Part shown: piece after piece, positions 1-64,000 of the stretch | Layout: each line of letters opens with the position of its first letter | Position numbering within the stretch: the first letter of the stretch is position 1 | DNA from: Candidatus Poribacteria bacterium | GTDB lineage: Bacteria > Poribacteria > WGA-4E > UBA9662 | Direction of reading: 5' to 3' | Assembly: GCA_036339735.1 (NCBI GenBank) | Contig: JAYZAL010000088.1 | Span: forward strand, 96,001 to 160,000 | DNA: 64,000 nt | Notes under the pieces: model-generated | What the model saw: the letters and a program-made list of their open reading frames with translations, nothing else | What the model was told of the DNA's origin: nothing | Databases searched by the model: none | Translations under genes and position numbers: made by a program

Positions 1-2
1 AC

Positions 3-1526
3 GAATGGGAGGAGCTATTTTTTCGTTATCTGCCTGATTGGTTAACAGTTCCAAATAGAAGTTTATTACGTGGTTACTTTGAAGGAGACGAAAATTTTTG
101 GCAACCTCAATATTTTAATGCTTGGATTTTTCCTATATTGGCTTGGAGCGTTTTTGTAATTCTGTTGCTATTCGTCACTCTATGTATTAATATCATTATC
201 CGTCAACAATGGATTGAGCATGAGAAACTCAGTTATCCACTGACAGTCATGCCAATTGAGGTCATTTCAGATACCTCCAAACTCTTTTCAAATAAACTCG
301 TGTGGATCGGGTTTTTGATAGCATTTGGTTTAGAGATAATAGCTGGCTTAAACTACCTCTACCCTTCAGTTCCCCCGCTAAAGATAAAATATATAGTTCC
401 CACAAACATTCGCCCTTGGAATGCTATGAGTTGGGGATTTGCTATTTACATTTATCCGTTTGCCATAGGGTTAGCTTACCTAATGCCGTTGGATCTTTCT
501 CTGTCCCTTTGGTTTTTCCTACTAACCTGGAAGTTACAACCGGTGATTTTAACTGTGCTTGGATTTAATACGGCCGTTGGGCTGATGAATGAACAACGAT
601 CAGGAGCTTGGATCGGTATTGGCGTAATTGCACTGTTAACCAGTCGTAATCACATTATCAAAATAGTGAAAGGTGTATTGACTCGAAGAGAAAATAGCAG
701 TTTATACTATCTAGCCGTTTTTGGCATGATTTTTGGCACTGCACTGATGGTTCTATTTTGGTATCAAGCCGGTCTATCTCCTTGGGTTGCCATAACTTAC
801 TTCTTGATTTACTTTGTAATTTGTATTGGAATGACCCGAATGCGAGCTGAATTGGGACCACCAACTCACGAACTACACGGTGCACATCCAGACCGATTAA
901 TGGCCGGTTTTCTTGGCACACGCGCAATTGGTCCCGCTAACTTAACTAATACTACCCTACTTTCTTGGTTAGCTTATGGATACCGATGCCACCCGATGCC
1001 GCACCAATTAGAAGGATTCAAAATTGGTTCCTATTTTGATGTCCGCTATCGCCGTTTGATAATTTCCATGATTGTTGCCTCGATCGTTGGAGCTTTCCTA
1101 TCAATTTTGCTTCATGTCTCTCTTTATCACCGTTTTCAGTTTGCTCGATGGGGAGTTGGTGAATTCAACCATTTGAGAAATCAGATTTTATTTCCTAAAG
1201 AAGCAAATCTTGAAGCCATGCAGCATGTAGGCATTGGGTTTGTAATCACAGCAGTTTTGACGGTACTTAAACGTCGTTTTATTTGGTGGCCTTTCTATCC
1301 AGCTGGTTATGCTGTTAGTAAAGGATGGGCTATGACTTGGATGTGGTTCTCTATTTTACTAGGATGGCTAGCCAAAAGACTAATGTTTGCCACCGGTGGT
1401 GTGAAATATTACCGAATAATGCTACCTCTATTTCTGGGTTTTATATTTGGACAATTCTCAGCAGGTAGTTTATGGAGTTTGATAGCCATAATCACTGGTA
1501 AAAACATGTATACGATGTTCCCCTGA
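3..1526 (+). CDS. DUF6785/DUF6784-type polytopic membrane protein (putative OPT-like transporter), 5' end outside the window
   Basis: Frame is open from nt 3 (EWEELFFRYLPDW...AWIFPILAW) into the listed ORF. Many hydrophobic segments. Motifs W.E.EKLSYP, TRMRAELG, YRCHPMPHQLEG and WWPFYPAGY are shared with the paralog at 11219-13153. Confidence 0.75.
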   Translation, partial: EWEELFFRYLPDWLTVPNRSLLRGYFEGDENFWQPQYFNAWIFPILAWSVFVILLLFVTLCINIIIRQQWIEHEKLSYPLTVMPIEVISDTSKLFSNKLVWIGFLIAFGLEIIAGLNYLYPSVPPLKIKYIVPTNIRPWNAMSWGFAIYIYPFAIGLAYLMPLDLSLSLWFFLLTWKLQPVILTVLGFNTAVGLMNEQRSGAWIGIGVIALLTSRNHIIKIVKGVLTRRENSSLYYLAVFGMIFGTALMVLFWYQAGLSPWVAITYFLIYFVICIGMTRMRAELGPPTHELHGAHPDRLMAGFLGTRAIGPANLTNTTLLSWLAYGYRCHPMPHQLEGFKIGSYFDVRYRRLIISMIVASIVGAFLSILLHVSLYHRFQFARWGVGEFNHLRNQILFPKEANLEAMQHVGIGFVITAVLTVLKRRFIWWPFYPAGYAVSKGWAMTWMWFSILLGWLAKRLMFATGGVKYYRIMLPLFLGFIFGQFSAGSLWSLIAIITGKNMYTMFP

Positions 1527-1674
1527 AGAGATTGTTTATGTGGGATTCAGGATTTTGAATAAAATCTATGTCCAGAATTTATTAGGTCAAAAATTGCACA
1601 ATATCTACTCGTAGTAGTTAAGCTTAGTATAGATAAAAAGTGTAATATTGGAATGACACGGATGCTGGTGAAAA

Positions 1675-1683
1675 TGGTATAAT
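1675..1683 (+). promoter_or_regulatory. Extended -10 promoter (TGnTATAAT) upstream of the LamG gene
   Basis: tggtataat about 230 nt upstream of ATG 1916; no good -35 at canonical spacing. Confidence 0.4.
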
Positions 1684-1915
1684 CTTCGCTTCTTTCAAAA
1701 AGAACACAAAATCTTGTTTTCTAGTATGTACTTATATCCAACTACAATGGAACGGGAACGATGTATAACAAGTAGATGTCTTGCTCGAGAAGATATTTGT
1801 GTGTGATGAACAAGCCTAACTATTTTGTTTATCCTAAACCAATCGAAATCAACCAATTGGCTAGCGTAGTTAAAAAATAAATGATAATAAATAAATAGCC
1901 AAAAAGGGGAAAATT

Positions 1916-2692
1916 ATGTTTTTCAATCATAAAGCTAATAAACTATTCATACTACTGTTAATAGGTATTGTTTCTTCATTGCAAACTCTCAGTTGGTCAG
2001 TAGAACCTGATAAAGATTTACTTCTATATTTTCCAATGGAAAAAGATCTCTTAGATGCCAGTGGAAACAAAAATGATGGAGAACTTGCAAATGGAAAAGT
2101 ATCTTTGCAAAAAGGAAAATTTGGAAAAGCTATTGAATTAGCAACGGATCAGCCAATTGTAATCGAACCTTCGGATAGCTTACATGGGGATATATTTCTC
2201 GAACCGTTTACTTATACCTTATGGATAAACCCAGATTTCAAAGGAACGGAGTGGGGCCATTTATGGCGTAGTTTGCCTGGAGCTTCTGGGCATAATACTT
2301 TATTTCTCAACTCGGCTCAAGGATTATTCTCTTTTAGAGGTGTCGTCGGTGGGTGGACCATTCTCTGTCAAACTGACGGTGGATTAGTCAAAAAGAACAC
2401 TTGGTACCAAGTTACTCTAACTTCTGATACTAAGAAATTTAGAATCTATCTCAATGGAAAGCTAGAAAAAGAAGCTGACTACCAAAAGACAGCAGGAAAA
2501 ATTGCGGAGTTTCGCATCGGTGGTTCTGGTGGTGAAACTTATTCAGGTTTGATAGATGACGTTGCTTTTTACAGACGAGCCTTGGGCAAAAACGAAATCG
2601 AATCCATTACCGAAAGTGGAATGGAAGCGTTTCTCTCAGTCGATCCTAAAAGAAAACTAACGGTCAGTTGGTCCAGAATAAAGACAGAATAG
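1916..2692 (+). CDS. Secreted LamG/concanavalin-A-like jellyroll protein with conserved C-terminal tag
   Basis: N-terminal signal peptide; LLLYFPM...DASGNKNDG, GKFGKA, FTYTLWINP, W.QV..T, YLNG, GLIDDVAFYRRAL; ends SVDPKRKLTVSWSRIKTE. Confidence 0.85.
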   Translation: MFFNHKANKLFILLLIGIVSSLQTLSWSVEPDKDLLLYFPMEKDLLDASGNKNDGELANGKVSLQKGKFGKAIELATDQPIVIEPSDSLHGDIFLEPFTYTLWINPDFKGTEWGHLWRSLPGASGHNTLFLNSAQGLFSFRGVVGGWTILCQTDGGLVKKNTWYQVTLTSDTKKFRIYLNGKLEKEADYQKTAGKIAEFRIGGSGGETYSGLIDDVAFYRRALGKNEIESITESGMEAFLSVDPKRKLTVSWSRIKTE

Positions 2693-2776
2693 ATGATGTC
2701 CAAGGTATCAGCTATCAACTCGATTCCTCGTACAATTTAAATCATCAATATTTGAATCACAATATTTATTGATGGT

Positions 2777-2832
2777 CTTTCGTTGCAGTTACTTATCGGT
2801 CAATGCCGAATGGCAAGTAACTGCAACGAAAG
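2777..2832. terminator. 18-bp perfect inverted repeat between convergent genes (likely bidirectional terminator)
   Basis: ctttcgttgcagttactt (2777-2794) / aagtaactgcaacgaaag (2815-2832). Confidence 0.65.
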
Positions 2833-2996
2833 GACTGATCCGTCAAGTTTTTCTCGATTGTTTAGAATGTAACTAGTAATCGATGTTCAATTTTGGTATC
2901 TGGAACAATTTAATAAAACTTGCGTTTGTCGACTTGTGTAAACTCAGTACGAAACAACAAACACGAAAATTTTATTAGGATGAATAATTCTTTGAA

Positions 2997-4157
2997 TTAA
3001 CAAAAATCGTTCCCGCCTCTGATAATTGTGTAAACGTTTGTAGCACTTGCCACATAGTTGGGCACTTTAAAGTAATCCTTATTCACACATTCGTTTATAC
3101 CGTTTTCCCTGAAGTCTTGTATTACTTCGTTCAAGATTTCTTTCGCAATCCTGAGGCTTTTTCGGGAAATGACCGGTATGACCCATGCTAACGGTGTTGC
3201 CCAAAAAGCTCCATTCTGGTACGTGCCAGTTTCACACGAGATAAATGTTTTATCCCAACCTTTATCTCTTGGCGACAAGTGCTTCAGCTGACCTTTAAAA
3301 AATAGTTTTTCCTTATTATCAATTAAATATTGGATAATTCTGTTCGTTTGCTCTGGGGTTGTTATTCCTACAGCAACAGCAAATGCACTCCCCCAAATAT
3401 CAATTTGTCGACAATCGATAGTAGCAGCCAAAAACATTCCTGATTCGCTATCATAAAGCTTGCTGATATTTTTCTTAATGTTTTCTCTCCAAATCCTGTA
3501 GCATTCCCCGCTATCTATGGAATATTTCATGCATAATTTTTCCATTTCCATACTAGATTGAAAAAACAAAAGAGATGAGAATAAAAGATTACCAGTCTTT
3601 TTCACAATATCCGTGAATCCATAGTTACACTGAGGATTCAAGGGGTCATTGAATACTAAACCATCTTTATCTCTATTAACAAATCGTAACCCATCTTTAA
3701 TAACCGTTTGCATTTTCGTAAAGAATTCATCATCTTCAAAACGGTTAGTGTACGAACATAAAAGCAATGCCGTGAATGGACCATTATCAAGTGCATGATC
3801 GGCTAGCGGACTTAAATCTCCTCCAGGACTATATATTGGTTGACCATCGGAATTTACTCGGTCAGGCATGCAACCATCTTTTCTCTGTCCATTTATCAAA
3901 TACTTGATGCAAATCTTGATTTCTTCTGGATCCATCAGGTCTCCAGCATATTCGACCATATAGTAGAAATCTCTCGTCCATAAGGCTTTGTAATTACCTA
4001 TACCGTCTGGTGTATAAAGCCATAAACCTGATGATGACCTTATTCTAGACCCATTTAGTTGATCCTTGGTCGCCTGCGTTAACCAATATGTATCAGCTCG
4101 AGAAGGGCCATATGTATTTTCAGAAAAATTAAAGTCTTTTGGGTAATGATCCGACAC
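2997..4157 (-). CDS. Six-hairpin (alpha/alpha)6 glycosidase-like protein
   Basis: ALWTRDFYY, YGFTD.V.K.G.LLF.SLL, DIWGSAFAV and YQNGAFWATP motifs; GTG start with AAGGAG RBS. Confidence 0.65.
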   Translation of the reverse strand: MSDHYPKDFNFSENTYGPSRADTYWLTQATKDQLNGSRIRSSSGLWLYTPDGIGNYKALWTRDFYYMVEYAGDLMDPEEIKICIKYLINGQRKDGCMPDRVNSDGQPIYSPGGDLSPLADHALDNGPFTALLLCSYTNRFEDDEFFTKMQTVIKDGLRFVNRDKDGLVFNDPLNPQCNYGFTDIVKKTGNLLFSSLLFFQSSMEMEKLCMKYSIDSGECYRIWRENIKKNISKLYDSESGMFLAATIDCRQIDIWGSAFAVAVGITTPEQTNRIIQYLIDNKEKLFFKGQLKHLSPRDKGWDKTFISCETGTYQNGAFWATPLAWVIPVISRKSLRIAKEILNEVIQDFRENGINECVNKDYFKVPNYVASATNVYTIIRGGNDFC

Positions 4158-4481
4158 CCATCGCTCCTTAAATACCTGTATTATAGGTTAAAAAAGTTTC
4201 GGATTTTCGAACTGTCTGGCTATTTCAGCGAATTTTTGTCATGATGTTTATTACTTAACTTTTAATTTGGTCACTTTGAACGAAATAAGATGAACGCTGA
4301 ATTAGTCGTAGGGATAATGAAATTCAAAAATGAATATTATTGTTCAAAAAGAAGATATCATTCATAAGATATTACTTTCATAGTTCTAACGCAAATGGTT
4401 TTATTGTAAAATAACCTCGTTTGAGAATTCTATAGATTTAAGTTTTAAATATCCATATAAAATGGGAGCTTTCATAATATT

Positions 4482-6488
4482 ATGCAAACTTTTTCTTCTT
4501 CCCTCCTATCAAACGATAAAGATACAGATCAACAACTTGTATTGAAAGGTACAAATGTCACACCACATCTTATCGCGGAATCGATGAGATACAGTGAACC
4601 CCCTGAACCAGCCTCAGGTGCCAAAGTTCAGCTTTTTTTGTACAATAATAGCTCTAAATCTTTGTCGATCACCAATCAAACTCCTGTTCAGTTTGCTGGA
4701 AAATCTGCCCAAGAGTTATTGGAAGAAAATATTTGGTCTTGGCATGACACTCCGTCAGTACGAAACGATTTGGACCTTCTCGATTCAGATCAGATGACCG
4801 TTTGGACTTTCAATAGCAAACACCCAACTTTTGGTCCTAATGCAGAACTGAACATGAAAATTGGTCCTACTAACGAACCATGGCTTTCGGGAAATCTAAG
4901 CCTAAAACCTTCTAAGTGCTGGATGTCATCTGTGACTTTTTTAGCGCCAGAAGGCGAAATCCATCCAGAAAATTTAGTCATTCATATGGCAAACACATCT
5001 GAAAAAGATATTTCTATTAGTTCTTGTCGGCTTTGGCTAGCCAATGAGCCCTCAACTCCCCGTATACTTTCACTACAAAAAATATTGGAGCCAATCAAAT
5101 TATTCAATGATCAAGAGGTAATTCCCGCGAGCGAACTTGGTGGGTTCATGATCAAAACTGATCCACTACCGCTGACATATGCAGCTATTGAGATTATTAT
5201 TACACCAACTGATGGTCCCTCCTATTCTATCTGGTCTTATCTTCGTATCAAAGTGGAACAATTTGATATTTCAGGAGGATGGGTCAACGATTCAGGAAAT
5301 CATCTTCAAAATGAGAATTTTCTTAAAACACTTAAACGACTATATGTCAACACTTCACATAATTCCATTATGGACGGCTATAGCGATACTGATTTGTATG
5401 AAAAGTATCCTTTGAAGTATTTTGGTGGCTTACAGCCTTTTGAAGTTTATGATACCGATGAGATGTTGCCCAAAATCCATGCTGTCGAGTTTTTGGGAGA
5501 GCCACAATATGGCGGAGGAACTCCCGTACCTCCACAAGACGTTTGGGAAGCTCTGTCACCTTACGCTGTTACCCGATTAGCCACTACCTTGACACACAGC
5601 GAAGAACGAATATGGCGTGATTACGCAGGTTTAAGTGATTACCCACATTATGACGCTTATCGTGTGTCGGCACCTTCTCCTGATTCTTGGAGAAAATATG
5701 ATCGTTGGAATGGAAACATAATTGGTTGGGGTTCGCCTCTTGAAACTATTGGAGACATGTGCCGATCACTCAAGGAACTCAATCGACCAATGCCTTGCGC
5801 GATTTGGTCTCAGGGACCTCATCACAATTGGTCGGTATATGATCATCGAACAAGGACCTCTCCGACCCCAACGGAAATTAGAATGCAAGCCTACCACGCT
5901 ATTTCAACACGTATTACTTCGCTTTACTGGTTTAATCTTAGTTTGAAGTCTCTATGCTCATGGAGAGATACTATGGAGGAACTGGTACATATTGGGCGCG
6001 AACTCAGACTGATTGATGAATTTTTATTGGAAGGCGATGCTTATGAGCATAAACGTCTGACGGATACAAATGGACATTTAGATTGGGATATTTCTTCTGT
6101 TTTTGGCCCCAGAGCAGGGATCTTGTTCGCAATGGATATTAACTACGAGCCTGACTTAGAAGAAAGGGTTTTCAAATACGGACCTCCCAGAAATGCACAA
6201 TGGTCATTCTCACTTCCTACTTATTTACAAAAGGTCAGTGATGTATTTAGGATAGATGCTGATGGGGTCTATGATGTCGACTGGAACCTAGTTGACAACT
6301 CGATCGAAATTTCTAACCAAGCCAGTCAAGTTATGGTTTATCTCGCAACTGAGGATCCGAAACTACGATTTAAGCTAGAAGTCAAACGTCAGCAATTATT
6401 GGAAGAAGAAAGCAGAATTGGATTTGATCCTGTGAAAAACGATGCAGACTTTCATACTTTGCAGGAAGTTCTTGGATCTGCAGATTAA
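4482..6488 (+). CDS. Hypothetical protein, possibly with a glycoside-hydrolase-like TIM-barrel C-terminal half
   Basis: 668-aa ORF with GGGAG RBS; pattern LGEP...YDAY...WSQG...PTPTEIRMQAYHA....SLYWF. Confidence 0.55.
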   Translation: MQTFSSSLLSNDKDTDQQLVLKGTNVTPHLIAESMRYSEPPEPASGAKVQLFLYNNSSKSLSITNQTPVQFAGKSAQELLEENIWSWHDTPSVRNDLDLLDSDQMTVWTFNSKHPTFGPNAELNMKIGPTNEPWLSGNLSLKPSKCWMSSVTFLAPEGEIHPENLVIHMANTSEKDISISSCRLWLANEPSTPRILSLQKILEPIKLFNDQEVIPASELGGFMIKTDPLPLTYAAIEIIITPTDGPSYSIWSYLRIKVEQFDISGGWVNDSGNHLQNENFLKTLKRLYVNTSHNSIMDGYSDTDLYEKYPLKYFGGLQPFEVYDTDEMLPKIHAVEFLGEPQYGGGTPVPPQDVWEALSPYAVTRLATTLTHSEERIWRDYAGLSDYPHYDAYRVSAPSPDSWRKYDRWNGNIIGWGSPLETIGDMCRSLKELNRPMPCAIWSQGPHHNWSVYDHRTRTSPTPTEIRMQAYHAISTRITSLYWFNLSLKSLCSWRDTMEELVHIGRELRLIDEFLLEGDAYEHKRLTDTNGHLDWDISSVFGPRAGILFAMDINYEPDLEERVFKYGPPRNAQWSFSLPTYLQKVSDVFRIDADGVYDVDWNLVDNSIEISNQASQVMVYLATEDPKLRFKLEVKRQQLLEEESRIGFDPVKNDADFHTLQEVLGSAD

Positions 6489-6520
6489 TATCGTTTATTA
6501 AATCACTGATATCTTCCTTG

Positions 6521-6588
6521 AAAATAACTTTGTTCAGTTATTAGTCATGTTGATTCATTCAGTCATCAATTGAACAAAGTTATTTTTT
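6521..6588 (+). terminator. Intrinsic terminator-like hairpin
   Basis: aaaataactttgttca (6521-6536) / tgaacaaagttatttt (6571-6586) ending in a T-run, just over 30 nt after stop 6488. Confidence 0.65.
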
Positions 6589-6761
6589 ATCATACTGATT
6601 GTTCAAAGCTAAAAATCACCTAGATTGTCGTGCCTTCATCGGCGCGATATTACTAATCATATTAATTCATTTTCTCAGCTCAGAACAGATTGAAAGATAA
6701 TAAATTGATAAGCTTATACATTGAGTATCAAAAAGTCCTATTCACTTGATAACTAGTTTAA

Positions 6762-7463
6762 ATGAAAAACCAAACAATATTTACTATAGGCCACTCAAGG
6801 CACAAAATTGATTGCTTTATAAAGCTATTGCGTTGCTATCAGTGTAATATCATCATCGATGTCAGAAGCCTTCCATATAGTCGAATTGCCCCACAGTTTA
6901 ACAGAAATAGATTGAGTTTATCCTTAAGAGAAAACAAGATACACTATATGGATTTTCAAAACGAATTCGGTGCAAGACAAACGAGTGCTTACTTGCTGGA
7001 CCCTAATGGGAAAGTCGATTTTGATAAAGTAAGATTGAGTTCTTCATTCAGGGATGGGATAGCTAGACTCACAAGAGGGTTAGATTTAGGATATAGAATT
7101 GCATTAATGTGTTCAGAAGCTGACCCTTTTGAATGCCACCGTTTCTCTTTAATTTCATATCAGATTATTCAAGAAGGTGGTCGAGTCAGTCATATATTGA
7201 AAGATGGCGATCTGAAGGAAAATGGAAAAATGGAAGACGAACTAATTTCTAAATATAAAAACAAACTACCACAGAGCGACTTATTTAAACAAATTACAAG
7301 GAAAGATCAAATTGAAAAAGCTTATCGACTTAGAGGTAAGGACATAGCTTTTTCTTTGGCAGAACAAAAAGAAAAAATGAAAGCTAAAGAAATAGAATAT
7401 TCAGTACAGTTACCCAGTAATATTTTACAAAATCAACACTATAAAACACCTAATTTGTTTTAG
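6762..7463 (+). CDS. DUF488 family protein
   Basis: IFTIGHS, DVRSLPYSR, ALMCSEADPFECHR motifs. Confidence 0.85.
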   Translation: MKNQTIFTIGHSRHKIDCFIKLLRCYQCNIIIDVRSLPYSRIAPQFNRNRLSLSLRENKIHYMDFQNEFGARQTSAYLLDPNGKVDFDKVRLSSSFRDGIARLTRGLDLGYRIALMCSEADPFECHRFSLISYQIIQEGGRVSHILKDGDLKENGKMEDELISKYKNKLPQSDLFKQITRKDQIEKAYRLRGKDIAFSLAEQKEKMKAKEIEYSVQLPSNILQNQHYKTPNLF

Positions 7464-7609
7464 AATGATGTTTGTGGGCAAGATTAAATTCGATATAAAT
7501 TCCACTAGTGTAGTAAAAGACCTAGTCACAGAAGCTAGTGTCGCCGAGATTAAGCGTAAATCCCAAAATCAATCTTATTTTTTATTTATGCAATAATAAA
7601 ATTTGTTCA

Positions 7610-8626
7610 TCAAGTTTCTGCTGATTTTTGTTCTAGAGAATCCATTTTGGGATGAATCAGCCGTCTCCACAATGGAGGTATCATACAAGGCCAAAAGCAA
7701 GCAAAATACCCTGATGGAAGTTTAAGTGACTTAGTTGTTGATTTAAGTTGCCAGAATGGGATATTTGCTTTTAAATGATGCGATGAATGCCGACTCAGTT
7801 CCAACAACATCCACCGACTCCAACGAGCTTCAGAATCCCAGCTATGGAGTTCTGAAACAGATTCTCCATCCTCTCGGCGAAGTCCATAGTGCCGAATATA
7901 GTTTACATATTCGAGAAGAAATACCGCTGATGCTGAATAAATCAACCATGCCGAACTCATGAAGGGATCATATAAAAAGAGCGCCACGACAATAACAAGT
8001 GATAATGCAGTTCTCAGCAAAATAGGGTTGCGAATACCAGAAGATTTTTGTTCCATTTCTCTATATATACTGACCCATTGAAGAGGAATAGTTAATGCAA
8101 GATGTTTCCAGAACCCTCGGTTCCTAGGTGCGCTTGCACCGTCTTTACTCGTTGCCACGTATCGATGGTGATTTCGGTTATGTTCTTGTGTGAAGTGTGG
8201 GTAGGCTACCACTTGCATCATCAAATTTGCTAACCATCGACGTGGTCCTCGATTGTAATGCCCGAGTTCATGAGCCGGAACAATACCCGAGACCCCAGCA
8301 CAGAATCCACTAGAAATAGCCGCAATTTTTGTATGCCAAAAAGAATCATTATTATCAATTAATACAAATAATGAGGCCAAAATAGCCAGCTGAAAAACAA
8401 CATGTAGAGCAGGTATCCATTCGAGATAGAATGGGGGGTGGAAGACTGGAAAATTTTCTTTTTCAACACTGAAAAACACATCCAGCAATGGGTATATAAC
8501 AAGAGGAATTATAATTCCTAGGCAGGTTGTCCAACCGCCCACAAACATTGTGGTAAAGACAATTGTCGGTTGGATAAAACTGAGCAGGTAAATGTGGCTG
8601 AATTTCACTCGCTTTGATTCAAGCAT
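7610..8626 (-). CDS. Alkane 1-monooxygenase-like (AlkB/fatty acid desaturase family) membrane di-iron enzyme
   Basis: His boxes HELGH, EHNRNHH, NYIRHYG, LSRHSSHH; VAT..D.ASA and LPSGY...PPLW motifs; TM helices. Confidence 0.8.
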   Translation of the reverse strand: MLESKRVKFSHIYLLSFIQPTIVFTTMFVGGWTTCLGIIIPLVIYPLLDVFFSVEKENFPVFHPPFYLEWIPALHVVFQLAILASLFVLIDNNDSFWHTKIAAISSGFCAGVSGIVPAHELGHYNRGPRRWLANLMMQVVAYPHFTQEHNRNHHRYVATSKDGASAPRNRGFWKHLALTIPLQWVSIYREMEQKSSGIRNPILLRTALSLVIVVALFLYDPFMSSAWLIYSASAVFLLEYVNYIRHYGLRREDGESVSELHSWDSEARWSRWMLLELSRHSSHHLKANIPFWQLKSTTKSLKLPSGYFACFWPCMIPPLWRRLIHPKMDSLEQKSAET

Positions 8627-8816
8627 AATTAGGGGTCTTCAGTATTTGACAGTTTTAATTTTCTTTTCCTTTATAGGAAATTAGCTTTCACACTTGTACA
8701 GATATTTTTATTTTTTACAATCAGATACCTGTGAGCGACAGACAAGATTAGATTAAAAACCCTACTAGTTGATTATGAACGAGATAAGACGAATTAATTC
8801 TAGATCTATCCCCGGG

Positions 8817-9842
8817 TTAAAAAGACAGATTAGACAAAACTTCACTTATCCAATCTTCTGATATTTCTTCATCATCAATTACAGTAAACCATAGTTTAGG
8901 TCTACTCTTAACAAAAGATTTCAAATTTATTAACGATTTAAACAAGTCGTCATATTTCAGGTCCATGGATTTCGGCTGGTAATCTAATCTTACATCATCC
9001 ATAATTTTAGTAATTTCTTCAGCTTTATTTTCTTGTAATCGACTCATCAAGTAGATTCCCAATCCTATGATGTGTCCGTGGATAAAAGGTCGTCTAAGCC
9101 GTTCTTCTAATTCGTAAAAAAGAAAATGTTCTGAACCTTCTTCTACACGATAGTGATTAATAGGAAGACATATTGTGTTCAGTTTCATGTAACCTTGAAC
9201 AATAGCAAGTATTCCGTTATCGGTAACGTCTCTTATATCGGGAATAATTTCGTATAAATCATCTATGATCCCTCGGGCTTCCTGGATTGCAGACGTAGAA
9301 AATGGGTACTTGGATTGATTTTTACTTTCTGCATATTCCCAATCAAAACTAGCAGTATGTATAGACAATAAGTCTCCAATACCTGCAATATTCAAGGTCG
9401 CAGGTGCTGTACGAATAATATCATAATCTATGATCAAAGGATCTGGGCTAGTTTGTCCAACATATTCGATTTCGTGATTAACTCGTACACCGGCAGCAGG
9501 GGTGACAAATGCGTCGACACTAATCACAGTTGGAATTGTCACTAATCTGATGCTACGTTTCCAAGAAAAGTATTTGGCTGCATCGACGGCTTGCCCACCA
9601 CCAATCCCAACTACAGTATCACAGGGTGGTAATTTTAGAAGTTTACTATCTAGTACGCTCTGATCCACAGAATCAATAAATACAACTTCTTCTGGAGTAC
9701 CGCCAAGCAAATTTTGTGTAACTTTCCATGGAATATCCATTGTCGCAACAACGAATCTTCCGATCTCATTACCGATACCTTTTATACTACCAGAACCGAA
9801 TCGATATGATGATACGTTCGTCTGGCCTGATATTTGCCTCAT
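8817..9842 (-). CDS. sn-glycerol-1-phosphate dehydrogenase-like protein (DHQS/Fe-ADH superfamily)
   Basis: GIGGGQAVDAAKY, IPTVISVDAF.TP, AGIGDLLS, EGSEH and IHG metal-binding motifs. Confidence 0.7.
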   Translation of the reverse strand: MRQISGQTNVSSYRFGSGSIKGIGNEIGRFVVATMDIPWKVTQNLLGGTPEEVVFIDSVDQSVLDSKLLKLPPCDTVVGIGGGQAVDAAKYFSWKRSIRLVTIPTVISVDAFVTPAAGVRVNHEIEYVGQTSPDPLIIDYDIIRTAPATLNIAGIGDLLSIHTASFDWEYAESKNQSKYPFSTSAIQEARGIIDDLYEIIPDIRDVTDNGILAIVQGYMKLNTICLPINHYRVEEGSEHFLFYELEERLRRPFIHGHIIGLGIYLMSRLQENKAEEITKIMDDVRLDYQPKSMDLKYDDLFKSLINLKSFVKSRPKLWFTVIDDEEISEDWISEVLSNLSF

Positions 9843-10350
9843 CTTGCAATCTCCCTTGTCTAGAAATTAATTATAATTTTTATTGTTAAAGTAACCTGAA
9901 TTTCCACTCGATTCGCCAGCAGAATTTCTCTTTAAGTCCCCACATCATACTAAAAATGATAATTCTGGCCAAATTTCTTTGGATGATTTTCTGAATAACT
10001 AGAAACTGGAAACTAGAACCGCTAGCTTATAAGAATTAACCAATATCAAGTATCTAGTTTGAGATAGATGTAACCATGAGTTAATCATGATTCCTTAAAT
10101 ATCCTTATGGTAGGAAACATGACCGTAGGAACTACTAAGAAATCTCGGACATAAGATTTATCGACAATACATTACCCGTAGGGGTTTATAATTTTTTAGT
10201 TTATCTCATTATTCTTCTGTCGGGTGATCAAATAAATTTATCACTGAGCAATCCTCACGGTAACATCTTCTTAGATACTATCTTCGCATTCTATTTTATA
10301 TTTGAATGAGTTTAGCCTTGTGATTCAATCGTTTAAATGAGGAGCAAATT

Positions 10351-10842
10351 ATGAATGTATTTTACTTGGATCATGACACAAAAATCTGCGCTGAGTACCA
10401 CAACGATAAGCATTGTGTTAGGATGGTACTTGAATATGCCCAATTATTATCAACCGCACACAGAATTATTGATCGAGATATGGCAAATAGGTTCGTCTAT
10501 AAAGCAACCCACAAAAATCATCCATCTACGATTTGGGTTAGACAAAATCAGTCAAATTACGATTGGCTTTACAGCCTATTTGTTGACTTAGCTGAAGAAT
10601 ATACGTATCGGTATGGGAGAAAACATTTGAGTTATAAAAAACTCAAACATATTTTAGCTTATCCACCCAACAATATAGAGGAAGGTGCTTTCACACAACC
10701 GACCCCGGCTATGCCAGATCATTGCAAAATTCCAGGAGACTCACTCTCTTCTTATCGCCGTTATTACAAGCAAAATAAAAAACACATTTCTAAATGGACA
10801 AAAAGGCCAATTCCTAGTTGGTTCACCGATAACGTCGTATAG
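10351..10842 (+). CDS. Pyrimidine-dimer DNA glycosylase / T4 endonuclease V-like protein
   Basis: MNVFYLD...CAEYHNDKHCVRM.LE.AQLLSTAH, YK.THKNHPS..W.R, EY..RYG..H, AMPD, YR.YY...K; GAGGAG RBS. Confidence 0.75.
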   Translation: MNVFYLDHDTKICAEYHNDKHCVRMVLEYAQLLSTAHRIIDRDMANRFVYKATHKNHPSTIWVRQNQSNYDWLYSLFVDLAEEYTYRYGRKHLSYKKLKHILAYPPNNIEEGAFTQPTPAMPDHCKIPGDSLSSYRRYYKQNKKHISKWTKRPIPSWFTDNVV

Positions 10843-11218
10843 TCTTTTTGCCGACGATATTTCGTATAACCTCCAAAAAATTACCTAACGGTCGTTGAGA
10901 TCATGTAATGATTCAGTTGACAAAAGAGTTAGTATGCACATAATCAAAGAAGATTAGAGATAACCCCAATTAATTGATTATTGTAATTCATCAAGTAATA
11001 GATCTAGATTGTTTTACTACGAGTAGTAATATGAAAGATTGAAGTAGACAAGGTACCACTTGTAAACGCTTATGCTTAATTTTAGATTTGATACTCAGAA
11101 TAGAGATAATTCGGGTTTTCAATTATCTTTCGTGAAAAACTTGCTCATCAATGGTAATTCAATCAGACGGTTCTTTGAGAATATCGCTAGTTTTTAATTT
11201 CAATTCCGATGCACCTGC

Positions 11219-13153
11219 TCAGTTCGGAAATACGCGGTACATTGGAATGTCGAGCAGGGTACCAATGAGGCTAAAAATACTACCGCTTAAGTAGTCCCCC
11301 AGCAGCAGACCAATAAAAAATGGCATTGCTTTTCGGTATAGACGAATCCCACCGTACTGGAGAATAACCTTTTTTAGGCACCAAGACACAAACATTGGTG
11401 TCCAAATTAGGTCCATGTTAAAACTATGACCAACTGCATAACCAATTGGATGGATCGGCCACCACAAAAAGTGAGTACGTAAAAACATCAGAAGGAAGGT
11501 TGCTAAAATCCCACCACTGATAAAGGGTAAGCTACTGAAACCAATGTCAGTTGGAAAATCCAGCCAGTTTTGCAACTGGCGATATGGAATCAGCCCCATG
11601 TTCGTACGCCATGAGTTGACGTACGGTGTACCTGCCCCCTTAATATAATACATTCTGAGGATATTCCAGTAAGCAGCAATAATACCGACGATCATTGCCA
11701 ATACAATAATGCCTAACATAGATCGAGTTTCTATTTTACTGACTTTGCCAATTCGAAGACCTTCCAACTGGTGTGGCATCACTGCACAACGATAATCTAG
11801 ATTAAACCATTGAAAGTAAGCCAAAATAGTTAAGTCCCTTGGATTTAGTAATCTGGAACCAGCCACATGTACGATCAATTGTGGTGGATTTATATAGGGA
11901 CCAAAATTCCATATTACGCCACCTTCCGAGCGTATTCTTGTCAATCCAATCATATAAAACAGAAACAAAGATATAAAGATAATACCCACGATTAAGCGCA
12001 AGCCGGCCAAATAGGAAAAGGTTACTAGTACCAAAATGCCAATCAATAAACCTAACCAAGTATATCGCTCGTGAATAGGCTCATCCGAAGATTGACCCGA
12101 CCAGGCAATATAGAAGGTTTGAAGTAAATGTTTTCGACTGATCCACAAAGCCAAAAAAGCCAGTCCGAGCCATGCTCCAACGCCCTGCTCAAGAATGGCT
12201 GGATAACGACCAGTTGGCCCCCAAACGGATCCTCCTCCACTAATTAATGCGGCTCCCAACACTTGTTGTCCTTTGCGAAATAGAAAGAAAAACCAGCAAC
12301 TAAAAGAAATTTCAAGTGGAATGAAGTAAGTCAAACCAATGACACAAGGGTGAAAAGCCACCGGCAACCAACCTACCGCATTCCACGGCTTTTGACTAAA
12401 TAAGTGTCCAATATCAAAAGGCTTGACTTTTATATAAGGAAGATACGGATAGTAATACTGCAGCGAATTATTAATTTGTATAGTAGCAGCAATTAGGAAG
12501 CCAATCCACAGGTATCGATTTCTCAAGTAATCGCCGAAACGTTTCTCCCTGAGACTCAGTTCCACAGGCAACGTAGTGATGGGGAATGACAGCTGTTCTT
12601 GTTCTAACCATCTCTTCCGTAGAAGTACGTTAATACATAGCATGACCCACAGAAAAGAAAAGGTGAATCCACTCCAAGTCAGGATCGGAATCAGCCATGC
12701 TTTGAGATGGTCAACACGGTAAATAGTTGAATCGCCAAGATACAGTCGTTGAATTGCATCTTTACTTTGTGGCACGAACCAACTTGGTATATTAGGTAAA
12801 AAATCCCGCCAACTATTCTCCGGAGTTTCGTACCAGAATGGATTACACAATGCTGTAACCAGAAACCCGAACATACCAATACCATTGATGCTCATGCCGA
12901 TATTAAGCATGACAAAGATAGTTAGTATTTCGGCGGCCGAAAGAGCGGAATTAGGTACAATCTTTTCTAATACTGTATTAGTCAGTATTAAGAGAAACAA
13001 GATGAAAACGGAACCGATCAGAAGTGAAGTTGAGGTGATTTCAGTCACACCCGTAACCATCTCTGAGTTCGAAACCCAAAATGAGCTAGTAATAATTAGC
13101 AAAAGACCAATCAAAATTGACCTTTTAGTTGCCTTTTGCTCAAGGGTTTTCAT
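11219..13153 (-). CDS. DUF6785/DUF6784-type polytopic membrane protein (putative OPT-like transporter)
   Basis: 644 aa, highly hydrophobic; W.EQEQLSFP, TRIRSEGG, YRCAVMPHQLEG, WWPIHPIGY, YGG..LYRKA.PFF.GL..G. Confidence 0.75.
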   Translation of the reverse strand: MKTLEQKATKRSILIGLLLIITSSFWVSNSEMVTGVTEITSTSLLIGSVFILFLLILTNTVLEKIVPNSALSAAEILTIFVMLNIGMSINGIGMFGFLVTALCNPFWYETPENSWRDFLPNIPSWFVPQSKDAIQRLYLGDSTIYRVDHLKAWLIPILTWSGFTFSFLWVMLCINVLLRKRWLEQEQLSFPITTLPVELSLREKRFGDYLRNRYLWIGFLIAATIQINNSLQYYYPYLPYIKVKPFDIGHLFSQKPWNAVGWLPVAFHPCVIGLTYFIPLEISFSCWFFFLFRKGQQVLGAALISGGGSVWGPTGRYPAILEQGVGAWLGLAFLALWISRKHLLQTFYIAWSGQSSDEPIHERYTWLGLLIGILVLVTFSYLAGLRLIVGIIFISLFLFYMIGLTRIRSEGGVIWNFGPYINPPQLIVHVAGSRLLNPRDLTILAYFQWFNLDYRCAVMPHQLEGLRIGKVSKIETRSMLGIIVLAMIVGIIAAYWNILRMYYIKGAGTPYVNSWRTNMGLIPYRQLQNWLDFPTDIGFSSLPFISGGILATFLLMFLRTHFLWWPIHPIGYAVGHSFNMDLIWTPMFVSWCLKKVILQYGGIRLYRKAMPFFIGLLLGDYLSGSIFSLIGTLLDIPMYRVFPN

Positions 13154-13567
13154 GTTTTATGTACGACCAAATAGATGCGACAACCAAGCAACCTTAGCTT
13201 AATAGGATTGTACACTTATTCCTTTTTTAATCTGCTTAAACCTATCCCGACAGTATAAATCACTTATAGCATTAATGGGAATTATTTGATCGTAGGTCTG
13301 TGAATCCACAAATCTAAGACTTTGATTCTAAGTTCGTGAAATTTGGCCGGTTCAAAAACAATACAAGATTATCCGATGAATAGAATACTTGGTAGATCTA
13401 CATACCAACAGTACAACAATAGTCTAGTACTCTTCCGATATCGAAAGTAATACGAGATATTGAAAATCAAAGATATCTCATAACGTACTCCCATACAGAA
13501 GTTTATAACCTTTTAGGCTACCTATATTATTTAGCATTAAACCCAACTCAAGCCAATTTCTTAGGTC

Positions 13568-13596
13568 TTTACAGCAGCATCAGTTCTTGATAGAAT
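13568..13596 (+). promoter_or_regulatory. Sigma70-type promoter for the Gfo/Idh/MocA gene
   Basis: TTTACA-17 nt-TAGAAT with extended -10 TG. Confidence 0.55.
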
Positions 13597-13679
13597 CAAA
13601 ATATGCGTCCTGCCAATTTGTAAACAAATTCACTACTTAGCTATCCTGTATTAACCTGCGCAACTAATAAGGATCAACT

Positions 13680-14840
13680 ATGAAAAATGAATTTTACCGT
13701 GTAGCAATTTTGGGGTGTCGTAGCCGAGGCCGAGCAGCAGCTCTAGCCTACCATGACCATCCTCGTACTAAGATTGTTGGTCTCTGTGATTTAATTCAAG
13801 ACCGCCTTACTGAATTGGGAAACGAGCTTAGCATAACAGCCCAATACACAAATTTGGGTCGAATGATTGAAGAAACTAAGCCTGATATTGTGGTAATTGC
13901 AACCGGTACAGAGTTTCACTATGATCTTTGTATGCAAGTTCTAGAATATGGGGTTCATATTGAGGTTGAAAAGCCGATGTGTGTTGACTTAGTTCAGGCT
14001 GATGAGGTAATAAGCAAAGCAGAATTAAAGAAATGCAAGATAGCGGTTCACCATCAAGGCCGCGTAGGTCCTGCAATGTTAGCTCTACAGAAGGCTATTG
14101 ACCAAGAGAAAATTGGCGAAATTCGTTATCTATACGGAAGTGGTAAAGGATACTACGGTGGTTATGGACTAATGAACATTGGTACTCATATGATAAATAA
14201 CATGCTCCGGTTCACCCATCAATGCCAAAGTGTTGTCGCTCATACGACGACTAATGGTCGGTCGATTGAAACGAAAGATGTTTTAGCATCTCCAAGTGGC
14301 ATGGGTACGATTACCGGAGAATATATTTCAGCCAGTTTTCAGTTTTCTAGTAATGTTACGGGAACACTTTTACAGCACCGATTTGACAAAATGGATACCA
14401 GCGCTTACGTAATGGAAATTTACGGTTCTGAAGGGCGTTTATTCTGGAGATCCAATCAAGCTTGGTGGCTACCTCAACCTCATTATGTTCCTGGCATGAA
14501 ATGGGAACCCTTAGACCCAATTTTTCCTAAATGTTATCAGCCAGGAAATCTATCGGATGCCGACGATTTTAGTTTTGTCGATGAGTATGTACGAGCACTT
14601 GATAATGATGACCAGCATGAGTGTAGCGGTTATCAAGGCCGACATGTTTTAGAAATTATGATGGGAATCTTTGAATCGTCTACCGATGGAACTAGAGTAA
14701 ATCTGCCTCAAGTAGATCGACAACATCCACTCTTGCGCTGGAGCGCTGACAGCAGTTCAAACGAGAAGAGTGGAAATTTGGAATCGCTACCACGAGACTA
14801 TCCATCATGGCTCTCAAAACTAGGAATTAATAGCTTCTAA
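13680..14840 (+). CDS. Gfo/Idh/MocA family NAD(P)-dependent oxidoreductase
   Basis: VAILGC...G Rossmann start, PDIVVIAT..E.H, EKPM, NIGTH. Confidence 0.9.
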   Translation: MKNEFYRVAILGCRSRGRAAALAYHDHPRTKIVGLCDLIQDRLTELGNELSITAQYTNLGRMIEETKPDIVVIATGTEFHYDLCMQVLEYGVHIEVEKPMCVDLVQADEVISKAELKKCKIAVHHQGRVGPAMLALQKAIDQEKIGEIRYLYGSGKGYYGGYGLMNIGTHMINNMLRFTHQCQSVVAHTTTNGRSIETKDVLASPSGMGTITGEYISASFQFSSNVTGTLLQHRFDKMDTSAYVMEIYGSEGRLFWRSNQAWWLPQPHYVPGMKWEPLDPIFPKCYQPGNLSDADDFSFVDEYVRALDNDDQHECSGYQGRHVLEIMMGIFESSTDGTRVNLPQVDRQHPLLRWSADSSSNEKSGNLESLPRDYPSWLSKLGINSF

Positions 14841-15080
14841 TTATTGAATTTAAGCACCCTTCGTAGAGAATATTAGATAAATACAGAAATAGAGTTGGGA
14901 AAACAATTCTATCAAGACTGTCACGTTCTGAAAAACAATATTAGGATCATGTATGATATAAATTTGTTTGAAGTAGGACTGGTTACGATTGCAAACAAAT
15001 TGGATCGATTATAATCCTAATTTCTATCGAAGAATTCAATTACACAATATTGCAAGTTAATTTTGGGTCTATGCTTGATC

Positions 15081-15109
15081 TTGCAGGAAAGACGAATAGA
15101 TGGTACGAT
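15081..15109 (+). promoter_or_regulatory. Sigma70-type promoter for the tandem secreted-protein pair
   Basis: TTGCAG-17 nt-TACGAT with extended -10 TG; followed by palindrome ctgaca-tct-tgtcag (15116-15130). Confidence 0.5.
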
Positions 15110-15238
15110 TTTGCGCTGACATCTTGTCAGTATTTCGGTCTAGGTGTGCTGGCTAAATCTTAGTATGATTTACTCATTCTCTATTTAGACCTAACTAAAT
15201 TTAAAACTTTAAAAACGAAATTTTTCTGTAGGAGACTA

Positions 15239-15952
15239 ATGCACATGAAAAATAATATTATGTTGATCTTGGCAGGATTTCTATTATTGGTCAGCACAAT
15301 GACCAATATAGAAGCCGGGGTAAAAGTCCCAGGAACAATAATAGGAACAGGTACCAAAGCTTTATTAGGAGGAGACCTGACTGATCCAGAAGATGATGGC
15401 GCACCTGAAGAAGATACAAATTACAATGCCAAATTCACCTCCAGTGATGAGCCAGGATTTGGAGGAGGAGAATTTGCCTTTAATGTATTTGATAATATAC
15501 TTGGGCCAGGAAATGACAAGTGGTGTTGCGGTAAAGGTGGCATAGGAGATGGCGAAGGTATGCATATAACGGCCGAACTTGATGCTCCACATTTATTGAC
15601 ACATTTTACTTTATCTTCAGCCAACGACGTTCCTGATAGAGACCCTACAACTTGGGAAGTTCAAGGATCGAATGATGGCAAAAAATTTACAACCATCTTT
15701 TCTTATGATGGCGATAACCTTTTTACTGATCGGCTTCAGGTCATTCGTTTCGATGCAGGAGAAGACTTCGATGCACAAACCACCGGGTATCGATTTTTCA
15801 GACATATCACTTTCAAAACAGCTAATTGGCCAAACGGAGCTTTCTTTCAAATTGGTGAAATTGAGTATTTTGGCACCCCAGCTGACGATACTGCTGTGAA
15901 TCCTAAGTCCAAGCTTGCAACACAGTGGGGAATATTGAAAAATAATCGGTAA
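15239..15952 (+). CDS. Secreted galactose-binding-like (discoidin/F5-8 type C-like) domain protein, copy 1, with C-terminal tag
   Basis: Signal peptide; NVFDN...KWCC, FTLSSANDVPDRDP..W.VQGSNDG, YRFFR, QIGEIE; ends AVNPKSKLATQWGILKNNR. Confidence 0.75.
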   Translation: MHMKNNIMLILAGFLLLVSTMTNIEAGVKVPGTIIGTGTKALLGGDLTDPEDDGAPEEDTNYNAKFTSSDEPGFGGGEFAFNVFDNILGPGNDKWCCGKGGIGDGEGMHITAELDAPHLLTHFTLSSANDVPDRDPTTWEVQGSNDGKKFTTIFSYDGDNLFTDRLQVIRFDAGEDFDAQTTGYRFFRHITFKTANWPNGAFFQIGEIEYFGTPADDTAVNPKSKLATQWGILKNNR

Positions 15953-15983
15953 ACCTTGTAAAACAATAGTGTTTACTATCTAT

Positions 15984-16023
15984 ACAAGATTGAGGTGAAA
16001 ATAACTAATCACCTCAATCTTGT
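15984..16023 (+). terminator. 15-bp perfect hairpin between the tandem paralogs (terminator or mRNA stabiliser)
   Basis: acaagattgaggtga (15984-15998) / tcacctcaatcttgt (16009-16023). Confidence 0.6.
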
Positions 16024-16071
16024 CTTAGTTGGCACTTATTTTCAAACTTATTTTATGGGAGTCAATTACGA

Positions 16072-16755
16072 GTGAAAGTTAATATTTCGATGTTGTTAGT
16101 GGTTTTACTATTGGTCTCTGTTGTTGATATTTCTATTGCTGAAAAGGACTTAGGTACAGGTACAGACTCACTTCTAGGAGGAGACCTAACTGACCCAGAA
16201 GACGATGGAAAGCCAGAACAAGATAAAAATTACAATGCTAAATTTACTTCTAATGATGAACCTGGTTTCGGAGGAGGAGAATTTGCATTTAACGTATTTG
16301 ATAATGTTCTTGGGCCAAGCAATGATAAATGGTGTTGTGGTAAAGGCGGTGGTGCCAAAGAAGGAATGTGGGTAACTGCAGAATTTGATAAGAAATATGC
16401 ATTGACTCATTTTACCGTATCATCAGCTAATGATGTTCCTGCTAGAGATCCACTGGTATGGGAAGTTCAAGGATCAAACGATGGCAAGAAATTCACTACT
16501 ATTTACTCACATGACGAGAAGAAACCCATTTGGACTCAGAGGCTTCAAGTCATCCGTTTCGACGCGGGAAAAGACTTCAAAAAGCAAACCGTCGGATACA
16601 AATTCTTCCGTCATATTACCACTGAAACTCAATCTTGGCCGAATGGAGCCTACTTCCAGATTGGTGAAATTGAATACTTTGGTGATACGAATTTTCCAGT
16701 AGACCCTAAATCCAAACTAACAAGTTCATGGGGAAGGATCAAAAGTAATCGATAG
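16072..16755 (+). CDS. Secreted galactose-binding-like (discoidin-like) domain protein, copy 2, with C-terminal tag
   Basis: Close paralog of 15239-15952; GTG start, GGGAG RBS; ends PVDPKSKLTSSWGRIKSNR. Confidence 0.75.
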   Translation: MKVNISMLLVVLLLVSVVDISIAEKDLGTGTDSLLGGDLTDPEDDGKPEQDKNYNAKFTSNDEPGFGGGEFAFNVFDNVLGPSNDKWCCGKGGGAKEGMWVTAEFDKKYALTHFTVSSANDVPARDPLVWEVQGSNDGKKFTTIYSHDEKKPIWTQRLQVIRFDAGKDFKKQTVGYKFFRHITTETQSWPNGAYFQIGEIEYFGDTNFPVDPKSKLTSSWGRIKSNR

Positions 16756-16852
16756 GCACTGCTAACTAGAGCTTGTCTAAAAACTCTGGCTGTGTCCTTC
16801 TATTGTAGGCATGGTGTCATTGTTTGTTTAATGATTAACAACTTCAGCACGG

Positions 16853-16885
16853 AAGGGACCTGTTCTATTAACGGGTCCCTTTTTT
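16853..16885 (+). terminator. Rho-independent terminator
   Basis: aagggacctgtt-ctatt-aacgggtccctt followed by a T-run. Confidence 0.8.
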
Positions 16886-16922
16886 GATTCTACGAAAAGA
16901 TTCTCTTAAAAGCTAAACTCAC

Positions 16923-17490
16923 CGGATCAGATATTTGAGGAATTCGAGCAAGGTCATTTTGAGTGAAGTTAATCTGCTTGTCCCCTATCTCATTTTTAAA
17001 CCACCGCGTTTGTTTTCTTCGTCTTGGTAACATTTATGTTATCTAAAACAAGAGAATGGATATTCCGATAGTTAAAGGAATAGTATGTTGGCCCAAAAAG
17101 ACACGTTAATTGGTCAGATTCAGCCTCTTCCATAGCTACTAATTAAGTCATACCAAGAGATTCTTGGTAAGGTTCCTCGAATAAATCGAAACAATCAAAT
17201 GCGATATACCTTCGAGAGTAACTCCAAATTTGGTATCCGTCCTAGTAATTCTTTCTAAAACTTCACGTGCTATGTAATCCCCTTCGGTTTAATTAGCAGG
17301 ATTGTGGATCGACAAACAAAATTGACTTGAATAATTCTGGTACTTTTTATCTAATTAGAGAAAACTCAATATATTTAGGCCATGGACCTGTTGGTGACAT
17401 ACGAAGATGTTTTAAATGATCCGGTGATCCATTTGGCTTATGTATGCAGTAGAACTAAGGCAACTGATTTTCATTCAGTAGACAAGCCCA
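16923..17490 (+). pseudogene. Degraded sulfotransferase-like pseudogene
   Basis: One stop-interrupted frame carries KVILSEVNL (16950), GIRPSNSF and DLLVTYEDVLNDPVIHLAYVC (17385-17447), in the order expected for the LSE.HP / RHP.DS / YED..DP...L..IC motifs of sulfotransferase-like proteins. Confidence 0.4.
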
Positions 17491-17830
17491 ATCTTTCGGA
17501 TTGATTATAAGAATAATTGTGTCGCTGGTAATTGAAAGTTGATCAATGCCCGTCTAATCAGTTCCCATTATATTTTTTCCATTTGAAACACTAATTTCTT
17601 CCAGTAAATTCTCCCCCGAATCATACTTTTATCCTCATCCTCAAAAACTCTACCAGTAGCTGTCCGATTTTCAACATGATCTAGCAACGTAAAACACAAG
17701 AAAATTACAAGTTATTATAATAAATTATTTCATTCGAATATCCTCTTTGGGATTGCTGGATGAAAATAAATTTATTTCTAACATGTATCGTATTCCGGCG
17801 TTCGAAAAACTCATTTAAGTTTATGTTAAT

Positions 17831-18997
17831 TTACTTTCTAGAAAAATTCCATCTTTTGAAGATTAATCGAAAATCTTGAAGGATACGTTTTTTACTCAGA
17901 CCAAATTGAACAAGAGAATACTGGTGCCTACTTATATAGCGTGAGCTGTTCTCCATTATCTGTTTTACTTCTTGATCATAAACTGATGAATACTCGAGAT
18001 CTAATTGATGGTAGATACGTTTGATTTCGTTCCGAGGGTCATTACGAAATTCATCATAATTTAAAATTTTATACCGATTTTCTTTGTAGGCTGTGAGTTT
18101 AGTCAACGGATAGTGGTACCAATGACGAATCATTTCCATCGTGCTTTCAAAAATAGGAGTCCTATTTTTAAAGACTCCTTCATTAACGTTAGCCAAGTGA
18201 GTACATAAGTACTGGAATACACTCAGATTAGAGGGAATTGTACTAATTGGATTACGGATAATTAAAATAAAACGAGATTCTGGCAAGAACGTCATTATAG
18301 ATTCAATACGAGGACAAAAATGAGGATTTTTAGATAAAAAACTTTTGTTGGGTCCAAAAACATATAGGTGCCGACGGACGCAATTCTTGTAAAATTCCAT
18401 TTGCTTTTTTCTAATACTATAAGGCACTTCCTGATCATAGTAGATATAAGGTTTAAAATCTTCCTGATAAGGAAATAAATAGATTAAGAAAAAGCTAGAA
18501 AACTGGTGAAGAAATATCGCTTCGTCTTCTTCCATGTCGAACCAAGATAACTGATGAAGTTGATGTAGGTTTTTAAACCACCAAGACTCAAAATTCGCCA
18601 TCAATTGAAAAATAGAAGAACCGAACAGACGGTCCAACCGACCTAAAAATAAGAAAATGTACTTCTGGCAAATGGCTGGAGCAACGCATACTTCCCAAAG
18701 GCTCATACCTGTAAATTGGGCATGGTCTTTCGAAATAATTCTTTGCAGAAAAGTTGTACCGCTTCTTGGCACACCGATGATAAAGAGCGGTTTAACTTCG
18801 ATCTTTTTATAACTATTAAAGAAAATATCGTCGAGATAAAAGCATATCCAGTTAAATATCTGTTGAGGTATAAACCAAATTGAGAAAAGGAAAAGTACGA
18901 ATAATTGCTTAAAACGTGGCTTATTTGGTTGCCGAATTGTGTCTGAGAAAAGTTTAGACATCAAGGTTATAAAAAACCGGTAATTAAATACATTCAT
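17831..18997 (-). CDS. PAPS-dependent sulfotransferase (Sulfotransfer_3/Stf3-like)
   Basis: PLFIIGVPRSGTTFL P-loop, EEDE, LSKNP, IIRNP..TIPS, YDEF..DP. Confidence 0.85.
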   Translation of the reverse strand: MNVFNYRFFITLMSKLFSDTIRQPNKPRFKQLFVLFLFSIWFIPQQIFNWICFYLDDIFFNSYKKIEVKPLFIIGVPRSGTTFLQRIISKDHAQFTGMSLWEVCVAPAICQKYIFLFLGRLDRLFGSSIFQLMANFESWWFKNLHQLHQLSWFDMEEDEAIFLHQFSSFFLIYLFPYQEDFKPYIYYDQEVPYSIRKKQMEFYKNCVRRHLYVFGPNKSFLSKNPHFCPRIESIMTFLPESRFILIIRNPISTIPSNLSVFQYLCTHLANVNEGVFKNRTPIFESTMEMIRHWYHYPLTKLTAYKENRYKILNYDEFRNDPRNEIKRIYHQLDLEYSSVYDQEVKQIMENSSRYISRHQYSLVQFGLSKKRILQDFRLIFKRWNFSRK

Positions 18998-19184
18998 CTA
19001 GTCTGGTAGGTATGTTCGCACTTTCTCTTGATTTCATTTAGTTAATTTGTAGATTCATCACAGTAGGAAACAACTAATACCCTTGATGACAGCACCAGTT
19101 CAAGAGGATAAAAGAAAGAATAATGTTTTATTGTGAAAAGAATAAATTTAGGTTACAAAAAAATACGATCTAGTTTTGTCTGCA

Positions 19185-19530
19185 CTCTGAATTAATTATT
19201 TTTCTGGTTATGAATAGAACGGACATAAGATGATAAGCGGCTTTTGTCTATCGTCTTTGGGCTAAATTAAATATAAAAATATCAAAAGAACAAAGGATAT
19301 CACACTCGAAAATATAGAGCATTAGTTGTACCAAAATAATTTACTCGATATCGAATGATCGTAGTTTCTGTTTTGCTAAATTGATTTAATTATGAACACT
19401 AGGTCGTTTAGATGATTAGCACAATTAGTTTGGTAGCTGTTTATCAACTATTGGCGGTCAAGCCTTAGGGGTCAAATAACCAAAACAGAAGAGTGCAAAA
19501 TCAATGCTAATTTTTTACTGGTAAATCAAG
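19185..19530. repeat. Diverged non-coding repeat, copy A
   Basis: Collinear shared blocks with 34063-34400, including identical aatttactcgatatc (19338-19352 vs 34219-34233), gcattagtt, aagcctt and aaaacagaNgagtg. Confidence 0.75.
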
Positions 19531-19857
19531 TGGTCTATCTTGACAAGAAAATTTATGACGATAGTCTCTTAGTTCAAATACTATCGATCCTGGCGCCTAT
19601 GGTAAACCAAAAGTATAAGCTAACACCTAATGTAGACCTGTGCTTTTCCAACATAATACTGACTTAATAACTAACAGAAACTGATTATCTTTTCTAAATA
19701 TATGGATAATGTTCATAGAATGATACTATCGCAGAATTGGTTGAGTTTTCTACAAAAAACTATAGGTCAATCAGGGTAAAATGAAATCTATTTTAAGATA
19801 AGCTGAAAACAAAATCATATCCAGGCAGAGGTGGAATCATAATCTATTTGGTCCCAC

Positions 19858-21396
19858 CTATCTATTCGATATTTTTTTCCTAGTCAGATGTAGGTTGCCT
19901 TTAGGGATGGAAAAAATGAATGCAGTAACAGCAGTGGCTGCAATTCTAGAGTCGCTTCCATAACCAGCATTATCACGATTAGGCTGATAGTAGAAGCTAC
20001 CATCAGGACACTGGGCGAGTGTGAACCACCAACGGTTGGCCTCCATCAACTGGCGAAAGCAGTCGGAATCGACGTTAGCTCCGATAGCTGTATAACCCAT
20101 ACCCATAATTGGTGAGCCATGGGTGTCAGGAAAGCTCTGTGGATGTTGGCCTATTACCTTAGCCTGTAAAAAAGCAAACTTACTATGTTCATTCCCCTGA
20201 TAAGGGCTCAATTGGTGAGCGATGGCAGAAGCTCCTGTACGTCCCATATCAGCCCAATCATTTGGCCCAGCAGGTTGGTCTTTATACCAGACGTAACCAT
20301 TGGCTCCAGCAGAACGTCGCAAAAAGTTATAGGCCGCTACATGCCGGTCTGGGTCAACATCGATTCCACAACGGTGCATCAAGGAGAAAGCTAAAGCCCC
20401 TTGAGCGGTTAGCATACTGATCGGTCCATAACCTTCAAATCCGGGATTGTGTCCCCATCCACCGTGAGAATCCATCTTATCTTTTGGATAAGCGTGAGGA
20501 TGTGTCTCTTTTACTTTTTCATTAATCTGATTCATATCGATGTATTGGGTGGATACCAGAAATTCATATACTTCCTGAATTTCTTTCAGTACCCATTTTT
20601 CTCTTGTGAATAAGTAGTATTCACTCATAACGATAGCTGCAGACATATAACGCCAGTTTATCAGCCAAGAGCTGTCTTCTGAACTTGTGGTCCGTGCGTG
20701 CATCTTTACGTTTTTCTTAACAGCATCTAGATATCGTTTTTCACCGCTAGCCAAAAGAGCTAATGGTGCAAAAGTGTTCTGTGGTGGTATCCCCCAAGAA
20801 CCATCTTCGCCTTGATGGTCGACCAGATACTGATACAGTTGATCCCGAATAAGATTTGTTTTTTTGCAGTCGAATGGGAAATTTTGACCATAGGTTCCAG
20901 ATTGATGCCCGATATTGAGTAGGACATTCTCTGTAGCCCCTCGACGATCTAGAGTTACAGATAAAGCTCCCATCGCTGAGGTGTTTTGGCAATTTTCCAG
21001 TGCGATAGCAAAGTCAAGGACTGGTCCATCAGCGCCAAACTTATCCATACCGTATCCATTTTTGTGTTCGGTATTGAACAGTTCGTTGTTAACACCAATT
21101 ATTAAATCACCAGGAGAGATTTTTCCGTCAGCCGGCGAGCGGGGAAATACATATTTGACTAAAAGATACTTAGGTTTATCAGCTACTAGTTCAACACGGA
21201 TGCCAGTAACACCCAAATTGTAGTACCAGCCCCCAACCACAGCGTCAGGACCAGTTTCAGATTTTTGATTCCAAGGGCTACCATTACCCAAGTAGTGGAC
21301 CTGGGCTGAAGAAAAAGGGACACTACCAAGAATTAGCATAATACCTAGAATTAACAAGATAGGACATTGAAACAATAAAAATAACGTGTTTTTCAT
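19858..21396 (-). CDS. Secreted DUF6288-like protein (PDZ-like domain + alpha/alpha toroid)
   Basis: Signal peptide; YNLGVTG, SPADGKI.PGD.IIG, Q..DGSW, LALLASG, GGWGH, GYG, Q.PDGSF.YQPNRD. Confidence 0.65.
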   Translation of the reverse strand: MKNTLFLLFQCPILLILGIMLILGSVPFSSAQVHYLGNGSPWNQKSETGPDAVVGGWYYNLGVTGIRVELVADKPKYLLVKYVFPRSPADGKISPGDLIIGVNNELFNTEHKNGYGMDKFGADGPVLDFAIALENCQNTSAMGALSVTLDRRGATENVLLNIGHQSGTYGQNFPFDCKKTNLIRDQLYQYLVDHQGEDGSWGIPPQNTFAPLALLASGEKRYLDAVKKNVKMHARTTSSEDSSWLINWRYMSAAIVMSEYYLFTREKWVLKEIQEVYEFLVSTQYIDMNQINEKVKETHPHAYPKDKMDSHGGWGHNPGFEGYGPISMLTAQGALAFSLMHRCGIDVDPDRHVAAYNFLRRSAGANGYVWYKDQPAGPNDWADMGRTGASAIAHQLSPYQGNEHSKFAFLQAKVIGQHPQSFPDTHGSPIMGMGYTAIGANVDSDCFRQLMEANRWWFTLAQCPDGSFYYQPNRDNAGYGSDSRIAATAVTAFIFSIPKGNLHLTRKKISNR

Positions 21397-21545
21397 AATT
21401 CAACCAAATTTCTCAATCCTTTGATGTCAATTCGTGAAAAAGAATTAACATGATATTTTTATAATTGTCTACCAATATCTAGGCATTAATCTGATAAATT
21501 ACAACAAACGCTCTTAAATTTTATTTGTAGACGTATTACAAGAGT

Positions 21546-22838
21546 TTATTTGCTCAGATTAATGCAGATTAACTCTTCATCATTGCGGACAAATATATGC
21601 TTATTAGCAAAAGCGGGGTGCGACCAGCAGACACCGCCACGGCGGTTCAACTGATCTTTTGTTGGCTTAATGATTTGGGAACGACTGATCAAATTAACTT
21701 TTTCCGGAGAAAGTTTAGTTAGTAATAATTCTCCTTTCTCATTAAATATCCATACATAATCCCTGTTTTTAACGAAGTGAGCTGTACTCCATCTTTCAAT
21801 AGGAGCAATAGTAACGTCTTCAAAAACACGGTCCCCAGTAGCAATATCTAGACAGCGAAAATGGCCATAGCTATCAATACCGTAAATAAAATCTCCAATT
21901 AATATGGGAGTAGAAATCAGAGAGTGAAGACTATCTGTTTGATGCTCGTCTTCTCCTCTTCGGTGCCACACCTTTTCTGCTCGTAATTCAGATGAGTCAA
22001 GACGAACTAGCATTGAACCATCAAAAAAATTGCTGATAAACACATGGCCTTGATGATGAACTGGGGTCGCAATACCAATGGCCATTCGAGAAGGATGGCA
22101 ATCAATTTCCCAATAAGTTTTTCCACTTTCAGGAGACAAACCAACTAGATGGTTACCCGTATAACATACCAAGACTTTTTCGTTGGCCTGCTTGATCAAA
22201 ATTGGTGTGGAATACGATGCAGGATCTGATCTAGCAGTCCACAATTCCTCACCAGTCTGACGGTCTAATGCCACCAAGCAAGCACTCTTTCCACCGATTT
22301 GTAAAAACAATTTATTTTCTTCTACTACTGGTGAGGCTGCAATCCCCCAAGTTGGCATCTGGATTTGGTAAATCTGATTGAGGTCTTTTTTCCACTTCAC
22401 TTGTCCCGTTTCTGCTACGAAACAATGGAGGTGGCCCATTGTTCCCAAGGCATAAGCCAATCCATCGACAATAACCACAGAGGTTCGTGGACCAGCGGTA
22501 TAACCCACATTTTGATACTGACATTCATAACTATAACTCCAAACACGATGACCTGTTTCGGCTGAGAAACAGTGAACATTTTCTACCTGTTTGGGTTTTG
22601 TTTCTCGGTCCATGACATAAACTCGACCTTCGGATACCGTTGGTCCACTGTACCCACTACCAATAGGTACTCGCCAAGTAGGCTTTTGTAAATCTTCGGT
22701 ATCAAAATGATTAATAATTCCAATTTCATTCCAAGTACCATCCCTGTTAGGTCCTCGCCATTGATACCAATCTTCAGCTGGGAGCCAAACAGATAACAAG
22801 CCAAGTAGGAATAAACATAGCAGGAAACGTCCATTCAT
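21546..22838 (-). CDS. PQQ-binding-like beta-propeller repeat protein (BamB-like, PVC-type)
   Basis: Signal peptide; DWYQWRGPNRDG, GSGYSGP, repeated A.TG...W, SYSTP, WSHPA.AN..IFVRN. Confidence 0.85.
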   Translation of the reverse strand: MNGRFLLCLFLLGLLSVWLPAEDWYQWRGPNRDGTWNEIGIINHFDTEDLQKPTWRVPIGSGYSGPTVSEGRVYVMDRETKPKQVENVHCFSAETGHRVWSYSYECQYQNVGYTAGPRTSVVIVDGLAYALGTMGHLHCFVAETGQVKWKKDLNQIYQIQMPTWGIAASPVVEENKLFLQIGGKSACLVALDRQTGEELWTARSDPASYSTPILIKQANEKVLVCYTGNHLVGLSPESGKTYWEIDCHPSRMAIGIATPVHHQGHVFISNFFDGSMLVRLDSSELRAEKVWHRRGEDEHQTDSLHSLISTPILIGDFIYGIDSYGHFRCLDIATGDRVFEDVTIAPIERWSTAHFVKNRDYVWIFNEKGELLLTKLSPEKVNLISRSQIIKPTKDQLNRRGGVCWSHPAFANKHIFVRNDEELICINLSK

Positions 22839-23150
22839 GTCACTAGTCCTTGATAAATGAATAATAAAGATATAATTTTAGAAAAAAATCGGGAATGTAA
22901 AAGAAAGACCTAGTTTGATTTATCGATTTTTGTTTCATCTCGCCTTCTGATTCTAACTAAATTTGTTGACCTGTCAAGGTCCTGCGATCAGAATAATCAT
23001 TCTCAAAAGTAAAAAGAAGCCAAGATAGTTTACAAAAAACTTTGATTTGTCGGCTATTGTCTATCAGTGGTAAAAGTAGAGGAATCATTGGAATACTTGA
23101 TTTTGATTTGAGCTGACTAAATCTATAAGTTGAGATAATTCGTATTTATT

Positions 23151-24617
23151 TTATCTGCTAATTGGCTTACTCGCGACCAGACTATTTATATACTCTTCTA
23201 AGTTGGTGTAACCATCACCGTCTTGATCGCTAATGCCATCACTAGGATCTTCCGCGTCTAGTCCGTTTGATTTTTCCCAGTAATTAGGTATACCATCTCG
23301 GTCAATATCCCAATCTTTCGGTCTTTGTTCTGTTGGGTAATGATCCCAACCACCAACTTGTCTTTGTGAGTCAATCAGTACGCCTTTCTGCATAACGATA
23401 TTTTCGATAACTCGTTCGTCTACTGTATCTCGCACTAATGAACAACCTGAATACTTTAGACAGTTTGAATAGGCATCTTTAGCGGTTTGTGTTGGCACAG
23501 AAAACTCACCGCAATCGATTTCTGATTTCAATTCCCATCGATTGCGTGATGTCGACATATAACTCCCAGTATTCGTATATTCTATTGCTGTAAAGTTATC
23601 TGAGTTGAAAACTTCTGACATCCCATCAAAGTAGTTACCTTGAATAAAACCTTTAGCTCTAGTTGTATCATGATCCTTAATTCGTAATGGTGGCGTAGAA
23701 TAATTTTTTGTACATGGACCAGGTCTATAATAGTTATTGATGCAGTTAATTTGTACTCCACCCAAATTCGTTGGACCACTCCAGTTATAATTAACGCAGT
23801 TTCGAAAGTCAACAATCCAGTTCGATCCACCTTTTTTAGCACCAGACCCTATAGTTGGATGACGATTTCTAGAAGTGGAGTAGATATTGCCGTAAATGGT
23901 CGTGTTACCAAAACAGTCTCGTAGCGAAGTGGCCATGGCATGTGCTCCCTTTCGATGGAGCGATCGATTAAGTGCTTCGCTATAAATTAACCACTGTAAC
24001 GTCATGTTCTTATTACCGCGATAATCAGAATTACCATCAATCCCCCAACTTAGCGAAAGATGATCTAGGATAATTTGGTCATTATAGTTTACTGTCATAA
24101 CGTCTGGTGCCGCCCCCTGTTCTTTGTTTTCATCTCCTAGCCTTACGCGAATGTAGCGGACAATGATTTGTTTACTTTCTTTGATAGAAAAATTTTGATC
24201 ACGTAATGTAATTCCTTTACCCGGAGCTGTTTGACCAGCTAAAGTCAAATAACTCTTACCTTTAATTTCCATTGGACTCTTTAAGATAATAGTACCTGCG
24301 ACTTCGAAAACAATTGTTCGAGGCCCATCAGCTGTCTTAATCCCATAACGAAGTGATCCAGGACCGTTATCCTTTAGATTCGTGACTTGGTAAACGTCTC
24401 CACCCCGACCACCTAGGGTATACTTTCCAAAGCCTTCTGCGCCGGGGAAAGCGGCTATTCGGACATCGCCTGATATTGAATCAAATGCTAAAAAAAGAAT
24501 AAGTATATTTACTATCCATATAATCTTAAAAATTCTAATTAGACTACAACAACTGTTTATTCGATTCTCTTGTTCTGTCTTAATAAGGGAATGGTAAGAA
24601 ATTTTCATTTTGCTCAC
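23151..24617 (-). CDS. Pectate lyase-like protein (PL1-type) with C-terminal Ca-binding repeat
   Basis: AFPGAEGFG..T.GGRGG, VTNL.D.GPGSLR, GQTAPG.GI, DH.S.SW..D, R.P; DIDRDGIPNYWE..NGLD...DGDGYTNLEEY. Confidence 0.85.
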   Translation of the reverse strand: MSKMKISYHSLIKTEQENRINSCCSLIRIFKIIWIVNILILFLAFDSISGDVRIAAFPGAEGFGKYTLGGRGGDVYQVTNLKDNGPGSLRYGIKTADGPRTIVFEVAGTIILKSPMEIKGKSYLTLAGQTAPGKGITLRDQNFSIKESKQIIVRYIRVRLGDENKEQGAAPDVMTVNYNDQIILDHLSLSWGIDGNSDYRGNKNMTLQWLIYSEALNRSLHRKGAHAMATSLRDCFGNTTIYGNIYSTSRNRHPTIGSGAKKGGSNWIVDFRNCVNYNWSGPTNLGGVQINCINNYYRPGPCTKNYSTPPLRIKDHDTTRAKGFIQGNYFDGMSEVFNSDNFTAIEYTNTGSYMSTSRNRWELKSEIDCGEFSVPTQTAKDAYSNCLKYSGCSLVRDTVDERVIENIVMQKGVLIDSQRQVGGWDHYPTEQRPKDWDIDRDGIPNYWEKSNGLDAEDPSDGISDQDGDGYTNLEEYINSLVASKPISR

Positions 24618-24770
24618 CCTAGTTACTTAGCCCAAATTGTAAAATAGGAGCTCACACAATTTTGACTGTCTATTTCGATTTGGTGTTATAGTTACTTGTT
24701 TTTGATTGTACAACGGAGAAAATTAATCAGCTCATTATCGGCAAAGAGCTTAATGACGGACTGATTGGAG

Positions 24771-26102
24771 TTAAGCCCAGAGAGTATTTAGTCTTCTGGC
24801 AGTCCGTCCAGATAATGCCTGAAGTGATTTGGCAGCAGATGTGTCTCCAGCCAAATGGGCTAGCATCAGTCGTCCTTCTTCAACACACAGTGTATCTTGC
24901 TGTGGTAGTACTTCTCTTAGAAGAAAAAGCACATATTTGACTAGTCGGAATGGTCCATAGACTCGGATAGATTCGCCGGGAATAGATTCCACTGCGACTG
25001 AAAAAAGATCTTTGATACTAATTATCAAATCAGAATGTGTCAACGTAGGTGAAAGGACAACCGTATAGTACCATCCGAATAGTGATCCAGTTTCACAACC
25101 GTGTGAATCACTAACACCCACTATGGGTAACTCGTTACCCATAGCACGTTCTTCGTAGTAGCGTGCTACCTGTAAAGTGTTAGAATCGACAGATTGTCGA
25201 TCATAACCACCTAGTAATTCATATGCATCGAATGGTTGAGTTTGCAACAAATAAGAAGTTAGGGCACCAGATGGTGAATAACGGTGACCAGTAAACCAAT
25301 AAGGGTGACAAAAAACACCTAAGCCACCACCTTTTCGTATTTTTTCGAAAGACCAGCAGCAGGAAGCATAAACATAACGATCTACACCTGCAGGAAGTGG
25401 ACCGAGTTGTTGCTCAATTTGGTTCACTTCCGCCTGATACTTCTCTTTATCCTCGAATAGTTCGTTTACACTGAAGCTACCACCGAAATTGACTATGTGA
25501 ACTGGATTATTTGGAGGGTGTACTTCTTCACCAGGATAAATTCGTAGATCAATTGGAACCCCATCATAGGCTTGTTTTGCTGCCAACGATGGTTCATATT
25601 TGCGATGGTCGGTCAAGGCCATAAAATCAAGCCCAATCTTTCTACAGCATCCTGCTACATATCCAGGAGATTCTCGCCCATCAGATAGATGGCTGTGCAT
25701 GTGTATGTCGCCCTTGTAAGGCTTTCGATCGAATAAGTCAGGTTGAACTGAATAGAGCCGGAATTCACCAACCAACCTCCGGTTGCTTCCCAAAACCTCT
25801 TCTACGAGCAACACATGCTCTTGTTCCCCCTCAAAGTATTGTGACAGGCGCAAACAGTCATCTATTACTGTCAGGTTCTGTCTATTCTGCTTAGGCCAAC
25901 CACTCTGAAGAGCAATTTCTTCTACAGGATAATAAGTAATCTGGTACTGTCGGTCAGAATTGAAATAGACATGATCAAATAGTGGTCGAATTTTAACAAC
26001 GGTCTCCTTGTCAGCAGGTACGACTTTCGGTAACAATTCGAAAAAACGGTTTTCGGCTTTCATAATTTTCGGCAATAATTTTGTTTTGAATAATCTAATC
26101 AA
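24771..26102 (-). CDS. PHP-domain metallohydrolase
   Basis: YKGDIHMHSHLSDG, DFMALTDH, PGEE, CHPYW, GVSDSH; true start may be the internal Met (MKAENRFF). Confidence 0.8.
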   Translation of the reverse strand: MIRLFKTKLLPKIMKAENRFFELLPKVVPADKETVVKIRPLFDHVYFNSDRQYQITYYPVEEIALQSGWPKQNRQNLTVIDDCLRLSQYFEGEQEHVLLVEEVLGSNRRLVGEFRLYSVQPDLFDRKPYKGDIHMHSHLSDGRESPGYVAGCCRKIGLDFMALTDHRKYEPSLAAKQAYDGVPIDLRIYPGEEVHPPNNPVHIVNFGGSFSVNELFEDKEKYQAEVNQIEQQLGPLPAGVDRYVYASCCWSFEKIRKGGGLGVFCHPYWFTGHRYSPSGALTSYLLQTQPFDAYELLGGYDRQSVDSNTLQVARYYEERAMGNELPIVGVSDSHGCETGSLFGWYYTVVLSPTLTHSDLIISIKDLFSVAVESIPGESIRVYGPFRLVKYVLFLLREVLPQQDTLCVEEGRLMLAHLAGDTSAAKSLQALSGRTARRLNTLWA

Positions 26103-26154
26103 GATTATAAACAGATTTACAATATCGAATGGCTATCATTTCCGTTTATAATCT

Positions 26155-27180
26155 TTAAACTGCGTAAGTTTTCCACTGTCCTAAACACCCTGGTCCCCGC
26201 CTGACGTGTAGTAACCTCTTTTCCGCTTCAGCTATGTAACCTGAAACGGAATACATTCCATCCGCTCCATGACGACATATACCAGCCGGATGACCATCGT
26301 GGTCTGATAAAATCTCTTTTATCACTGGTACCGATAAACATCCTAAGTTCTCTTCGAATAGTTGTCTCGCTCGATCCAGTCTACTGCGGGAATCTGGTAA
26401 GAGGTATCTTTCCTGTGGTGCATAGTCATCTGTCAACGCATGATTGGTATGTACTAACCCATTAGTCCACTTATCTTGCCAAATTGAATGTCCTGATGGA
26501 TAGATTTCAATATCACAAATCTGACCTTCACCGTCACAAATGACTTTGTTTGTCGCTGAACACACCTTGACGCTTTGTAGTAATTCTAGGCATTTGGCCA
26601 GATTGTCTTGTTCCAACAGAATTCTTTTAATTGGGTAATGAGGTATACCGTACTGCCACTGGTAACCATACAGTGCGTTGGTAAAGTGAGCTACTCCATG
26701 TTGATTCAGGCCAGCATATCCTAATTGTCCAGCAAATGTAAATATTAAAGCCCTAGGTTTGCCTGTCGGTTTGAGGTGTAGTAGAATTGCAACATCCTCA
26801 TACTGAGGCTCTAGGTCTTGATTTTGTCCAATCAGCGTTAATCCATCGGTTGTATTCTGACCTGTAAAAGCAAAAGTAGTACAGCCTCCATCTTCCGTTT
26901 GGCTGGCTTCGGTTCTTACTTGACACAAGACTGCTTCTTCCAAGCTAATATCCGCACCATCGGCCAATCCTTGAATTTCAGAGGCAAGATCATTACTAAG
27001 TTGTCTAATCAAAGGCAAGAAGGTTATGGCACGCCGAACCAGAACATCTCTGCTTTGGCCGGTTAGTTTTTCAATCCAAGTCAAGTACTTTTGAACTAAA
27101 TCTTTGGCTTGGCTACCATGTTGATAGCCTAACTGATAAGGAGTACCTGATACCTCGATTAAAGGAAATTCATCGATCAT
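26155..27180 (-). CDS. Peptidase C45 family (Ntn-hydrolase; acyl-CoA:6-APA acyltransferase-like)
   Basis: G.PYQLGYQHG, EI.G.ADGA, GC nucleophile site (GGCTTF), GQNQD, GLN..G, HTNH, S..R, ILSDH. Confidence 0.85.
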   Translation of the reverse strand: MIDEFPLIEVSGTPYQLGYQHGSQAKDLVQKYLTWIEKLTGQSRDVLVRRAITFLPLIRQLSNDLASEIQGLADGADISLEEAVLCQVRTEASQTEDGGCTTFAFTGQNTTDGLTLIGQNQDLEPQYEDVAILLHLKPTGKPRALIFTFAGQLGYAGLNQHGVAHFTNALYGYQWQYGIPHYPIKRILLEQDNLAKCLELLQSVKVCSATNKVICDGEGQICDIEIYPSGHSIWQDKWTNGLVHTNHALTDDYAPQERYLLPDSRSRLDRARQLFEENLGCLSVPVIKEILSDHDGHPAGICRHGADGMYSVSGYIAEAEKRLLHVRRGPGCLGQWKTYAV

Positions 27181-27205
27181 CGTTAACTATTTCGGACTGA
27201 TTTTA

Positions 27206-28003
27206 TTATGGTCGAAATTTGACAGTAGCCCAACATGTTGTCAATTTGTCAGTCAAATCTACTGATGCGGTTCCATTATATTCCAACATGAATAGTCCAC
27301 CAGCATACCCTTTATAAGCATGGGCATTTTTAATTCCACCTTTTTTGGAACCAATACTGTGGCTGGTGCGGATTAGGAATTCTCCATCGTTACCTGAACG
27401 AATATTTTCCCATCTGGCAATTAGTCCTTTATTATTTTGGCCTGTGCTAAACTCAACACTATCTTCGTCTACCTTTTGAGCTGTTGCAGAAGATGTATAA
27501 GTGAAGTTCTCAGCTCCCATAATTTTCCAGTTAGTTACTCGATCTTTGTAATCTGGGCCACCATTTCTGTTAACTGTACCGACAAAAGTATAGACACCAC
27601 CCGGTTTTAGTCCGGAAAATATCAAATCAAGATACCACCCTGGCCCATCGTTGTAACTCATATTGCCACTAGCATCAACAACATCCTTGAAGATTTTATC
27701 GGCGTCACTACCATTATCGAACATGGATTCATCCTTAGCCCAGTTAATTGAGTTACCTTGCGATTTATGTTCAACAAAACTAGCTGTCACTCCCGTTTCT
27801 TTACCTGTCTTAAACTGAAGGAGTTGGCCTTCTTCTGGAAATGGGTTGCCTCGACCAAGTCCGTAATTAGTAACATTTTTCTTTTGAAATTGAATGCCTT
27901 TTTCGTAGGCACAATCATTGAAGGCTCTCCATTCTGCTGACACTATACTGAATCCAGTTGAGATAAGGATTAAACAAAATATCCATTTTTTATCAGTCCA
28001 CAT
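27206..28003 (-). CDS. Secreted hypothetical protein with conserved C-terminal tag
   Basis: Start moved to ATG 28003 (GGAG RBS; signal peptide MWTDKKWIFCLILISTGFSIVSA); ends SVDLTDKLTTCWATVKFRP. Confidence 0.65.
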   Translation of the reverse strand: MWTDKKWIFCLILISTGFSIVSAEWRAFNDCAYEKGIQFQKKNVTNYGLGRGNPFPEEGQLLQFKTGKETGVTASFVEHKSQGNSINWAKDESMFDNGSDADKIFKDVVDASGNMSYNDGPGWYLDLIFSGLKPGGVYTFVGTVNRNGGPDYKDRVTNWKIMGAENFTYTSSATAQKVDEDSVEFSTGQNNKGLIARWENIRSGNDGEFLIRTSHSIGSKKGGIKNAHAYKGYAGGLFMLEYNGTASVDLTDKLTTCWATVKFRP

Positions 28004-28283
28004 GTGATCTCCAACGATTAATTTTATTATTTGAGTCAATTGAGGTGTTTTCATGTTTTCATTCCGTATTTTTTGTATAGTCTGTGATGGAAGCAAGGTC
28101 TATTCTGTCACACCCTAGATGTAGCTACATTAGTTTCTAATTTTTTTGAACTGAGTCCAGGCAATCAAGCTGGCCAATTTTAGCATAAAGATTGCTTGAA
28201 TTGACAAACTTAACTAATGACTGAACATCGTGATAGAAACTATCTAAAATAATGAATCCCACAGGTACTGTAATAGAAAACAG

Positions 28284-29126
28284 CTATTCCAATTTAGCCC
28301 AAGGAATCGGATCAGTGTAACCTTCTGATTGATAGGGGTCTTCACCTTTAATTGGAGTTACACCTCGGTAGTTATTTACACCCCATGGTAACATCGTATT
28401 AGAACTACAGTAGTGAATCGTTAGAGCTGGGCGATTTTGTTTACTATAATTTTTTCTAGAATTATGTAACAGGTAACCAGAAAAAAAGAGCACACTGCCT
28501 GCAGTCATCTCAATTGGTATGGCATTACTATCATCAAATCCGCGTGCAATAGGCATACTATCGACATCGGGCAGATTGTGTGCCTCACGCTTGTAAATGA
28601 TCCCGGACTTGTGACTATCCGGAATAATCCACAAACAACCATTGGTAGTGGAAGCATCAGATAAAGCTATCCACACTCCAGTTAACGAACGGTCGCGAGT
28701 AGGAATAGCTGATTCGTCCTGATGCCAAGGACTTCCATTACCACCGGGCTTTTTAGTAACAAACATAGTTTGTACACACTTATAGGCTCCATTCCAAAAA
28801 GGAACATTGGCTCCTACTATCAAGTCCAAAATACGACATAGTTTTGGGTGATCAATATACTGACGTATAATTTGGCTGTAAGCATGGGGTTGACCAATAT
28901 ACATGTAGCGGCCGATTAACCGTTGATCATTAATCGGCCAATCGATTGGCTCAATCGTTGAATTATCATAATGTCCTTGATTAATTTTTGCGAGATCAGT
29001 TCGGATTTCATCTTGACTTGTTTTAGAAATTAATTTATTAACTAAAACAAAACCATTTTTAATGTAATATTCTGTCAACTCTGAACTAACCATGGAAGAC
29101 AGATGAAAGCCTGTTATATCAATCAT
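28284..29126 (-). CDS. Phytanoyl-CoA dioxygenase (PhyH) family Fe(II)/2OG dioxygenase
   Basis: Y..NGF, KKPG, WHQD, WIAL.DA...NGCL..IP.SH, G.VLFF...LLH.S..N....R. Confidence 0.9.
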   Translation of the reverse strand: MIDITGFHLSSMVSSELTEYYIKNGFVLVNKLISKTSQDEIRTDLAKINQGHYDNSTIEPIDWPINDQRLIGRYMYIGQPHAYSQIIRQYIDHPKLCRILDLIVGANVPFWNGAYKCVQTMFVTKKPGGNGSPWHQDESAIPTRDRSLTGVWIALSDASTTNGCLWIIPDSHKSGIIYKREAHNLPDVDSMPIARGFDDSNAIPIEMTAGSVLFFSGYLLHNSRKNYSKQNRPALTIHYCSSNTMLPWGVNNYRGVTPIKGEDPYQSEGYTDPIPWAKLE

Positions 29127-29156
29127 TTAGCATGCGCTCCGCTTTAAAATACATTG

Positions 29157-29192
29157 AACTGATTTGATGTCTAGTACGAATTCAAATCAGTT
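29157..29192. promoter_or_regulatory. 11-bp inverted repeat upstream of the phyH-like gene (operator or leader hairpin)
   Basis: aactgatttga (29157-29167) / tcaaatcagtt (29182-29192). Confidence 0.35.
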
Positions 29193-29706
29193 GACAACTT
29201 AAAAATTTTAATGATTTGGAAGGATTAATATGTAGTAAGCAAAACTGGTAAACTCGTGCGAGACATTTCTACAAAAGAAGATTGTTTAGAAGCTAATATT
29301 ATTAATGTGTTTTGACACAACTTTTTGCGCAAAATTTAAAGGGGTACTTCAACATGTACTCCGTACTCTATAATCCTAGACCAATCATTGTTTTAGAATA
29401 ACAATTTTGGTAGGCTACCTTCGAAACATAAAAGTCACCCTGACATCAAATATCTCGACAATCAACAATGAAAAATTTCACACGTACTGTATACTCTATT
29501 CTTGGGATGGTCAACTTGTAAGTCCTTCATAAAACCGTTTCCCAGATTTTGAAAAGATATCTTTTCCTTGTAGGCATTATACTTAAAATCTCCTATTTTA
29601 TTTTCCTAATCGGAGTTTAGATTTTTAAATTACTAAGGGTTACTTTTAACGAATTAATCTTAGTGCATATTATATTGCGCAATATACAAATTATCAGAGG
29701 TGGTAA

Positions 29707-31179
29707 ATGTCTTCCACACAACCAAATATAGTACTTTTTTTCACGGATCAATTACGTGCCGATGCACTTGGATGTTACGGAAACCAAATTTGTATGACAC
29801 CCAATATAGATCGGCTGGCTGGAGATGGTGTCATATTTAATAATGCCTACACAACTAGCCCTGTGTGTTCGGCTTCAAGATCATCTCTCATGACGGGTCT
29901 TTATCCTCATAACCATGGAGTCATGCTCAATACACATATAGCTCCTGCTTGGTCAAGAGGACTAGATAGACAAGTACCTGTTTTCAGCGACATATTAAAA
30001 AATAGTGGATATTTTTTAGATTATGTCGGTAAGTGGCACGTTCATCAGGATATCAGACCAGAAGAATATGGTTTCGACATTTATCAATCCCAATCAGAAA
30101 TACAGTTAAAGAACCAACATATTGGCCGAAAAAGTGGGAAACTGGTCGAAGGATCTGGCAGTTTTATAGAATTCCCATACGGAAGTAAGGTTTGTGTAGC
30201 AGGAACTATGTCAGGCCCAAAAGAAAATTATCCTGCATGGCAAGTGGTTGAAGCAGGTATAGAAATGATTCAGGAAAACGCTAAACGAAAAAAGCCTTTC
30301 TTCACAAGAATTGATATTACCTCCCCCCACTTTGCTAATATTATTCCAGAACCTTATTCATCTATGTACAGACCGGATGAAATTCCACCATGGCCAAATT
30401 TTAATGAAACATTCGTCGGAAAGCCATCTAGTCACCTGAAGAAGCATCAAGATTGGAATTTAGAACAAAAAGGTTGGGAGTGGTGGCAAAATGTAGTGGC
30501 AAAGTACTATGGTGATGTAAGTATCATCGATGATCTAGTAGGTTTGACTTTGGAAGCTATCGAAAATGCCGGTATTTCTGAAAATACTATATTCATCTTT
30601 TCCACGGACCATGGAGATTCGACTGGTAGCCATAGACACTTTGAGAAAGCTGGAACTATGTATGAAGAAATCTTCAAAATTCCCTTAGTGATGAGTTTGC
30701 CGAAAGGGATGGCTAAATCTAAAGAGATAAATCAATACGTTCGCTTAATGGACTTAATGCCTACGTTTGTAGATTGGGCTGATGGCGAAATGCCCGAAAG
30801 TATTGATGGAAAAAGCATTGTCCCCCTACTCCAAAGACAAGACCTCTCACATTGGCCAGATAGCGTTTATGCAGAACATCACGGCGAAGTATGGGGTTAT
30901 GCTTCACAACGTATGGTTAAAACAGATCAATGGAAATATGTAATGAATTCTCATGACTTAGATGAATTATATGATTTGCAAAAAGATCCTTGGGAAATGA
31001 ACAACGTCATAAATGAGGAGAAATTTGGTGAGGTTCTTTTAGAAATGAAAGCTCGGTTACTCGGTTGGAATGATGAAACTGGAGATATATTCAGATGGCC
31101 TTGGGTTCGTTATAATTTTCCTGATCCCGTATTACCTGATAATGTAAATAGAAAGACTTTACCTTTGACATGCAAATAG
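29707..31179 (+). CDS. Sulfatase (formylglycine-dependent, CxAxR variant)
   Basis: PNI..F.TDQLR.D, SPVCSASRSSLMTG, GKWH, STDHGD..G.H, ELYDL..DP.EM.N. Confidence 0.92.
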   Translation: MSSTQPNIVLFFTDQLRADALGCYGNQICMTPNIDRLAGDGVIFNNAYTTSPVCSASRSSLMTGLYPHNHGVMLNTHIAPAWSRGLDRQVPVFSDILKNSGYFLDYVGKWHVHQDIRPEEYGFDIYQSQSEIQLKNQHIGRKSGKLVEGSGSFIEFPYGSKVCVAGTMSGPKENYPAWQVVEAGIEMIQENAKRKKPFFTRIDITSPHFANIIPEPYSSMYRPDEIPPWPNFNETFVGKPSSHLKKHQDWNLEQKGWEWWQNVVAKYYGDVSIIDDLVGLTLEAIENAGISENTIFIFSTDHGDSTGSHRHFEKAGTMYEEIFKIPLVMSLPKGMAKSKEINQYVRLMDLMPTFVDWADGEMPESIDGKSIVPLLQRQDLSHWPDSVYAEHHGEVWGYASQRMVKTDQWKYVMNSHDLDELYDLQKDPWEMNNVINEEKFGEVLLEMKARLLGWNDETGDIFRWPWVRYNFPDPVLPDNVNRKTLPLTCK

Positions 31180-31635
31180 TATGGAACGTTCAACATCAAG
31201 TAAATTAATTAGTGATTTGATATTAACTGAAATTTTTCACTACTCACTTCAAGCTAACAATAGATCTTTCCTAGTCATTAGGGGCAGGAAACCTCAGAGA
31301 ATATTTTGATCTTGTATACAGGGTGTAATAGGCTCGGTGAAATTTTTGGAAGGATGACTTTTCCAACTTAGTAAATCAAGGTTGAGTAAATTATTATTTA
31401 TTCTGGTATTGATATCAAGTAGCCCATTATTAATCCAAATGATTAGAAAGGAAGGATTCTTCTGATTGCTCAAAAAGACGTAATTGTATTCACCGCTTTG
31501 AAATAATGACCAGCGTCTACGTGTTTGAGGACCAATTTTTTGTTTTTCTTGGAATTATTGAAGGGACTTTCTCTATCGGTTCAATTGTCCACCGGCAAAG
31601 ATGCTAGTATTATTAACTACTTTCCAATCATAAAT

Positions 31636-32427
31636 TTACAATTCGCTCAATTGACCATTAACGACTTGCCTCAATTTCATCAGTGCATTACCTTCTACTT
31701 GAGCTATACGCTGCCGACTCAATCCCAGTTGTTTACCAACTTCAGTTCGTGAACTTTCGGGTTGTCCTGAAAGGCCAAATCGGCGCTGTATAACCTCTGT
31801 TTCTCGATGAGTTAACTTTTGATTCAAAGCTTTGCCCAAGAAGATCTTTACCTGCTCTTCACGTTCGTTTTGAACTGCCTGTTCTTCAGGACCAACCGAG
31901 TTGCAAACGTAGTTTGTAAGTGCTGTTTCAGCTGTATCATTTTTAGAATTATCCAATGAATAAAATAAGCGTGGTACATGAACAAAAATTTGGTCTTTGT
32001 ACTCAGGCTGAAGCGTTTCAGCGTTGTCATTTTGGCTCTCATTCATTTGTTCTTTCTTTAACCATTCGGCAGGCACTCTGATACCTCTAGCTTTATTTTC
32101 TAAAGCACGACTGATGGATTGCCGGATCCAAATCCAAGCATAAGTGCTAAACCTACCACGAGTAGAATCAAACCGCTCAATAGCTTTCATGAGTCCAATA
32201 GCTCCCTCTTGCATCAGGTCATCTTCAGTCATTCCACTGTCATGATTTTGGTAATAATCTTGTCTAATTATTTTTCTAACTAAGCCGAGGTTCTTTTCAA
32301 CTAAGATGTTTCTAATTCGATGACAGTCATCATTATTTTCGGCTAGCTTGGCTTTATTTAATTGACTAAACAACTCATTTTCTTGTTCGTCCCTGAACTT
32401 GGATTGATGAGAGCACATATAGTTCAT
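31636..32427 (-). CDS. Sigma-70 family sigma factor (RpoD/RpoS-like regions 2 and 4, reduced region 3)
   Basis: LVEKNLGLV, DLMQEGAIGLMKAIERFD..RG.FSTYA..WIRQSISRA...KARGIRVP, L..RE.EVI..RFGL...EVG..LGLSRQRI.Q.E..AL.KLR; start moved to ATG 32427 (AAGGA RBS). Confidence 0.85.
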   Translation of the reverse strand: MNYMCSHQSKFRDEQENELFSQLNKAKLAENNDDCHRIRNILVEKNLGLVRKIIRQDYYQNHDSGMTEDDLMQEGAIGLMKAIERFDSTRGRFSTYAWIWIRQSISRALENKARGIRVPAEWLKKEQMNESQNDNAETLQPEYKDQIFVHVPRLFYSLDNSKNDTAETALTNYVCNSVGPEEQAVQNEREEQVKIFLGKALNQKLTHRETEVIQRRFGLSGQPESSRTEVGKQLGLSRQRIAQVEGNALMKLRQVVNGQLSEL

Positions 32428-32466
32428 AATTCCTTGATTTTGCATTAGTTTTGGGATTATACACCC

Positions 32467-32533
32467 CGAATGCGACAGCCAATGTCGCACAAAAAAAAAT
32501 ACCCGCTAATGTCGACACAGTTTGTCGCATTCG
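32467..32533. promoter_or_regulatory. Two palindromic operator-like boxes CGACA-N5-TGTCGCA, 40 bp apart, in the divergent sigma/ssb intergenic region
   Basis: tgcgaca-gccaa-tgtcgca (32471-32489) and gtcgaca-cagtt-tgtcgca (32511-32529); outer arms cgaatgcgaca/tgtcgcattcg form an 11-bp IR. Confidence 0.6.
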
Positions 32534-32620
32534 CCACGTATTTTTCAGATACCCACAGAACAAATAGAATGAATATTGCTCTTCAAAGAAACTAATACAA
32601 ATAAAAAGGAGATAAATCTA

Positions 32621-33040
32621 ATGTTGAATTATAACCGTACGATTATGATGGGACGATTAACACGTGATCCAGAGCTAAACATCTTAACCTCGGGGACTGA
32701 ATCCATGACAACTGCACTAGCTGTTAATCGTACTTGGACAGACAAACATAGTGGTGAGAAACGAGAAGAAGTCTGCTTTATTGATTTGCAAGCCTTCGGT
32801 CGCATAGCGGAGGTAATCGCTGAACATTTTTGTCAAGGTGATCCTATTCATATCGAAGGCCGGCTACGCTTCCGCCAATGGGAGACACCCGAAGGCGAAA
32901 GGCGAGCTAAACATGATCTATTAATCGACAGTTTCGAGTTCGTGGGTGTCCGCAGTGATAACCAGGTGTTGTCTAATACCAAAAAGGACCAGAGACAAAC
33001 TATTCCAATTGCGGAAGTTGGGGACAACATTCCCTTCTAA
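32621..33040 (+). CDS. ssb: Single-stranded DNA-binding protein
   Basis: N...MGRLTRDPE, LAVNR.W, EE.CF, G..I.IEGRL...WE..EG..R, C-terminal DNIPF; ATG 32621 with AAGGAG RBS. Confidence 0.92.
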   Translation: MLNYNRTIMMGRLTRDPELNILTSGTESMTTALAVNRTWTDKHSGEKREEVCFIDLQAFGRIAEVIAEHFCQGDPIHIEGRLRFRQWETPEGERRAKHDLLIDSFEFVGVRSDNQVLSNTKKDQRQTIPIAEVGDNIPF

Positions 33041-33368
33041 ATATCAAACTTAGGGTTACAAAATAATACGGAGCTTAATAAATCTTTTTTCTACTATTCA
33101 TAATAGACTATTTGACATTCGATAACAGTATCAATAACTTAATCGACGAAAAATATGGCGACCTTAATTAACCAACTAGAGTATATCGTCAACACCCTAG
33201 TGGAGATAAGAAGATGTGAAAGTATCTGTAAGCTTACGAAGACAGACAGTATTACACACAAATTTACTGTTTGCACAAATTTCCTAATTTTTAATTCTAG
33301 ATCGAAGCTTAGACCATTGCAAATGTACAACTACGAAACGAATTTGGATCGGACTCATAGTTAGTGAA

Positions 33369-34055
33369 TCATTTAACATATCGATATCCAATTCCGTGCA
33401 CAGTCTGGATATGTTTTCCTTCTGAGCCAAGCTTATTACGTAGTCGATTCATATGAGTATCAACTCTTCGATCACTGAGTTTAGCTCTTTTACTGGGTAT
33501 TTGCTGTAGTAACTCTTCCCTGGCAAAAACTCGATTGGGTAACTTAGCTAAACAAAGTAATAGATTAAATTCCGTCTTGGTTAAATCTACATTATTTCCA
33601 GCACAAAATACTCGTCGCTCCGATGAATCAATTTCTAACTGATTCACGACAATCTTCTCTTCGGATACTTTGCTCAGGTACGCCTTGTTCCGTCGGTGAA
33701 CCGCCCGACATCTCAGGACAACTTCCCTAATATTGAATGGTTTCTCAATATAGTCATCAACACCTAATTCCAAAGCAACAATCCTATCTTCCACGTTTGC
33801 TTCCTCTGAAATCACAATTACAGGGATATGTTTCGTATTTTGATGACGCGATATAATACGAAGCAGATCTAGACCATCGATATCTGATAATTGCAAATCG
33901 AGAAGAATAACGTCAGGAATCATCTGGAAGATGCGCTTTACGGCATCAGACCCATCTTCAATATGGTTGACTGTGAAATTTTCTAATTCAAAAGCTGTTT
34001 TTAACTGGGGATAAATATCAATATTATTATCTATTATTAAAATTCTAGGTTTCAT
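33369..34055 (-). CDS. OmpR/PhoB family response regulator (orphan)
   Basis: Receiver domain (PDVILLDLQL..IDG, LELGVDDYIEKPF) plus winged helix (LT.TEF.LL..L...P.RVF.RE.LL, R.VD.H..RLR.KL, I.TV.G.GYR). Confidence 0.92.
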   Translation of the reverse strand: MKPRILIIDNNIDIYPQLKTAFELENFTVNHIEDGSDAVKRIFQMIPDVILLDLQLSDIDGLDLLRIISRHQNTKHIPVIVISEEANVEDRIVALELGVDDYIEKPFNIREVVLRCRAVHRRNKAYLSKVSEEKIVVNQLEIDSSERRVFCAGNNVDLTKTEFNLLLCLAKLPNRVFAREELLQQIPSKRAKLSDRRVDTHMNRLRNKLGSEGKHIQTVHGIGYRYVK

Positions 34056-34062
34056 TTATGTT

Positions 34063-34400
34063 ATCTGATTTTATGTTAATTTTGGGTTATTAATAAGGCA
34101 AAACTAAGACGATAAACGAATCTTGTCTGTCATCTTTTGAACTCGGTTAAATAGAAAATATAAAAGGTATAAAGAATTCCATACTCGCAAATACGAGGGC
34201 ATTAGTTACACTGAAAACAATTTACTCGATATCAGGGAATCATAATTTTTGTTTTAACCAACTTGATATAAGTAATAATTATAAGTATCAGTTCACTTAG
34301 ATCATTGGCATAATTGATTTGTATTAGTTCTAAGCCTTGCGATTCAGCTAATAAAAACAGACGAGTGGAAATCAAGACTAATTTTTACCGGCAAATTAAT
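34063..34400. repeat. Diverged non-coding repeat, copy B
   Basis: Collinear with 19185-19530 in the same orientation; directly upstream of the response-regulator start codon. Confidence 0.75.
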
Positions 34401-35134
34401 TATAATTTGTTCTAGTATAAAGATCTGAACGATCCTAATAACCACGGTTTCTGTTATTTGATAATGTTAGGAGGAAGAAGTTCACAATTTTCTGCTGAAG
34501 GATTAGCCAGAGCCGTCTTATTCAGTTTGAATCTCATATACTAGTTCTATACCGGTCCTTTAATTCAATTCTACCAAACTGAACAATAAACCAAATTTGT
34601 ACGATTTAACATGAAGAAGAAATCTCACGCTGTCAGGTTCCACCTGCCAGAAAAACAGAATTATACAACCGACAAAACACCGGACGGTATTGTATAGATA
34701 TTCGAGTTACACTTTCAAGTAAAAGATAACGGATTTCAAGGTCGCCAGACATTAATAAAATTTTAGTACATTTTTAATTTTTACTGGTCTCTTTTGGTTT
34801 CTAACGGTCAAAAAATTACATGAAGATAAGAATTAGACGAACACTTTGGGTGTAAATTTTTGTCTTCAATCGATTCATGATCTACAGAGAGAAACGTGCT
34901 GAAATCGGCTGGATTTTTTAGCGTCCAGAGGCCTTCTTATTCCACTTAATCTAGAGAAGCATCAACTTTCTTTACTAATGTGCAGTTTACATAGGTCTGA
35001 TTTATATTATTCTCTTTTTTCATTCTTCTTCAGTTGATGGTGTGTTTGTCTAATTCGGTTAGAATTCGTACTAATAATTTAGATCCTTTTAATAAGAAAT
35101 GGTATTTTATTAGAAATTTGTTTGAGGTAATGAC

Positions 35135-36862
35135 TTGAAAAAAATCGTTTTTTTACTCTTTTGGCTTAACTTATTAGTCAGGGCTAAAGATATTGAAATC
35201 AAACTCACAGAGTTCACCGATAGTTTGGATCAACCTTGGAGTTTAACTTTCATTAAAAAAAACAAAGTATTAATAACTGAAAAATACGGCCGTATCATTC
35301 AAATCGATTTGTCTACAAAAAAGAAAAAAGAGATAGAACATAACCTGAAAGTTCATACACATAATCAAGGTGGACTACTAGATATTCTTTATCATAAAGA
35401 TACAGTTTATATTTCTTATTCTGAAAAAAGAGATGATGTAGAGAACCAAGATAGAGTAGGGTTATCGAGTACGTCCATTGCCAAAGCCACATTTAACGGC
35501 GACTACCTGTTATTCTCAAATATATTTCGTGCTGAGCCACCAATAGAATCAGGATATCATTTTGGATCTAGGTTAGTTATAAAAGATAATTATTTATACG
35601 CAACCATCGGTGAACGAGGCTTAGGAATGATTGCACAAGACGGAAAAAGCCATCCTGGTAGTATAATCAGAATTTTGTTAGATGGAACTATACCTCAAAA
35701 TAATCCCAAATTCCTTGATTTAGGGAAAAAGGATTGGCTACCTGAAATTTACATGATTGGAGTAAGAAACCCTCAAGGCCTTTCCTTATCCCCTTTCGAA
35801 AATAAGGTCTATATGAGTAACCATGGAGCTAAGGGGGGAGATTGGTTTGGTTCTGCTGATGAGCCTGGTGGTAACTACGGGTGGAAAATACTTGGGTGGG
35901 GAGGAACCAACTATGATTCAACAAATATTGGGCCAAAGTGGCTTCCTGGTTTTGTAAAACCATTGATCTACTGGGCTCCTTCAATTGCTGTTTCCGCAAT
36001 TGCCATATATGAGGGGAATGAATTTTCCGACTGGAATGGATCTGCGTTAATCACATCTTTAAAAGATCAGTCGTTGAGAAAACTGTCTTTCAATAATAGT
36101 GAGGTACTAAACGAAGAATTAATATTTAAAGGAAAAATTGGAAGGATCAGAGACATTAAGATTCAAAATGATACTGGTAAAATATATCTACTAAGCGACC
36201 AAGGCAGCTTATGGTTACTCGAAAACAAATCTATTCGAATCAAGGGTGACGTTAATGGAGATCAGGTGATTAATATCTTTGATTTAGTGATAGTCGCAGA
36301 TCAGTTTGGTCAAAAGGGATATGATTTGCGAGGAGACATTAATGCTGACGGATCAGTTAATATCTTTGATTTAGTTTTAGTTGCAAATTACTTCGGTCGA
36401 AATACAACCAATGCGGCACCTGCTATAAATTCTGATTTTGTACTGTCAAATGAGCAAAAAAAGCATATTACTACCGGTATTAGTTATCTAGAAGATAAAT
36501 TACGTCGCTCAGATGAAGAAGAATTTGCATTAAGTCTTTTGAAATCTATATTACCCAAAAGATTTACCTCACAAACTCAGTTGTTGGCTAATTATCCAAA
36601 CCCATTTAACCCGGAGACTTGGATACCTTTTCGATTAGCTCAGTCTTCTACAGTAACTGCCAGAATTTATGATTCATTGGGTAACAAAATCAGAGTAATT
36701 GAGCTAGGATACTTACGAGCAGGAAATTACACAGAATCGAACAAGTCAATTTATTGGGATGGAAAAAACAAAAATGGAGAACAAGTTTCTTCAGGAGTCT
36801 ATTTCTACGAAATTAGTACTGAAAATTATACAGAAGTAAGAAAAATGGTGGTATTACAATAG
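35135..36862 (+). CDS. PQQ-dependent sugar dehydrogenase (GSDH/YliI-like) fused to dockerin-like repeats and a FlgD-Ig/T9SS-like C-terminal domain
   Basis: LDQPWSL.F, QGGLLD, HFGSRL, GERG, GVRNPQG, HG.KGGD, NYGW, GRIRD; then two GD.N.D...NIFDLV.VA..FG repeats and LLANYPNPFNPETWIP...YWDG.N..GE.VSSGVYFY...RKMV. Confidence 0.88.
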   Translation: MKKIVFLLFWLNLLVRAKDIEIKLTEFTDSLDQPWSLTFIKKNKVLITEKYGRIIQIDLSTKKKKEIEHNLKVHTHNQGGLLDILYHKDTVYISYSEKRDDVENQDRVGLSSTSIAKATFNGDYLLFSNIFRAEPPIESGYHFGSRLVIKDNYLYATIGERGLGMIAQDGKSHPGSIIRILLDGTIPQNNPKFLDLGKKDWLPEIYMIGVRNPQGLSLSPFENKVYMSNHGAKGGDWFGSADEPGGNYGWKILGWGGTNYDSTNIGPKWLPGFVKPLIYWAPSIAVSAIAIYEGNEFSDWNGSALITSLKDQSLRKLSFNNSEVLNEELIFKGKIGRIRDIKIQNDTGKIYLLSDQGSLWLLENKSIRIKGDVNGDQVINIFDLVIVADQFGQKGYDLRGDINADGSVNIFDLVLVANYFGRNTTNAAPAINSDFVLSNEQKKHITTGISYLEDKLRRSDEEEFALSLLKSILPKRFTSQTQLLANYPNPFNPETWIPFRLAQSSTVTARIYDSLGNKIRVIELGYLRAGNYTESNKSIYWDGKNKNGEQVSSGVYFYEISTENYTEVRKMVVLQ

Positions 36863-37036
36863 TATCTATCACTAATATTCAATAGAGTCTCGTTTGTCAT
36901 CAAGGTGACATAAATTAGAAAACAGATGGACTACGTAATAATTCTGTGACTTTTTACGTTTTCGAATTCAAAACTGTAATTAATTGAGTTAAAATATTCT
37001 ACATCAGAAGAATTAGCACTAGCTAGAAGGAGAGAT

Positions 37037-37723
37037 ATGTTTTTCTTCGACCCGTTGTATCTTTTATTCGCATCACCCGGTTTATTACTTGCTTTTTGGG
37101 CTCAATCGCGTGTCAAAGTTGTATTTGCAGAATATTCTGAGGTTGGCTTGACTAGAAGACAGACAGGCGCTCAAATTGCACGAAACATTTTGCAACGTAG
37201 CGGGCTCAATCACGTTAACGTCGAACGAACTGATAGTTTCTTAGGAGACCATTATGATCCACAATCTAAAGTTCTGAGATTAAGTCCAAAAATTTATGAT
37301 GGATACAGCATAACTGCGGCAGGTGTTGCCGCACACGAAGCTGGCCATGCCCTACAAGACCAACACAATTATGCACCATTGCAGCTACGCACCAACATTG
37401 TACCTGCAGTTCAAGTTGGTGGTTGGGTAGGACCACTTATGTTAATGGCTGGACTTTTTATCTCACCTATGTTGGCTTGGGTCGGTGTGCTGTTATTCGG
37501 CCTAACTGTGATTTTCTCTCTGGTCACGTTACCCGTAGAGTTCGACGCGAGTAAACGTGCTAGGCAACTCCTCTCGACAGAAGGAATTATTGTTGGTAAT
37601 GAAATGGATGGAGTTAATAAAGTACTTAACGCGGCTGCCCTAACATATGTTGCAGCTGCTATTCAAGCCATTGGCCAGTTAGCATACTATGTGTTTATGC
37701 TGATGGGAAATTCTGATGATTAG
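37037..37723 (+). CDS. Membrane zinc metallopeptidase (YugP/Zn_peptidase_2 family)
   Basis: LGDHYDP..K.LRLS, AAHEAGHA.Q, TLPVEFDAS.RA, VL.AAALTYVAA. Confidence 0.92.
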   Translation: MFFFDPLYLLFASPGLLLAFWAQSRVKVVFAEYSEVGLTRRQTGAQIARNILQRSGLNHVNVERTDSFLGDHYDPQSKVLRLSPKIYDGYSITAAGVAAHEAGHALQDQHNYAPLQLRTNIVPAVQVGGWVGPLMLMAGLFISPMLAWVGVLLFGLTVIFSLVTLPVEFDASKRARQLLSTEGIIVGNEMDGVNKVLNAAALTYVAAAIQAIGQLAYYVFMLMGNSDD

Positions 37724-37801
37724 AAATCGCCGACCTTCTGTCTGTTTTATTTAAACTCTTTAGCCCAATATTGATTACTGAGAAAGGAGTTGCTAGATAG
37801 T

Positions 37802-38635
37802 ATGAAAGTAGGAATTATGACAAATCATTTCGTCCGTCAATCGTTGGATGAAACACTCGACGCCATTATCAGTCATGATATTTTTCATGTTCAATTTAAT
37901 CTTGCGTCTGCTCATATGAAAGGGTCGTTAGATCATGAAATCGACCTTGTGGGCAACCAAGTCTCCCAACAGATTACAAAACGAAATATGAGTGTCTCCG
38001 CGCTGAGTGGTGAAATTAATATGGTACATCCTGATCTTGCACTCCGTCAGGCTGAAATAACTCATTTACAGAAACTTATCTCATCTTGCAAAAATTTTGG
38101 AACTTCTATCATCGCGACTTGTACTGGGTCTCGGAGTACCGAAAGCATGTGGAAGTATCACCCTGAAAACGAAACGGAAGAGGCATGGCAGGTTTTAATT
38201 ACCACACTGGAAAAATTACTACCAGTTGCTGAAAAACATGGTGTTATCTTGGCCTTCGAACCAGAAGTAAACAACGTTGCTAATACAATCAGTAAGAGCT
38301 TGCGTTTAATTGAAGAGATGAAATCTCCCAACCTGAAAATCGTCATGGATGCAGCCAACATATTCGGTAAGGGCGAACTTCCACAAATGAGCGAAATACT
38401 TGACCAAGCCTTCGAGCTACTCGGAGACCATATCGCCCTTGCACACGCCAAAGACCTTGATCGTGATGGGGACGCTGGTCATCTAGCCGCAGGCACAGGA
38501 TTACTGGATTATGATCGTTATGTTTCTCTTCTGTGCTCTCTACCTTTCGATGTACCTGTTATACTGCATGGTCTAAATGAAGATCAAGTAGATGGTTGTG
38601 TATCTATGCTCAACAGGCTGGCTAGATCTAATTAG
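37802..38635 (+). CDS. Sugar phosphate isomerase/epimerase (xylose isomerase-like TIM barrel)
   Basis: NMVHPD...R, TCTGSR....MW..HP.N, LAFEPE, MD.AN, HAKD, AAG.G.LDY, ILHGL; ATG 37802 preferred over TTG 37790. Confidence 0.85.
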   Translation: MKVGIMTNHFVRQSLDETLDAIISHDIFHVQFNLASAHMKGSLDHEIDLVGNQVSQQITKRNMSVSALSGEINMVHPDLALRQAEITHLQKLISSCKNFGTSIIATCTGSRSTESMWKYHPENETEEAWQVLITTLEKLLPVAEKHGVILAFEPEVNNVANTISKSLRLIEEMKSPNLKIVMDAANIFGKGELPQMSEILDQAFELLGDHIALAHAKDLDRDGDAGHLAAGTGLLDYDRYVSLLCSLPFDVPVILHGLNEDQVDGCVSMLNRLARSN

Positions 38636-39165
38636 TCAGCTAAATGTCGGAGAACTAATACCTTTCAATGTTTATTTTTCATTTAATCTGGGGTAGATTT
38701 TTTAACTCCTGTAATAGGTTAGAATCACATGTAGGTTTTTAACAGTACACCTAAAGCACAATAATCTACCGAAAGAGAATAGAGCATTCGGATAGATACC
38801 AGATCCGTATTTGATTTTTTCTTTTCTCTTACTAGCAGTTAAAGCTGGGTCAGCTGTTTTACTCTCTTTTCTTTTTGATACCCCAAATTTGAAAAATACA
38901 TTCTAGGTTGAATTAGATACGAGCATATTTGAGACTCTTGCTTATCATTTTGTTTTCTGATTATACGAACTTCTTTCTCTACTCTACTCTTCTCTTCTAA
39001 TTTAAGTGTGATTTTATACGAATATCATCTACCAAATAAAGTGGATCTGATATTGATGCACTGGGGCTAGATAGGACTAACTCAGATAGAGCAAATTACG
39101 ACTAATAACGATAATAAGTATTTGGTTGTACGTAATTTTTATAGCTAAAGAATTTTTATAAAACA

Positions 39166-40491
39166 ATGCTTCGTGTCTTGATTTTAGTTTCGTTATTAGT
39201 CGTAATTTGCTCTTGTGAATCTATGTTTAACGAAATCAATAATTCTGAGCAATTGTGGTCCTCAGAACTTGGATTGGAACGTGGTAGCTGTATTTCGTGT
39301 TTACCATCTGTATCTGAGAAAACATTGGAGAAAAACCAGCTTACCTTTAATATCGACCATATTCTTTGTATCCACTTATCAATGGAGTCATCCGATTTTG
39401 AGCAAATGAGAGAAGAATCTCGGTTTGGTCCAACGACGGAGAAGTGGGCAACACTCTGGGGTGGTGTTGTTTTGCAGTCCCTAAAATGTGATGCACCATA
39501 CCCATCCCAATTCAATTGGTATTCAGGAAACATTTCAATAGATGGATTAAATATCAGTAATGTCGGGATAAGAAAAAAGGGATTTTTAGGTTCCATATTT
39601 TCTGAAGTTCCATCAATAAAGATTGTAACTAATAAATATGTTAAGGGGCAGTATCTAGGAACAACCAAAAATATTACTCTCAACAACAATGCCCAAGATA
39701 CAACAAGGGTAACAACTTGCCTCAATGCTCGGGTCTTTGAACTAGCCGGTTATCCAGCACCTAGATGTAATTTAGCCAGTGTCACGATAAATGGTCAATC
39801 AATGGGTGCCTATTCGCACTTAGAAACTATTGATCGTGATTTTTTGATTCGACAATTTGGTAACGATAATGGCCACTTATATGAAGGTCAGCTCGTCGAT
39901 TTTTGGAAAAATTGCTTGCCTAGGTGGGAACCTAAGACTAAGCAGACCAATTCATTTGGCCAACCATTGCTTGCAATGATCAAAATTTTAGACCAAGTAA
40001 CAGACGAGCTGTTGGTTGAAAAACTTAGTCAACACTTGAATATTAAACGTTTTATTACTTTTTGGGCGCTAGAGATAATCTTAGGGCATAATGACGGTTA
40101 TACTAGCAACCAAAATAATTTTTTCATCTATTTGGATCCGAATGATAATGGGCGTATCACCTTCATACCTTGGGGGTTTGAAAATGGTAGTAATTATGAA
40201 TCTGAGTGGTCAGTGAAGACTTATTTCCAGTCCCGGCTTCCGAATAGACTCTCGCAAATCCCAGAAGTTATTATCCAACTAGAAAATGAGATGAATCTGT
40301 TATTGAAACAAGCTTGGAATGAGGCATACTTAGTCTCCCTTATAGACGATTTATCCATACAAGTTAAGAGTACAGAATCCAGTGTCCATCATTTGTATTA
40401 CTTCAATAAGCTCAAGGCCTGGATTCCAAAGCGTCGGGCTGAAGTTGAAATATTGATACAAAAGGGATTACCTAGACAGATCAAAAAATAA
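39166..40491 (+). CDS. CotH kinase family protein, probable lipoprotein
   Basis: Lipobox-like VICSC; VGIRKKGFLGS, PSIKI, LNN..QD, G.PAPRC..A.V..NG...G.Y..LE, G.LYEG, DGY....NNF..Y.DP....FIPW. Confidence 0.82.
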   Translation: MLRVLILVSLLVVICSCESMFNEINNSEQLWSSELGLERGSCISCLPSVSEKTLEKNQLTFNIDHILCIHLSMESSDFEQMREESRFGPTTEKWATLWGGVVLQSLKCDAPYPSQFNWYSGNISIDGLNISNVGIRKKGFLGSIFSEVPSIKIVTNKYVKGQYLGTTKNITLNNNAQDTTRVTTCLNARVFELAGYPAPRCNLASVTINGQSMGAYSHLETIDRDFLIRQFGNDNGHLYEGQLVDFWKNCLPRWEPKTKQTNSFGQPLLAMIKILDQVTDELLVEKLSQHLNIKRFITFWALEIILGHNDGYTSNQNNFFIYLDPNDNGRITFIPWGFENGSNYESEWSVKTYFQSRLPNRLSQIPEVIIQLENEMNLLLKQAWNEAYLVSLIDDLSIQVKSTESSVHHLYYFNKLKAWIPKRRAEVEILIQKGLPRQIKK

Positions 40492-40502
40492 ATAATAACC
40501 AA

Positions 40503-41207
40503 ATGAGGTGTGTTCTTTTACTTACTTTAGTGTTAGTTTGTTCACCAAATTGGGCACAAATTAAAACCTCAGACATAGATCGAAGTTTTGGACTTTGGTT
40601 GTCAACTCAGGCCAACTACAAATTTAATAAAAAATGGACTTTCAGTATTGAGGAACAATACCGATTAAAAGACAGTCTGACATCCTTTGATCGTCTACTA
40701 ATAGAAATAGACGTTAATTATAATTTACTAAAGCAATTTGAACTAGGATTTGGATCACGGTACCTTTGGCTAAATGACGATATTGGAGCCCAAAAAGGAT
40801 TTGAGCACCACGTTCGCTTTCATTTATACATCAGTCACAAAACTAGAATAGGAAGGTTATCTCTCAGAAATCGGTTTAAGTATCAGCAGCAAAACGAGAT
40901 AGGGAAATCGCGTTTGCATGGAGATTATACCAGTCGAAATTACCGTTGGAAAAGCTTAATTAAATATGAGATTAGGAACTGGAGGCTAGATCCGGAAATA
41001 GCTACCGAATTCTTTTATCATTCCCAATTGGGTCAATTAAGTGGTTTGTTAGGGTTGAAATATCGATTGATGTTGGGAACTCGATATCAAATTAGCAAAA
41101 ATCGGCAGGTGAAATTCAGACTCATAACGGAAAAAGAATTACAAATATTTAATCCTCAACGCAATAATTTTATAGAAGTTAAATACAGTTTTTCTTTTAA
41201 AAAATAG
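40503..41207 (+). CDS. DUF2490-like outer-membrane beta-barrel protein
   Basis: Signal peptide; FGLW......Y...KKW....E.Q.R, R.R...R, amphipathic strands, C-terminal Y.F; 11 nt after the CotH gene. Confidence 0.75.
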   Translation: MRCVLLLTLVLVCSPNWAQIKTSDIDRSFGLWLSTQANYKFNKKWTFSIEEQYRLKDSLTSFDRLLIEIDVNYNLLKQFELGFGSRYLWLNDDIGAQKGFEHHVRFHLYISHKTRIGRLSLRNRFKYQQQNEIGKSRLHGDYTSRNYRWKSLIKYEIRNWRLDPEIATEFFYHSQLGQLSGLLGLKYRLMLGTRYQISKNRQVKFRLITEKELQIFNPQRNNFIEVKYSFSFKK

Positions 41208-41252
41208 ATACTTATAAAGTGAGTCGTAGAGACTCAGGTTTCTAAGGTTAAA

Positions 41253-41777
41253 ATGACAATTCAATTTTTTTCACTTGTGTTTTTATTGCTTTTACCATCA
41301 CTTGGTTTTTCGAATCAAGGGACGGAACCTTCTCTCATGAAAGGAACTTTCTCTCGACAAATCGGTTATGGCATGTTGAATGGGAGTATTTTAGGCAATA
41401 CTACTCTACTTTTTGGAAGTGCATTAAGTTTTGAAGCGGCTGAAAAATTACCGTTTTGGGTGGGGGCTACACTTGGGGCTTCAACAGCCCTTAGCTGGTA
41501 CATAATCAGCACTGAAGGTTGTTGTAAGGGTATTTTCAAAGCATATCGTGATGCAGGAAACGATCCGAATTACCAAGGGTCTAGGTGGTTGACTCGCTTG
41601 GTTGTGGTCTTGAGTAAACCTTTAATGTGTGCCGGAATTGTTGTAGGTCTGAGTGGAGAAATAATAGGACGGGAAGGATTAAGCCCAAAGATTGGAATTC
41701 CAGTCGCCTTAGTTTCTTTGAGTATTCCTTCAGTCGTTGGTAGTTTGACGTACAATTTGACACGCAAATACCGGTAG
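41253..41777 (+). CDS. Hypothetical small membrane protein
   Basis: Signal peptide plus Gly-rich hydrophobic segments; follows the DUF2490-like gene. Confidence 0.5.
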   Translation: MTIQFFSLVFLLLLPSLGFSNQGTEPSLMKGTFSRQIGYGMLNGSILGNTTLLFGSALSFEAAEKLPFWVGATLGASTALSWYIISTEGCCKGIFKAYRDAGNDPNYQGSRWLTRLVVVLSKPLMCAGIVVGLSGEIIGREGLSPKIGIPVALVSLSIPSVVGSLTYNLTRKYR

Positions 41778-42332
41778 TTTACAAATAATACGAATCACAA
41801 AAAAAGAATTTAACAAATGTATAAACCAACTGAATTTCTGCTCTGTTTCAATCAGTATTACCTCGATTTGGTTTTTTGGCAAAAAACAAATTCTTTTTGT
41901 TGACATCGACTGTATAAACCATCCCGTCGCAGATAGACTAAAATCGATATCTATCTCCTATAACCGTATTCGTTTTCTGAGTTAAACTACCTGTTGTTAT
42001 TGCTTCATCTTTCTTATTACTTAGTCTAACTGAAATTGGAGTATCTTAAGTCAAATTCGCGTTTGTATTAAGTCTATCGAATTATTTCTAATCAATTATC
42101 TATTTAGTATAAGTAATCAAAATAGTCATTAAGATTGCAACAAGTCCAACGGTCTGTATTCATTTTTAATGTTTTTACTTTTAAAAGTGAGGAAAACTAT
42201 TTGGTTCTCATTAGCAATGAGAATAACAGAACACAGTAAAAATTGATTCCGACTACGATACTATCCATTCAGAATGAAAATCCTATTTTGAAGAGTTAGT
42301 AACTGAAAATCGACATTAAAAGGGAGACTATA

Positions 42333-43250
42333 ATGAAAATTGAGATTGGTGTTAAAAGCGACCCAATACAGTATCGATACACATACGAATGGCTTTTTGA
42401 TCTGATGAGGGAACAAAAAGTTCGCTATTTACAACTGGGTAGTTTTTTTGAACTTTATATGTTAGACGACTCCTTTTTTAAAGACTTGCGTAACTTAGCT
42501 GAAAAAAAAGATATTGAAATTAGAAGTTGTTTTACTGCGCATCGAGAATTAGGAGGTTTTTTCTCTCAAGATCGGCGCTTAGAAAGAGTCGCGAGGAAAT
42601 GCTACGAAAGGTTTATCGAAGTCGCAGCCCTAGTTGGCGCAGACTTTGTGGGTTCCAATCCTGGTTCAATATGTAGAGACTTGATGAAAACGAAAGAGAT
42701 GGGAATCGCTAATTATCTTGATAACATGAAAGGGTTAATGGAATATGCTTTTTTAAAAGGAATTAAAGGGTTGACAATTGAGCCAATGTCCTGTTTGGCT
42801 GAGCCTCCAACCTTACCGGAAGAAATAGATCATATGATGAACAACTTGAACGATTATTATCAAGAAGAACAGTATAAAAGAGTTCCAGTTTATCTTTGTG
42901 GTGATATTTCACATGGTTATGCAGATCAGGATGGAAACGTAATTCATAGACATGATGAATTATTCGAACATCAAATACCTTATATGTGTGAGTTTCATAT
43001 CAAAAATACGGACTCAATATATCAAAATACTTTTGGTTTTTCCGTGGAGGAACAGAAAGCTGGAATTATCCATTTGACAGATCTTAAAAAGCAAATTCTG
43101 AGTAATTCCAAACTTTGGCCGGTTAGTAATCCTATAGGCTATCTCGAGATAAGTGGACCTAAAAAAGGAAGGGATTATAGTGACAAAAAATTAAGTAATA
43201 ACTTAAGCCGATCATTAGAAGCGATTACTGAAGTTTTTGCTTCTGATTAA
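42333..43250 (+). CDS. Sugar phosphate isomerase/epimerase-like TIM-barrel protein
   Basis: GVKSDPI.YRY, FTAHRELGG, GSNPG, TIEPMS..AEPP, D..HGY, E.H.KNTD, YLE..GPK.GRDY; GGGGAG RBS. Confidence 0.75.
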   Translation: MKIEIGVKSDPIQYRYTYEWLFDLMREQKVRYLQLGSFFELYMLDDSFFKDLRNLAEKKDIEIRSCFTAHRELGGFFSQDRRLERVARKCYERFIEVAALVGADFVGSNPGSICRDLMKTKEMGIANYLDNMKGLMEYAFLKGIKGLTIEPMSCLAEPPTLPEEIDHMMNNLNDYYQEEQYKRVPVYLCGDISHGYADQDGNVIHRHDELFEHQIPYMCEFHIKNTDSIYQNTFGFSVEEQKAGIIHLTDLKKQILSNSKLWPVSNPIGYLEISGPKKGRDYSDKKLSNNLSRSLEAITEVFASD

Positions 43251-43484
43251 AAAATGGATTTTAAAGAAATATATAACGATTGAGACCTGATTGCATACTG
43301 AATTACTAAGAGATGAATCAGTCAGTAAATTTGAAAAATGTAGGAAAGAGACTTAGGTCATTATTACGAAATTTTCTTGTTGAGTCCAATAAAATTGCTT
43401 GTTAGTGGATAAGATCATTCTAACTCAACTGTTAATTTACGATGGTTCTGATCTGTACCTATGTAGTTGATAGTAAAAAACGAC

Positions 43485-44378
43485 CTAGTTCGCTGTGGCA
43501 ATTAAGAAAATTCCAGCTACCATAGTTGAAGCAGAAATCAGTCGTAATTTTAGTTGTGATTCGCCTAAGCTGAGGCCTCCAAGTAGGACAACAAAGATGA
43601 CTGAGAATTGACGAATAGCACTTATGTAGCTTACTGGTTCAGTCATTAAGACATACAAAATCAAACTATAGGAAGAAATTTTGAGGAAAGTCGACACAAA
43701 AATCCGTTTTGTCGACTTTCGGCCGGTGGTCATTATCTCTTTCCAAGGGAAACGGTATACAATATAACTAACGTAGAGAACTGATGATAGAAAAGATTCA
43801 GCTAAAAGGTACACAATCGCATTCATAATTTTGAAATCTCCCACCTGACCATAAAACTCAGCCATCCCTTTTTTGTCTATGATTGAATATGCTACAACTG
43901 TCGCTAAAGTTGAAAAAGACCAAAAAGATTCTGGTTTTTTCAGATAATCCATGAAATTATGGATACTGTGTAATCCTTCTGGTCGGATTAGCAGATAGAC
44001 GGAAACCAGAGTACAGAAAATACCAATTACTCCTTGAAACGAAATCTTCTCACCCAGAAATAAAATAGCAAATATAGGTATTAATCCTGGCGCAGAACGA
44101 GTAATGGGATAGACATATGAAATTTCACCGGCAGTATAAGCTTGACTTAGAGAAACAAGATAAACAAAATGGACGATTGCAGAAGCAATAATATATAACC
44201 AAATAGGTGACGGAATCATAGGCCGAAGAGTCAGAAAAACAGTAGCTGAAATAGAAATGCTAGCCATGGATATCCATGCTAAAAAGAGTTGAGGAGAGTT
44301 GCTAGCCTTGCTCAAATAATTCCAACACGCGTGACATAAAGCAGAAAGTAAAACCAAAGCAACGACGTAGATTTCCAT
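43485..44378 (-). CDS. DMT/EamA family transporter
   Basis: LSA..HA.WN...K, AY..G..S.VYPI.R..P, GE, YS.IDK, S...A.RQ.SV; about 10 TM segments. Confidence 0.88.
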   Translation of the reverse strand: MEIYVVALVLLSALCHACWNYLSKASNSPQLFLAWISMASISISATVFLTLRPMIPSPIWLYIIASAIVHFVYLVSLSQAYTAGEISYVYPITRSAPGLIPIFAILFLGEKISFQGVIGIFCTLVSVYLLIRPEGLHSIHNFMDYLKKPESFWSFSTLATVVAYSIIDKKGMAEFYGQVGDFKIMNAIVYLLAESFLSSVLYVSYIVYRFPWKEIMTTGRKSTKRIFVSTFLKISSYSLILYVLMTEPVSYISAIRQFSVIFVVLLGGLSLGESQLKLRLISASTMVAGIFLIATAN

Positions 44379-44435
44379 TTAACTTAACCCAAGTCTATTA
44401 ATGGAAAATTCATTAATAGTTTATATCATTATATT

Positions 44436-44465
44436 CAAGAGTCAGATCAATTAAATTGACTCTTG
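44436..44465 (-). terminator. Hairpin right after the phyH-like stop codon
   Basis: caagagtca (44436-44444) / tgactcttg (44457-44465). Confidence 0.4.
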
Positions 44466-44468
44466 TTT

Positions 44469-45380
44469 TCATTTGGTATAGCCGTCTTGATTAGTCTTTC
44501 GCCAATCAGGTAAATACCCTTCAGTTACCCCAAATCCATAAGATGGACCGATTTGGTTCTGAGTTGACCATGGCCATCCCTGACCACCAATAATTCTGTA
44601 CTCGTCCCCTTTTCCACATAACCAATAAAACATATGTGCTGCATATCGAGCAGAGTTGTGTCCACCATAATCTGCAGTATGAAAGTCGAAATTCTTCTCT
44701 ACAATCCAATCTCTTTTTGGTGGTACAGTGCGCCAATAATTGTATTTAAGCATATGCCTCAGTCCATTTTGGGTAGATTTCCCACGACGGTGCAGGATAC
44801 TCTGGTGATGGATACCTAGAGTTCCAGCTGGCCCTTCACTGAGCACTCCTTTGTCTTCTGGCTTACAGTTAGTATGTGTAATATGCGATCCTGGTAACAA
44901 TTCAGTTGGTCCTAACTCGGCTGGTGTATCTTGAGGAAAGTAGAAAACTTCGAGAAAATTAAGCTCAGGACCAAAAACACAATCAGCATCATGATGCCAC
45001 TGCTGGGCTTCCGCTGGGCACTTTACCTTGTGATGACTAGCTAGAATAGGTAACCCAACATTCTTACCTAGCAAAGAACGCATAATACCAATCAGTGATT
45101 CATTGAGTAGGACGTATTCAATGAACCAATCTTCCAGAAATATAGTGCTGGGCTCATGTGAGCTACGTATACGATCTAGTTCTATCTGATTCATTCCAAC
45201 CGGGATAAAGCTCGGGTTAGCTGGTATTTTTCCTTCTAGATAGTCACATGTACGCTGATTGATATCATCAGGTACGACTGCTGGAAGTATCAGGTATCCT
45301 CGCTTACAAAAGTCTAGGATCTGGTTATCAGCCAACGTTGGTGAGCAATCGAAAGTTCGAGCAGTGTTGTCGTAAATCAT
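44469..45380 (-). CDS. Phytanoyl-CoA dioxygenase (PhyH) family dioxygenase
   Basis: F...GY, QQWHHD, YFPQDTP..LGPT..LPGSH, GPAG....H..I.HR; ATG 45380 with AAGGA RBS. Confidence 0.82.
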   Translation of the reverse strand: MIYDNTARTFDCSPTLADNQILDFCKRGYLILPAVVPDDINQRTCDYLEGKIPANPSFIPVGMNQIELDRIRSSHEPSTIFLEDWFIEYVLLNESLIGIMRSLLGKNVGLPILASHHKVKCPAEAQQWHHDADCVFGPELNFLEVFYFPQDTPAELGPTELLPGSHITHTNCKPEDKGVLSEGPAGTLGIHHQSILHRRGKSTQNGLRHMLKYNYWRTVPPKRDWIVEKNFDFHTADYGGHNSARYAAHMFYWLCGKGDEYRIIGGQGWPWSTQNQIGPSYGFGVTEGYLPDWRKTNQDGYTK

Positions 45381-45802
45381 CAATATTTCCTTATGGATCG
45401 ACTACTAATTGGATCTTTTAAAGCGATACCATTCTCCTGAGTTATTATTTCTCTCGTTATGCAATTATTTACTGTACAAGATCGGCTAAGAAAAGTATAT
45501 TGAATATCTATACCTTTCTGTTTTATTGGGTGTTAAACAAAAAATGTGATTATCCGCTTTACGTATTGGCCTCCGGTATCTTCATCATTACAAGAAATTT
45601 ATAAATGGTTATGCATACTTTTGGATTGAAGTGTGCTCGCTCACCTATAAACTGATCATAATTTGAGCAGTTTTAATCTGATATGTAAACTATATCATTC
45701 TAGTTATACTAGCAATAGTTATTTATGTTGTTGAAATTGATAAAAATTAAATGAAGTATGGAAGATCAGAATATGTTTCTTGAAGTTGTATATTACTCGT
45801 TA

Positions 45803-45850
45803 TTGTCAATTCTATATCAAATTGACAACATATTACCTCTCATCTACAAT
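45803..45850 (+). promoter_or_regulatory. Near-consensus sigma70 promoter with an inverted repeat overlapping -35
   Basis: TTGACA (45822-45827)-17 nt-TACAAT (45845-45850); IR ttgtcaatt (45803-45811) / aattgacaa (45820-45828). Confidence 0.7.
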
Positions 45851-45918
45851 GCAAAAATATGAAATTAGTAAACTCTAATTGATTATTTGAACATATAATC
45901 ATACTGAGTAAGAAAAAA

Positions 45919-46749
45919 ATGAAGATTGCAGCTTACCAACTATTGACAGGACCAGATGTCCAATTGAACCTGGAGCAGGTTATCCTCGGTATAGAGGAAG
46001 CAGCTGACTTAGGAGTACAAATTTTAGCATTCCCTGAAGGATGTCTATTTGGATATTGTTGTTCTCAGGATTATTGGAACCAGATGCACCCCTCAATTTT
46101 TAAGGAAGCAGAGGAACGAATTAGCAAGCTATGCCTGAAATATCGAATAGCTATTGTTATTGGCTCTGCTAGTTTTGAAAATGGAGGTTGGTATAATGAT
46201 TTAGCGATATTTGACTCAGATGGTGTCCTGAAGCATCGATATGCAAAGACCTTTTTAGCAGGAGAAAAATGGTGTGAAAATTCACAAAAGAAAATACCAG
46301 TTGTTGACCTAGCGGGTGTCCCATGCTCTTTTATTATTTGCCACGATATCCGTTATCCGGAGCTAGTAAGGCTACCTGCCGCAATAGGAGCACAAATCTG
46401 TATCTTTTGTTCTTGTGAGTCTAATTTATTGAATGAACATAAACTGTCAGCTTACCGAGCTATGCCGATCTCTCGCGCTACTGAAAGTGGTATCTATTTA
46501 CTCATGGCTAATACACCAGGGAATCCATCGAACTTAGCTGATCCAGGTTCTTCCCATGGTAATTCGAAAATTGTTGATCCTGATGGTAACGTGATATTAG
46601 AAGCTGGATACTTTGAGAACCGATTAGTAATAGCAGATATAGACCTGAATCGGTCCACAGGTTGGGTCGCAAAACGAGTGCTGAAAGAAAAAACTCAACT
46701 CCAAGATTGGTTTTATAAAGGTGTTTCCGAACTAGTAGAAAGAATTTAA
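45919..46749 (+). CDS. Carbon-nitrogen hydrolase (nitrilase superfamily)
   Basis: Glu-Lys-Cys triad: FPEG, YAKT.L, ICHDIRYPE; G.S.IVDPDG. Confidence 0.9.
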   Translation: MKIAAYQLLTGPDVQLNLEQVILGIEEAADLGVQILAFPEGCLFGYCCSQDYWNQMHPSIFKEAEERISKLCLKYRIAIVIGSASFENGGWYNDLAIFDSDGVLKHRYAKTFLAGEKWCENSQKKIPVVDLAGVPCSFIICHDIRYPELVRLPAAIGAQICIFCSCESNLLNEHKLSAYRAMPISRATESGIYLLMANTPGNPSNLADPGSSHGNSKIVDPDGNVILEAGYFENRLVIADIDLNRSTGWVAKRVLKEKTQLQDWFYKGVSELVERI

Positions 46750-46911
46750 CCTCGAATTGATTTTGCTAAATTCGTTTATATGATAGTGTCTATAAATTTA
46801 ACTCACGATGTTTCCTATTAATTGTTTCATAACTTATTACATAAAATTTAATCCTAAAAATTTTCTAATGGTCCATGGTAGTGGATCTTTTTTTGAAGTT
46901 AGAGGAGATAA

Positions 46912-47685
46912 ATGAATCTTCGAGTTGCAGGAGCACAAATTTCGGTTTCGACAAATATTGATGACAATGTAGCAATAATCGAGCGTGCAATCGATTACGC
47001 TAAAGATGAGCAAGCAGAGATTTTAGTAACACCTGAGGGATCGCTCAGTGGATACACTCACCAGTTCGATTCGCAAAAGGTTAATGAAGCACTAATTCGA
47101 GTGAGGAAAAAGGCCAAAACTGCAGGAATTGGTTTGGCATTGGGAACTTGTTTTGTAGAACCTGAAGATCAAAAATGTTACAACCAGATCCGATTCTATA
47201 ATCAAAATGGAATCTACCTAGGATTCCATAGCAAGATTTTGACATGTGGGAGTATGACCAACCCACCTGAAGGTGAAATCAATTACTATACAACTAGCCC
47301 GCTACGAACCTTTGATTTCAACCAAATCAAGGTCGGGGGTCTGATCTGTAACGACTTATGGGCTAACCCAGGTTGTACACCAAAACCAGACCCCCACTTG
47401 ACTCAAAAATTGTCAGATATGGATACCCAAATTATATTTCACGCAGTCAATGGTGGAAGGAGTTCGGATGAGTGGTCTGATGTAGCATGGGAATACCATC
47501 AATCTAATCTCCGAATGCGAGCTAGATCTGGTCATGTATGGGTTGTAACAGTTGATAATTGTAAGCCAATAGAAATTCGTTGTTCTTCTCCCTCCGGTGT
47601 GATTAATCCGCAAGGAGAATGGGTTTGCCAGGTACCATCCAAAGGCGAACAGTTTTTTTGCTACTCTATTATCGATCCATCTTGA
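46912..47685 (+). CDS. Carbon-nitrogen hydrolase (nitrilase superfamily)
   Basis: TPEGSLSGY, HSK.L, GLICNDLW, SGVI.P.G.W; GAGGAG RBS. Confidence 0.88.
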   Translation: MNLRVAGAQISVSTNIDDNVAIIERAIDYAKDEQAEILVTPEGSLSGYTHQFDSQKVNEALIRVRKKAKTAGIGLALGTCFVEPEDQKCYNQIRFYNQNGIYLGFHSKILTCGSMTNPPEGEINYYTTSPLRTFDFNQIKVGGLICNDLWANPGCTPKPDPHLTQKLSDMDTQIIFHAVNGGRSSDEWSDVAWEYHQSNLRMRARSGHVWVVTVDNCKPIEIRCSSPSGVINPQGEWVCQVPSKGEQFFCYSIIDPS

Positions 47686-48163
47686 ATCCAGATCAGATAG
47701 ATTTTCATTCTCAATGTAGAATATCAAGAGTCTGATTTTAACAATATTCAGAAACCCATTTAACAGAAAGCGTCCGACTAATCGGAGAAATAGCGTTTCG
47801 ACTGATATTATTCAATAGATACTGGGAACAAAAAAGGTAGAAAACACAACGACTAGTTCAAGGTAGACTATGCTTAGTTTTATTTTCGGGAATCAAATTA
47901 AGTGGGTATTAGAATGCAATAGTTTAATATAATTGTGTCAGCACAGCCACTTTCACAATTTATATTCATATTTTTCTACTTCCTTTGTGCCTGATTTTAC
48001 TTGTTCTCGGTCGATACATTTGATTTTATATTAGGTATTAAGATAAAAATAATTTATCCTAGTACAGGAAAACTTATGTAATTGACTCTTATAAAAGATC
48101 AGTCAGAAAATATAATTAATTATTGTTTAGAAAAATGAGATCTTATTCTAATTAATACTGTCT

Positions 48164-49390
48164 TTAGTTATGTGCTCTGGCTTTAGCTAGTCCTAAACGC
48201 ATTGTGATAAATGCTAGACTACTAAGCAAAAACCACCCAACAACTAGCGGGAATAATGTTTTTTTGTAGTTTTGACCGACAATTGTTCCACAGGCCCAAG
48301 AGATTGATGTAGAGATTGAACCAATAACAGCAGCTGCTATTCCAGCTCTTTCTCCCATGGGTTCCATTGCCATAGCATTTAAATTACCCATTAGAAAACC
48401 TACCTGAAAAAATAGACAACATAGAAATAACATAGTTATCCACAAAGAAGTCTGTCCATTGCCGAAAAATATAAACACTAAGAACATTAACGAAAAACTT
48501 ATCATTAACAAAAGGGCAGTAGAAGCAAGTCTTATCATACCTAATTGCTTGACTAGGCTTGAGTTTAAAATCGACGATATGCCTACAGACGTTGCCAATC
48601 CAGCAAAAAAAAGAGGAAAGCGATCTTGCTCTTGATACAAATCAGCAAAAATCTGTGGGGCAGACATTAAGAATCCTACCATATTTCCGAAAACGAAACC
48701 TTGTGAGACAGAAAATAAAAAAGTTGTCTTTTCTTCCAAAACCAGACGAATTTCCTTCAACAGTAAGCTCGCATTAAATGTCTTTCGATTCTCCATAAGA
48801 AGTGTTTCTGGTTGCCGGATCCCTAGCCAAAAAACGACAACCGTAGCGTGAGTGAGCAGAAGTACAAAAATTGATCGATAACTATAGTATTTTAATATCA
48901 ATTGTCCGAGGCTAGGAGCTAGTGCCGGAACAATAATGAAAATACTTATTACGATTGACATGATTTTTGCCATGTCAGCTCCCACATATTGATCTCGGAT
49001 TATAGCTTGTGAGATGACTCGAGCAGAAGATACACCTAACCCCTGTAGCAGTCGTCCAAATAGCATGACTTTAAAGTTAGTAGCATGATAGGAAACAATG
49101 CAGCCAATAGTAAAAATAAAAATGCCAACGAAGAACGATCGCTTACGACCAATTATGTCAGACAAAGGTCCGTAAAGAAGCTGGCCAAATGAAAATGCTG
49201 CGAACATTACACTTATCACTAATTGGGCGCTATTTTCTTTGACAACTCCAAGATCTTCTCCAATTATTGTGACTGCTGGTAGTATCGTATCAATGGAGAG
49301 TGCCGATAGGGCCATCATCATAGCCAGTAATGGTATTAGTTCAATCAAAGACAAACGATTTTTGTAGGTGGAAATTATGTTATCTGACAC
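48164..49390 (-). CDS. MFS drug:H+ antiporter, Bcr/CflA subfamily
   Basis: ALSID..LPA, GQL.YGPLSD..GRK, GR.LQG.G, A.IRD.Y.G..MA..MS, P.LAP..G, PETL. Confidence 0.9.
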   Translation of the reverse strand: MSDNIISTYKNRLSLIELIPLLAMMMALSALSIDTILPAVTIIGEDLGVVKENSAQLVISVMFAAFSFGQLLYGPLSDIIGRKRSFFVGIFIFTIGCIVSYHATNFKVMLFGRLLQGLGVSSARVISQAIIRDQYVGADMAKIMSIVISIFIIVPALAPSLGQLILKYYSYRSIFVLLLTHATVVVFWLGIRQPETLLMENRKTFNASLLLKEIRLVLEEKTTFLFSVSQGFVFGNMVGFLMSAPQIFADLYQEQDRFPLFFAGLATSVGISSILNSSLVKQLGMIRLASTALLLMISFSLMFLVFIFFGNGQTSLWITMLFLCCLFFQVGFLMGNLNAMAMEPMGERAGIAAAVIGSISTSISWACGTIVGQNYKKTLFPLVVGWFLLSSLAFITMRLGLAKARAHN

Positions 49391-49606
49391 TCAGAAATTC
49401 CTTCTCTTTTGCATTATTCATTTAAATTTAGGCACAATATTCCCATCTGTACATATAGAAAATAGATTTTGAGGTGTCTAAACTTAATCAATTTTCAGAT
49501 GATTGATAAAACATCATATATTCAGACGTAAATCGTAGTACTCAGAAATTTGCTGAAGCCACTTTTTTGAGAAATTTCTTCACACACTATCGAATTCAGA
49601 AATAAT

Positions 49607-51205
49607 TTATTGATTAACTAAATTCAGAGCATCAGCACCTAGGCGATCTTCTAATTGTTTAAAATATAAACTCCGTGGTGTTACCTTTTTTCCGTGAGAT
49701 TCCCAATAACCATTCTCGCGTTTGTATCTTCCATCTTTCTTTTTACCAATACACCCAATAGCATAATTTTGTGCAGTCGGTGGACGCTGAATAATAAAAC
49801 TCTCAGCTTCACAGTTCCATAGGACTTTTTGTGCTCCAGCCCATCCATGTCCTGTACCTGAATCTTGCCGATCCTGTACATTTATTGCATTTCCATTCAC
49901 AACCACGTTATCAAACAATGTAGCGACCGACCATCTATGATGTGGTCCTGTATCTGAATGCGCCATGTCAGCAATGCAATATACAAAAGCATTAGGCCCC
50001 GCTACTCGAGAGTGTAGGACATAGTCGTGCCGTCCACGACGAGTGTAACACCTCAAGACCAAAGATAATTGCCCTTGAATAGGAAATGAGTATCGTCTAG
50101 ATCCAATAATTTGTGAAACAGGATCTAAACATTGACTATCCTGAACTGTAATCCACTTACAATCAGGCCCAACAGTCACACACGAATAGCCAAAGTGAAC
50201 CGATGTTACTTGTTTAGCCCAAGCGTTTTTAATTTGAGAAAAAACAACAAAGTTCCAGCCGTGATTTTCATCTATAAATTCTCCTTGTCTACGATGGTCT
50301 TTCTTCTTTTCATCAAACTCCGATACTCCACGTAAATTCTCAATTCCGACCTGCTCAATTCGTTGTAAGTACCTGTACTTATAGATCCATCCACCGCCGT
50401 ATTTACGATCAAATGAGCTGCCCATCGGCGCGTCGATGGTAATTTCGTTACCATTTATTGCAACGATTACTCGATCAAATTTCAAATCATATTTTCCGGG
50501 CTTCCACTGAATGACGCCGGGTTTTATCGATCGAATACGATTCATGCCAATGGATTCAATCCATTCCAAGGTACTTGGCCGGTGAACAATTATTTGATCA
50601 CCGATCATAAAATCTGAAGCGTCGGTTACTGAAAAATTTCTTTTGCCAACTGGAATATATTCGTCAGTAATTATTTGGTGTGTGTGGTGAACCTCACGAG
50701 CTCCACCACTATGGCTAGCGAAATTGATTAGTGTGATTTTTTCCTTTCCAGTGGCAACTAGTACTGTTCCATCCTCATTGTTTCCTTCACCGCGTAAGAC
50801 TACTCCACTGGCTCTTACTTTGAGAGTTCGGCTAATTCGATATGTGCCTTTCTTGAACAATAAAGCTCCACGAAACCCACTGGCATTCATTTCCTTCTGA
50901 GACAGGTCATCAATCTTTGACTGTATCCTTTTTGTATCATCGCCTTCTGCTTGGGGGGCCACTATCATAACCACTGGTACATTCGGTAACGCAACACCGC
51001 CGCCCATATATCCACAATGAGAAAAATCAGGAATTACATTCCCTTTCTCATCAGGTGTGTACACTAATTTTCCATCCTTGTCGGGATAGACCAACCGACT
51101 AAAATTGTTCTCTGGCCACGAAGGTCTAACATGAATATGAAACATTATGAGAACAAAAGAAGAGGTTACTAAAAAAGTGAAAAATTGATTCTTTTCAAAT
51201 TTCAT
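49607..51205 (-). CDS. Secreted pectin-lyase-like beta-helix protein
   Basis: Signal-like N-terminus; PDFSHCGY.GG, DDT.RIQ..ID, L...G.Y.I, SGVVLRGEG, GRHDY, GPH.RW....LFDN, HGW.GA..V.WN, P.SLY..QL. Confidence 0.75.
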   Translation of the reverse strand: MKFEKNQFFTFLVTSSFVLIMFHIHVRPSWPENNFSRLVYPDKDGKLVYTPDEKGNVIPDFSHCGYMGGGVALPNVPVVMIVAPQAEGDDTKRIQSKIDDLSQKEMNASGFRGALLFKKGTYRISRTLKVRASGVVLRGEGNNEDGTVLVATGKEKITLINFASHSGGAREVHHTHQIITDEYIPVGKRNFSVTDASDFMIGDQIIVHRPSTLEWIESIGMNRIRSIKPGVIQWKPGKYDLKFDRVIVAINGNEITIDAPMGSSFDRKYGGGWIYKYRYLQRIEQVGIENLRGVSEFDEKKKDHRRQGEFIDENHGWNFVVFSQIKNAWAKQVTSVHFGYSCVTVGPDCKWITVQDSQCLDPVSQIIGSRRYSFPIQGQLSLVLRCYTRRGRHDYVLHSRVAGPNAFVYCIADMAHSDTGPHHRWSVATLFDNVVVNGNAINVQDRQDSGTGHGWAGAQKVLWNCEAESFIIQRPPTAQNYAIGCIGKKKDGRYKRENGYWESHGKKVTPRSLYFKQLEDRLGADALNLVNQ

Positions 51206-51620
51206 TGACCCAATTTAGATTTTTTGCTTTCCACTAAGTTCGATTAAGTTTGATACCATTTATAGTCTGCAGAATCCAATATCTAAAAAAGAAAATAATT
51301 AGAACTGGATGTGAGTTATGTCATTGTTTTAGGTTCTGTGTAAGAATATACTATTTATGTAATGTTATGCTTTATAGAAATCTATAATCTCTTGTAGTTT
51401 CTGAAGCAGTAGTGGTAACCCTGACAAAAGACTTTAAGTCAAGACCAAAAAGCCAATTCCATTAGAGGAAATCTTTCTTTCTAAATTCAGTCAGACACAC
51501 GCGAACTAGTCATGGATTTAGCATTAATGATCGAAACCAAGATTAAGAATATCAATCCGATTATTAGGATAATACTGCTGCCGAAATAATCTGCTCAATA
51601 AGTTGCCAAGGAAATAGAAT

Positions 51621-53045
51621 ATGTGTGATGAGAATAAAAATCCCAATATCTTAATTATCATGTCCGATGATCAAGGGCCTTGGGCCATGAATTGTGCTGG
51701 TACTACAGAACTCCATACCCCTAGATTAAATCAGCTGGCCAATCAAGGAATTCGATTCGAAAACTTCTTTTGCGCATCACCCGTATGCTCTCCAGCACGA
51801 GCCTCTTTCTTGACCGGTCGTATTCCATCTCAACATGGTATCCATGATTGGATTAAATCTGGAAATATCGATGTAGAAGATAATATCACTTGGAGTGGAG
51901 CTGACCAGCCAATAAATTATTTGTCTGGAATGACTGCATTTACTGATGTTCTTGCTCAAAACGGATACATTTGTGGTCTTTCTGGCAAATGGCATCTTGG
52001 AGATAGCGCCACAGCCCAGAAAAGCCATACTTTTTGGTCTGCTCATTCACTTGGAGGTGATAGCTATACTAATTATTTTGTATTTAATAATAGCCGAGAA
52101 ATGACACTTCAGAAGCAGTACGTAACCGACTTTTTTACTGATCGTGCTATTGATTTTTTGGACGAGTTTGGGCAAAGTGAAAATCCTTTTTGTCTAAGTG
52201 TCCATTATACAGCGCCGCATTCTCCTTGGCGACAAGAAGAGCAGCCATCTGATATATGGAATCTGTATAACGATGTGGCTTTCGATTCTCTACCTTCATT
52301 ACCACCACATGATTGGAATGGGTGGAACCCTAGCCTAGAAAATCGACGTCAGACCATTCAAGGTTACTTCACCACAATCACAGCCATGGATATGGCAATT
52401 GGGCGTATTCTAGACAAATTAGAGGGCCTGGGTATCAGTGAGGATACGCTGATTATTTTTACTAGTGACAATGGATATAACATGGGCCATCACGGAATAC
52501 TTGGAAAAGGAAATGGTACCTATCCACTGAATATGTACGAGGAATCCGTTAAAGTTCCCTTTATCGCTTGCCATCCTGGTCGAATACCACCATCAATAGT
52601 CAATAAAGACTTGCTTAGCCACTACGACTTCATGCCTACTGTACTAGACTATTTGGGCTTGGAGTTACCGCCTGATTTAAATCTACCAGGAAGTAGCTTC
52701 GTTCCAGCTTTAGAGGGTAAAAACCATACTGGGAATCAATCAGTAGCTATTTGTGATGAATATGGGCCGACCCGAATGCTACGTGAGAAAGAATGGAAGT
52801 ATATTCATCGATACCCAGAGGGTCCACATGAACTTTATAACCTAATCGAAGATCCAGAGGAGAACCACAATTTGGTAGGTGTGTCTGGATATCGTGAACC
52901 CCTTATAAGATTACGTGCCGATCTGGAAAAATGGTTTAGTCAGTACGTTGAAGTTGGATTAGATGGAGTAAACCAACCAGTAACTGGAAGAGGACAAATT
53001 GATACCATTGGTATCGATCAAGATGAACAAGTCGCATTTGTTTAA
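51621..53045 (+). CDS. Sulfatase (formylglycine-dependent)
   Basis: PNIL.I.SDDQG, SPVCSPARASFLTG, GKWHLG, Y.APH.P, TSDNG...G.HG, ELY.L..DP.E..N. Confidence 0.93.
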   Translation: MCDENKNPNILIIMSDDQGPWAMNCAGTTELHTPRLNQLANQGIRFENFFCASPVCSPARASFLTGRIPSQHGIHDWIKSGNIDVEDNITWSGADQPINYLSGMTAFTDVLAQNGYICGLSGKWHLGDSATAQKSHTFWSAHSLGGDSYTNYFVFNNSREMTLQKQYVTDFFTDRAIDFLDEFGQSENPFCLSVHYTAPHSPWRQEEQPSDIWNLYNDVAFDSLPSLPPHDWNGWNPSLENRRQTIQGYFTTITAMDMAIGRILDKLEGLGISEDTLIIFTSDNGYNMGHHGILGKGNGTYPLNMYEESVKVPFIACHPGRIPPSIVNKDLLSHYDFMPTVLDYLGLELPPDLNLPGSSFVPALEGKNHTGNQSVAICDEYGPTRMLREKEWKYIHRYPEGPHELYNLIEDPEENHNLVGVSGYREPLIRLRADLEKWFSQYVEVGLDGVNQPVTGRGQIDTIGIDQDEQVAFV

Positions 53046-53390
53046 TCGATTTAATTTCTCTGGTCGGAAAGCAATATTAGCTATTAGATTGAGGGGCTAG
53101 TTAATCTGTTCTAAATCTGTTTGATCAGTTTTAGGATCTACTTTTTTACTTGACGACTCCCAGACTCTTTCGGATTCGATTTCTTTCTGTTTCCGTTTCG
53201 TTATGGAAAGGTGAATACAAAATAGTTTCTGATTTTTGTATTTTCAGTTTAGCCTTAACTTTTACATATGTCTATATCGATAAAGATCGAGATTACTACT
53301 GTACTAACAATGTGGAATTTCTGTTTTTTTAGTAAGGTTTCGATATAAGAAAGATAACAAAGTAAATAATGGAGAACGGAAAAACACTAA

Positions 53391-54857
53391 ATGAAAGTTT
53401 ACCAACTCTATCTTGTCGTAGGATTCTTGACCTTCTTATCTCAATTGTTGACATCGTATGCTGAAAGATACTTGATTTCGTCCCAATCGGATTTCGATCG
53501 ATTGAAAACTAATACGTTTCAACCTAAAGACGTAATCCTATTCAAAAAAGGAGTCCGTTTTACGGGTATGTTTTCACCGGAAGGAAAAGGAATTTCTGGA
53601 TCTCCCATTCGAATAGATGTCTATGGACAGGGGCATCGGCCTCGGATAGATGCCAAAGGAAAGGAAAGAGCTGGTTTGCTTTTACGGAATCCTTCATTTT
53701 GGGAAGTCAATGGGCTGGAAATCACGAATTCCAACGGAACCGATGATGATCAAGGAGAGTTATTTGGCATCTACGTTTTGGCTGACAAGAAGGAAGGAAT
53801 ATACGAACATGTATATATCAATAATTGCTACATCCATAATGTCAATGGGAAAGTAGGTGGAAAGAAGCGTGGGGGTATCCATGTTCATATCAAGAAATTG
53901 AAACGATCGATATTCCACGATCTACGTATCACTAATAACCAGATTTTCCATGTTGGAGGAGTTGGTATAGGCAATTCCTCTTCTTGTGGGAAAATAGAGT
54001 TTAGAAAGTCCGACGAAATCAGTCATTATCTATGGACAAATGTATATGTAGCAGACAATCATGTCGATTTTACAGGACGGAATAATATCATCGCACGTGT
54101 CAGTAAAGACGCAATCTATGAACGTAATATTCTGGCTAATAGTAGCCGATATAGTACTGGTCATAGTATTTTTTGTTTTAACACGAATGGAATCAAGATT
54201 CAATTCAATGAAGCCTATGGTAATGTTGGCGAAGGTGGAATCGATCGTGGTGGGTTTGATGCTGATTACAATTGTGTTAATACATTTATCCAATACAATT
54301 ATAGCCACGATAATCTATGGTTTTGTGGAATTATGAAAAAGAGAAATCGAAATGTAGTTATTCGCTATAATTTAAGCCAAAACGATAAGGAAGGAATCTA
54401 TTTTTATGGATTTGAAAATGAAAAACAAGCTAAGAACATTCACATCTACAACAACACACACTATGTGAAAAAAGGACTAAAGGTCTCCGTTTTTGCTGGA
54501 GATCGAACTCCACTTAACTCACGGTTTGAGAATAATATCTTTTTCTTTGAGGAACAAGGGAAATGGGGCAATAGACTTGAAGAAATCAATACTGTTTTCA
54601 GAAACAACCTCTATTTCAACCTCGAACCTCACGGGTCTGATCCAAACCCTATTAATATAGATCCTAAATTTATCAATGCTGGGCACGCAGGATTCAATAT
54701 TGATCTAGATACGATGGAAGAACTTAATGGGTACAGTCGGAAATTAAGTACTAAGCCTTCTATTAATAATGATGGGGTTGAAATCATAAATAACGGTGGT
54801 CAGAACCTGCTTAAAGAAGAAGTCAAATTAGGCCATCAAGGAATTGGAGCTTTCTGA
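53391..54857 (+). CDS. Secreted right-handed parallel beta-helix protein
   Basis: Signal peptide; P.D.ILFK.G..F.G, PI....YG.G.RP.I, LEITN, N.IH.V.G, IQ.NE.Y, D.GGFD.D....NT.IQYNYSHDN. Confidence 0.8.
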   Translation: MKVYQLYLVVGFLTFLSQLLTSYAERYLISSQSDFDRLKTNTFQPKDVILFKKGVRFTGMFSPEGKGISGSPIRIDVYGQGHRPRIDAKGKERAGLLLRNPSFWEVNGLEITNSNGTDDDQGELFGIYVLADKKEGIYEHVYINNCYIHNVNGKVGGKKRGGIHVHIKKLKRSIFHDLRITNNQIFHVGGVGIGNSSSCGKIEFRKSDEISHYLWTNVYVADNHVDFTGRNNIIARVSKDAIYERNILANSSRYSTGHSIFCFNTNGIKIQFNEAYGNVGEGGIDRGGFDADYNCVNTFIQYNYSHDNLWFCGIMKKRNRNVVIRYNLSQNDKEGIYFYGFENEKQAKNIHIYNNTHYVKKGLKVSVFAGDRTPLNSRFENNIFFFEEQGKWGNRLEEINTVFRNNLYFNLEPHGSDPNPINIDPKFINAGHAGFNIDLDTMEELNGYSRKLSTKPSINNDGVEIINNGGQNLLKEEVKLGHQGIGAF

Positions 54858-55102
54858 GTCTAGACAGGAATATAGGTTAAAATCCTAAGCTAAGTCAGGC
54901 CAAGTATACGATTGAATCAGTTCATGCTTGTTGTTCTAGCAAGGAATTCAGTAAATCTCCCCTCGTTCATAAATATCTCACCAGTTAAAATTAGCCTCTG
55001 TAATACTGTGCCATATGAATATTGACGGTCATAATCTAAACAGATTTTTGGCCCCAAGATTGTGAGTAAAGCCCATACAGGCATAAGGCACAGCCCCAAA
55101 TT

Positions 55103-55139
55103 TCATTGTGAATCTGAGAAACAATATTGTTCACAATGA
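55103..55139. terminator. 10-bp inverted repeat between convergent genes
   Basis: tcattgtgaa (55103-55112) / ttcacaatga (55130-55139). Confidence 0.35.
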
Positions 55140-55287
55140 CAATTAGGAAATTGTGGGTGGAAATTTACCAAAAAAGATTATGATAAGATCTTCCATTCGT
55201 GTATGTTTACCAAATTACGATATCGCTTAATTTTTATCAAAATTGAGAACTAAAGAACAAATAAAGGGAAAAAACAGAACGGAGGTC

Positions 55288-56718
55288 TCAGATCCTGTTG
55301 GCTTCTTCAGGTCCATAAGTACCCGCGTGGTAGTAAAACACATCAGCTTTTCCAGAATCAATTTTTTCAAGAATGGGGGTAAAAATCTCCCAAGAATGGA
55401 TGAGTTCTTCGTAACCAATAAATAGAGTCTTGTCTCCTTGAATTGCATCCAATAGTAGCCTTTCGTAAGCACCCGGCATTGTTTTGTTAAATCCGTCAAC
55501 GTAACTAAAGTCAAGTGCTACGTCCTTCAGTACCATTCCTTTTCCAGGGACTTTGTTAGTTATAAAAAACTTCAAACCTGCATCAGGCTGAACTTCAATA
55601 ACCATCTTATTTGGATGGTGTGGGGACAGAAATATGTCGCCAGGCACCTCCTTAAATTGAATAATGATTTCAGTGGTACTTTTTGTCAGTGCTTTACCGG
55701 CTTGAAGGTAAAATGGTACACCACTCCACCTGTAGTTGTTAATAGCACATTTAATTTTGGCAAATGTTTCTCTTTTGGAGCCACTTGGTACGCTTTCTTC
55801 GTCAGTGTAGCCAACAACTGGTTTCCCGCCACATACACCATGTGTATACTGTCCTAAAATGCAATTCTCTAAAGTAATTTTCTCTATAGATTTAACTGCT
55901 TTATTTTTTTCAGCCATTATGCTCTCACTGTCGTAACTACTTGGTTTCTCCATAGCTACGAGTGCTAAAATCTGTAGGAGGTGATTCTGTATCACGTCTC
56001 GGATAATTCCTGCCCCGTCGAAGTATCCACCACGTGAGCCAATATTTTTATCTTCCTCCCAAGCAACAGTGACTGAATCTATGTAATTCCGGTTCCATAC
56101 AGGTTCGAATATTAGGTTAGCAAATCGCATAACCATAAGATTCATTATTGCTTCTTTCCCCAGATAGTGATCGATACGATAAACTTGACTTTCGTCAAAA
56201 GTTTGATCAAGAGTTTTTCCCAAAGTTCGTGCCGACTCGGTATCATAACCAAAAGGTTTTTCGACAATTACAGATGTTGACAAATCTCCCTTATTGACTG
56301 CGCCACATTCTCTCAGAGAATTAATAACAGGTTCAAAAACTGATGGTGGTATTGACAGATAGTACAAAACATTAGGTTGGCTTGGGAAATCTTTAGAAAT
56401 ACTGTCTAAGACTCTATGGAATTCAATAAAATTATCAACTGAATTGTACTCACCACTATAGTAATGAATGGTGTTTAAAAATTCTTGCAAAAAACCTTCC
56501 ACCCAAAGCGTTTCATCAATACTGTTTTTGAGGTTGTCTTTGACAAGTTCCCTATATTCGTTGTTAGACATTGAAGTTCTTGAATATCCAGAAATTACGA
56601 AGTTATGCGGTAAAGCTCCAGATGTAAATAAGATATATAAAGAAGGCAAAAGCTTAGTTAATGCCAAATTACCCGAAGCTCCGAGAATAACTATTGAACT
56701 AGATTCATTATTAATCAT
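55288..56718 (-). CDS. zwf: Glucose-6-phosphate 1-dehydrogenase
   Basis: GASGNLA, EKPFG.D, YRIDHYLGKE, RGGYFD..G.IRDVIQNHLLQ, RW.GVPF.L.AGK, AYERLL.D. Confidence 0.96.
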   Translation of the reverse strand: MINNESSSIVILGASGNLALTKLLPSLYILFTSGALPHNFVISGYSRTSMSNNEYRELVKDNLKNSIDETLWVEGFLQEFLNTIHYYSGEYNSVDNFIEFHRVLDSISKDFPSQPNVLYYLSIPPSVFEPVINSLRECGAVNKGDLSTSVIVEKPFGYDTESARTLGKTLDQTFDESQVYRIDHYLGKEAIMNLMVMRFANLIFEPVWNRNYIDSVTVAWEEDKNIGSRGGYFDGAGIIRDVIQNHLLQILALVAMEKPSSYDSESIMAEKNKAVKSIEKITLENCILGQYTHGVCGGKPVVGYTDEESVPSGSKRETFAKIKCAINNYRWSGVPFYLQAGKALTKSTTEIIIQFKEVPGDIFLSPHHPNKMVIEVQPDAGLKFFITNKVPGKGMVLKDVALDFSYVDGFNKTMPGAYERLLLDAIQGDKTLFIGYEELIHSWEIFTPILEKIDSGKADVFYYHAGTYGPEEANRI

Positions 56719-57008
56719 ATATTTTTCTATTCAATTATTTAATCTGAGGGTTTGATGTGCATTCATGTGTTAAAAGACACGCTGATACAATAGAATCAGT
56801 AAATTATAACCCACTACAGGACAAGCTTATTATTTTGGTCAATTATGCACGAGTGGTAAAAGAACGAATCAACCTAATGATGAGAACAGCCAATGAGATG
56901 AGACTTGGAATCCAAAAAGGTTAAGCCTATTAGTTTTGATCAGTTCTTCTCTCATCTATACATCAAGAATATAGTGAAGTGGAAAAGAATTTTGAAACAA
57001 TCTTCTTG

Positions 57009-58244
57009 TTAGTAATTACCCAGTGCGGCGATTGCATCAGCAAAGGCTTTTCCGATTTGGCTAACAATTTTAGCAGACCCTAGGTAGTGATAAGCTGCAT
57101 TTGAGACACCAGTTTCCAATATATGGATTTCTTCCGGAGTAAATTCATTGGCCTTGTAATTCTCTAAAATTTCCTCTTGCTCCTCGGGGGTCAGTTTTTT
57201 TTCTTTGCGTAAACTTCTCAAATTTTCTTTTACTTTGTTCATTCTTAGAGAAAGTTCGGCAAGTTGGGAATCCCAATATTTTTCAGTGAGAACAGCCTGA
57301 ACGTTTCCTCTAAATTCTGGTACTAGAGCTGGGGCTGACATGGATTGGCGAAACTCTCTGTGTATATCCGCATATCTCTTCTGATTGGGACCATATTCAG
57401 CTATTGGACCTCCAACCCCCATAACACCAATGATAAAGGGTAGATTTGGTGTCTGAAGGTCTCTCCGTATATCCCGAATGAAATGGGTTAAAGCGTTGGT
57501 ATACTCATCGTATCCACCAGGCTTCCCACGATCCGGATAAGTGCTTTGGTCGACCATGTCATTCCAGCCTTGGAACCAAATAAAACCCGATAACTCATAG
57601 CCTGACACAATGTCATATGCTGGATAGATTCGCTTAATGTTCTTCAATACTTTTTCAATTTGTTTCATCATCAAATGATAATATTTACCGGTTTTTTGCC
57701 TTTGATCAGTCTGGATTTGGCGAATGTCCTTACCTTGACTTCTTAATTTTTTCAGCTGTTTTTCATTGAACTTATAAGGACCAGCACTGGGCGGACGAAA
57801 ATCTGTGTGCAAGGATTTTCCACCCCAAGAAGTCTTAATAAGTAAAACGGGTTTATTAACGTATTTTTGCACATAGATACCAAAGGCGAACTCGGGCCCA
57901 ATCTTGGTACTCGGGCCCGAAGCTCCATATCCTACAGTCAATTTTCCATATTTTTCGTCTTCTAATTTTTCTGTATCAATCGCGGAAATCCAAACATTTT
58001 CGCATACAGTTGGCGTACCATCGGAATTTCTAAATGAATCGAGAATTGAAGCCGAGTCCGGGTCCATTCCCATGTGATCAAGTGTTCTGATATGGGCATG
58101 ACCTTGCATATTCGATTGGCCAGCGAGAATATAAATTTTAAGTTGGCCTGAAACAACTTGTGTAATCGCAGTCAAAAGGATAATTCCAATAATTAGTATA
58201 TGGTAAATGATATTTTTCCGTTGATTATAATATTTTATTATCAA
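57009..58244 (-). CDS. Sialate O-acetylesterase (SASA)/SGNH carbohydrate esterase
   Basis: ILAGQSNMQG, IGPEF.FG, LIKT.WGG.SL..DFRPPS, WFQGWND, YHY.G. Confidence 0.85.
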   Translation of the reverse strand: MIIKYYNQRKNIIYHILIIGIILLTAITQVVSGQLKIYILAGQSNMQGHAHIRTLDHMGMDPDSASILDSFRNSDGTPTVCENVWISAIDTEKLEDEKYGKLTVGYGASGPSTKIGPEFAFGIYVQKYVNKPVLLIKTSWGGKSLHTDFRPPSAGPYKFNEKQLKKLRSQGKDIRQIQTDQRQKTGKYYHLMMKQIEKVLKNIKRIYPAYDIVSGYELSGFIWFQGWNDMVDQSTYPDRGKPGGYDEYTNALTHFIRDIRRDLQTPNLPFIIGVMGVGGPIAEYGPNQKRYADIHREFRQSMSAPALVPEFRGNVQAVLTEKYWDSQLAELSLRMNKVKENLRSLRKEKKLTPEEQEEILENYKANEFTPEEIHILETGVSNAAYHYLGSAKIVSQIGKAFADAIAALGNY

Positions 58245-58264
58245 TTAGCAACCTAAAGCAGAAT

Positions 58265-60433
58265 TTATACTTTTGTCATTCTCCTTAATGAAACGGAACC
58301 AAACATAGAATCTGCATCGTCCTTGGAGATAGTTTCTGTGAATCTCTGATTTGTGACAGAGAGTATGCGAACACGGTAAGCCCCTTTTTGGTAATCAAAA
58401 CTTTTTCCATCATCTTCATAAAGCTGAAATGTTCCATCAGCAATACCGTAATGACGTACTTCTAGATCACGACCTATTGCTTCCTCAGTGTTCATCACAT
58501 CTTGTTTTAGCATAGGTATTAGTGCTCCATCTTTGACGAACAAAGGAATTTTATCGTTTAGCAGTTCAGATTTTACTAATAGAGTTGTATTAGAACCAAC
58601 ATATTGGCCACTATAGAAATCATACCATTTGCCTGGTGGTAAATAAACAGATCGCTCTGTAGATTGGTTTTCGTAAAAAGGTGCAACCATGATGGATGGA
58701 CCAAACATAAACTGGTCCGTTTTTTCGATAATTTTACCCATAGCATAAGGGTCAGTTTCACTGTCAAGTTGGCCATTAATTCTCGTCTCGATTTCAGTAT
58801 TTCCAACATCTTCAAGTATCATAGCCCGAATCGGTGGGACACCGTTAAAATAGTAGTTGGCAAAAGAACTGTATATGTAAGGTAACAAGCGCATCCGAAG
58901 TTGAATAACTCGACGAACCGCGTCTTCCACCTCCGGAAAACTCCAGGGTTGCAAGCCAGTAGCCCATGCATTTAACTTAGCCATGGAAGAGAAACAAACT
59001 GTCTGCATCCGATTTAGCCATTCCCTTGCTGAGGAGGCATTTCTTATCTCAGGGGTCCATAAAATCCCACATAAACTGGCAGATGAAATGCCGGTAATAT
59101 ACTCCTTGTGGTTATACGAGTCACTGTAAATAACAAACGGATACCCGGAGGCTGCTCCATTACTTGAACGCACATTACCATAAGTTCGCTGATTGTTCTG
59201 TTTGAACAAATCCTTGTATAGTAATTCCTGCATTAATAATCCATATGTCTGGCGCATGGTCTCTCCTGAAGTTCCTGAAGGAAATGTTGCATGGTCTGGC
59301 CATAACCAGAAGTCGTATCCATCGACTTCATCCACCTTGTATCCACTGATACCTATTTTCAAATGCTCTGTGGTATGTTGTTGTACCAACATTTGACGGG
59401 CTTGTCTCATGTAATAATCAGGGACCAGTCCCAACCAGACTAAGTGTGAGCCAGAATATGGGTATATTTTTTCGTAAATTCCACTTTCTGGAGAGATATA
59501 AGGGTTGACCCATAAGTTTACGCGCACTCCCCGCTTTCGAAGACGTTCTACAAATGAGAATGGATCTGAAAAGCGAGCCGTCTGCCATTCAAAGGTACAG
59601 GGGTAGGAAGAACTCATCCAACCCGGTTCTAGTCCAATAACATCTAAGGGAAACTGTTTTCTGTTGAAATCACTAATTTCGGACTCAGTTTGATCAGCAT
59701 CAAATGTAGCATGTACACGATGCCAAAACCCCAAACCCCAAAGTGGGGGTAAAGTACCGCCACCACAATAAAGGTTATAACGCTGAACCACGTCTAGCAT
59801 ACTAGTGCCACCGAAAATTATAAGCTCCATACCTTTTCCGATAATGTGAGCTTCCACAGCATCGCCCTGAGGAACAGCTTGCCAAGGGTCTATTGATTCA
59901 GTTCCAGGCACAGGATTTCGGTCAACTGGCAATGGGTTATTCTGTGAATCTTTCCGATTACCTATTTGACAATAGGCTTTCATAAAACGTGCTGTATTAA
60001 AGAACACTCCGTATCCACGACTTGAAATATAAAAAGGAACTGGTGCATGAGTACGCCCATTTCCTTTGCCCCAATGATCTGTATTCAAAGTGAGGACCGT
60101 TTTATTTTTATTCAAACCATCAAATTGGAGCCCAAAACCATAGATATGTTCGTCTGTCTGAGTAGGAATACGGATAGTAATTTTCCCATCGTTATTCTGA
60201 TAAGATGGCCTACAATTTTCAAACGGGAAATCAGCAGGCGAAAGTTCATTTATTCTATCTAATTGAGGAGGTTCTGCGGCTAAACTGATATAACGTTTTT
60301 CACTGTCTATATCTCCGATTTCCGATTTCCATACACCATTAGCAACAGACTGCCAATTCTCAATTAGATTCAGATTTCCAACCTGTTTAGTTATTTCATT
60401 CATAATTTTTCCATATTCCATTGTTCTCAACAA
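58265..60433 (-). CDS. Glycoside hydrolase family 31 (possibly alpha-galactosidase-type clade)
   Basis: IYGFG, PVPF..SS.GYG, LPPLWGLG.W, FPLD, KVDEVD nucleophile region, YSD, R.RLLPYIY, QFMFG....VAP, R.VYLP.G.WYDF, LYEDDG; true start may be ATG 60403. Confidence 0.88.
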   Translation of the reverse strand: MLRTMEYGKIMNEITKQVGNLNLIENWQSVANGVWKSEIGDIDSEKRYISLAAEPPQLDRINELSPADFPFENCRPSYQNNDGKITIRIPTQTDEHIYGFGLQFDGLNKNKTVLTLNTDHWGKGNGRTHAPVPFYISSRGYGVFFNTARFMKAYCQIGNRKDSQNNPLPVDRNPVPGTESIDPWQAVPQGDAVEAHIIGKGMELIIFGGTSMLDVVQRYNLYCGGGTLPPLWGLGFWHRVHATFDADQTESEISDFNRKQFPLDVIGLEPGWMSSSYPCTFEWQTARFSDPFSFVERLRKRGVRVNLWVNPYISPESGIYEKIYPYSGSHLVWLGLVPDYYMRQARQMLVQQHTTEHLKIGISGYKVDEVDGYDFWLWPDHATFPSGTSGETMRQTYGLLMQELLYKDLFKQNNQRTYGNVRSSNGAASGYPFVIYSDSYNHKEYITGISSASLCGILWTPEIRNASSAREWLNRMQTVCFSSMAKLNAWATGLQPWSFPEVEDAVRRVIQLRMRLLPYIYSSFANYYFNGVPPIRAMILEDVGNTEIETRINGQLDSETDPYAMGKIIEKTDQFMFGPSIMVAPFYENQSTERSVYLPPGKWYDFYSGQYVGSNTTLLVKSELLNDKIPLFVKDGALIPMLKQDVMNTEEAIGRDLEVRHYGIADGTFQLYEDDGKSFDYQKGAYRVRILSVTNQRFTETISKDDADSMFGSVSLRRMTKV

Positions 60434-61137
60434 ATATACTCTAGCCTTATGACAAGCGAATTTATGTATGAATGGTTGTACCTAGTAGTTTGTGATTGAA
60501 ACGACGTTTTTTCTTACTTGATAGGAAGTCTTGATGCTCGAAATTTACTTCTTATACCCATTGTCCTAGAACTAGAATTTATTTATTGGTAGTTTCATTC
60601 TATAAATATTATCTATTAATTGAGACATTATAGCTCTTTTACAAAATCACGTTTGCTTACGCCTAGCATTAATATAGATTCTGAGAAGAACCACACCACT
60701 ATACTACACCCAATCCAATTCTTATATTTACAAAAATTGAATTATATCTGCTTATCCATTTGGCTCTTTCATTCTAATGTCGGATTTCCATATTTTTTAT
60801 GTATTCGAAAATATAGAGTACTAATCCGATCCATTACTACGACAGTATTAGAAAGATTAGTACCTTTGTTCCGAATAGTAAGTATCTGTTAAAATAAGTG
60901 AGATAGGATTTGATGTCGGTGGGCATATCACAATGAGCGAACCGAAACTGCAAACAATAAAGTTGAGAGTTTGGAGATCATCATTTTTTATTTTTTGCAT
61001 TTTTTGCATAAAAACACATTCATCAGATACTAGAAAAAATAAATTTTTATTTGGCACTAAGTATACAATTTTTAATATTTACAGCATCTGAGGCTTTTGA
61101 TTCATACAATAAATTTAAGACTTTATAAGGTTAGAAA

Positions 61138-64000
61138 ATGTCAGTACTTCCAGAGATAACAATGCATCTAGGACAAGATTTTGGTGGCTTTTCGGTCACA
61201 GGGGTAACACCTCTTGAAACTTTACGTTCAGTAGCTTACCAACTTGAACATAAAAAAAGTGGAGCACGGATAATTCATCTGCATAGCGAAGATACAGAGA
61301 ATTTGTTTTCGGTTAGTTTCCCAACTCCCCCTCCGGACAACACCGGAGTCTCTCATATCCTCGAACATGCAGTTCTCGCAGGTTCATCTAAATACCCTGT
61401 CAAGGAACCTTTTTTTGAAATGATAAAAATGAGTATGGCAACATTTATCAACGCCATGACAGGTTCAGACTGTACATATTATCCGGTAGCAAGCAACGTT
61501 GAACAAGATCTATTCAACTTGGCTGAAGTCTATTTTGATGCAGTTTTTCACCCTTTACTGACTGACCAGACGTTTAGAAGAGAAGGACACCACTTTGCTC
61601 CTCTAGACCCAGAAAAACCGACCGGCGATTTGACCATCACGGGTATTGTCTACAATGAAATGAAGGGTGCATTTTCTGACCCAGAATCCCGACTTTACCG
61701 ATCCGTCTCACGTGCTCTTCTTCCTGACACAATCTATGGTAGAGAATCTGGAGGTGATCCAGATGCCATTCCCGATTTGACCTACGAAGGATTAAAAGAT
61801 TTTCATCGAACTTATTATCACCCAAGTAATAGTTATTTCTTCCTCTATGGAAATATACCAACCCAGAAGTATCTTGAATTTTTATCAGACAAACTCAGCA
61901 ATTTCAATCGTATTGGCATTAATACTAAAATTGAACCTCAGGTTCGGTGGAGTCAACCAAGATCCATAGTCGACAAATATCCGATTGGTGTGGATGAATC
62001 ATCTGAAGAAAAAACCTACTTGGCAATTGAGTGGTTAATTGGTGATGCCACTGATGCTGAGGATGTTGCCCTACTTTACATTCTCAGCCTCATTTTGCTA
62101 GGCAATGAAGCTGCCCCTTTAAAAAAAGCAATTATCGGATCAAACTTAGGCGCCGATATTATTGCTTCAGGAATAGGTGGAATAGGTAAAGAAAGTACCT
62201 TTAGTCTTGGCCTGAAGGGTAGCGAACCTGATTGTCTTGACGATTTTGTCCAATTAGTGACCGAAACCCTCTCCGAAATTGCTGACAGTCCAATCGATCC
62301 CGAAAGAGTAGAGGCTGCTTTTCAGCAATCGTCGTATCACTACCTCGAAATCCAATCAATGTTCCCATTACATATGATGAGACGAGTAATTAACTCATGG
62401 ATTTATGATAAGGATCCTTTGGTGTTCTTGCGGATGAATGAGCATCTGTCCAATTGTAAACGTCGCTATGAATCCGATCCACAACTGTTTAACCAATTAA
62501 TACGTTCGCGTCTGTTGAAAAATTCTCATCGTCTTACAGCCGTATTAAAACCTGATAGCCAAATGCAGGCAAAAAATGACATGGATTTTGCCGAGCGGAT
62601 GAAACAGGTACGCAGCCAATTTAGTGACGATCAAGTTGCACAAATTTCTGCTGACGCACGAGAACTAGACGAGTTAAATAGTCAACCCAATCCTCCTGAG
62701 TTGCTAGCAAAATTACCACAGTTAAAAATTCATGATTTGCCAAATCGACTCACACACATCCAGACAGAAGTGGAAGTAATTGATGGTGTCGAACTTTTAC
62801 AAAATAACGTCTTCGCCAACGGTGTCAACTACTTAGCTTTAAACTTTAGTTTGAAAGGAATGCCACCCGAACTCTGGTCTTATTTGCCTCGTTATACCGA
62901 ATCAATTCGGAAAATGGGGGCTGCGGGTATGAGTTATGAACAAATTGCTCAACGGTCATCAGCATTCACTGGTGGAATTTCCTGCCAAGCCGACTTCGGT
63001 ACTTGTATCGATGATCCACATCATTCCTCCTGGAACGTCCAGTTTAATTTGAAAGCACTAGACAACCAAATTTCTTCCGCCTTAAAGGTGTTACACGATT
63101 TGCTGTTTTCAGTTGATCCAAGCGACAAGAGACGCTTACAGGATGTACTTCAGCAGGCACAAGCTAGATATCGAACTAACATGGTTTATGACGGTTCAGG
63201 GACAGCAACTAGCCATGCGGCACGGGGTTTAACGATTGAAGGGTATTTGTCTGAAATCGTGTATGGATTACCACAATTGTCACTTGTGGAAGGATTTAAT
63301 AATAATTTTGATGCCCATAGTGACGATATTATAAGTCAAATCGAATCTATACGTGATTTTTTGTTAGTTGGTGGTCGAATGACTGCAAGTTTCACTGGCT
63401 CAAGAGATTCAGCTCAAGAAGTACAACAGACCTTAAAAGATTGGATCTCGAAAATGAGTCGTGAATCCATCGTTAATTCTCCAACCGACTTTAAACGATA
63501 CGAGGTTTCACCTTGCGAGGGATTAGCTGCCCCAATTCAAGTAGCTCACTGTGCGCAAGTGATTCCAGCCCCTCATTACTCCCATCCAGATAGAACACCT
63601 CTGATGGTGGGAGCGCACCTAGTTCGACTTGAGTATATTATGAACGAAATTCGATTTAGGGGTAATGCTTATGGGGCTATGTTTAATTATAGTCCACTCG
63701 GTAGTACACTAACCCTCGGTTCCTACCGAGACCCGCACATTAGTAGAACCTTAGAGGTTTTTTCTGGTGTTTCTGACTATATTCGCAAGGTTGAGTGGAC
63801 CCAAACTGACATTGACCGCGCTATCATAGCCACCGCAAAACAGTTTGAAAGACCCATTCGACCGGAAGTTGCAACTAGTCAGGCTTTATATCGACACTTA
63901 ATTGGACAAACCCCTGAAATTCGAGAGCAGTATTATGATGAACTTCTGAGTGTCACTCCTCAAGAAGTAAAAAGAGCTCTATTGGATCTGTTAGAAAATA
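61138..64000 (+). CDS. M16C insulinase-family metallopeptidase (presequence protease PreP/Cym1-like), 3' end outside the window
   Basis: Not in the ORF track because there is no stop in the window. Read by hand from ATG 61138: H.KSGA...H, F.TPP.D.TGV.HILEH.VL.GS.KYPVK.PF, FINAMT..D.T.YP, GIVYNEMKG, SGGDP..IP.LTYE, YYHPSN, EIR..G.AYG, SYRDP. Confidence 0.92.
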   Translation, partial: MSVLPEITMHLGQDFGGFSVTGVTPLETLRSVAYQLEHKKSGARIIHLHSEDTENLFSVSFPTPPPDNTGVSHILEHAVLAGSSKYPVKEPFFEMIKMSMATFINAMTGSDCTYYPVASNVEQDLFNLAEVYFDAVFHPLLTDQTFRREGHHFAPLDPEKPTGDLTITGIVYNEMKGAFSDPESRLYRSVSRALLPDTIYGRESGGDPDAIPDLTYEGLKDFHRTYYHPSNSYFFLYGNIPTQKYLEFLSDKLSNFNRIGINTKIEPQVRWSQPRSIVDKYPIGVDESSEEKTYLAIEWLIGDATDAEDVALLYILSLILLGNEAAPLKKAIIGSNLGADIIASGIGGIGKESTFSLGLKGSEPDCLDDFVQLVTETLSEIADSPIDPERVEAAFQQSSYHYLEIQSMFPLHMMRRVINSWIYDKDPLVFLRMNEHLSNCKRRYESDPQLFNQLIRSRLLKNSHRLTAVLKPDSQMQAKNDMDFAERMKQVRSQFSDDQVAQISADARELDELNSQPNPPELLAKLPQLKIHDLPNRLTHIQTEVEVIDGVELLQNNVFANGVNYLALNFSLKGMPPELWSYLPRYTESIRKMGAAGMSYEQIAQRSSAFTGGISCQADFGTCIDDPHHSSWNVQFNLKALDNQISSALKVLHDLLFSVDPSDKRRLQDVLQQAQARYRTNMVYDGSGTATSHAARGLTIEGYLSEIVYGLPQLSLVEGFNNNFDAHSDDIISQIESIRDFLLVGGRMTASFTGSRDSAQEVQQTLKDWISKMSRESIVNSPTDFKRYEVSPCEGLAAPIQVAHCAQVIPAPHYSHPDRTPLMVGAHLVRLEYIMNEIRFRGNAYGAMFNYSPLGSTLTLGSYRDPHISRTLEVFSGVSDYIRKVEWTQTDIDRAIIATAKQFERPIRPEVATSQALYRHLIGQTPEIREQYYDELLSVTPQEVKRALLDLLEN

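What the first reader, a model, noticed from the sequence alone, without database searches (positions are those of the whole stretch)
1916..28003. Shared C-terminal tag on unrelated secreted proteins: candidate protein-sorting or anchoring system
Seen: four proteins with N-terminal signal peptides end in the same ungapped motif [SAP]-V-[DN]-x3-K-L-[TA]-x2-W-[GAS]-x-[ILV]-K, 2-3 residues from the C-terminus: SVDPKRKLTVSWSRIKTE (2636-2692 +), AVNPKSKLATQWGILKNNR (15893-15952 +), PVDPKSKLTSSWGRIKSNR (16696-16755 +), SVDLTDKLTTCWATVKFRP (27206-27265 -). The cargo domains are three unrelated types (LamG, discoidin-like x2, unknown). Established: portable C-terminal tags such as LPXTG, PEP-CTERM, GlyGly-CTERM and the T9SS CTD direct sorting, but this one has no TM helix and is far shorter than a T9SS CTD. 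Inference: it is a short amphipathic, basic docking or export signal read by an unidentified machine. I recall similar tails in Poribacteria proteins but know of no assigned mechanism. Other secreted proteins here (lyases, DUF6288-like, propeller) lack it, so it is selective.
Basis: partly seen in the sequence, partly recalled or inferred. Interest (0 to 1): 0.8.

Follow-up and report, generated by a model that had tools for sequence, protein, structure and literature searches.

The report
Short C-terminal tag on secreted proteins
About ninety small exported proteins of this marine bacterium, and a hundred or more in every genome of its phylum that was searched, end in the same 16-residue peptide, which looks like an undescribed address label for where a protein goes after export.

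Summary
A profile of the tail finds 89 ORFs in this 4.3 Mb genome, every one within 15 residues of the stop. Reversed sequences give 0 hits and shuffled ones give 1. All complete tail proteins have a signal-peptide-like N-terminus and are small (196-530 aa). They fall into 23 unrelated cargo groups, including LamG, DUF1080-like, discoidin, cohesin, HmuY and CBM9.

Record titles name the organism's relatives Candidatus Poribacteria. The tail is present in 121 of 121 genomes of the phylum, about 100-150 or more per genome. It also occurs in 4 of 61 genomes of a second, distant lineage, partly on ankyrin-repeat cargo.

AlphaFold leaves the tail unstructured beside a confident LamG domain. The tail is amphipathic as a beta-strand, basic, and has no TM helix. 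Conservation is at peptide level, not DNA level. In both lineages, paralogous cargo carries either the tail or a dockerin plus T9SS-CTD cassette.

No Pfam or NCBIfam model and no paper I could search covers it. The second lineage lacks detectable SprA, PorU, PorV and cohesin, so none of these can be the universal reader.

Best reading: a portable post-Sec docking or address tag.

The parts
1916..2692 (+). Signal peptide + Laminin_G_3 domain + C-terminal tail. The tail is at 2636-2689 (SVDPKRKLTVSWSRIKTE).
   Evidence: In the AF2 model the domain's 10-residue blocks mostly average pLDDT about 90 or more, and tail residues 242-258 are below 50.
15239..15952 (+). Signal peptide + F5/8 type C (discoidin) domain + tail. 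The tail is at 15893-15949 (AVNPKSKLATQWGILKNNR).
   Evidence: Contigs from RNA libraries cover the gene, tail included.
16072..16755 (+). Signal peptide + F5/8 type C (discoidin) domain + tail. The tail is at 16696-16752 (PVDPKSKLTSSWGRIKSNR).
   Evidence: The AF2 model is poor overall (mean pLDDT 59.5), with tail residues 210-227 below 50.
27206..28096 (-). Signal peptide + cargo with no Pfam or NCBIfam family + tail. The tail is at 27209-27265 (SVDLTDKLTTCWATVKFRP). The true start is probably the ATG at 28054 or at 28003.
35135..36862 (+). Comparison class, not a tail protein: GSDH domain + type I dockerin + T9SS type A CTD. This is the alternative C-terminal cassette of this organism.

Best explanation
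The tail is a portable address tag of about 16 residues that acts after Sec export. Its consensus is [LTF][ASP]-V-[DES]-[PAS]-[KR]-x-K-L-[TAS]-T-[TS]-W-[GAS]-x-[IL]-K, followed by 1-7 variable and often basic residues.

The signal peptide takes the protein into the periplasm. This step is inferred from the sequence. The tail stays flexible beside the folded cargo and presents a basic, amphipathic beta-strand with a free end. I infer that this strand docks by beta-strand addition, or by a comparable groove fit, onto one conserved envelope partner. Docking would fix small binding modules (lectin-like domains, cohesins, a HmuY-like protein, ankyrin proteins) at the outer membrane or cell surface.

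It is the short alternative to the long dockerin + T9SS-CTD cassette that the same organisms put on related cargo. The partner is unknown. It is not an exosortase, and it cannot universally be the T9SS core or a cohesin.
For: Shown:
1. Position is strictly C-terminal. In the genome, 89 of 90 hits are at the C-terminus. Among loci from public genomes, 144 of 146 motif matches lie 1-8 residues from a stop.
2. Every complete tail protein has a signal-peptide-like N-terminus.
3. Cargo is unrelated: 23 blastp clusters with different Pfam families, plus alpha-helical ankyrin cargo in lineage 2.
4. The tail is not part of the fold. It has pLDDT below 50 beside a confident LamG domain and in the discoidin model.
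5. The tail shows beta-strand amphipathicity. The hydrophobic moment at 160 degrees is 0.518 against 0.283 +- 0.016 when shuffled. At 100 degrees it is 0.233, below the shuffled value. Net charge is +2.3 and there is no TM-grade hydrophobic stretch.
6. Selection acts on the peptide. All six Leu codons are used at the conserved Leu, third-position identity at identical residues is 0.42, and only 1 of 3828 tail pairs is at least 90% identical in DNA.
7. The tail is conserved in 121 of 121 genomes of the phylum. It is also conserved in 19 of 20 members of a lineage-2 family that are 55-93% identical to the query.
8. Modules are swapped. The LamG homologue P0176 carries dockerin + CTD exactly where the tail would start. 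In G143 a metzincin-like + ankyrin lipoprotein has paralogues with either dockerin + CTD or the tail, and the switch point is sharp.
9. No ORF carries both tail and CTD, out of 89 tail ORFs and 56 CTD ORFs.
10. Cohesin proteins carry the tail (L012, L013). One of them lies directly downstream of a gene for a cadherin/Big_9 + dockerin + CTD protein, so the two gene products should meet in one compartment. That last step is inference.
Against: - No partner was identified, and no localisation data exist.
- Low pLDDT shows that no structure was predicted. It is not proof of a docking peptide.
- Some cargo, such as the DUF1080 / 3-keto-disaccharide-hydrolase-like domains, could equally work in the periplasm, so 'surface' is inferred only from the cohesin/dockerin and HmuY-like cases.
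- Comparing G000 with 1.6 Mb (73%) of the tail-positive genome G143 showed no unusual shared exported protein, only housekeeping envelope proteins such as BamA, PBPs, SppA and a PD40 propeller.
- No non-tail gene family is specifically linked to tail genes.
- Two tail proteins here, and several in G143, also have a lipobox. Simple anchoring therefore cannot be the whole function.
Confidence: 0.45

Rival explanations
1. The tail is a minimal secretion signal for the type IX secretion system. It would be recognised by a PorV- or PorU-like component and carried across the outer membrane like the 70-100 aa CTD.
For: - The genome has T9SS-like parts: a SprA-like ORF, two PorU-like ORFs of about 2050-2070 aa, several PorV-like barrels and at least 42 type A CTD proteins.
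- Tail and dockerin + CTD replace each other on paralogous cargo.
- Tail and CTD are mutually exclusive.
Against: - Four tail-positive genomes of lineage 2, three of them single-contig, show no SprA with the family model or with the G000 protein. They show no PorU peptidase region and no PorV. The Poribacteria control G003 is positive for all three.
- Two of those four (G168, G174) have no CTD protein at all.
- There is no profile similarity between tail and CTD.
- No T9SS signal this short is known to me (recalled).
Confidence: 0.12
2. The tail is a processing or turnover signal. It would be a recognition site for a C-terminal or periplasmic protease (a pro-peptide removed at maturation, or a degron), or a site of modification on the Thr run or the Lys.
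For: - The tail has to be near the free end, 1-7 residues after the conserved Lys in 87 of 88 tails.
- It is unstructured in the models.
- It has a conserved Lys and a Thr-rich core.
- Universal proteases such as SppA and S41-type enzymes would exist in both lineages, which would fit the failure to find a lineage-specific reader.
Against: - It is not clear why more than 20 unrelated small binding domains, but not enzymes of the same secretome, would share one degron or pro-peptide.
- The swap with dockerin + CTD points to localisation.
- No data on cleavage exist.
Confidence: 0.1
3. The tail is a structural element: an edge strand that packs onto the beta-sandwich cargo in cis, or a homo-oligomerisation strand.
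For: - Most cargo here is beta-sandwich (LamG, discoidin, DUF1080-like, CBM9, cohesin).
- The tail is amphipathic as a beta-strand.
Against: - AF2 does not dock the tail onto a confidently modelled LamG domain.
- The tail also sits on alpha-helical ankyrin cargo.
- The same cargo works with dockerin + CTD instead.
- Oligomerisation was not tested.
Confidence: 0.05

Closest known systems
T9SS type A C-terminal domain (TIGR04183 / PF18962)
   Same: It is C-terminal, sits on Sec-exported proteins, is portable across cargo and is abundant per genome. In these organisms it is the alternative ending on related cargo.
   Different: The CTD is a folded Ig-like domain of about 70-100 aa, whereas the tail is about 16-20 aa and unstructured in models. 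There is no profile similarity. The tail occurs in genomes with no detectable SprA, PorU or PorV. The tail is on small proteins (median 259 aa) and the CTD on large ones (median 1257 aa).
PEP-CTERM / exosortase, and the related GlyGly-CTERM, MYXO-CTERM and LPXTG tags
   Same: These are short C-terminal tags shared by many unrelated exported proteins of one genome. NCBI even names three homologues 'PEP-CTERM sorting domain-containing protein'.
   Different: Those tags are a motif plus a TM helix plus a basic cluster, cut by a membrane transpeptidase (recalled). The tail has no TM-grade stretch and no NCBIfam or Pfam match, even at E<=10. No exosortase was found in the 92%-complete genome.
Type I dockerin (PF00404)
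   Same: It is a C-terminal docking module. In two lineages the tail replaces a cassette that begins with a dockerin at the same junction.
   Different: The dockerin is about 60 aa with two Ca-binding loops, and the tail gives no Pfam hit. No cohesin was found in any of 61 lineage-2 genomes, including the four tail-positive ones. Cohesin proteins themselves carry the tail.
Beta-augmentation peptides (OMP C-terminal beta-signal, TonB box, PDZ ligands, donor strands of pili)
   Same: These are short amphipathic beta-strands at or near a chain end that bind by adding to a partner's sheet. This is the mode of action I infer for the tail.
   Different: The tail does not end in an aromatic residue as the OMP beta-signal does. 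The conserved part is 1-7 residues from the carboxyl end, so it is not a canonical PDZ ligand. It sits on soluble domains, not on barrels or pilins. The comparison rests on recalled consensus motifs; no test was run.
C-terminal amphipathic-helix membrane anchors of periplasmic enzymes (E. coli PBP5/PBP6 type)
   Same: A signal peptide plus a short C-terminal segment that holds a periplasmic protein at a membrane without a TM helix.
   Different: The tail is not amphipathic as a helix: the moment at 100 degrees is below the shuffled value. Its sequence is far more conserved than such anchors usually are (recalled).

Membership tests
T9SS type A CTD (TIGR04183 / PF18962) | A C-terminal domain of about 70-100 aa that matches the family model | tested here: not met
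   None of the four window tail proteins hits the model, while 35135-36862 does. hhalign of 71 tails against 40 CTDs of the same genome gives probability 0.15%.
T9SS type A CTD (TIGR04183 / PF18962) | Occurs only together with the T9SS core (SprA, PorV, PorU) | tested here: not met
   G000 and G003 have weak SprA-like, PorU-like and PorV-like matches, all below the curated cut-offs. Tail-positive G143, G168, G174 and G122 have none.
PEP-CTERM (TIGR02595 / PF07589) | PEP motif followed by a TM helix and an Arg-rich cluster | tested here: not met
   No family hit at E<=1 (window proteins) or E<=10 (homologues that NCBI names PEP-CTERM). The maximum 15-aa Kyte-Doolittle mean in the last 30 aa has a median of 0.27.
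PEP-CTERM (TIGR02595 / PF07589) | An exosortase in the same genome | tested here: not met
   PF09721 gives 0 matches in G000, which is 92% complete. Absence from an incomplete genome is not proof.
Type I dockerin (PF00404) | Duplicated Ca-binding loop-helix motif that matches the model | tested here: not met
   No Dockerin_1 hit on any tail protein scanned: 4 window proteins, 28 representatives and 10 lineage-2 proteins. In G000, dockerin hits lie in large ORFs, several of which also carry the CTD.
Type I dockerin (PF00404) | A cohesin partner in the same organism | tested here: not met
   Cohesin PF00963 is present in G000 (11 matches). It is found in 0 of 61 lineage-2 genomes, including the 4 tail-positive ones.
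OMP beta-signal | The last strand of a beta-barrel, ending in an aromatic residue | tested here: not met
   Cargo consists of soluble domains. The tails end in 1-7 variable, often basic residues after Lys. The consensus of the beta-signal is recalled.
   LamG model: mean pLDDT 84.7, tail residues 242-258 below 50. Discoidin model: tail below 50, but the whole model is poor at 59.5. The cargo folds differ.

The most novel reading that the evidence does not exclude
The tail is the signal of a protein-sorting or surface-attachment system that has not been described. It would be a linear beta-strand address of about 16 residues, with no TM helix and no folded domain. A conserved envelope receptor outside the sortase/exosortase and T9SS families would read it. 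More than a tenth of the predicted secretome of a whole phylum uses it. It has been passed horizontally, together with whatever reads it or onto a universal reader, to an unrelated lineage, where it tags ankyrin-repeat proteins.
Probability: 0.35. Interest if true: 0.85.

Novelty: new variant of a known kind. Interest (0 to 1): 0.72.

Why it matters
C-terminal sorting tags such as LPXTG, PEP-CTERM and the T9SS CTD have each led to the discovery of a dedicated envelope machine (recalled). Here one tag marks roughly 90 proteins in this genome and at least 100-150 in other Poribacteria. That is about 11% of a crude signal-peptide set (73 of 639). No curated model or searchable paper covers it.

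The tag gives an immediate handle on an uncultured, globally distributed phylum.
- It defines a large class of probable surface or envelope binding modules, the lectin-like 'sensor and grabber' repertoire of these glycan degraders.
- It links to a cohesin-dockerin network.
- It offers a concrete peptide for pull-downs.

Tried and rejected
- The search for related loci with the tail alignment failed because no stretch was conserved enough. I replaced it with a degenerate DNA pattern scan.
- Neighbourhood analysis: the gene families that recur within 4 kb of tail genes are simply the big families of this genome. They are PhyH-like (20), Gfo/Idh/MocA (16), sulfatases (11), FGE-sulfatase-like (9), TPR proteins and DUF6785.
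- DUF6785/DUF6784 membrane proteins looked linked in the window. However, only 5 of 33 copies lie within 4 kb of a tail gene, against 11.6% of the genome lying that close. Rejected.
- Neighbourhoods of tail genes in G168, G174 and G122 showed no shared candidate. One has an ABC ATPase next to the tail genes and another an LD-carboxypeptidase-like ORF, both read from motifs only.
- Comparing G000 with 1.6 Mb of G143: the 20 shared exported proteins that Pfam annotated are mostly housekeeping, and the 22 best-identity pairs are of housekeeping size and type by my reading. 27% of G143 was not fetched.
- The listing of cluster members gave no names for lineage-2 proteins. The only label for the lineage is NCBI's 'Pseudomonadota bacterium' on G122 and P0202.
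- The GldM search rang nowhere, not even in the controls, so it says nothing.
- My own guess of an amphipathic helix (L, W, I at i, i+4, i+7) was rejected by the moment test.
- The NCBI name 'PEP-CTERM' on three homologues could not be reproduced.
- RNA-library contigs show presence only, and the tool warns that DNA can be in such libraries.
- Not used, for lack of a candidate partner or of statistical power with a 25-residue profile: complex prediction, the search of protein representatives, the protein-atlas search and fold search.


Full report
**Observation.** Pfam gives Laminin_G_3 for 1916-2692, F5_F8_type_C for 15239-15952 and 16072-16755, and nothing for 27206-28096. No Pfam or NCBIfam model touches the last 20 residues of any of them.

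The window is part of contig C88 of a 4.32 Mb assembly (107 contigs, 40.6% G+C, 92% complete).

**How much more than chance.**
- An HMM built from these and iterated once finds 89 ORFs of at least 10 bits in which the match ends within 15 residues of the stop. It finds one match elsewhere, in a 41-aa spurious ORF.
- The same HMM finds 0 matches of at least 10 bits in the reversed ORF set and 1 in a shuffled set.
- Five further paralogues carry degenerate tails that the threshold missed.
- The consensus from 88 tails is [LTF][ASP]-V-[DES]-[PAS]-[KR]-x-K-L-[TAS]-T-[TS]-W-[GAS]-x-[IL]-K. Trp is invariant (88 of 88). The consensus is followed by 1-7 residues in 87 of 88 tails, most often 3.

**Conservation is at the peptide level.**
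- All six Leu codons and all four Val and Thr codons are used at the conserved positions.
- Third-position identity at identical residues is 0.42.
- Only 1 of 3828 tail pairs is at least 90% identical in DNA.
- This is therefore not a DNA repeat.

**Who carries it.**
- Of the 89 ORFs, 87 have a start codon. Of these, 82 have a signal-peptide-like hydrophobic stretch just after it, against 521 of 1412 background ORFs of similar length.
- The five exceptions are fragments (three at contig ends, two short ORFs). Two more ORFs are cut by contig ends.
- Two tail proteins look like lipoproteins.
- The 82 proteins of at least 120 aa are 196-530 aa long, median 259.
- With signal peptide and tail removed, they fall into 23 blastp clusters, the largest with 36 members.

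Pfam on 28 representatives gives:
- Laminin_G_3 in 4
- 3-keto-disaccharide hydrolase (DUF1080) in 2
- Cohesin in 2
- HmuY, CBM9_1 and DUF3108-like in 1 each
- sub-threshold hits in 4
- nothing in 13

In a crude set of 639 signal-peptide-like ORFs without later hydrophobic segments, 73 carry the tail and 29 carry a T9SS CTD. Six other such proteins in the window lack the tail.

**It is not part of the cargo fold.** With an alignment of 39 sequences, AlphaFold2 models the LamG protein at mean pLDDT 84.7. The 10-residue blocks of the domain mostly average about 90 or more, while residues 242-258 (the tail) are below 50. The discoidin model is poor overall (59.5), and its tail is again below 50.

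The tail has no TM-grade hydrophobic stretch: the median of the best 15-residue Kyte-Doolittle mean in the last 30 residues is 0.27. It is basic, with mean net charge +2.3 in the last 20 residues.

Its hydrophobic moment is high at 160 degrees per residue (0.518 against 0.283 +- 0.016 for shuffles). At 100 degrees it is below the shuffles (0.233 against 0.283). It therefore looks like an amphipathic beta-strand, not an amphipathic helix.

**Organism and distribution.** Homologues of the discoidin and LamG proteins that carry names are from Candidatus Poribacteria.

- The tail profile (alignment A2, 32 tails from unrelated cargo) matches in 121 of 121 genomes of the window's phylum, across 8 families and 19 genera. 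One of these was shown to belong to the same phylum.
Of the 80 whose titles were shown, 72 are titled Poribacteria, 5 'uncultured bacterium', 2 'Pseudomonadota bacterium' and 1 Synechococcus.
- In these loci, 144 of 146 motif matches lie 1-8 residues from a stop. Some matches are seen twice in overlapping loci. The Synechococcus match (45 residues from the stop, in a short ORF) is a chance hit, and that genome has 0 profile matches.
- The stretch 15239-16755 occurs in seawater and marine metagenomes of 12 studies and in 6 metatranscriptome runs.
- Contigs of four RNA libraries from four studies cover both discoidin genes, tails included. Their ends lie near the gene-pair boundaries. This is a weak hint of transcription, because DNA can be present in such libraries.
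- This genome thus represents a pelagic population, so the tag is not a feature of sponge symbiosis alone.

**A second lineage.** The 'Pseudomonadota' bin was not contamination. In a sample of 61 genomes of its phylum, 57 have no match. Four have 4, 14, 15 and 5 matches, and three of those are single-contig genomes with the hits spread along the chromosome.

The proteins are 309-473 aa long with signal peptides or lipoboxes. They end, for example, in AVDSKDKLAVTWGALKRAQ or PVAAKGKQTTTWGELKKEE. Of 10 scanned, 3 have ankyrin repeats and 6 have no family.

In one family, 19 of 20 members (55-93% identical to the query) keep PVNPAGKLA[ST]TWGxIK at the end. G143 has 52.7% G+C, and its proteins are a median 33% identical to those of G000. 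This is a distant lineage that shares the same specific tag.

**Relation to other C-terminal modules.** The genome has 42 matches to the T9SS type A CTD model. A home-made CTD profile finds 56 ORFs, with a median length of 1257 aa among the 50 ORFs of at least 150 aa. None also carries the tail.

All four CTD proteins examined have a type I dockerin just before the CTD. In the genome-wide dockerin search, 13 dockerin matches passed E <= 0.001.

Two independent swaps tie the tail to this cassette:
- The metagenomic LamG homologue P0176 (42% identical over 80% of the query) continues into dockerin, linker and CTD at the point where the window protein starts its tail.
- In G143, metzincin-like + ankyrin lipoproteins exist as paralogues that are collinear up to one junction. 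After it they carry either dockerin + CTD or the tail.

Cohesin domains occur in 8 ORFs of G000. Two of these (L012, L013) end in the tail. A third, similar to L012, is cut at a contig end. Several others end in a CTD. L012 lies 73 bases downstream of a Big_9/cadherin + dockerin + CTD gene on the same strand.

**Tests of candidate readers.**
- *Exosortase:* no PF09721 match in G000.
- *T9SS:* G000 and the complete Poribacteria genome G003 have a SprA-like ORF, two PorU-like ORFs of about 2050-2140 aa and several PorV-like barrels, all below the curated cut-offs. A 2014 paper, of which I saw only passages, reported CTD proteins but no Por structural genes in Poribacteria (PMC3909097).
- *T9SS in lineage 2:* the four tail-positive genomes have no SprA, either with the family model or with the G000 protein (0 of 61). 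They have no PorU peptidase region and no PorV. Two of them have no CTD protein.
- *Cohesin:* 0 of 61 lineage-2 genomes.
- *Tail and CTD profiles:* unrelated.

These parts cannot be the universal reader. This weakens the reading that the tail works through T9SS, but it does not exclude it for Poribacteria.

**Search for an unknown reader.** No non-tail family is specifically linked to tail genes. A comparison of G000 with 73% of G143 yields only housekeeping envelope proteins among shared exported proteins.

**Known or new.** No NCBIfam (release 20) or Pfam model covers the tail. Seven full-text searches combined Poribacteria or sponge symbionts with terms for sorting signals, LamG, type IX secretion, PEP-CTERM, cohesin/dockerin, conserved C-terminal motifs, ankyrin and secretion signals. 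None found a description. The library lacks most subscription journals, so this is not proof that the tag is unpublished.

NCBI names three homologues 'PEP-CTERM sorting domain-containing protein'. I could not reproduce that name with any model.

**Verdict.** This is a genuine, abundant, phylum-wide and horizontally shared C-terminal tag on Sec-exported proteins. It is modular and unstructured on its own, and it has the character of a basic amphipathic beta-strand.

Function as a post-export docking or address signal is the best-supported reading (about 0.45). It rests on position, portability, selectivity, the swap with dockerin + CTD and the cohesin link. Partner and destination remain inferred.

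Noticed in passing
window 3-1526 (+) and 11219-13153 (-): These are large multi-pass membrane proteins of families DUF6785 + DUF6784. The genome holds 33 paralogues of about 630-690 aa, a striking expansion of an uncharacterised membrane family. They are not enriched next to tail genes.
   Followed up: partly
window 35135-36862; G000 C91:3754-7587 (L012, L165); C79:53959-57761 (L017, L166): T9SS CTD proteins of this organism carry a type I dockerin directly before the CTD. Cohesin proteins end in either the tail or a CTD. This is a cohesin-dockerin network in a Gram-negative marine phylum, with one dockerin gene and one cohesin gene adjacent on the same strand.
   Followed up: partly
G000 C38:117622-123828 and C16:26839-32994 (L196, L197); G003: There are two PorU-like ORFs of about 2050-2140 aa per Poribacteria genome, roughly twice the length of the 1095-position PorU model. 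There is also one SprA-like ORF of 2172 aa and several PorV-like barrels, all below the curated cut-offs. A 2014 paper had reported no Por structural genes in Poribacteria.
   Followed up: partly
proteins P0057, P0074, P0082 (homologues of window 16072-16755): NCBI names these 'PEP-CTERM sorting domain-containing protein', although they end in the short tail. They match no NCBIfam model at E<=10. This is probably a mis-annotation worth correcting.
   Followed up: yes
G000 contigs C2, C13, C32, C42, C49, C70, C74, C76, C81, C87: Many contigs begin or end in or next to a tail-protein gene. The paralogous families seem to break the assembly, so the count of 89 is a lower bound.
   Followed up: no
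window 28284-29126, 13680-14840, 29707-31179 and genome-wide: PhyH-like dioxygenases (20), Gfo/Idh/MocA oxidoreductases (16), sulfatases (11) and FGE-sulfatase-like proteins (9) recur within 4 kb of tail genes. This looks like glycan-utilisation neighbourhoods. Whether they are enriched beyond their genome-wide abundance was not tested.
   Followed up: no
window 16072-16755, residues 28-46 of the protein: The mature N-terminus of the discoidin family (LGTGTxSLLGGDLTDPEDDG) is nearly invariant in 42 sequences yet is modelled with pLDDT below 50. It is a second conserved, apparently unstructured segment, and it is unexplained.
   Followed up: no
window 19858-21396 (-): This is an exported protein with a PDZ domain followed by DUF6288. 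PDZ domains bind C-terminal peptides, but the tail's variable last residues argue against a canonical PDZ ligand. Not tested.
   Followed up: no
L190 10271-11157; L191 5447-6409 (genome G174): Pairs of adjacent short ORFs end in identical 22-residue stretches. This suggests small repeated elements in the lineage-2 genomes.
   Followed up: no
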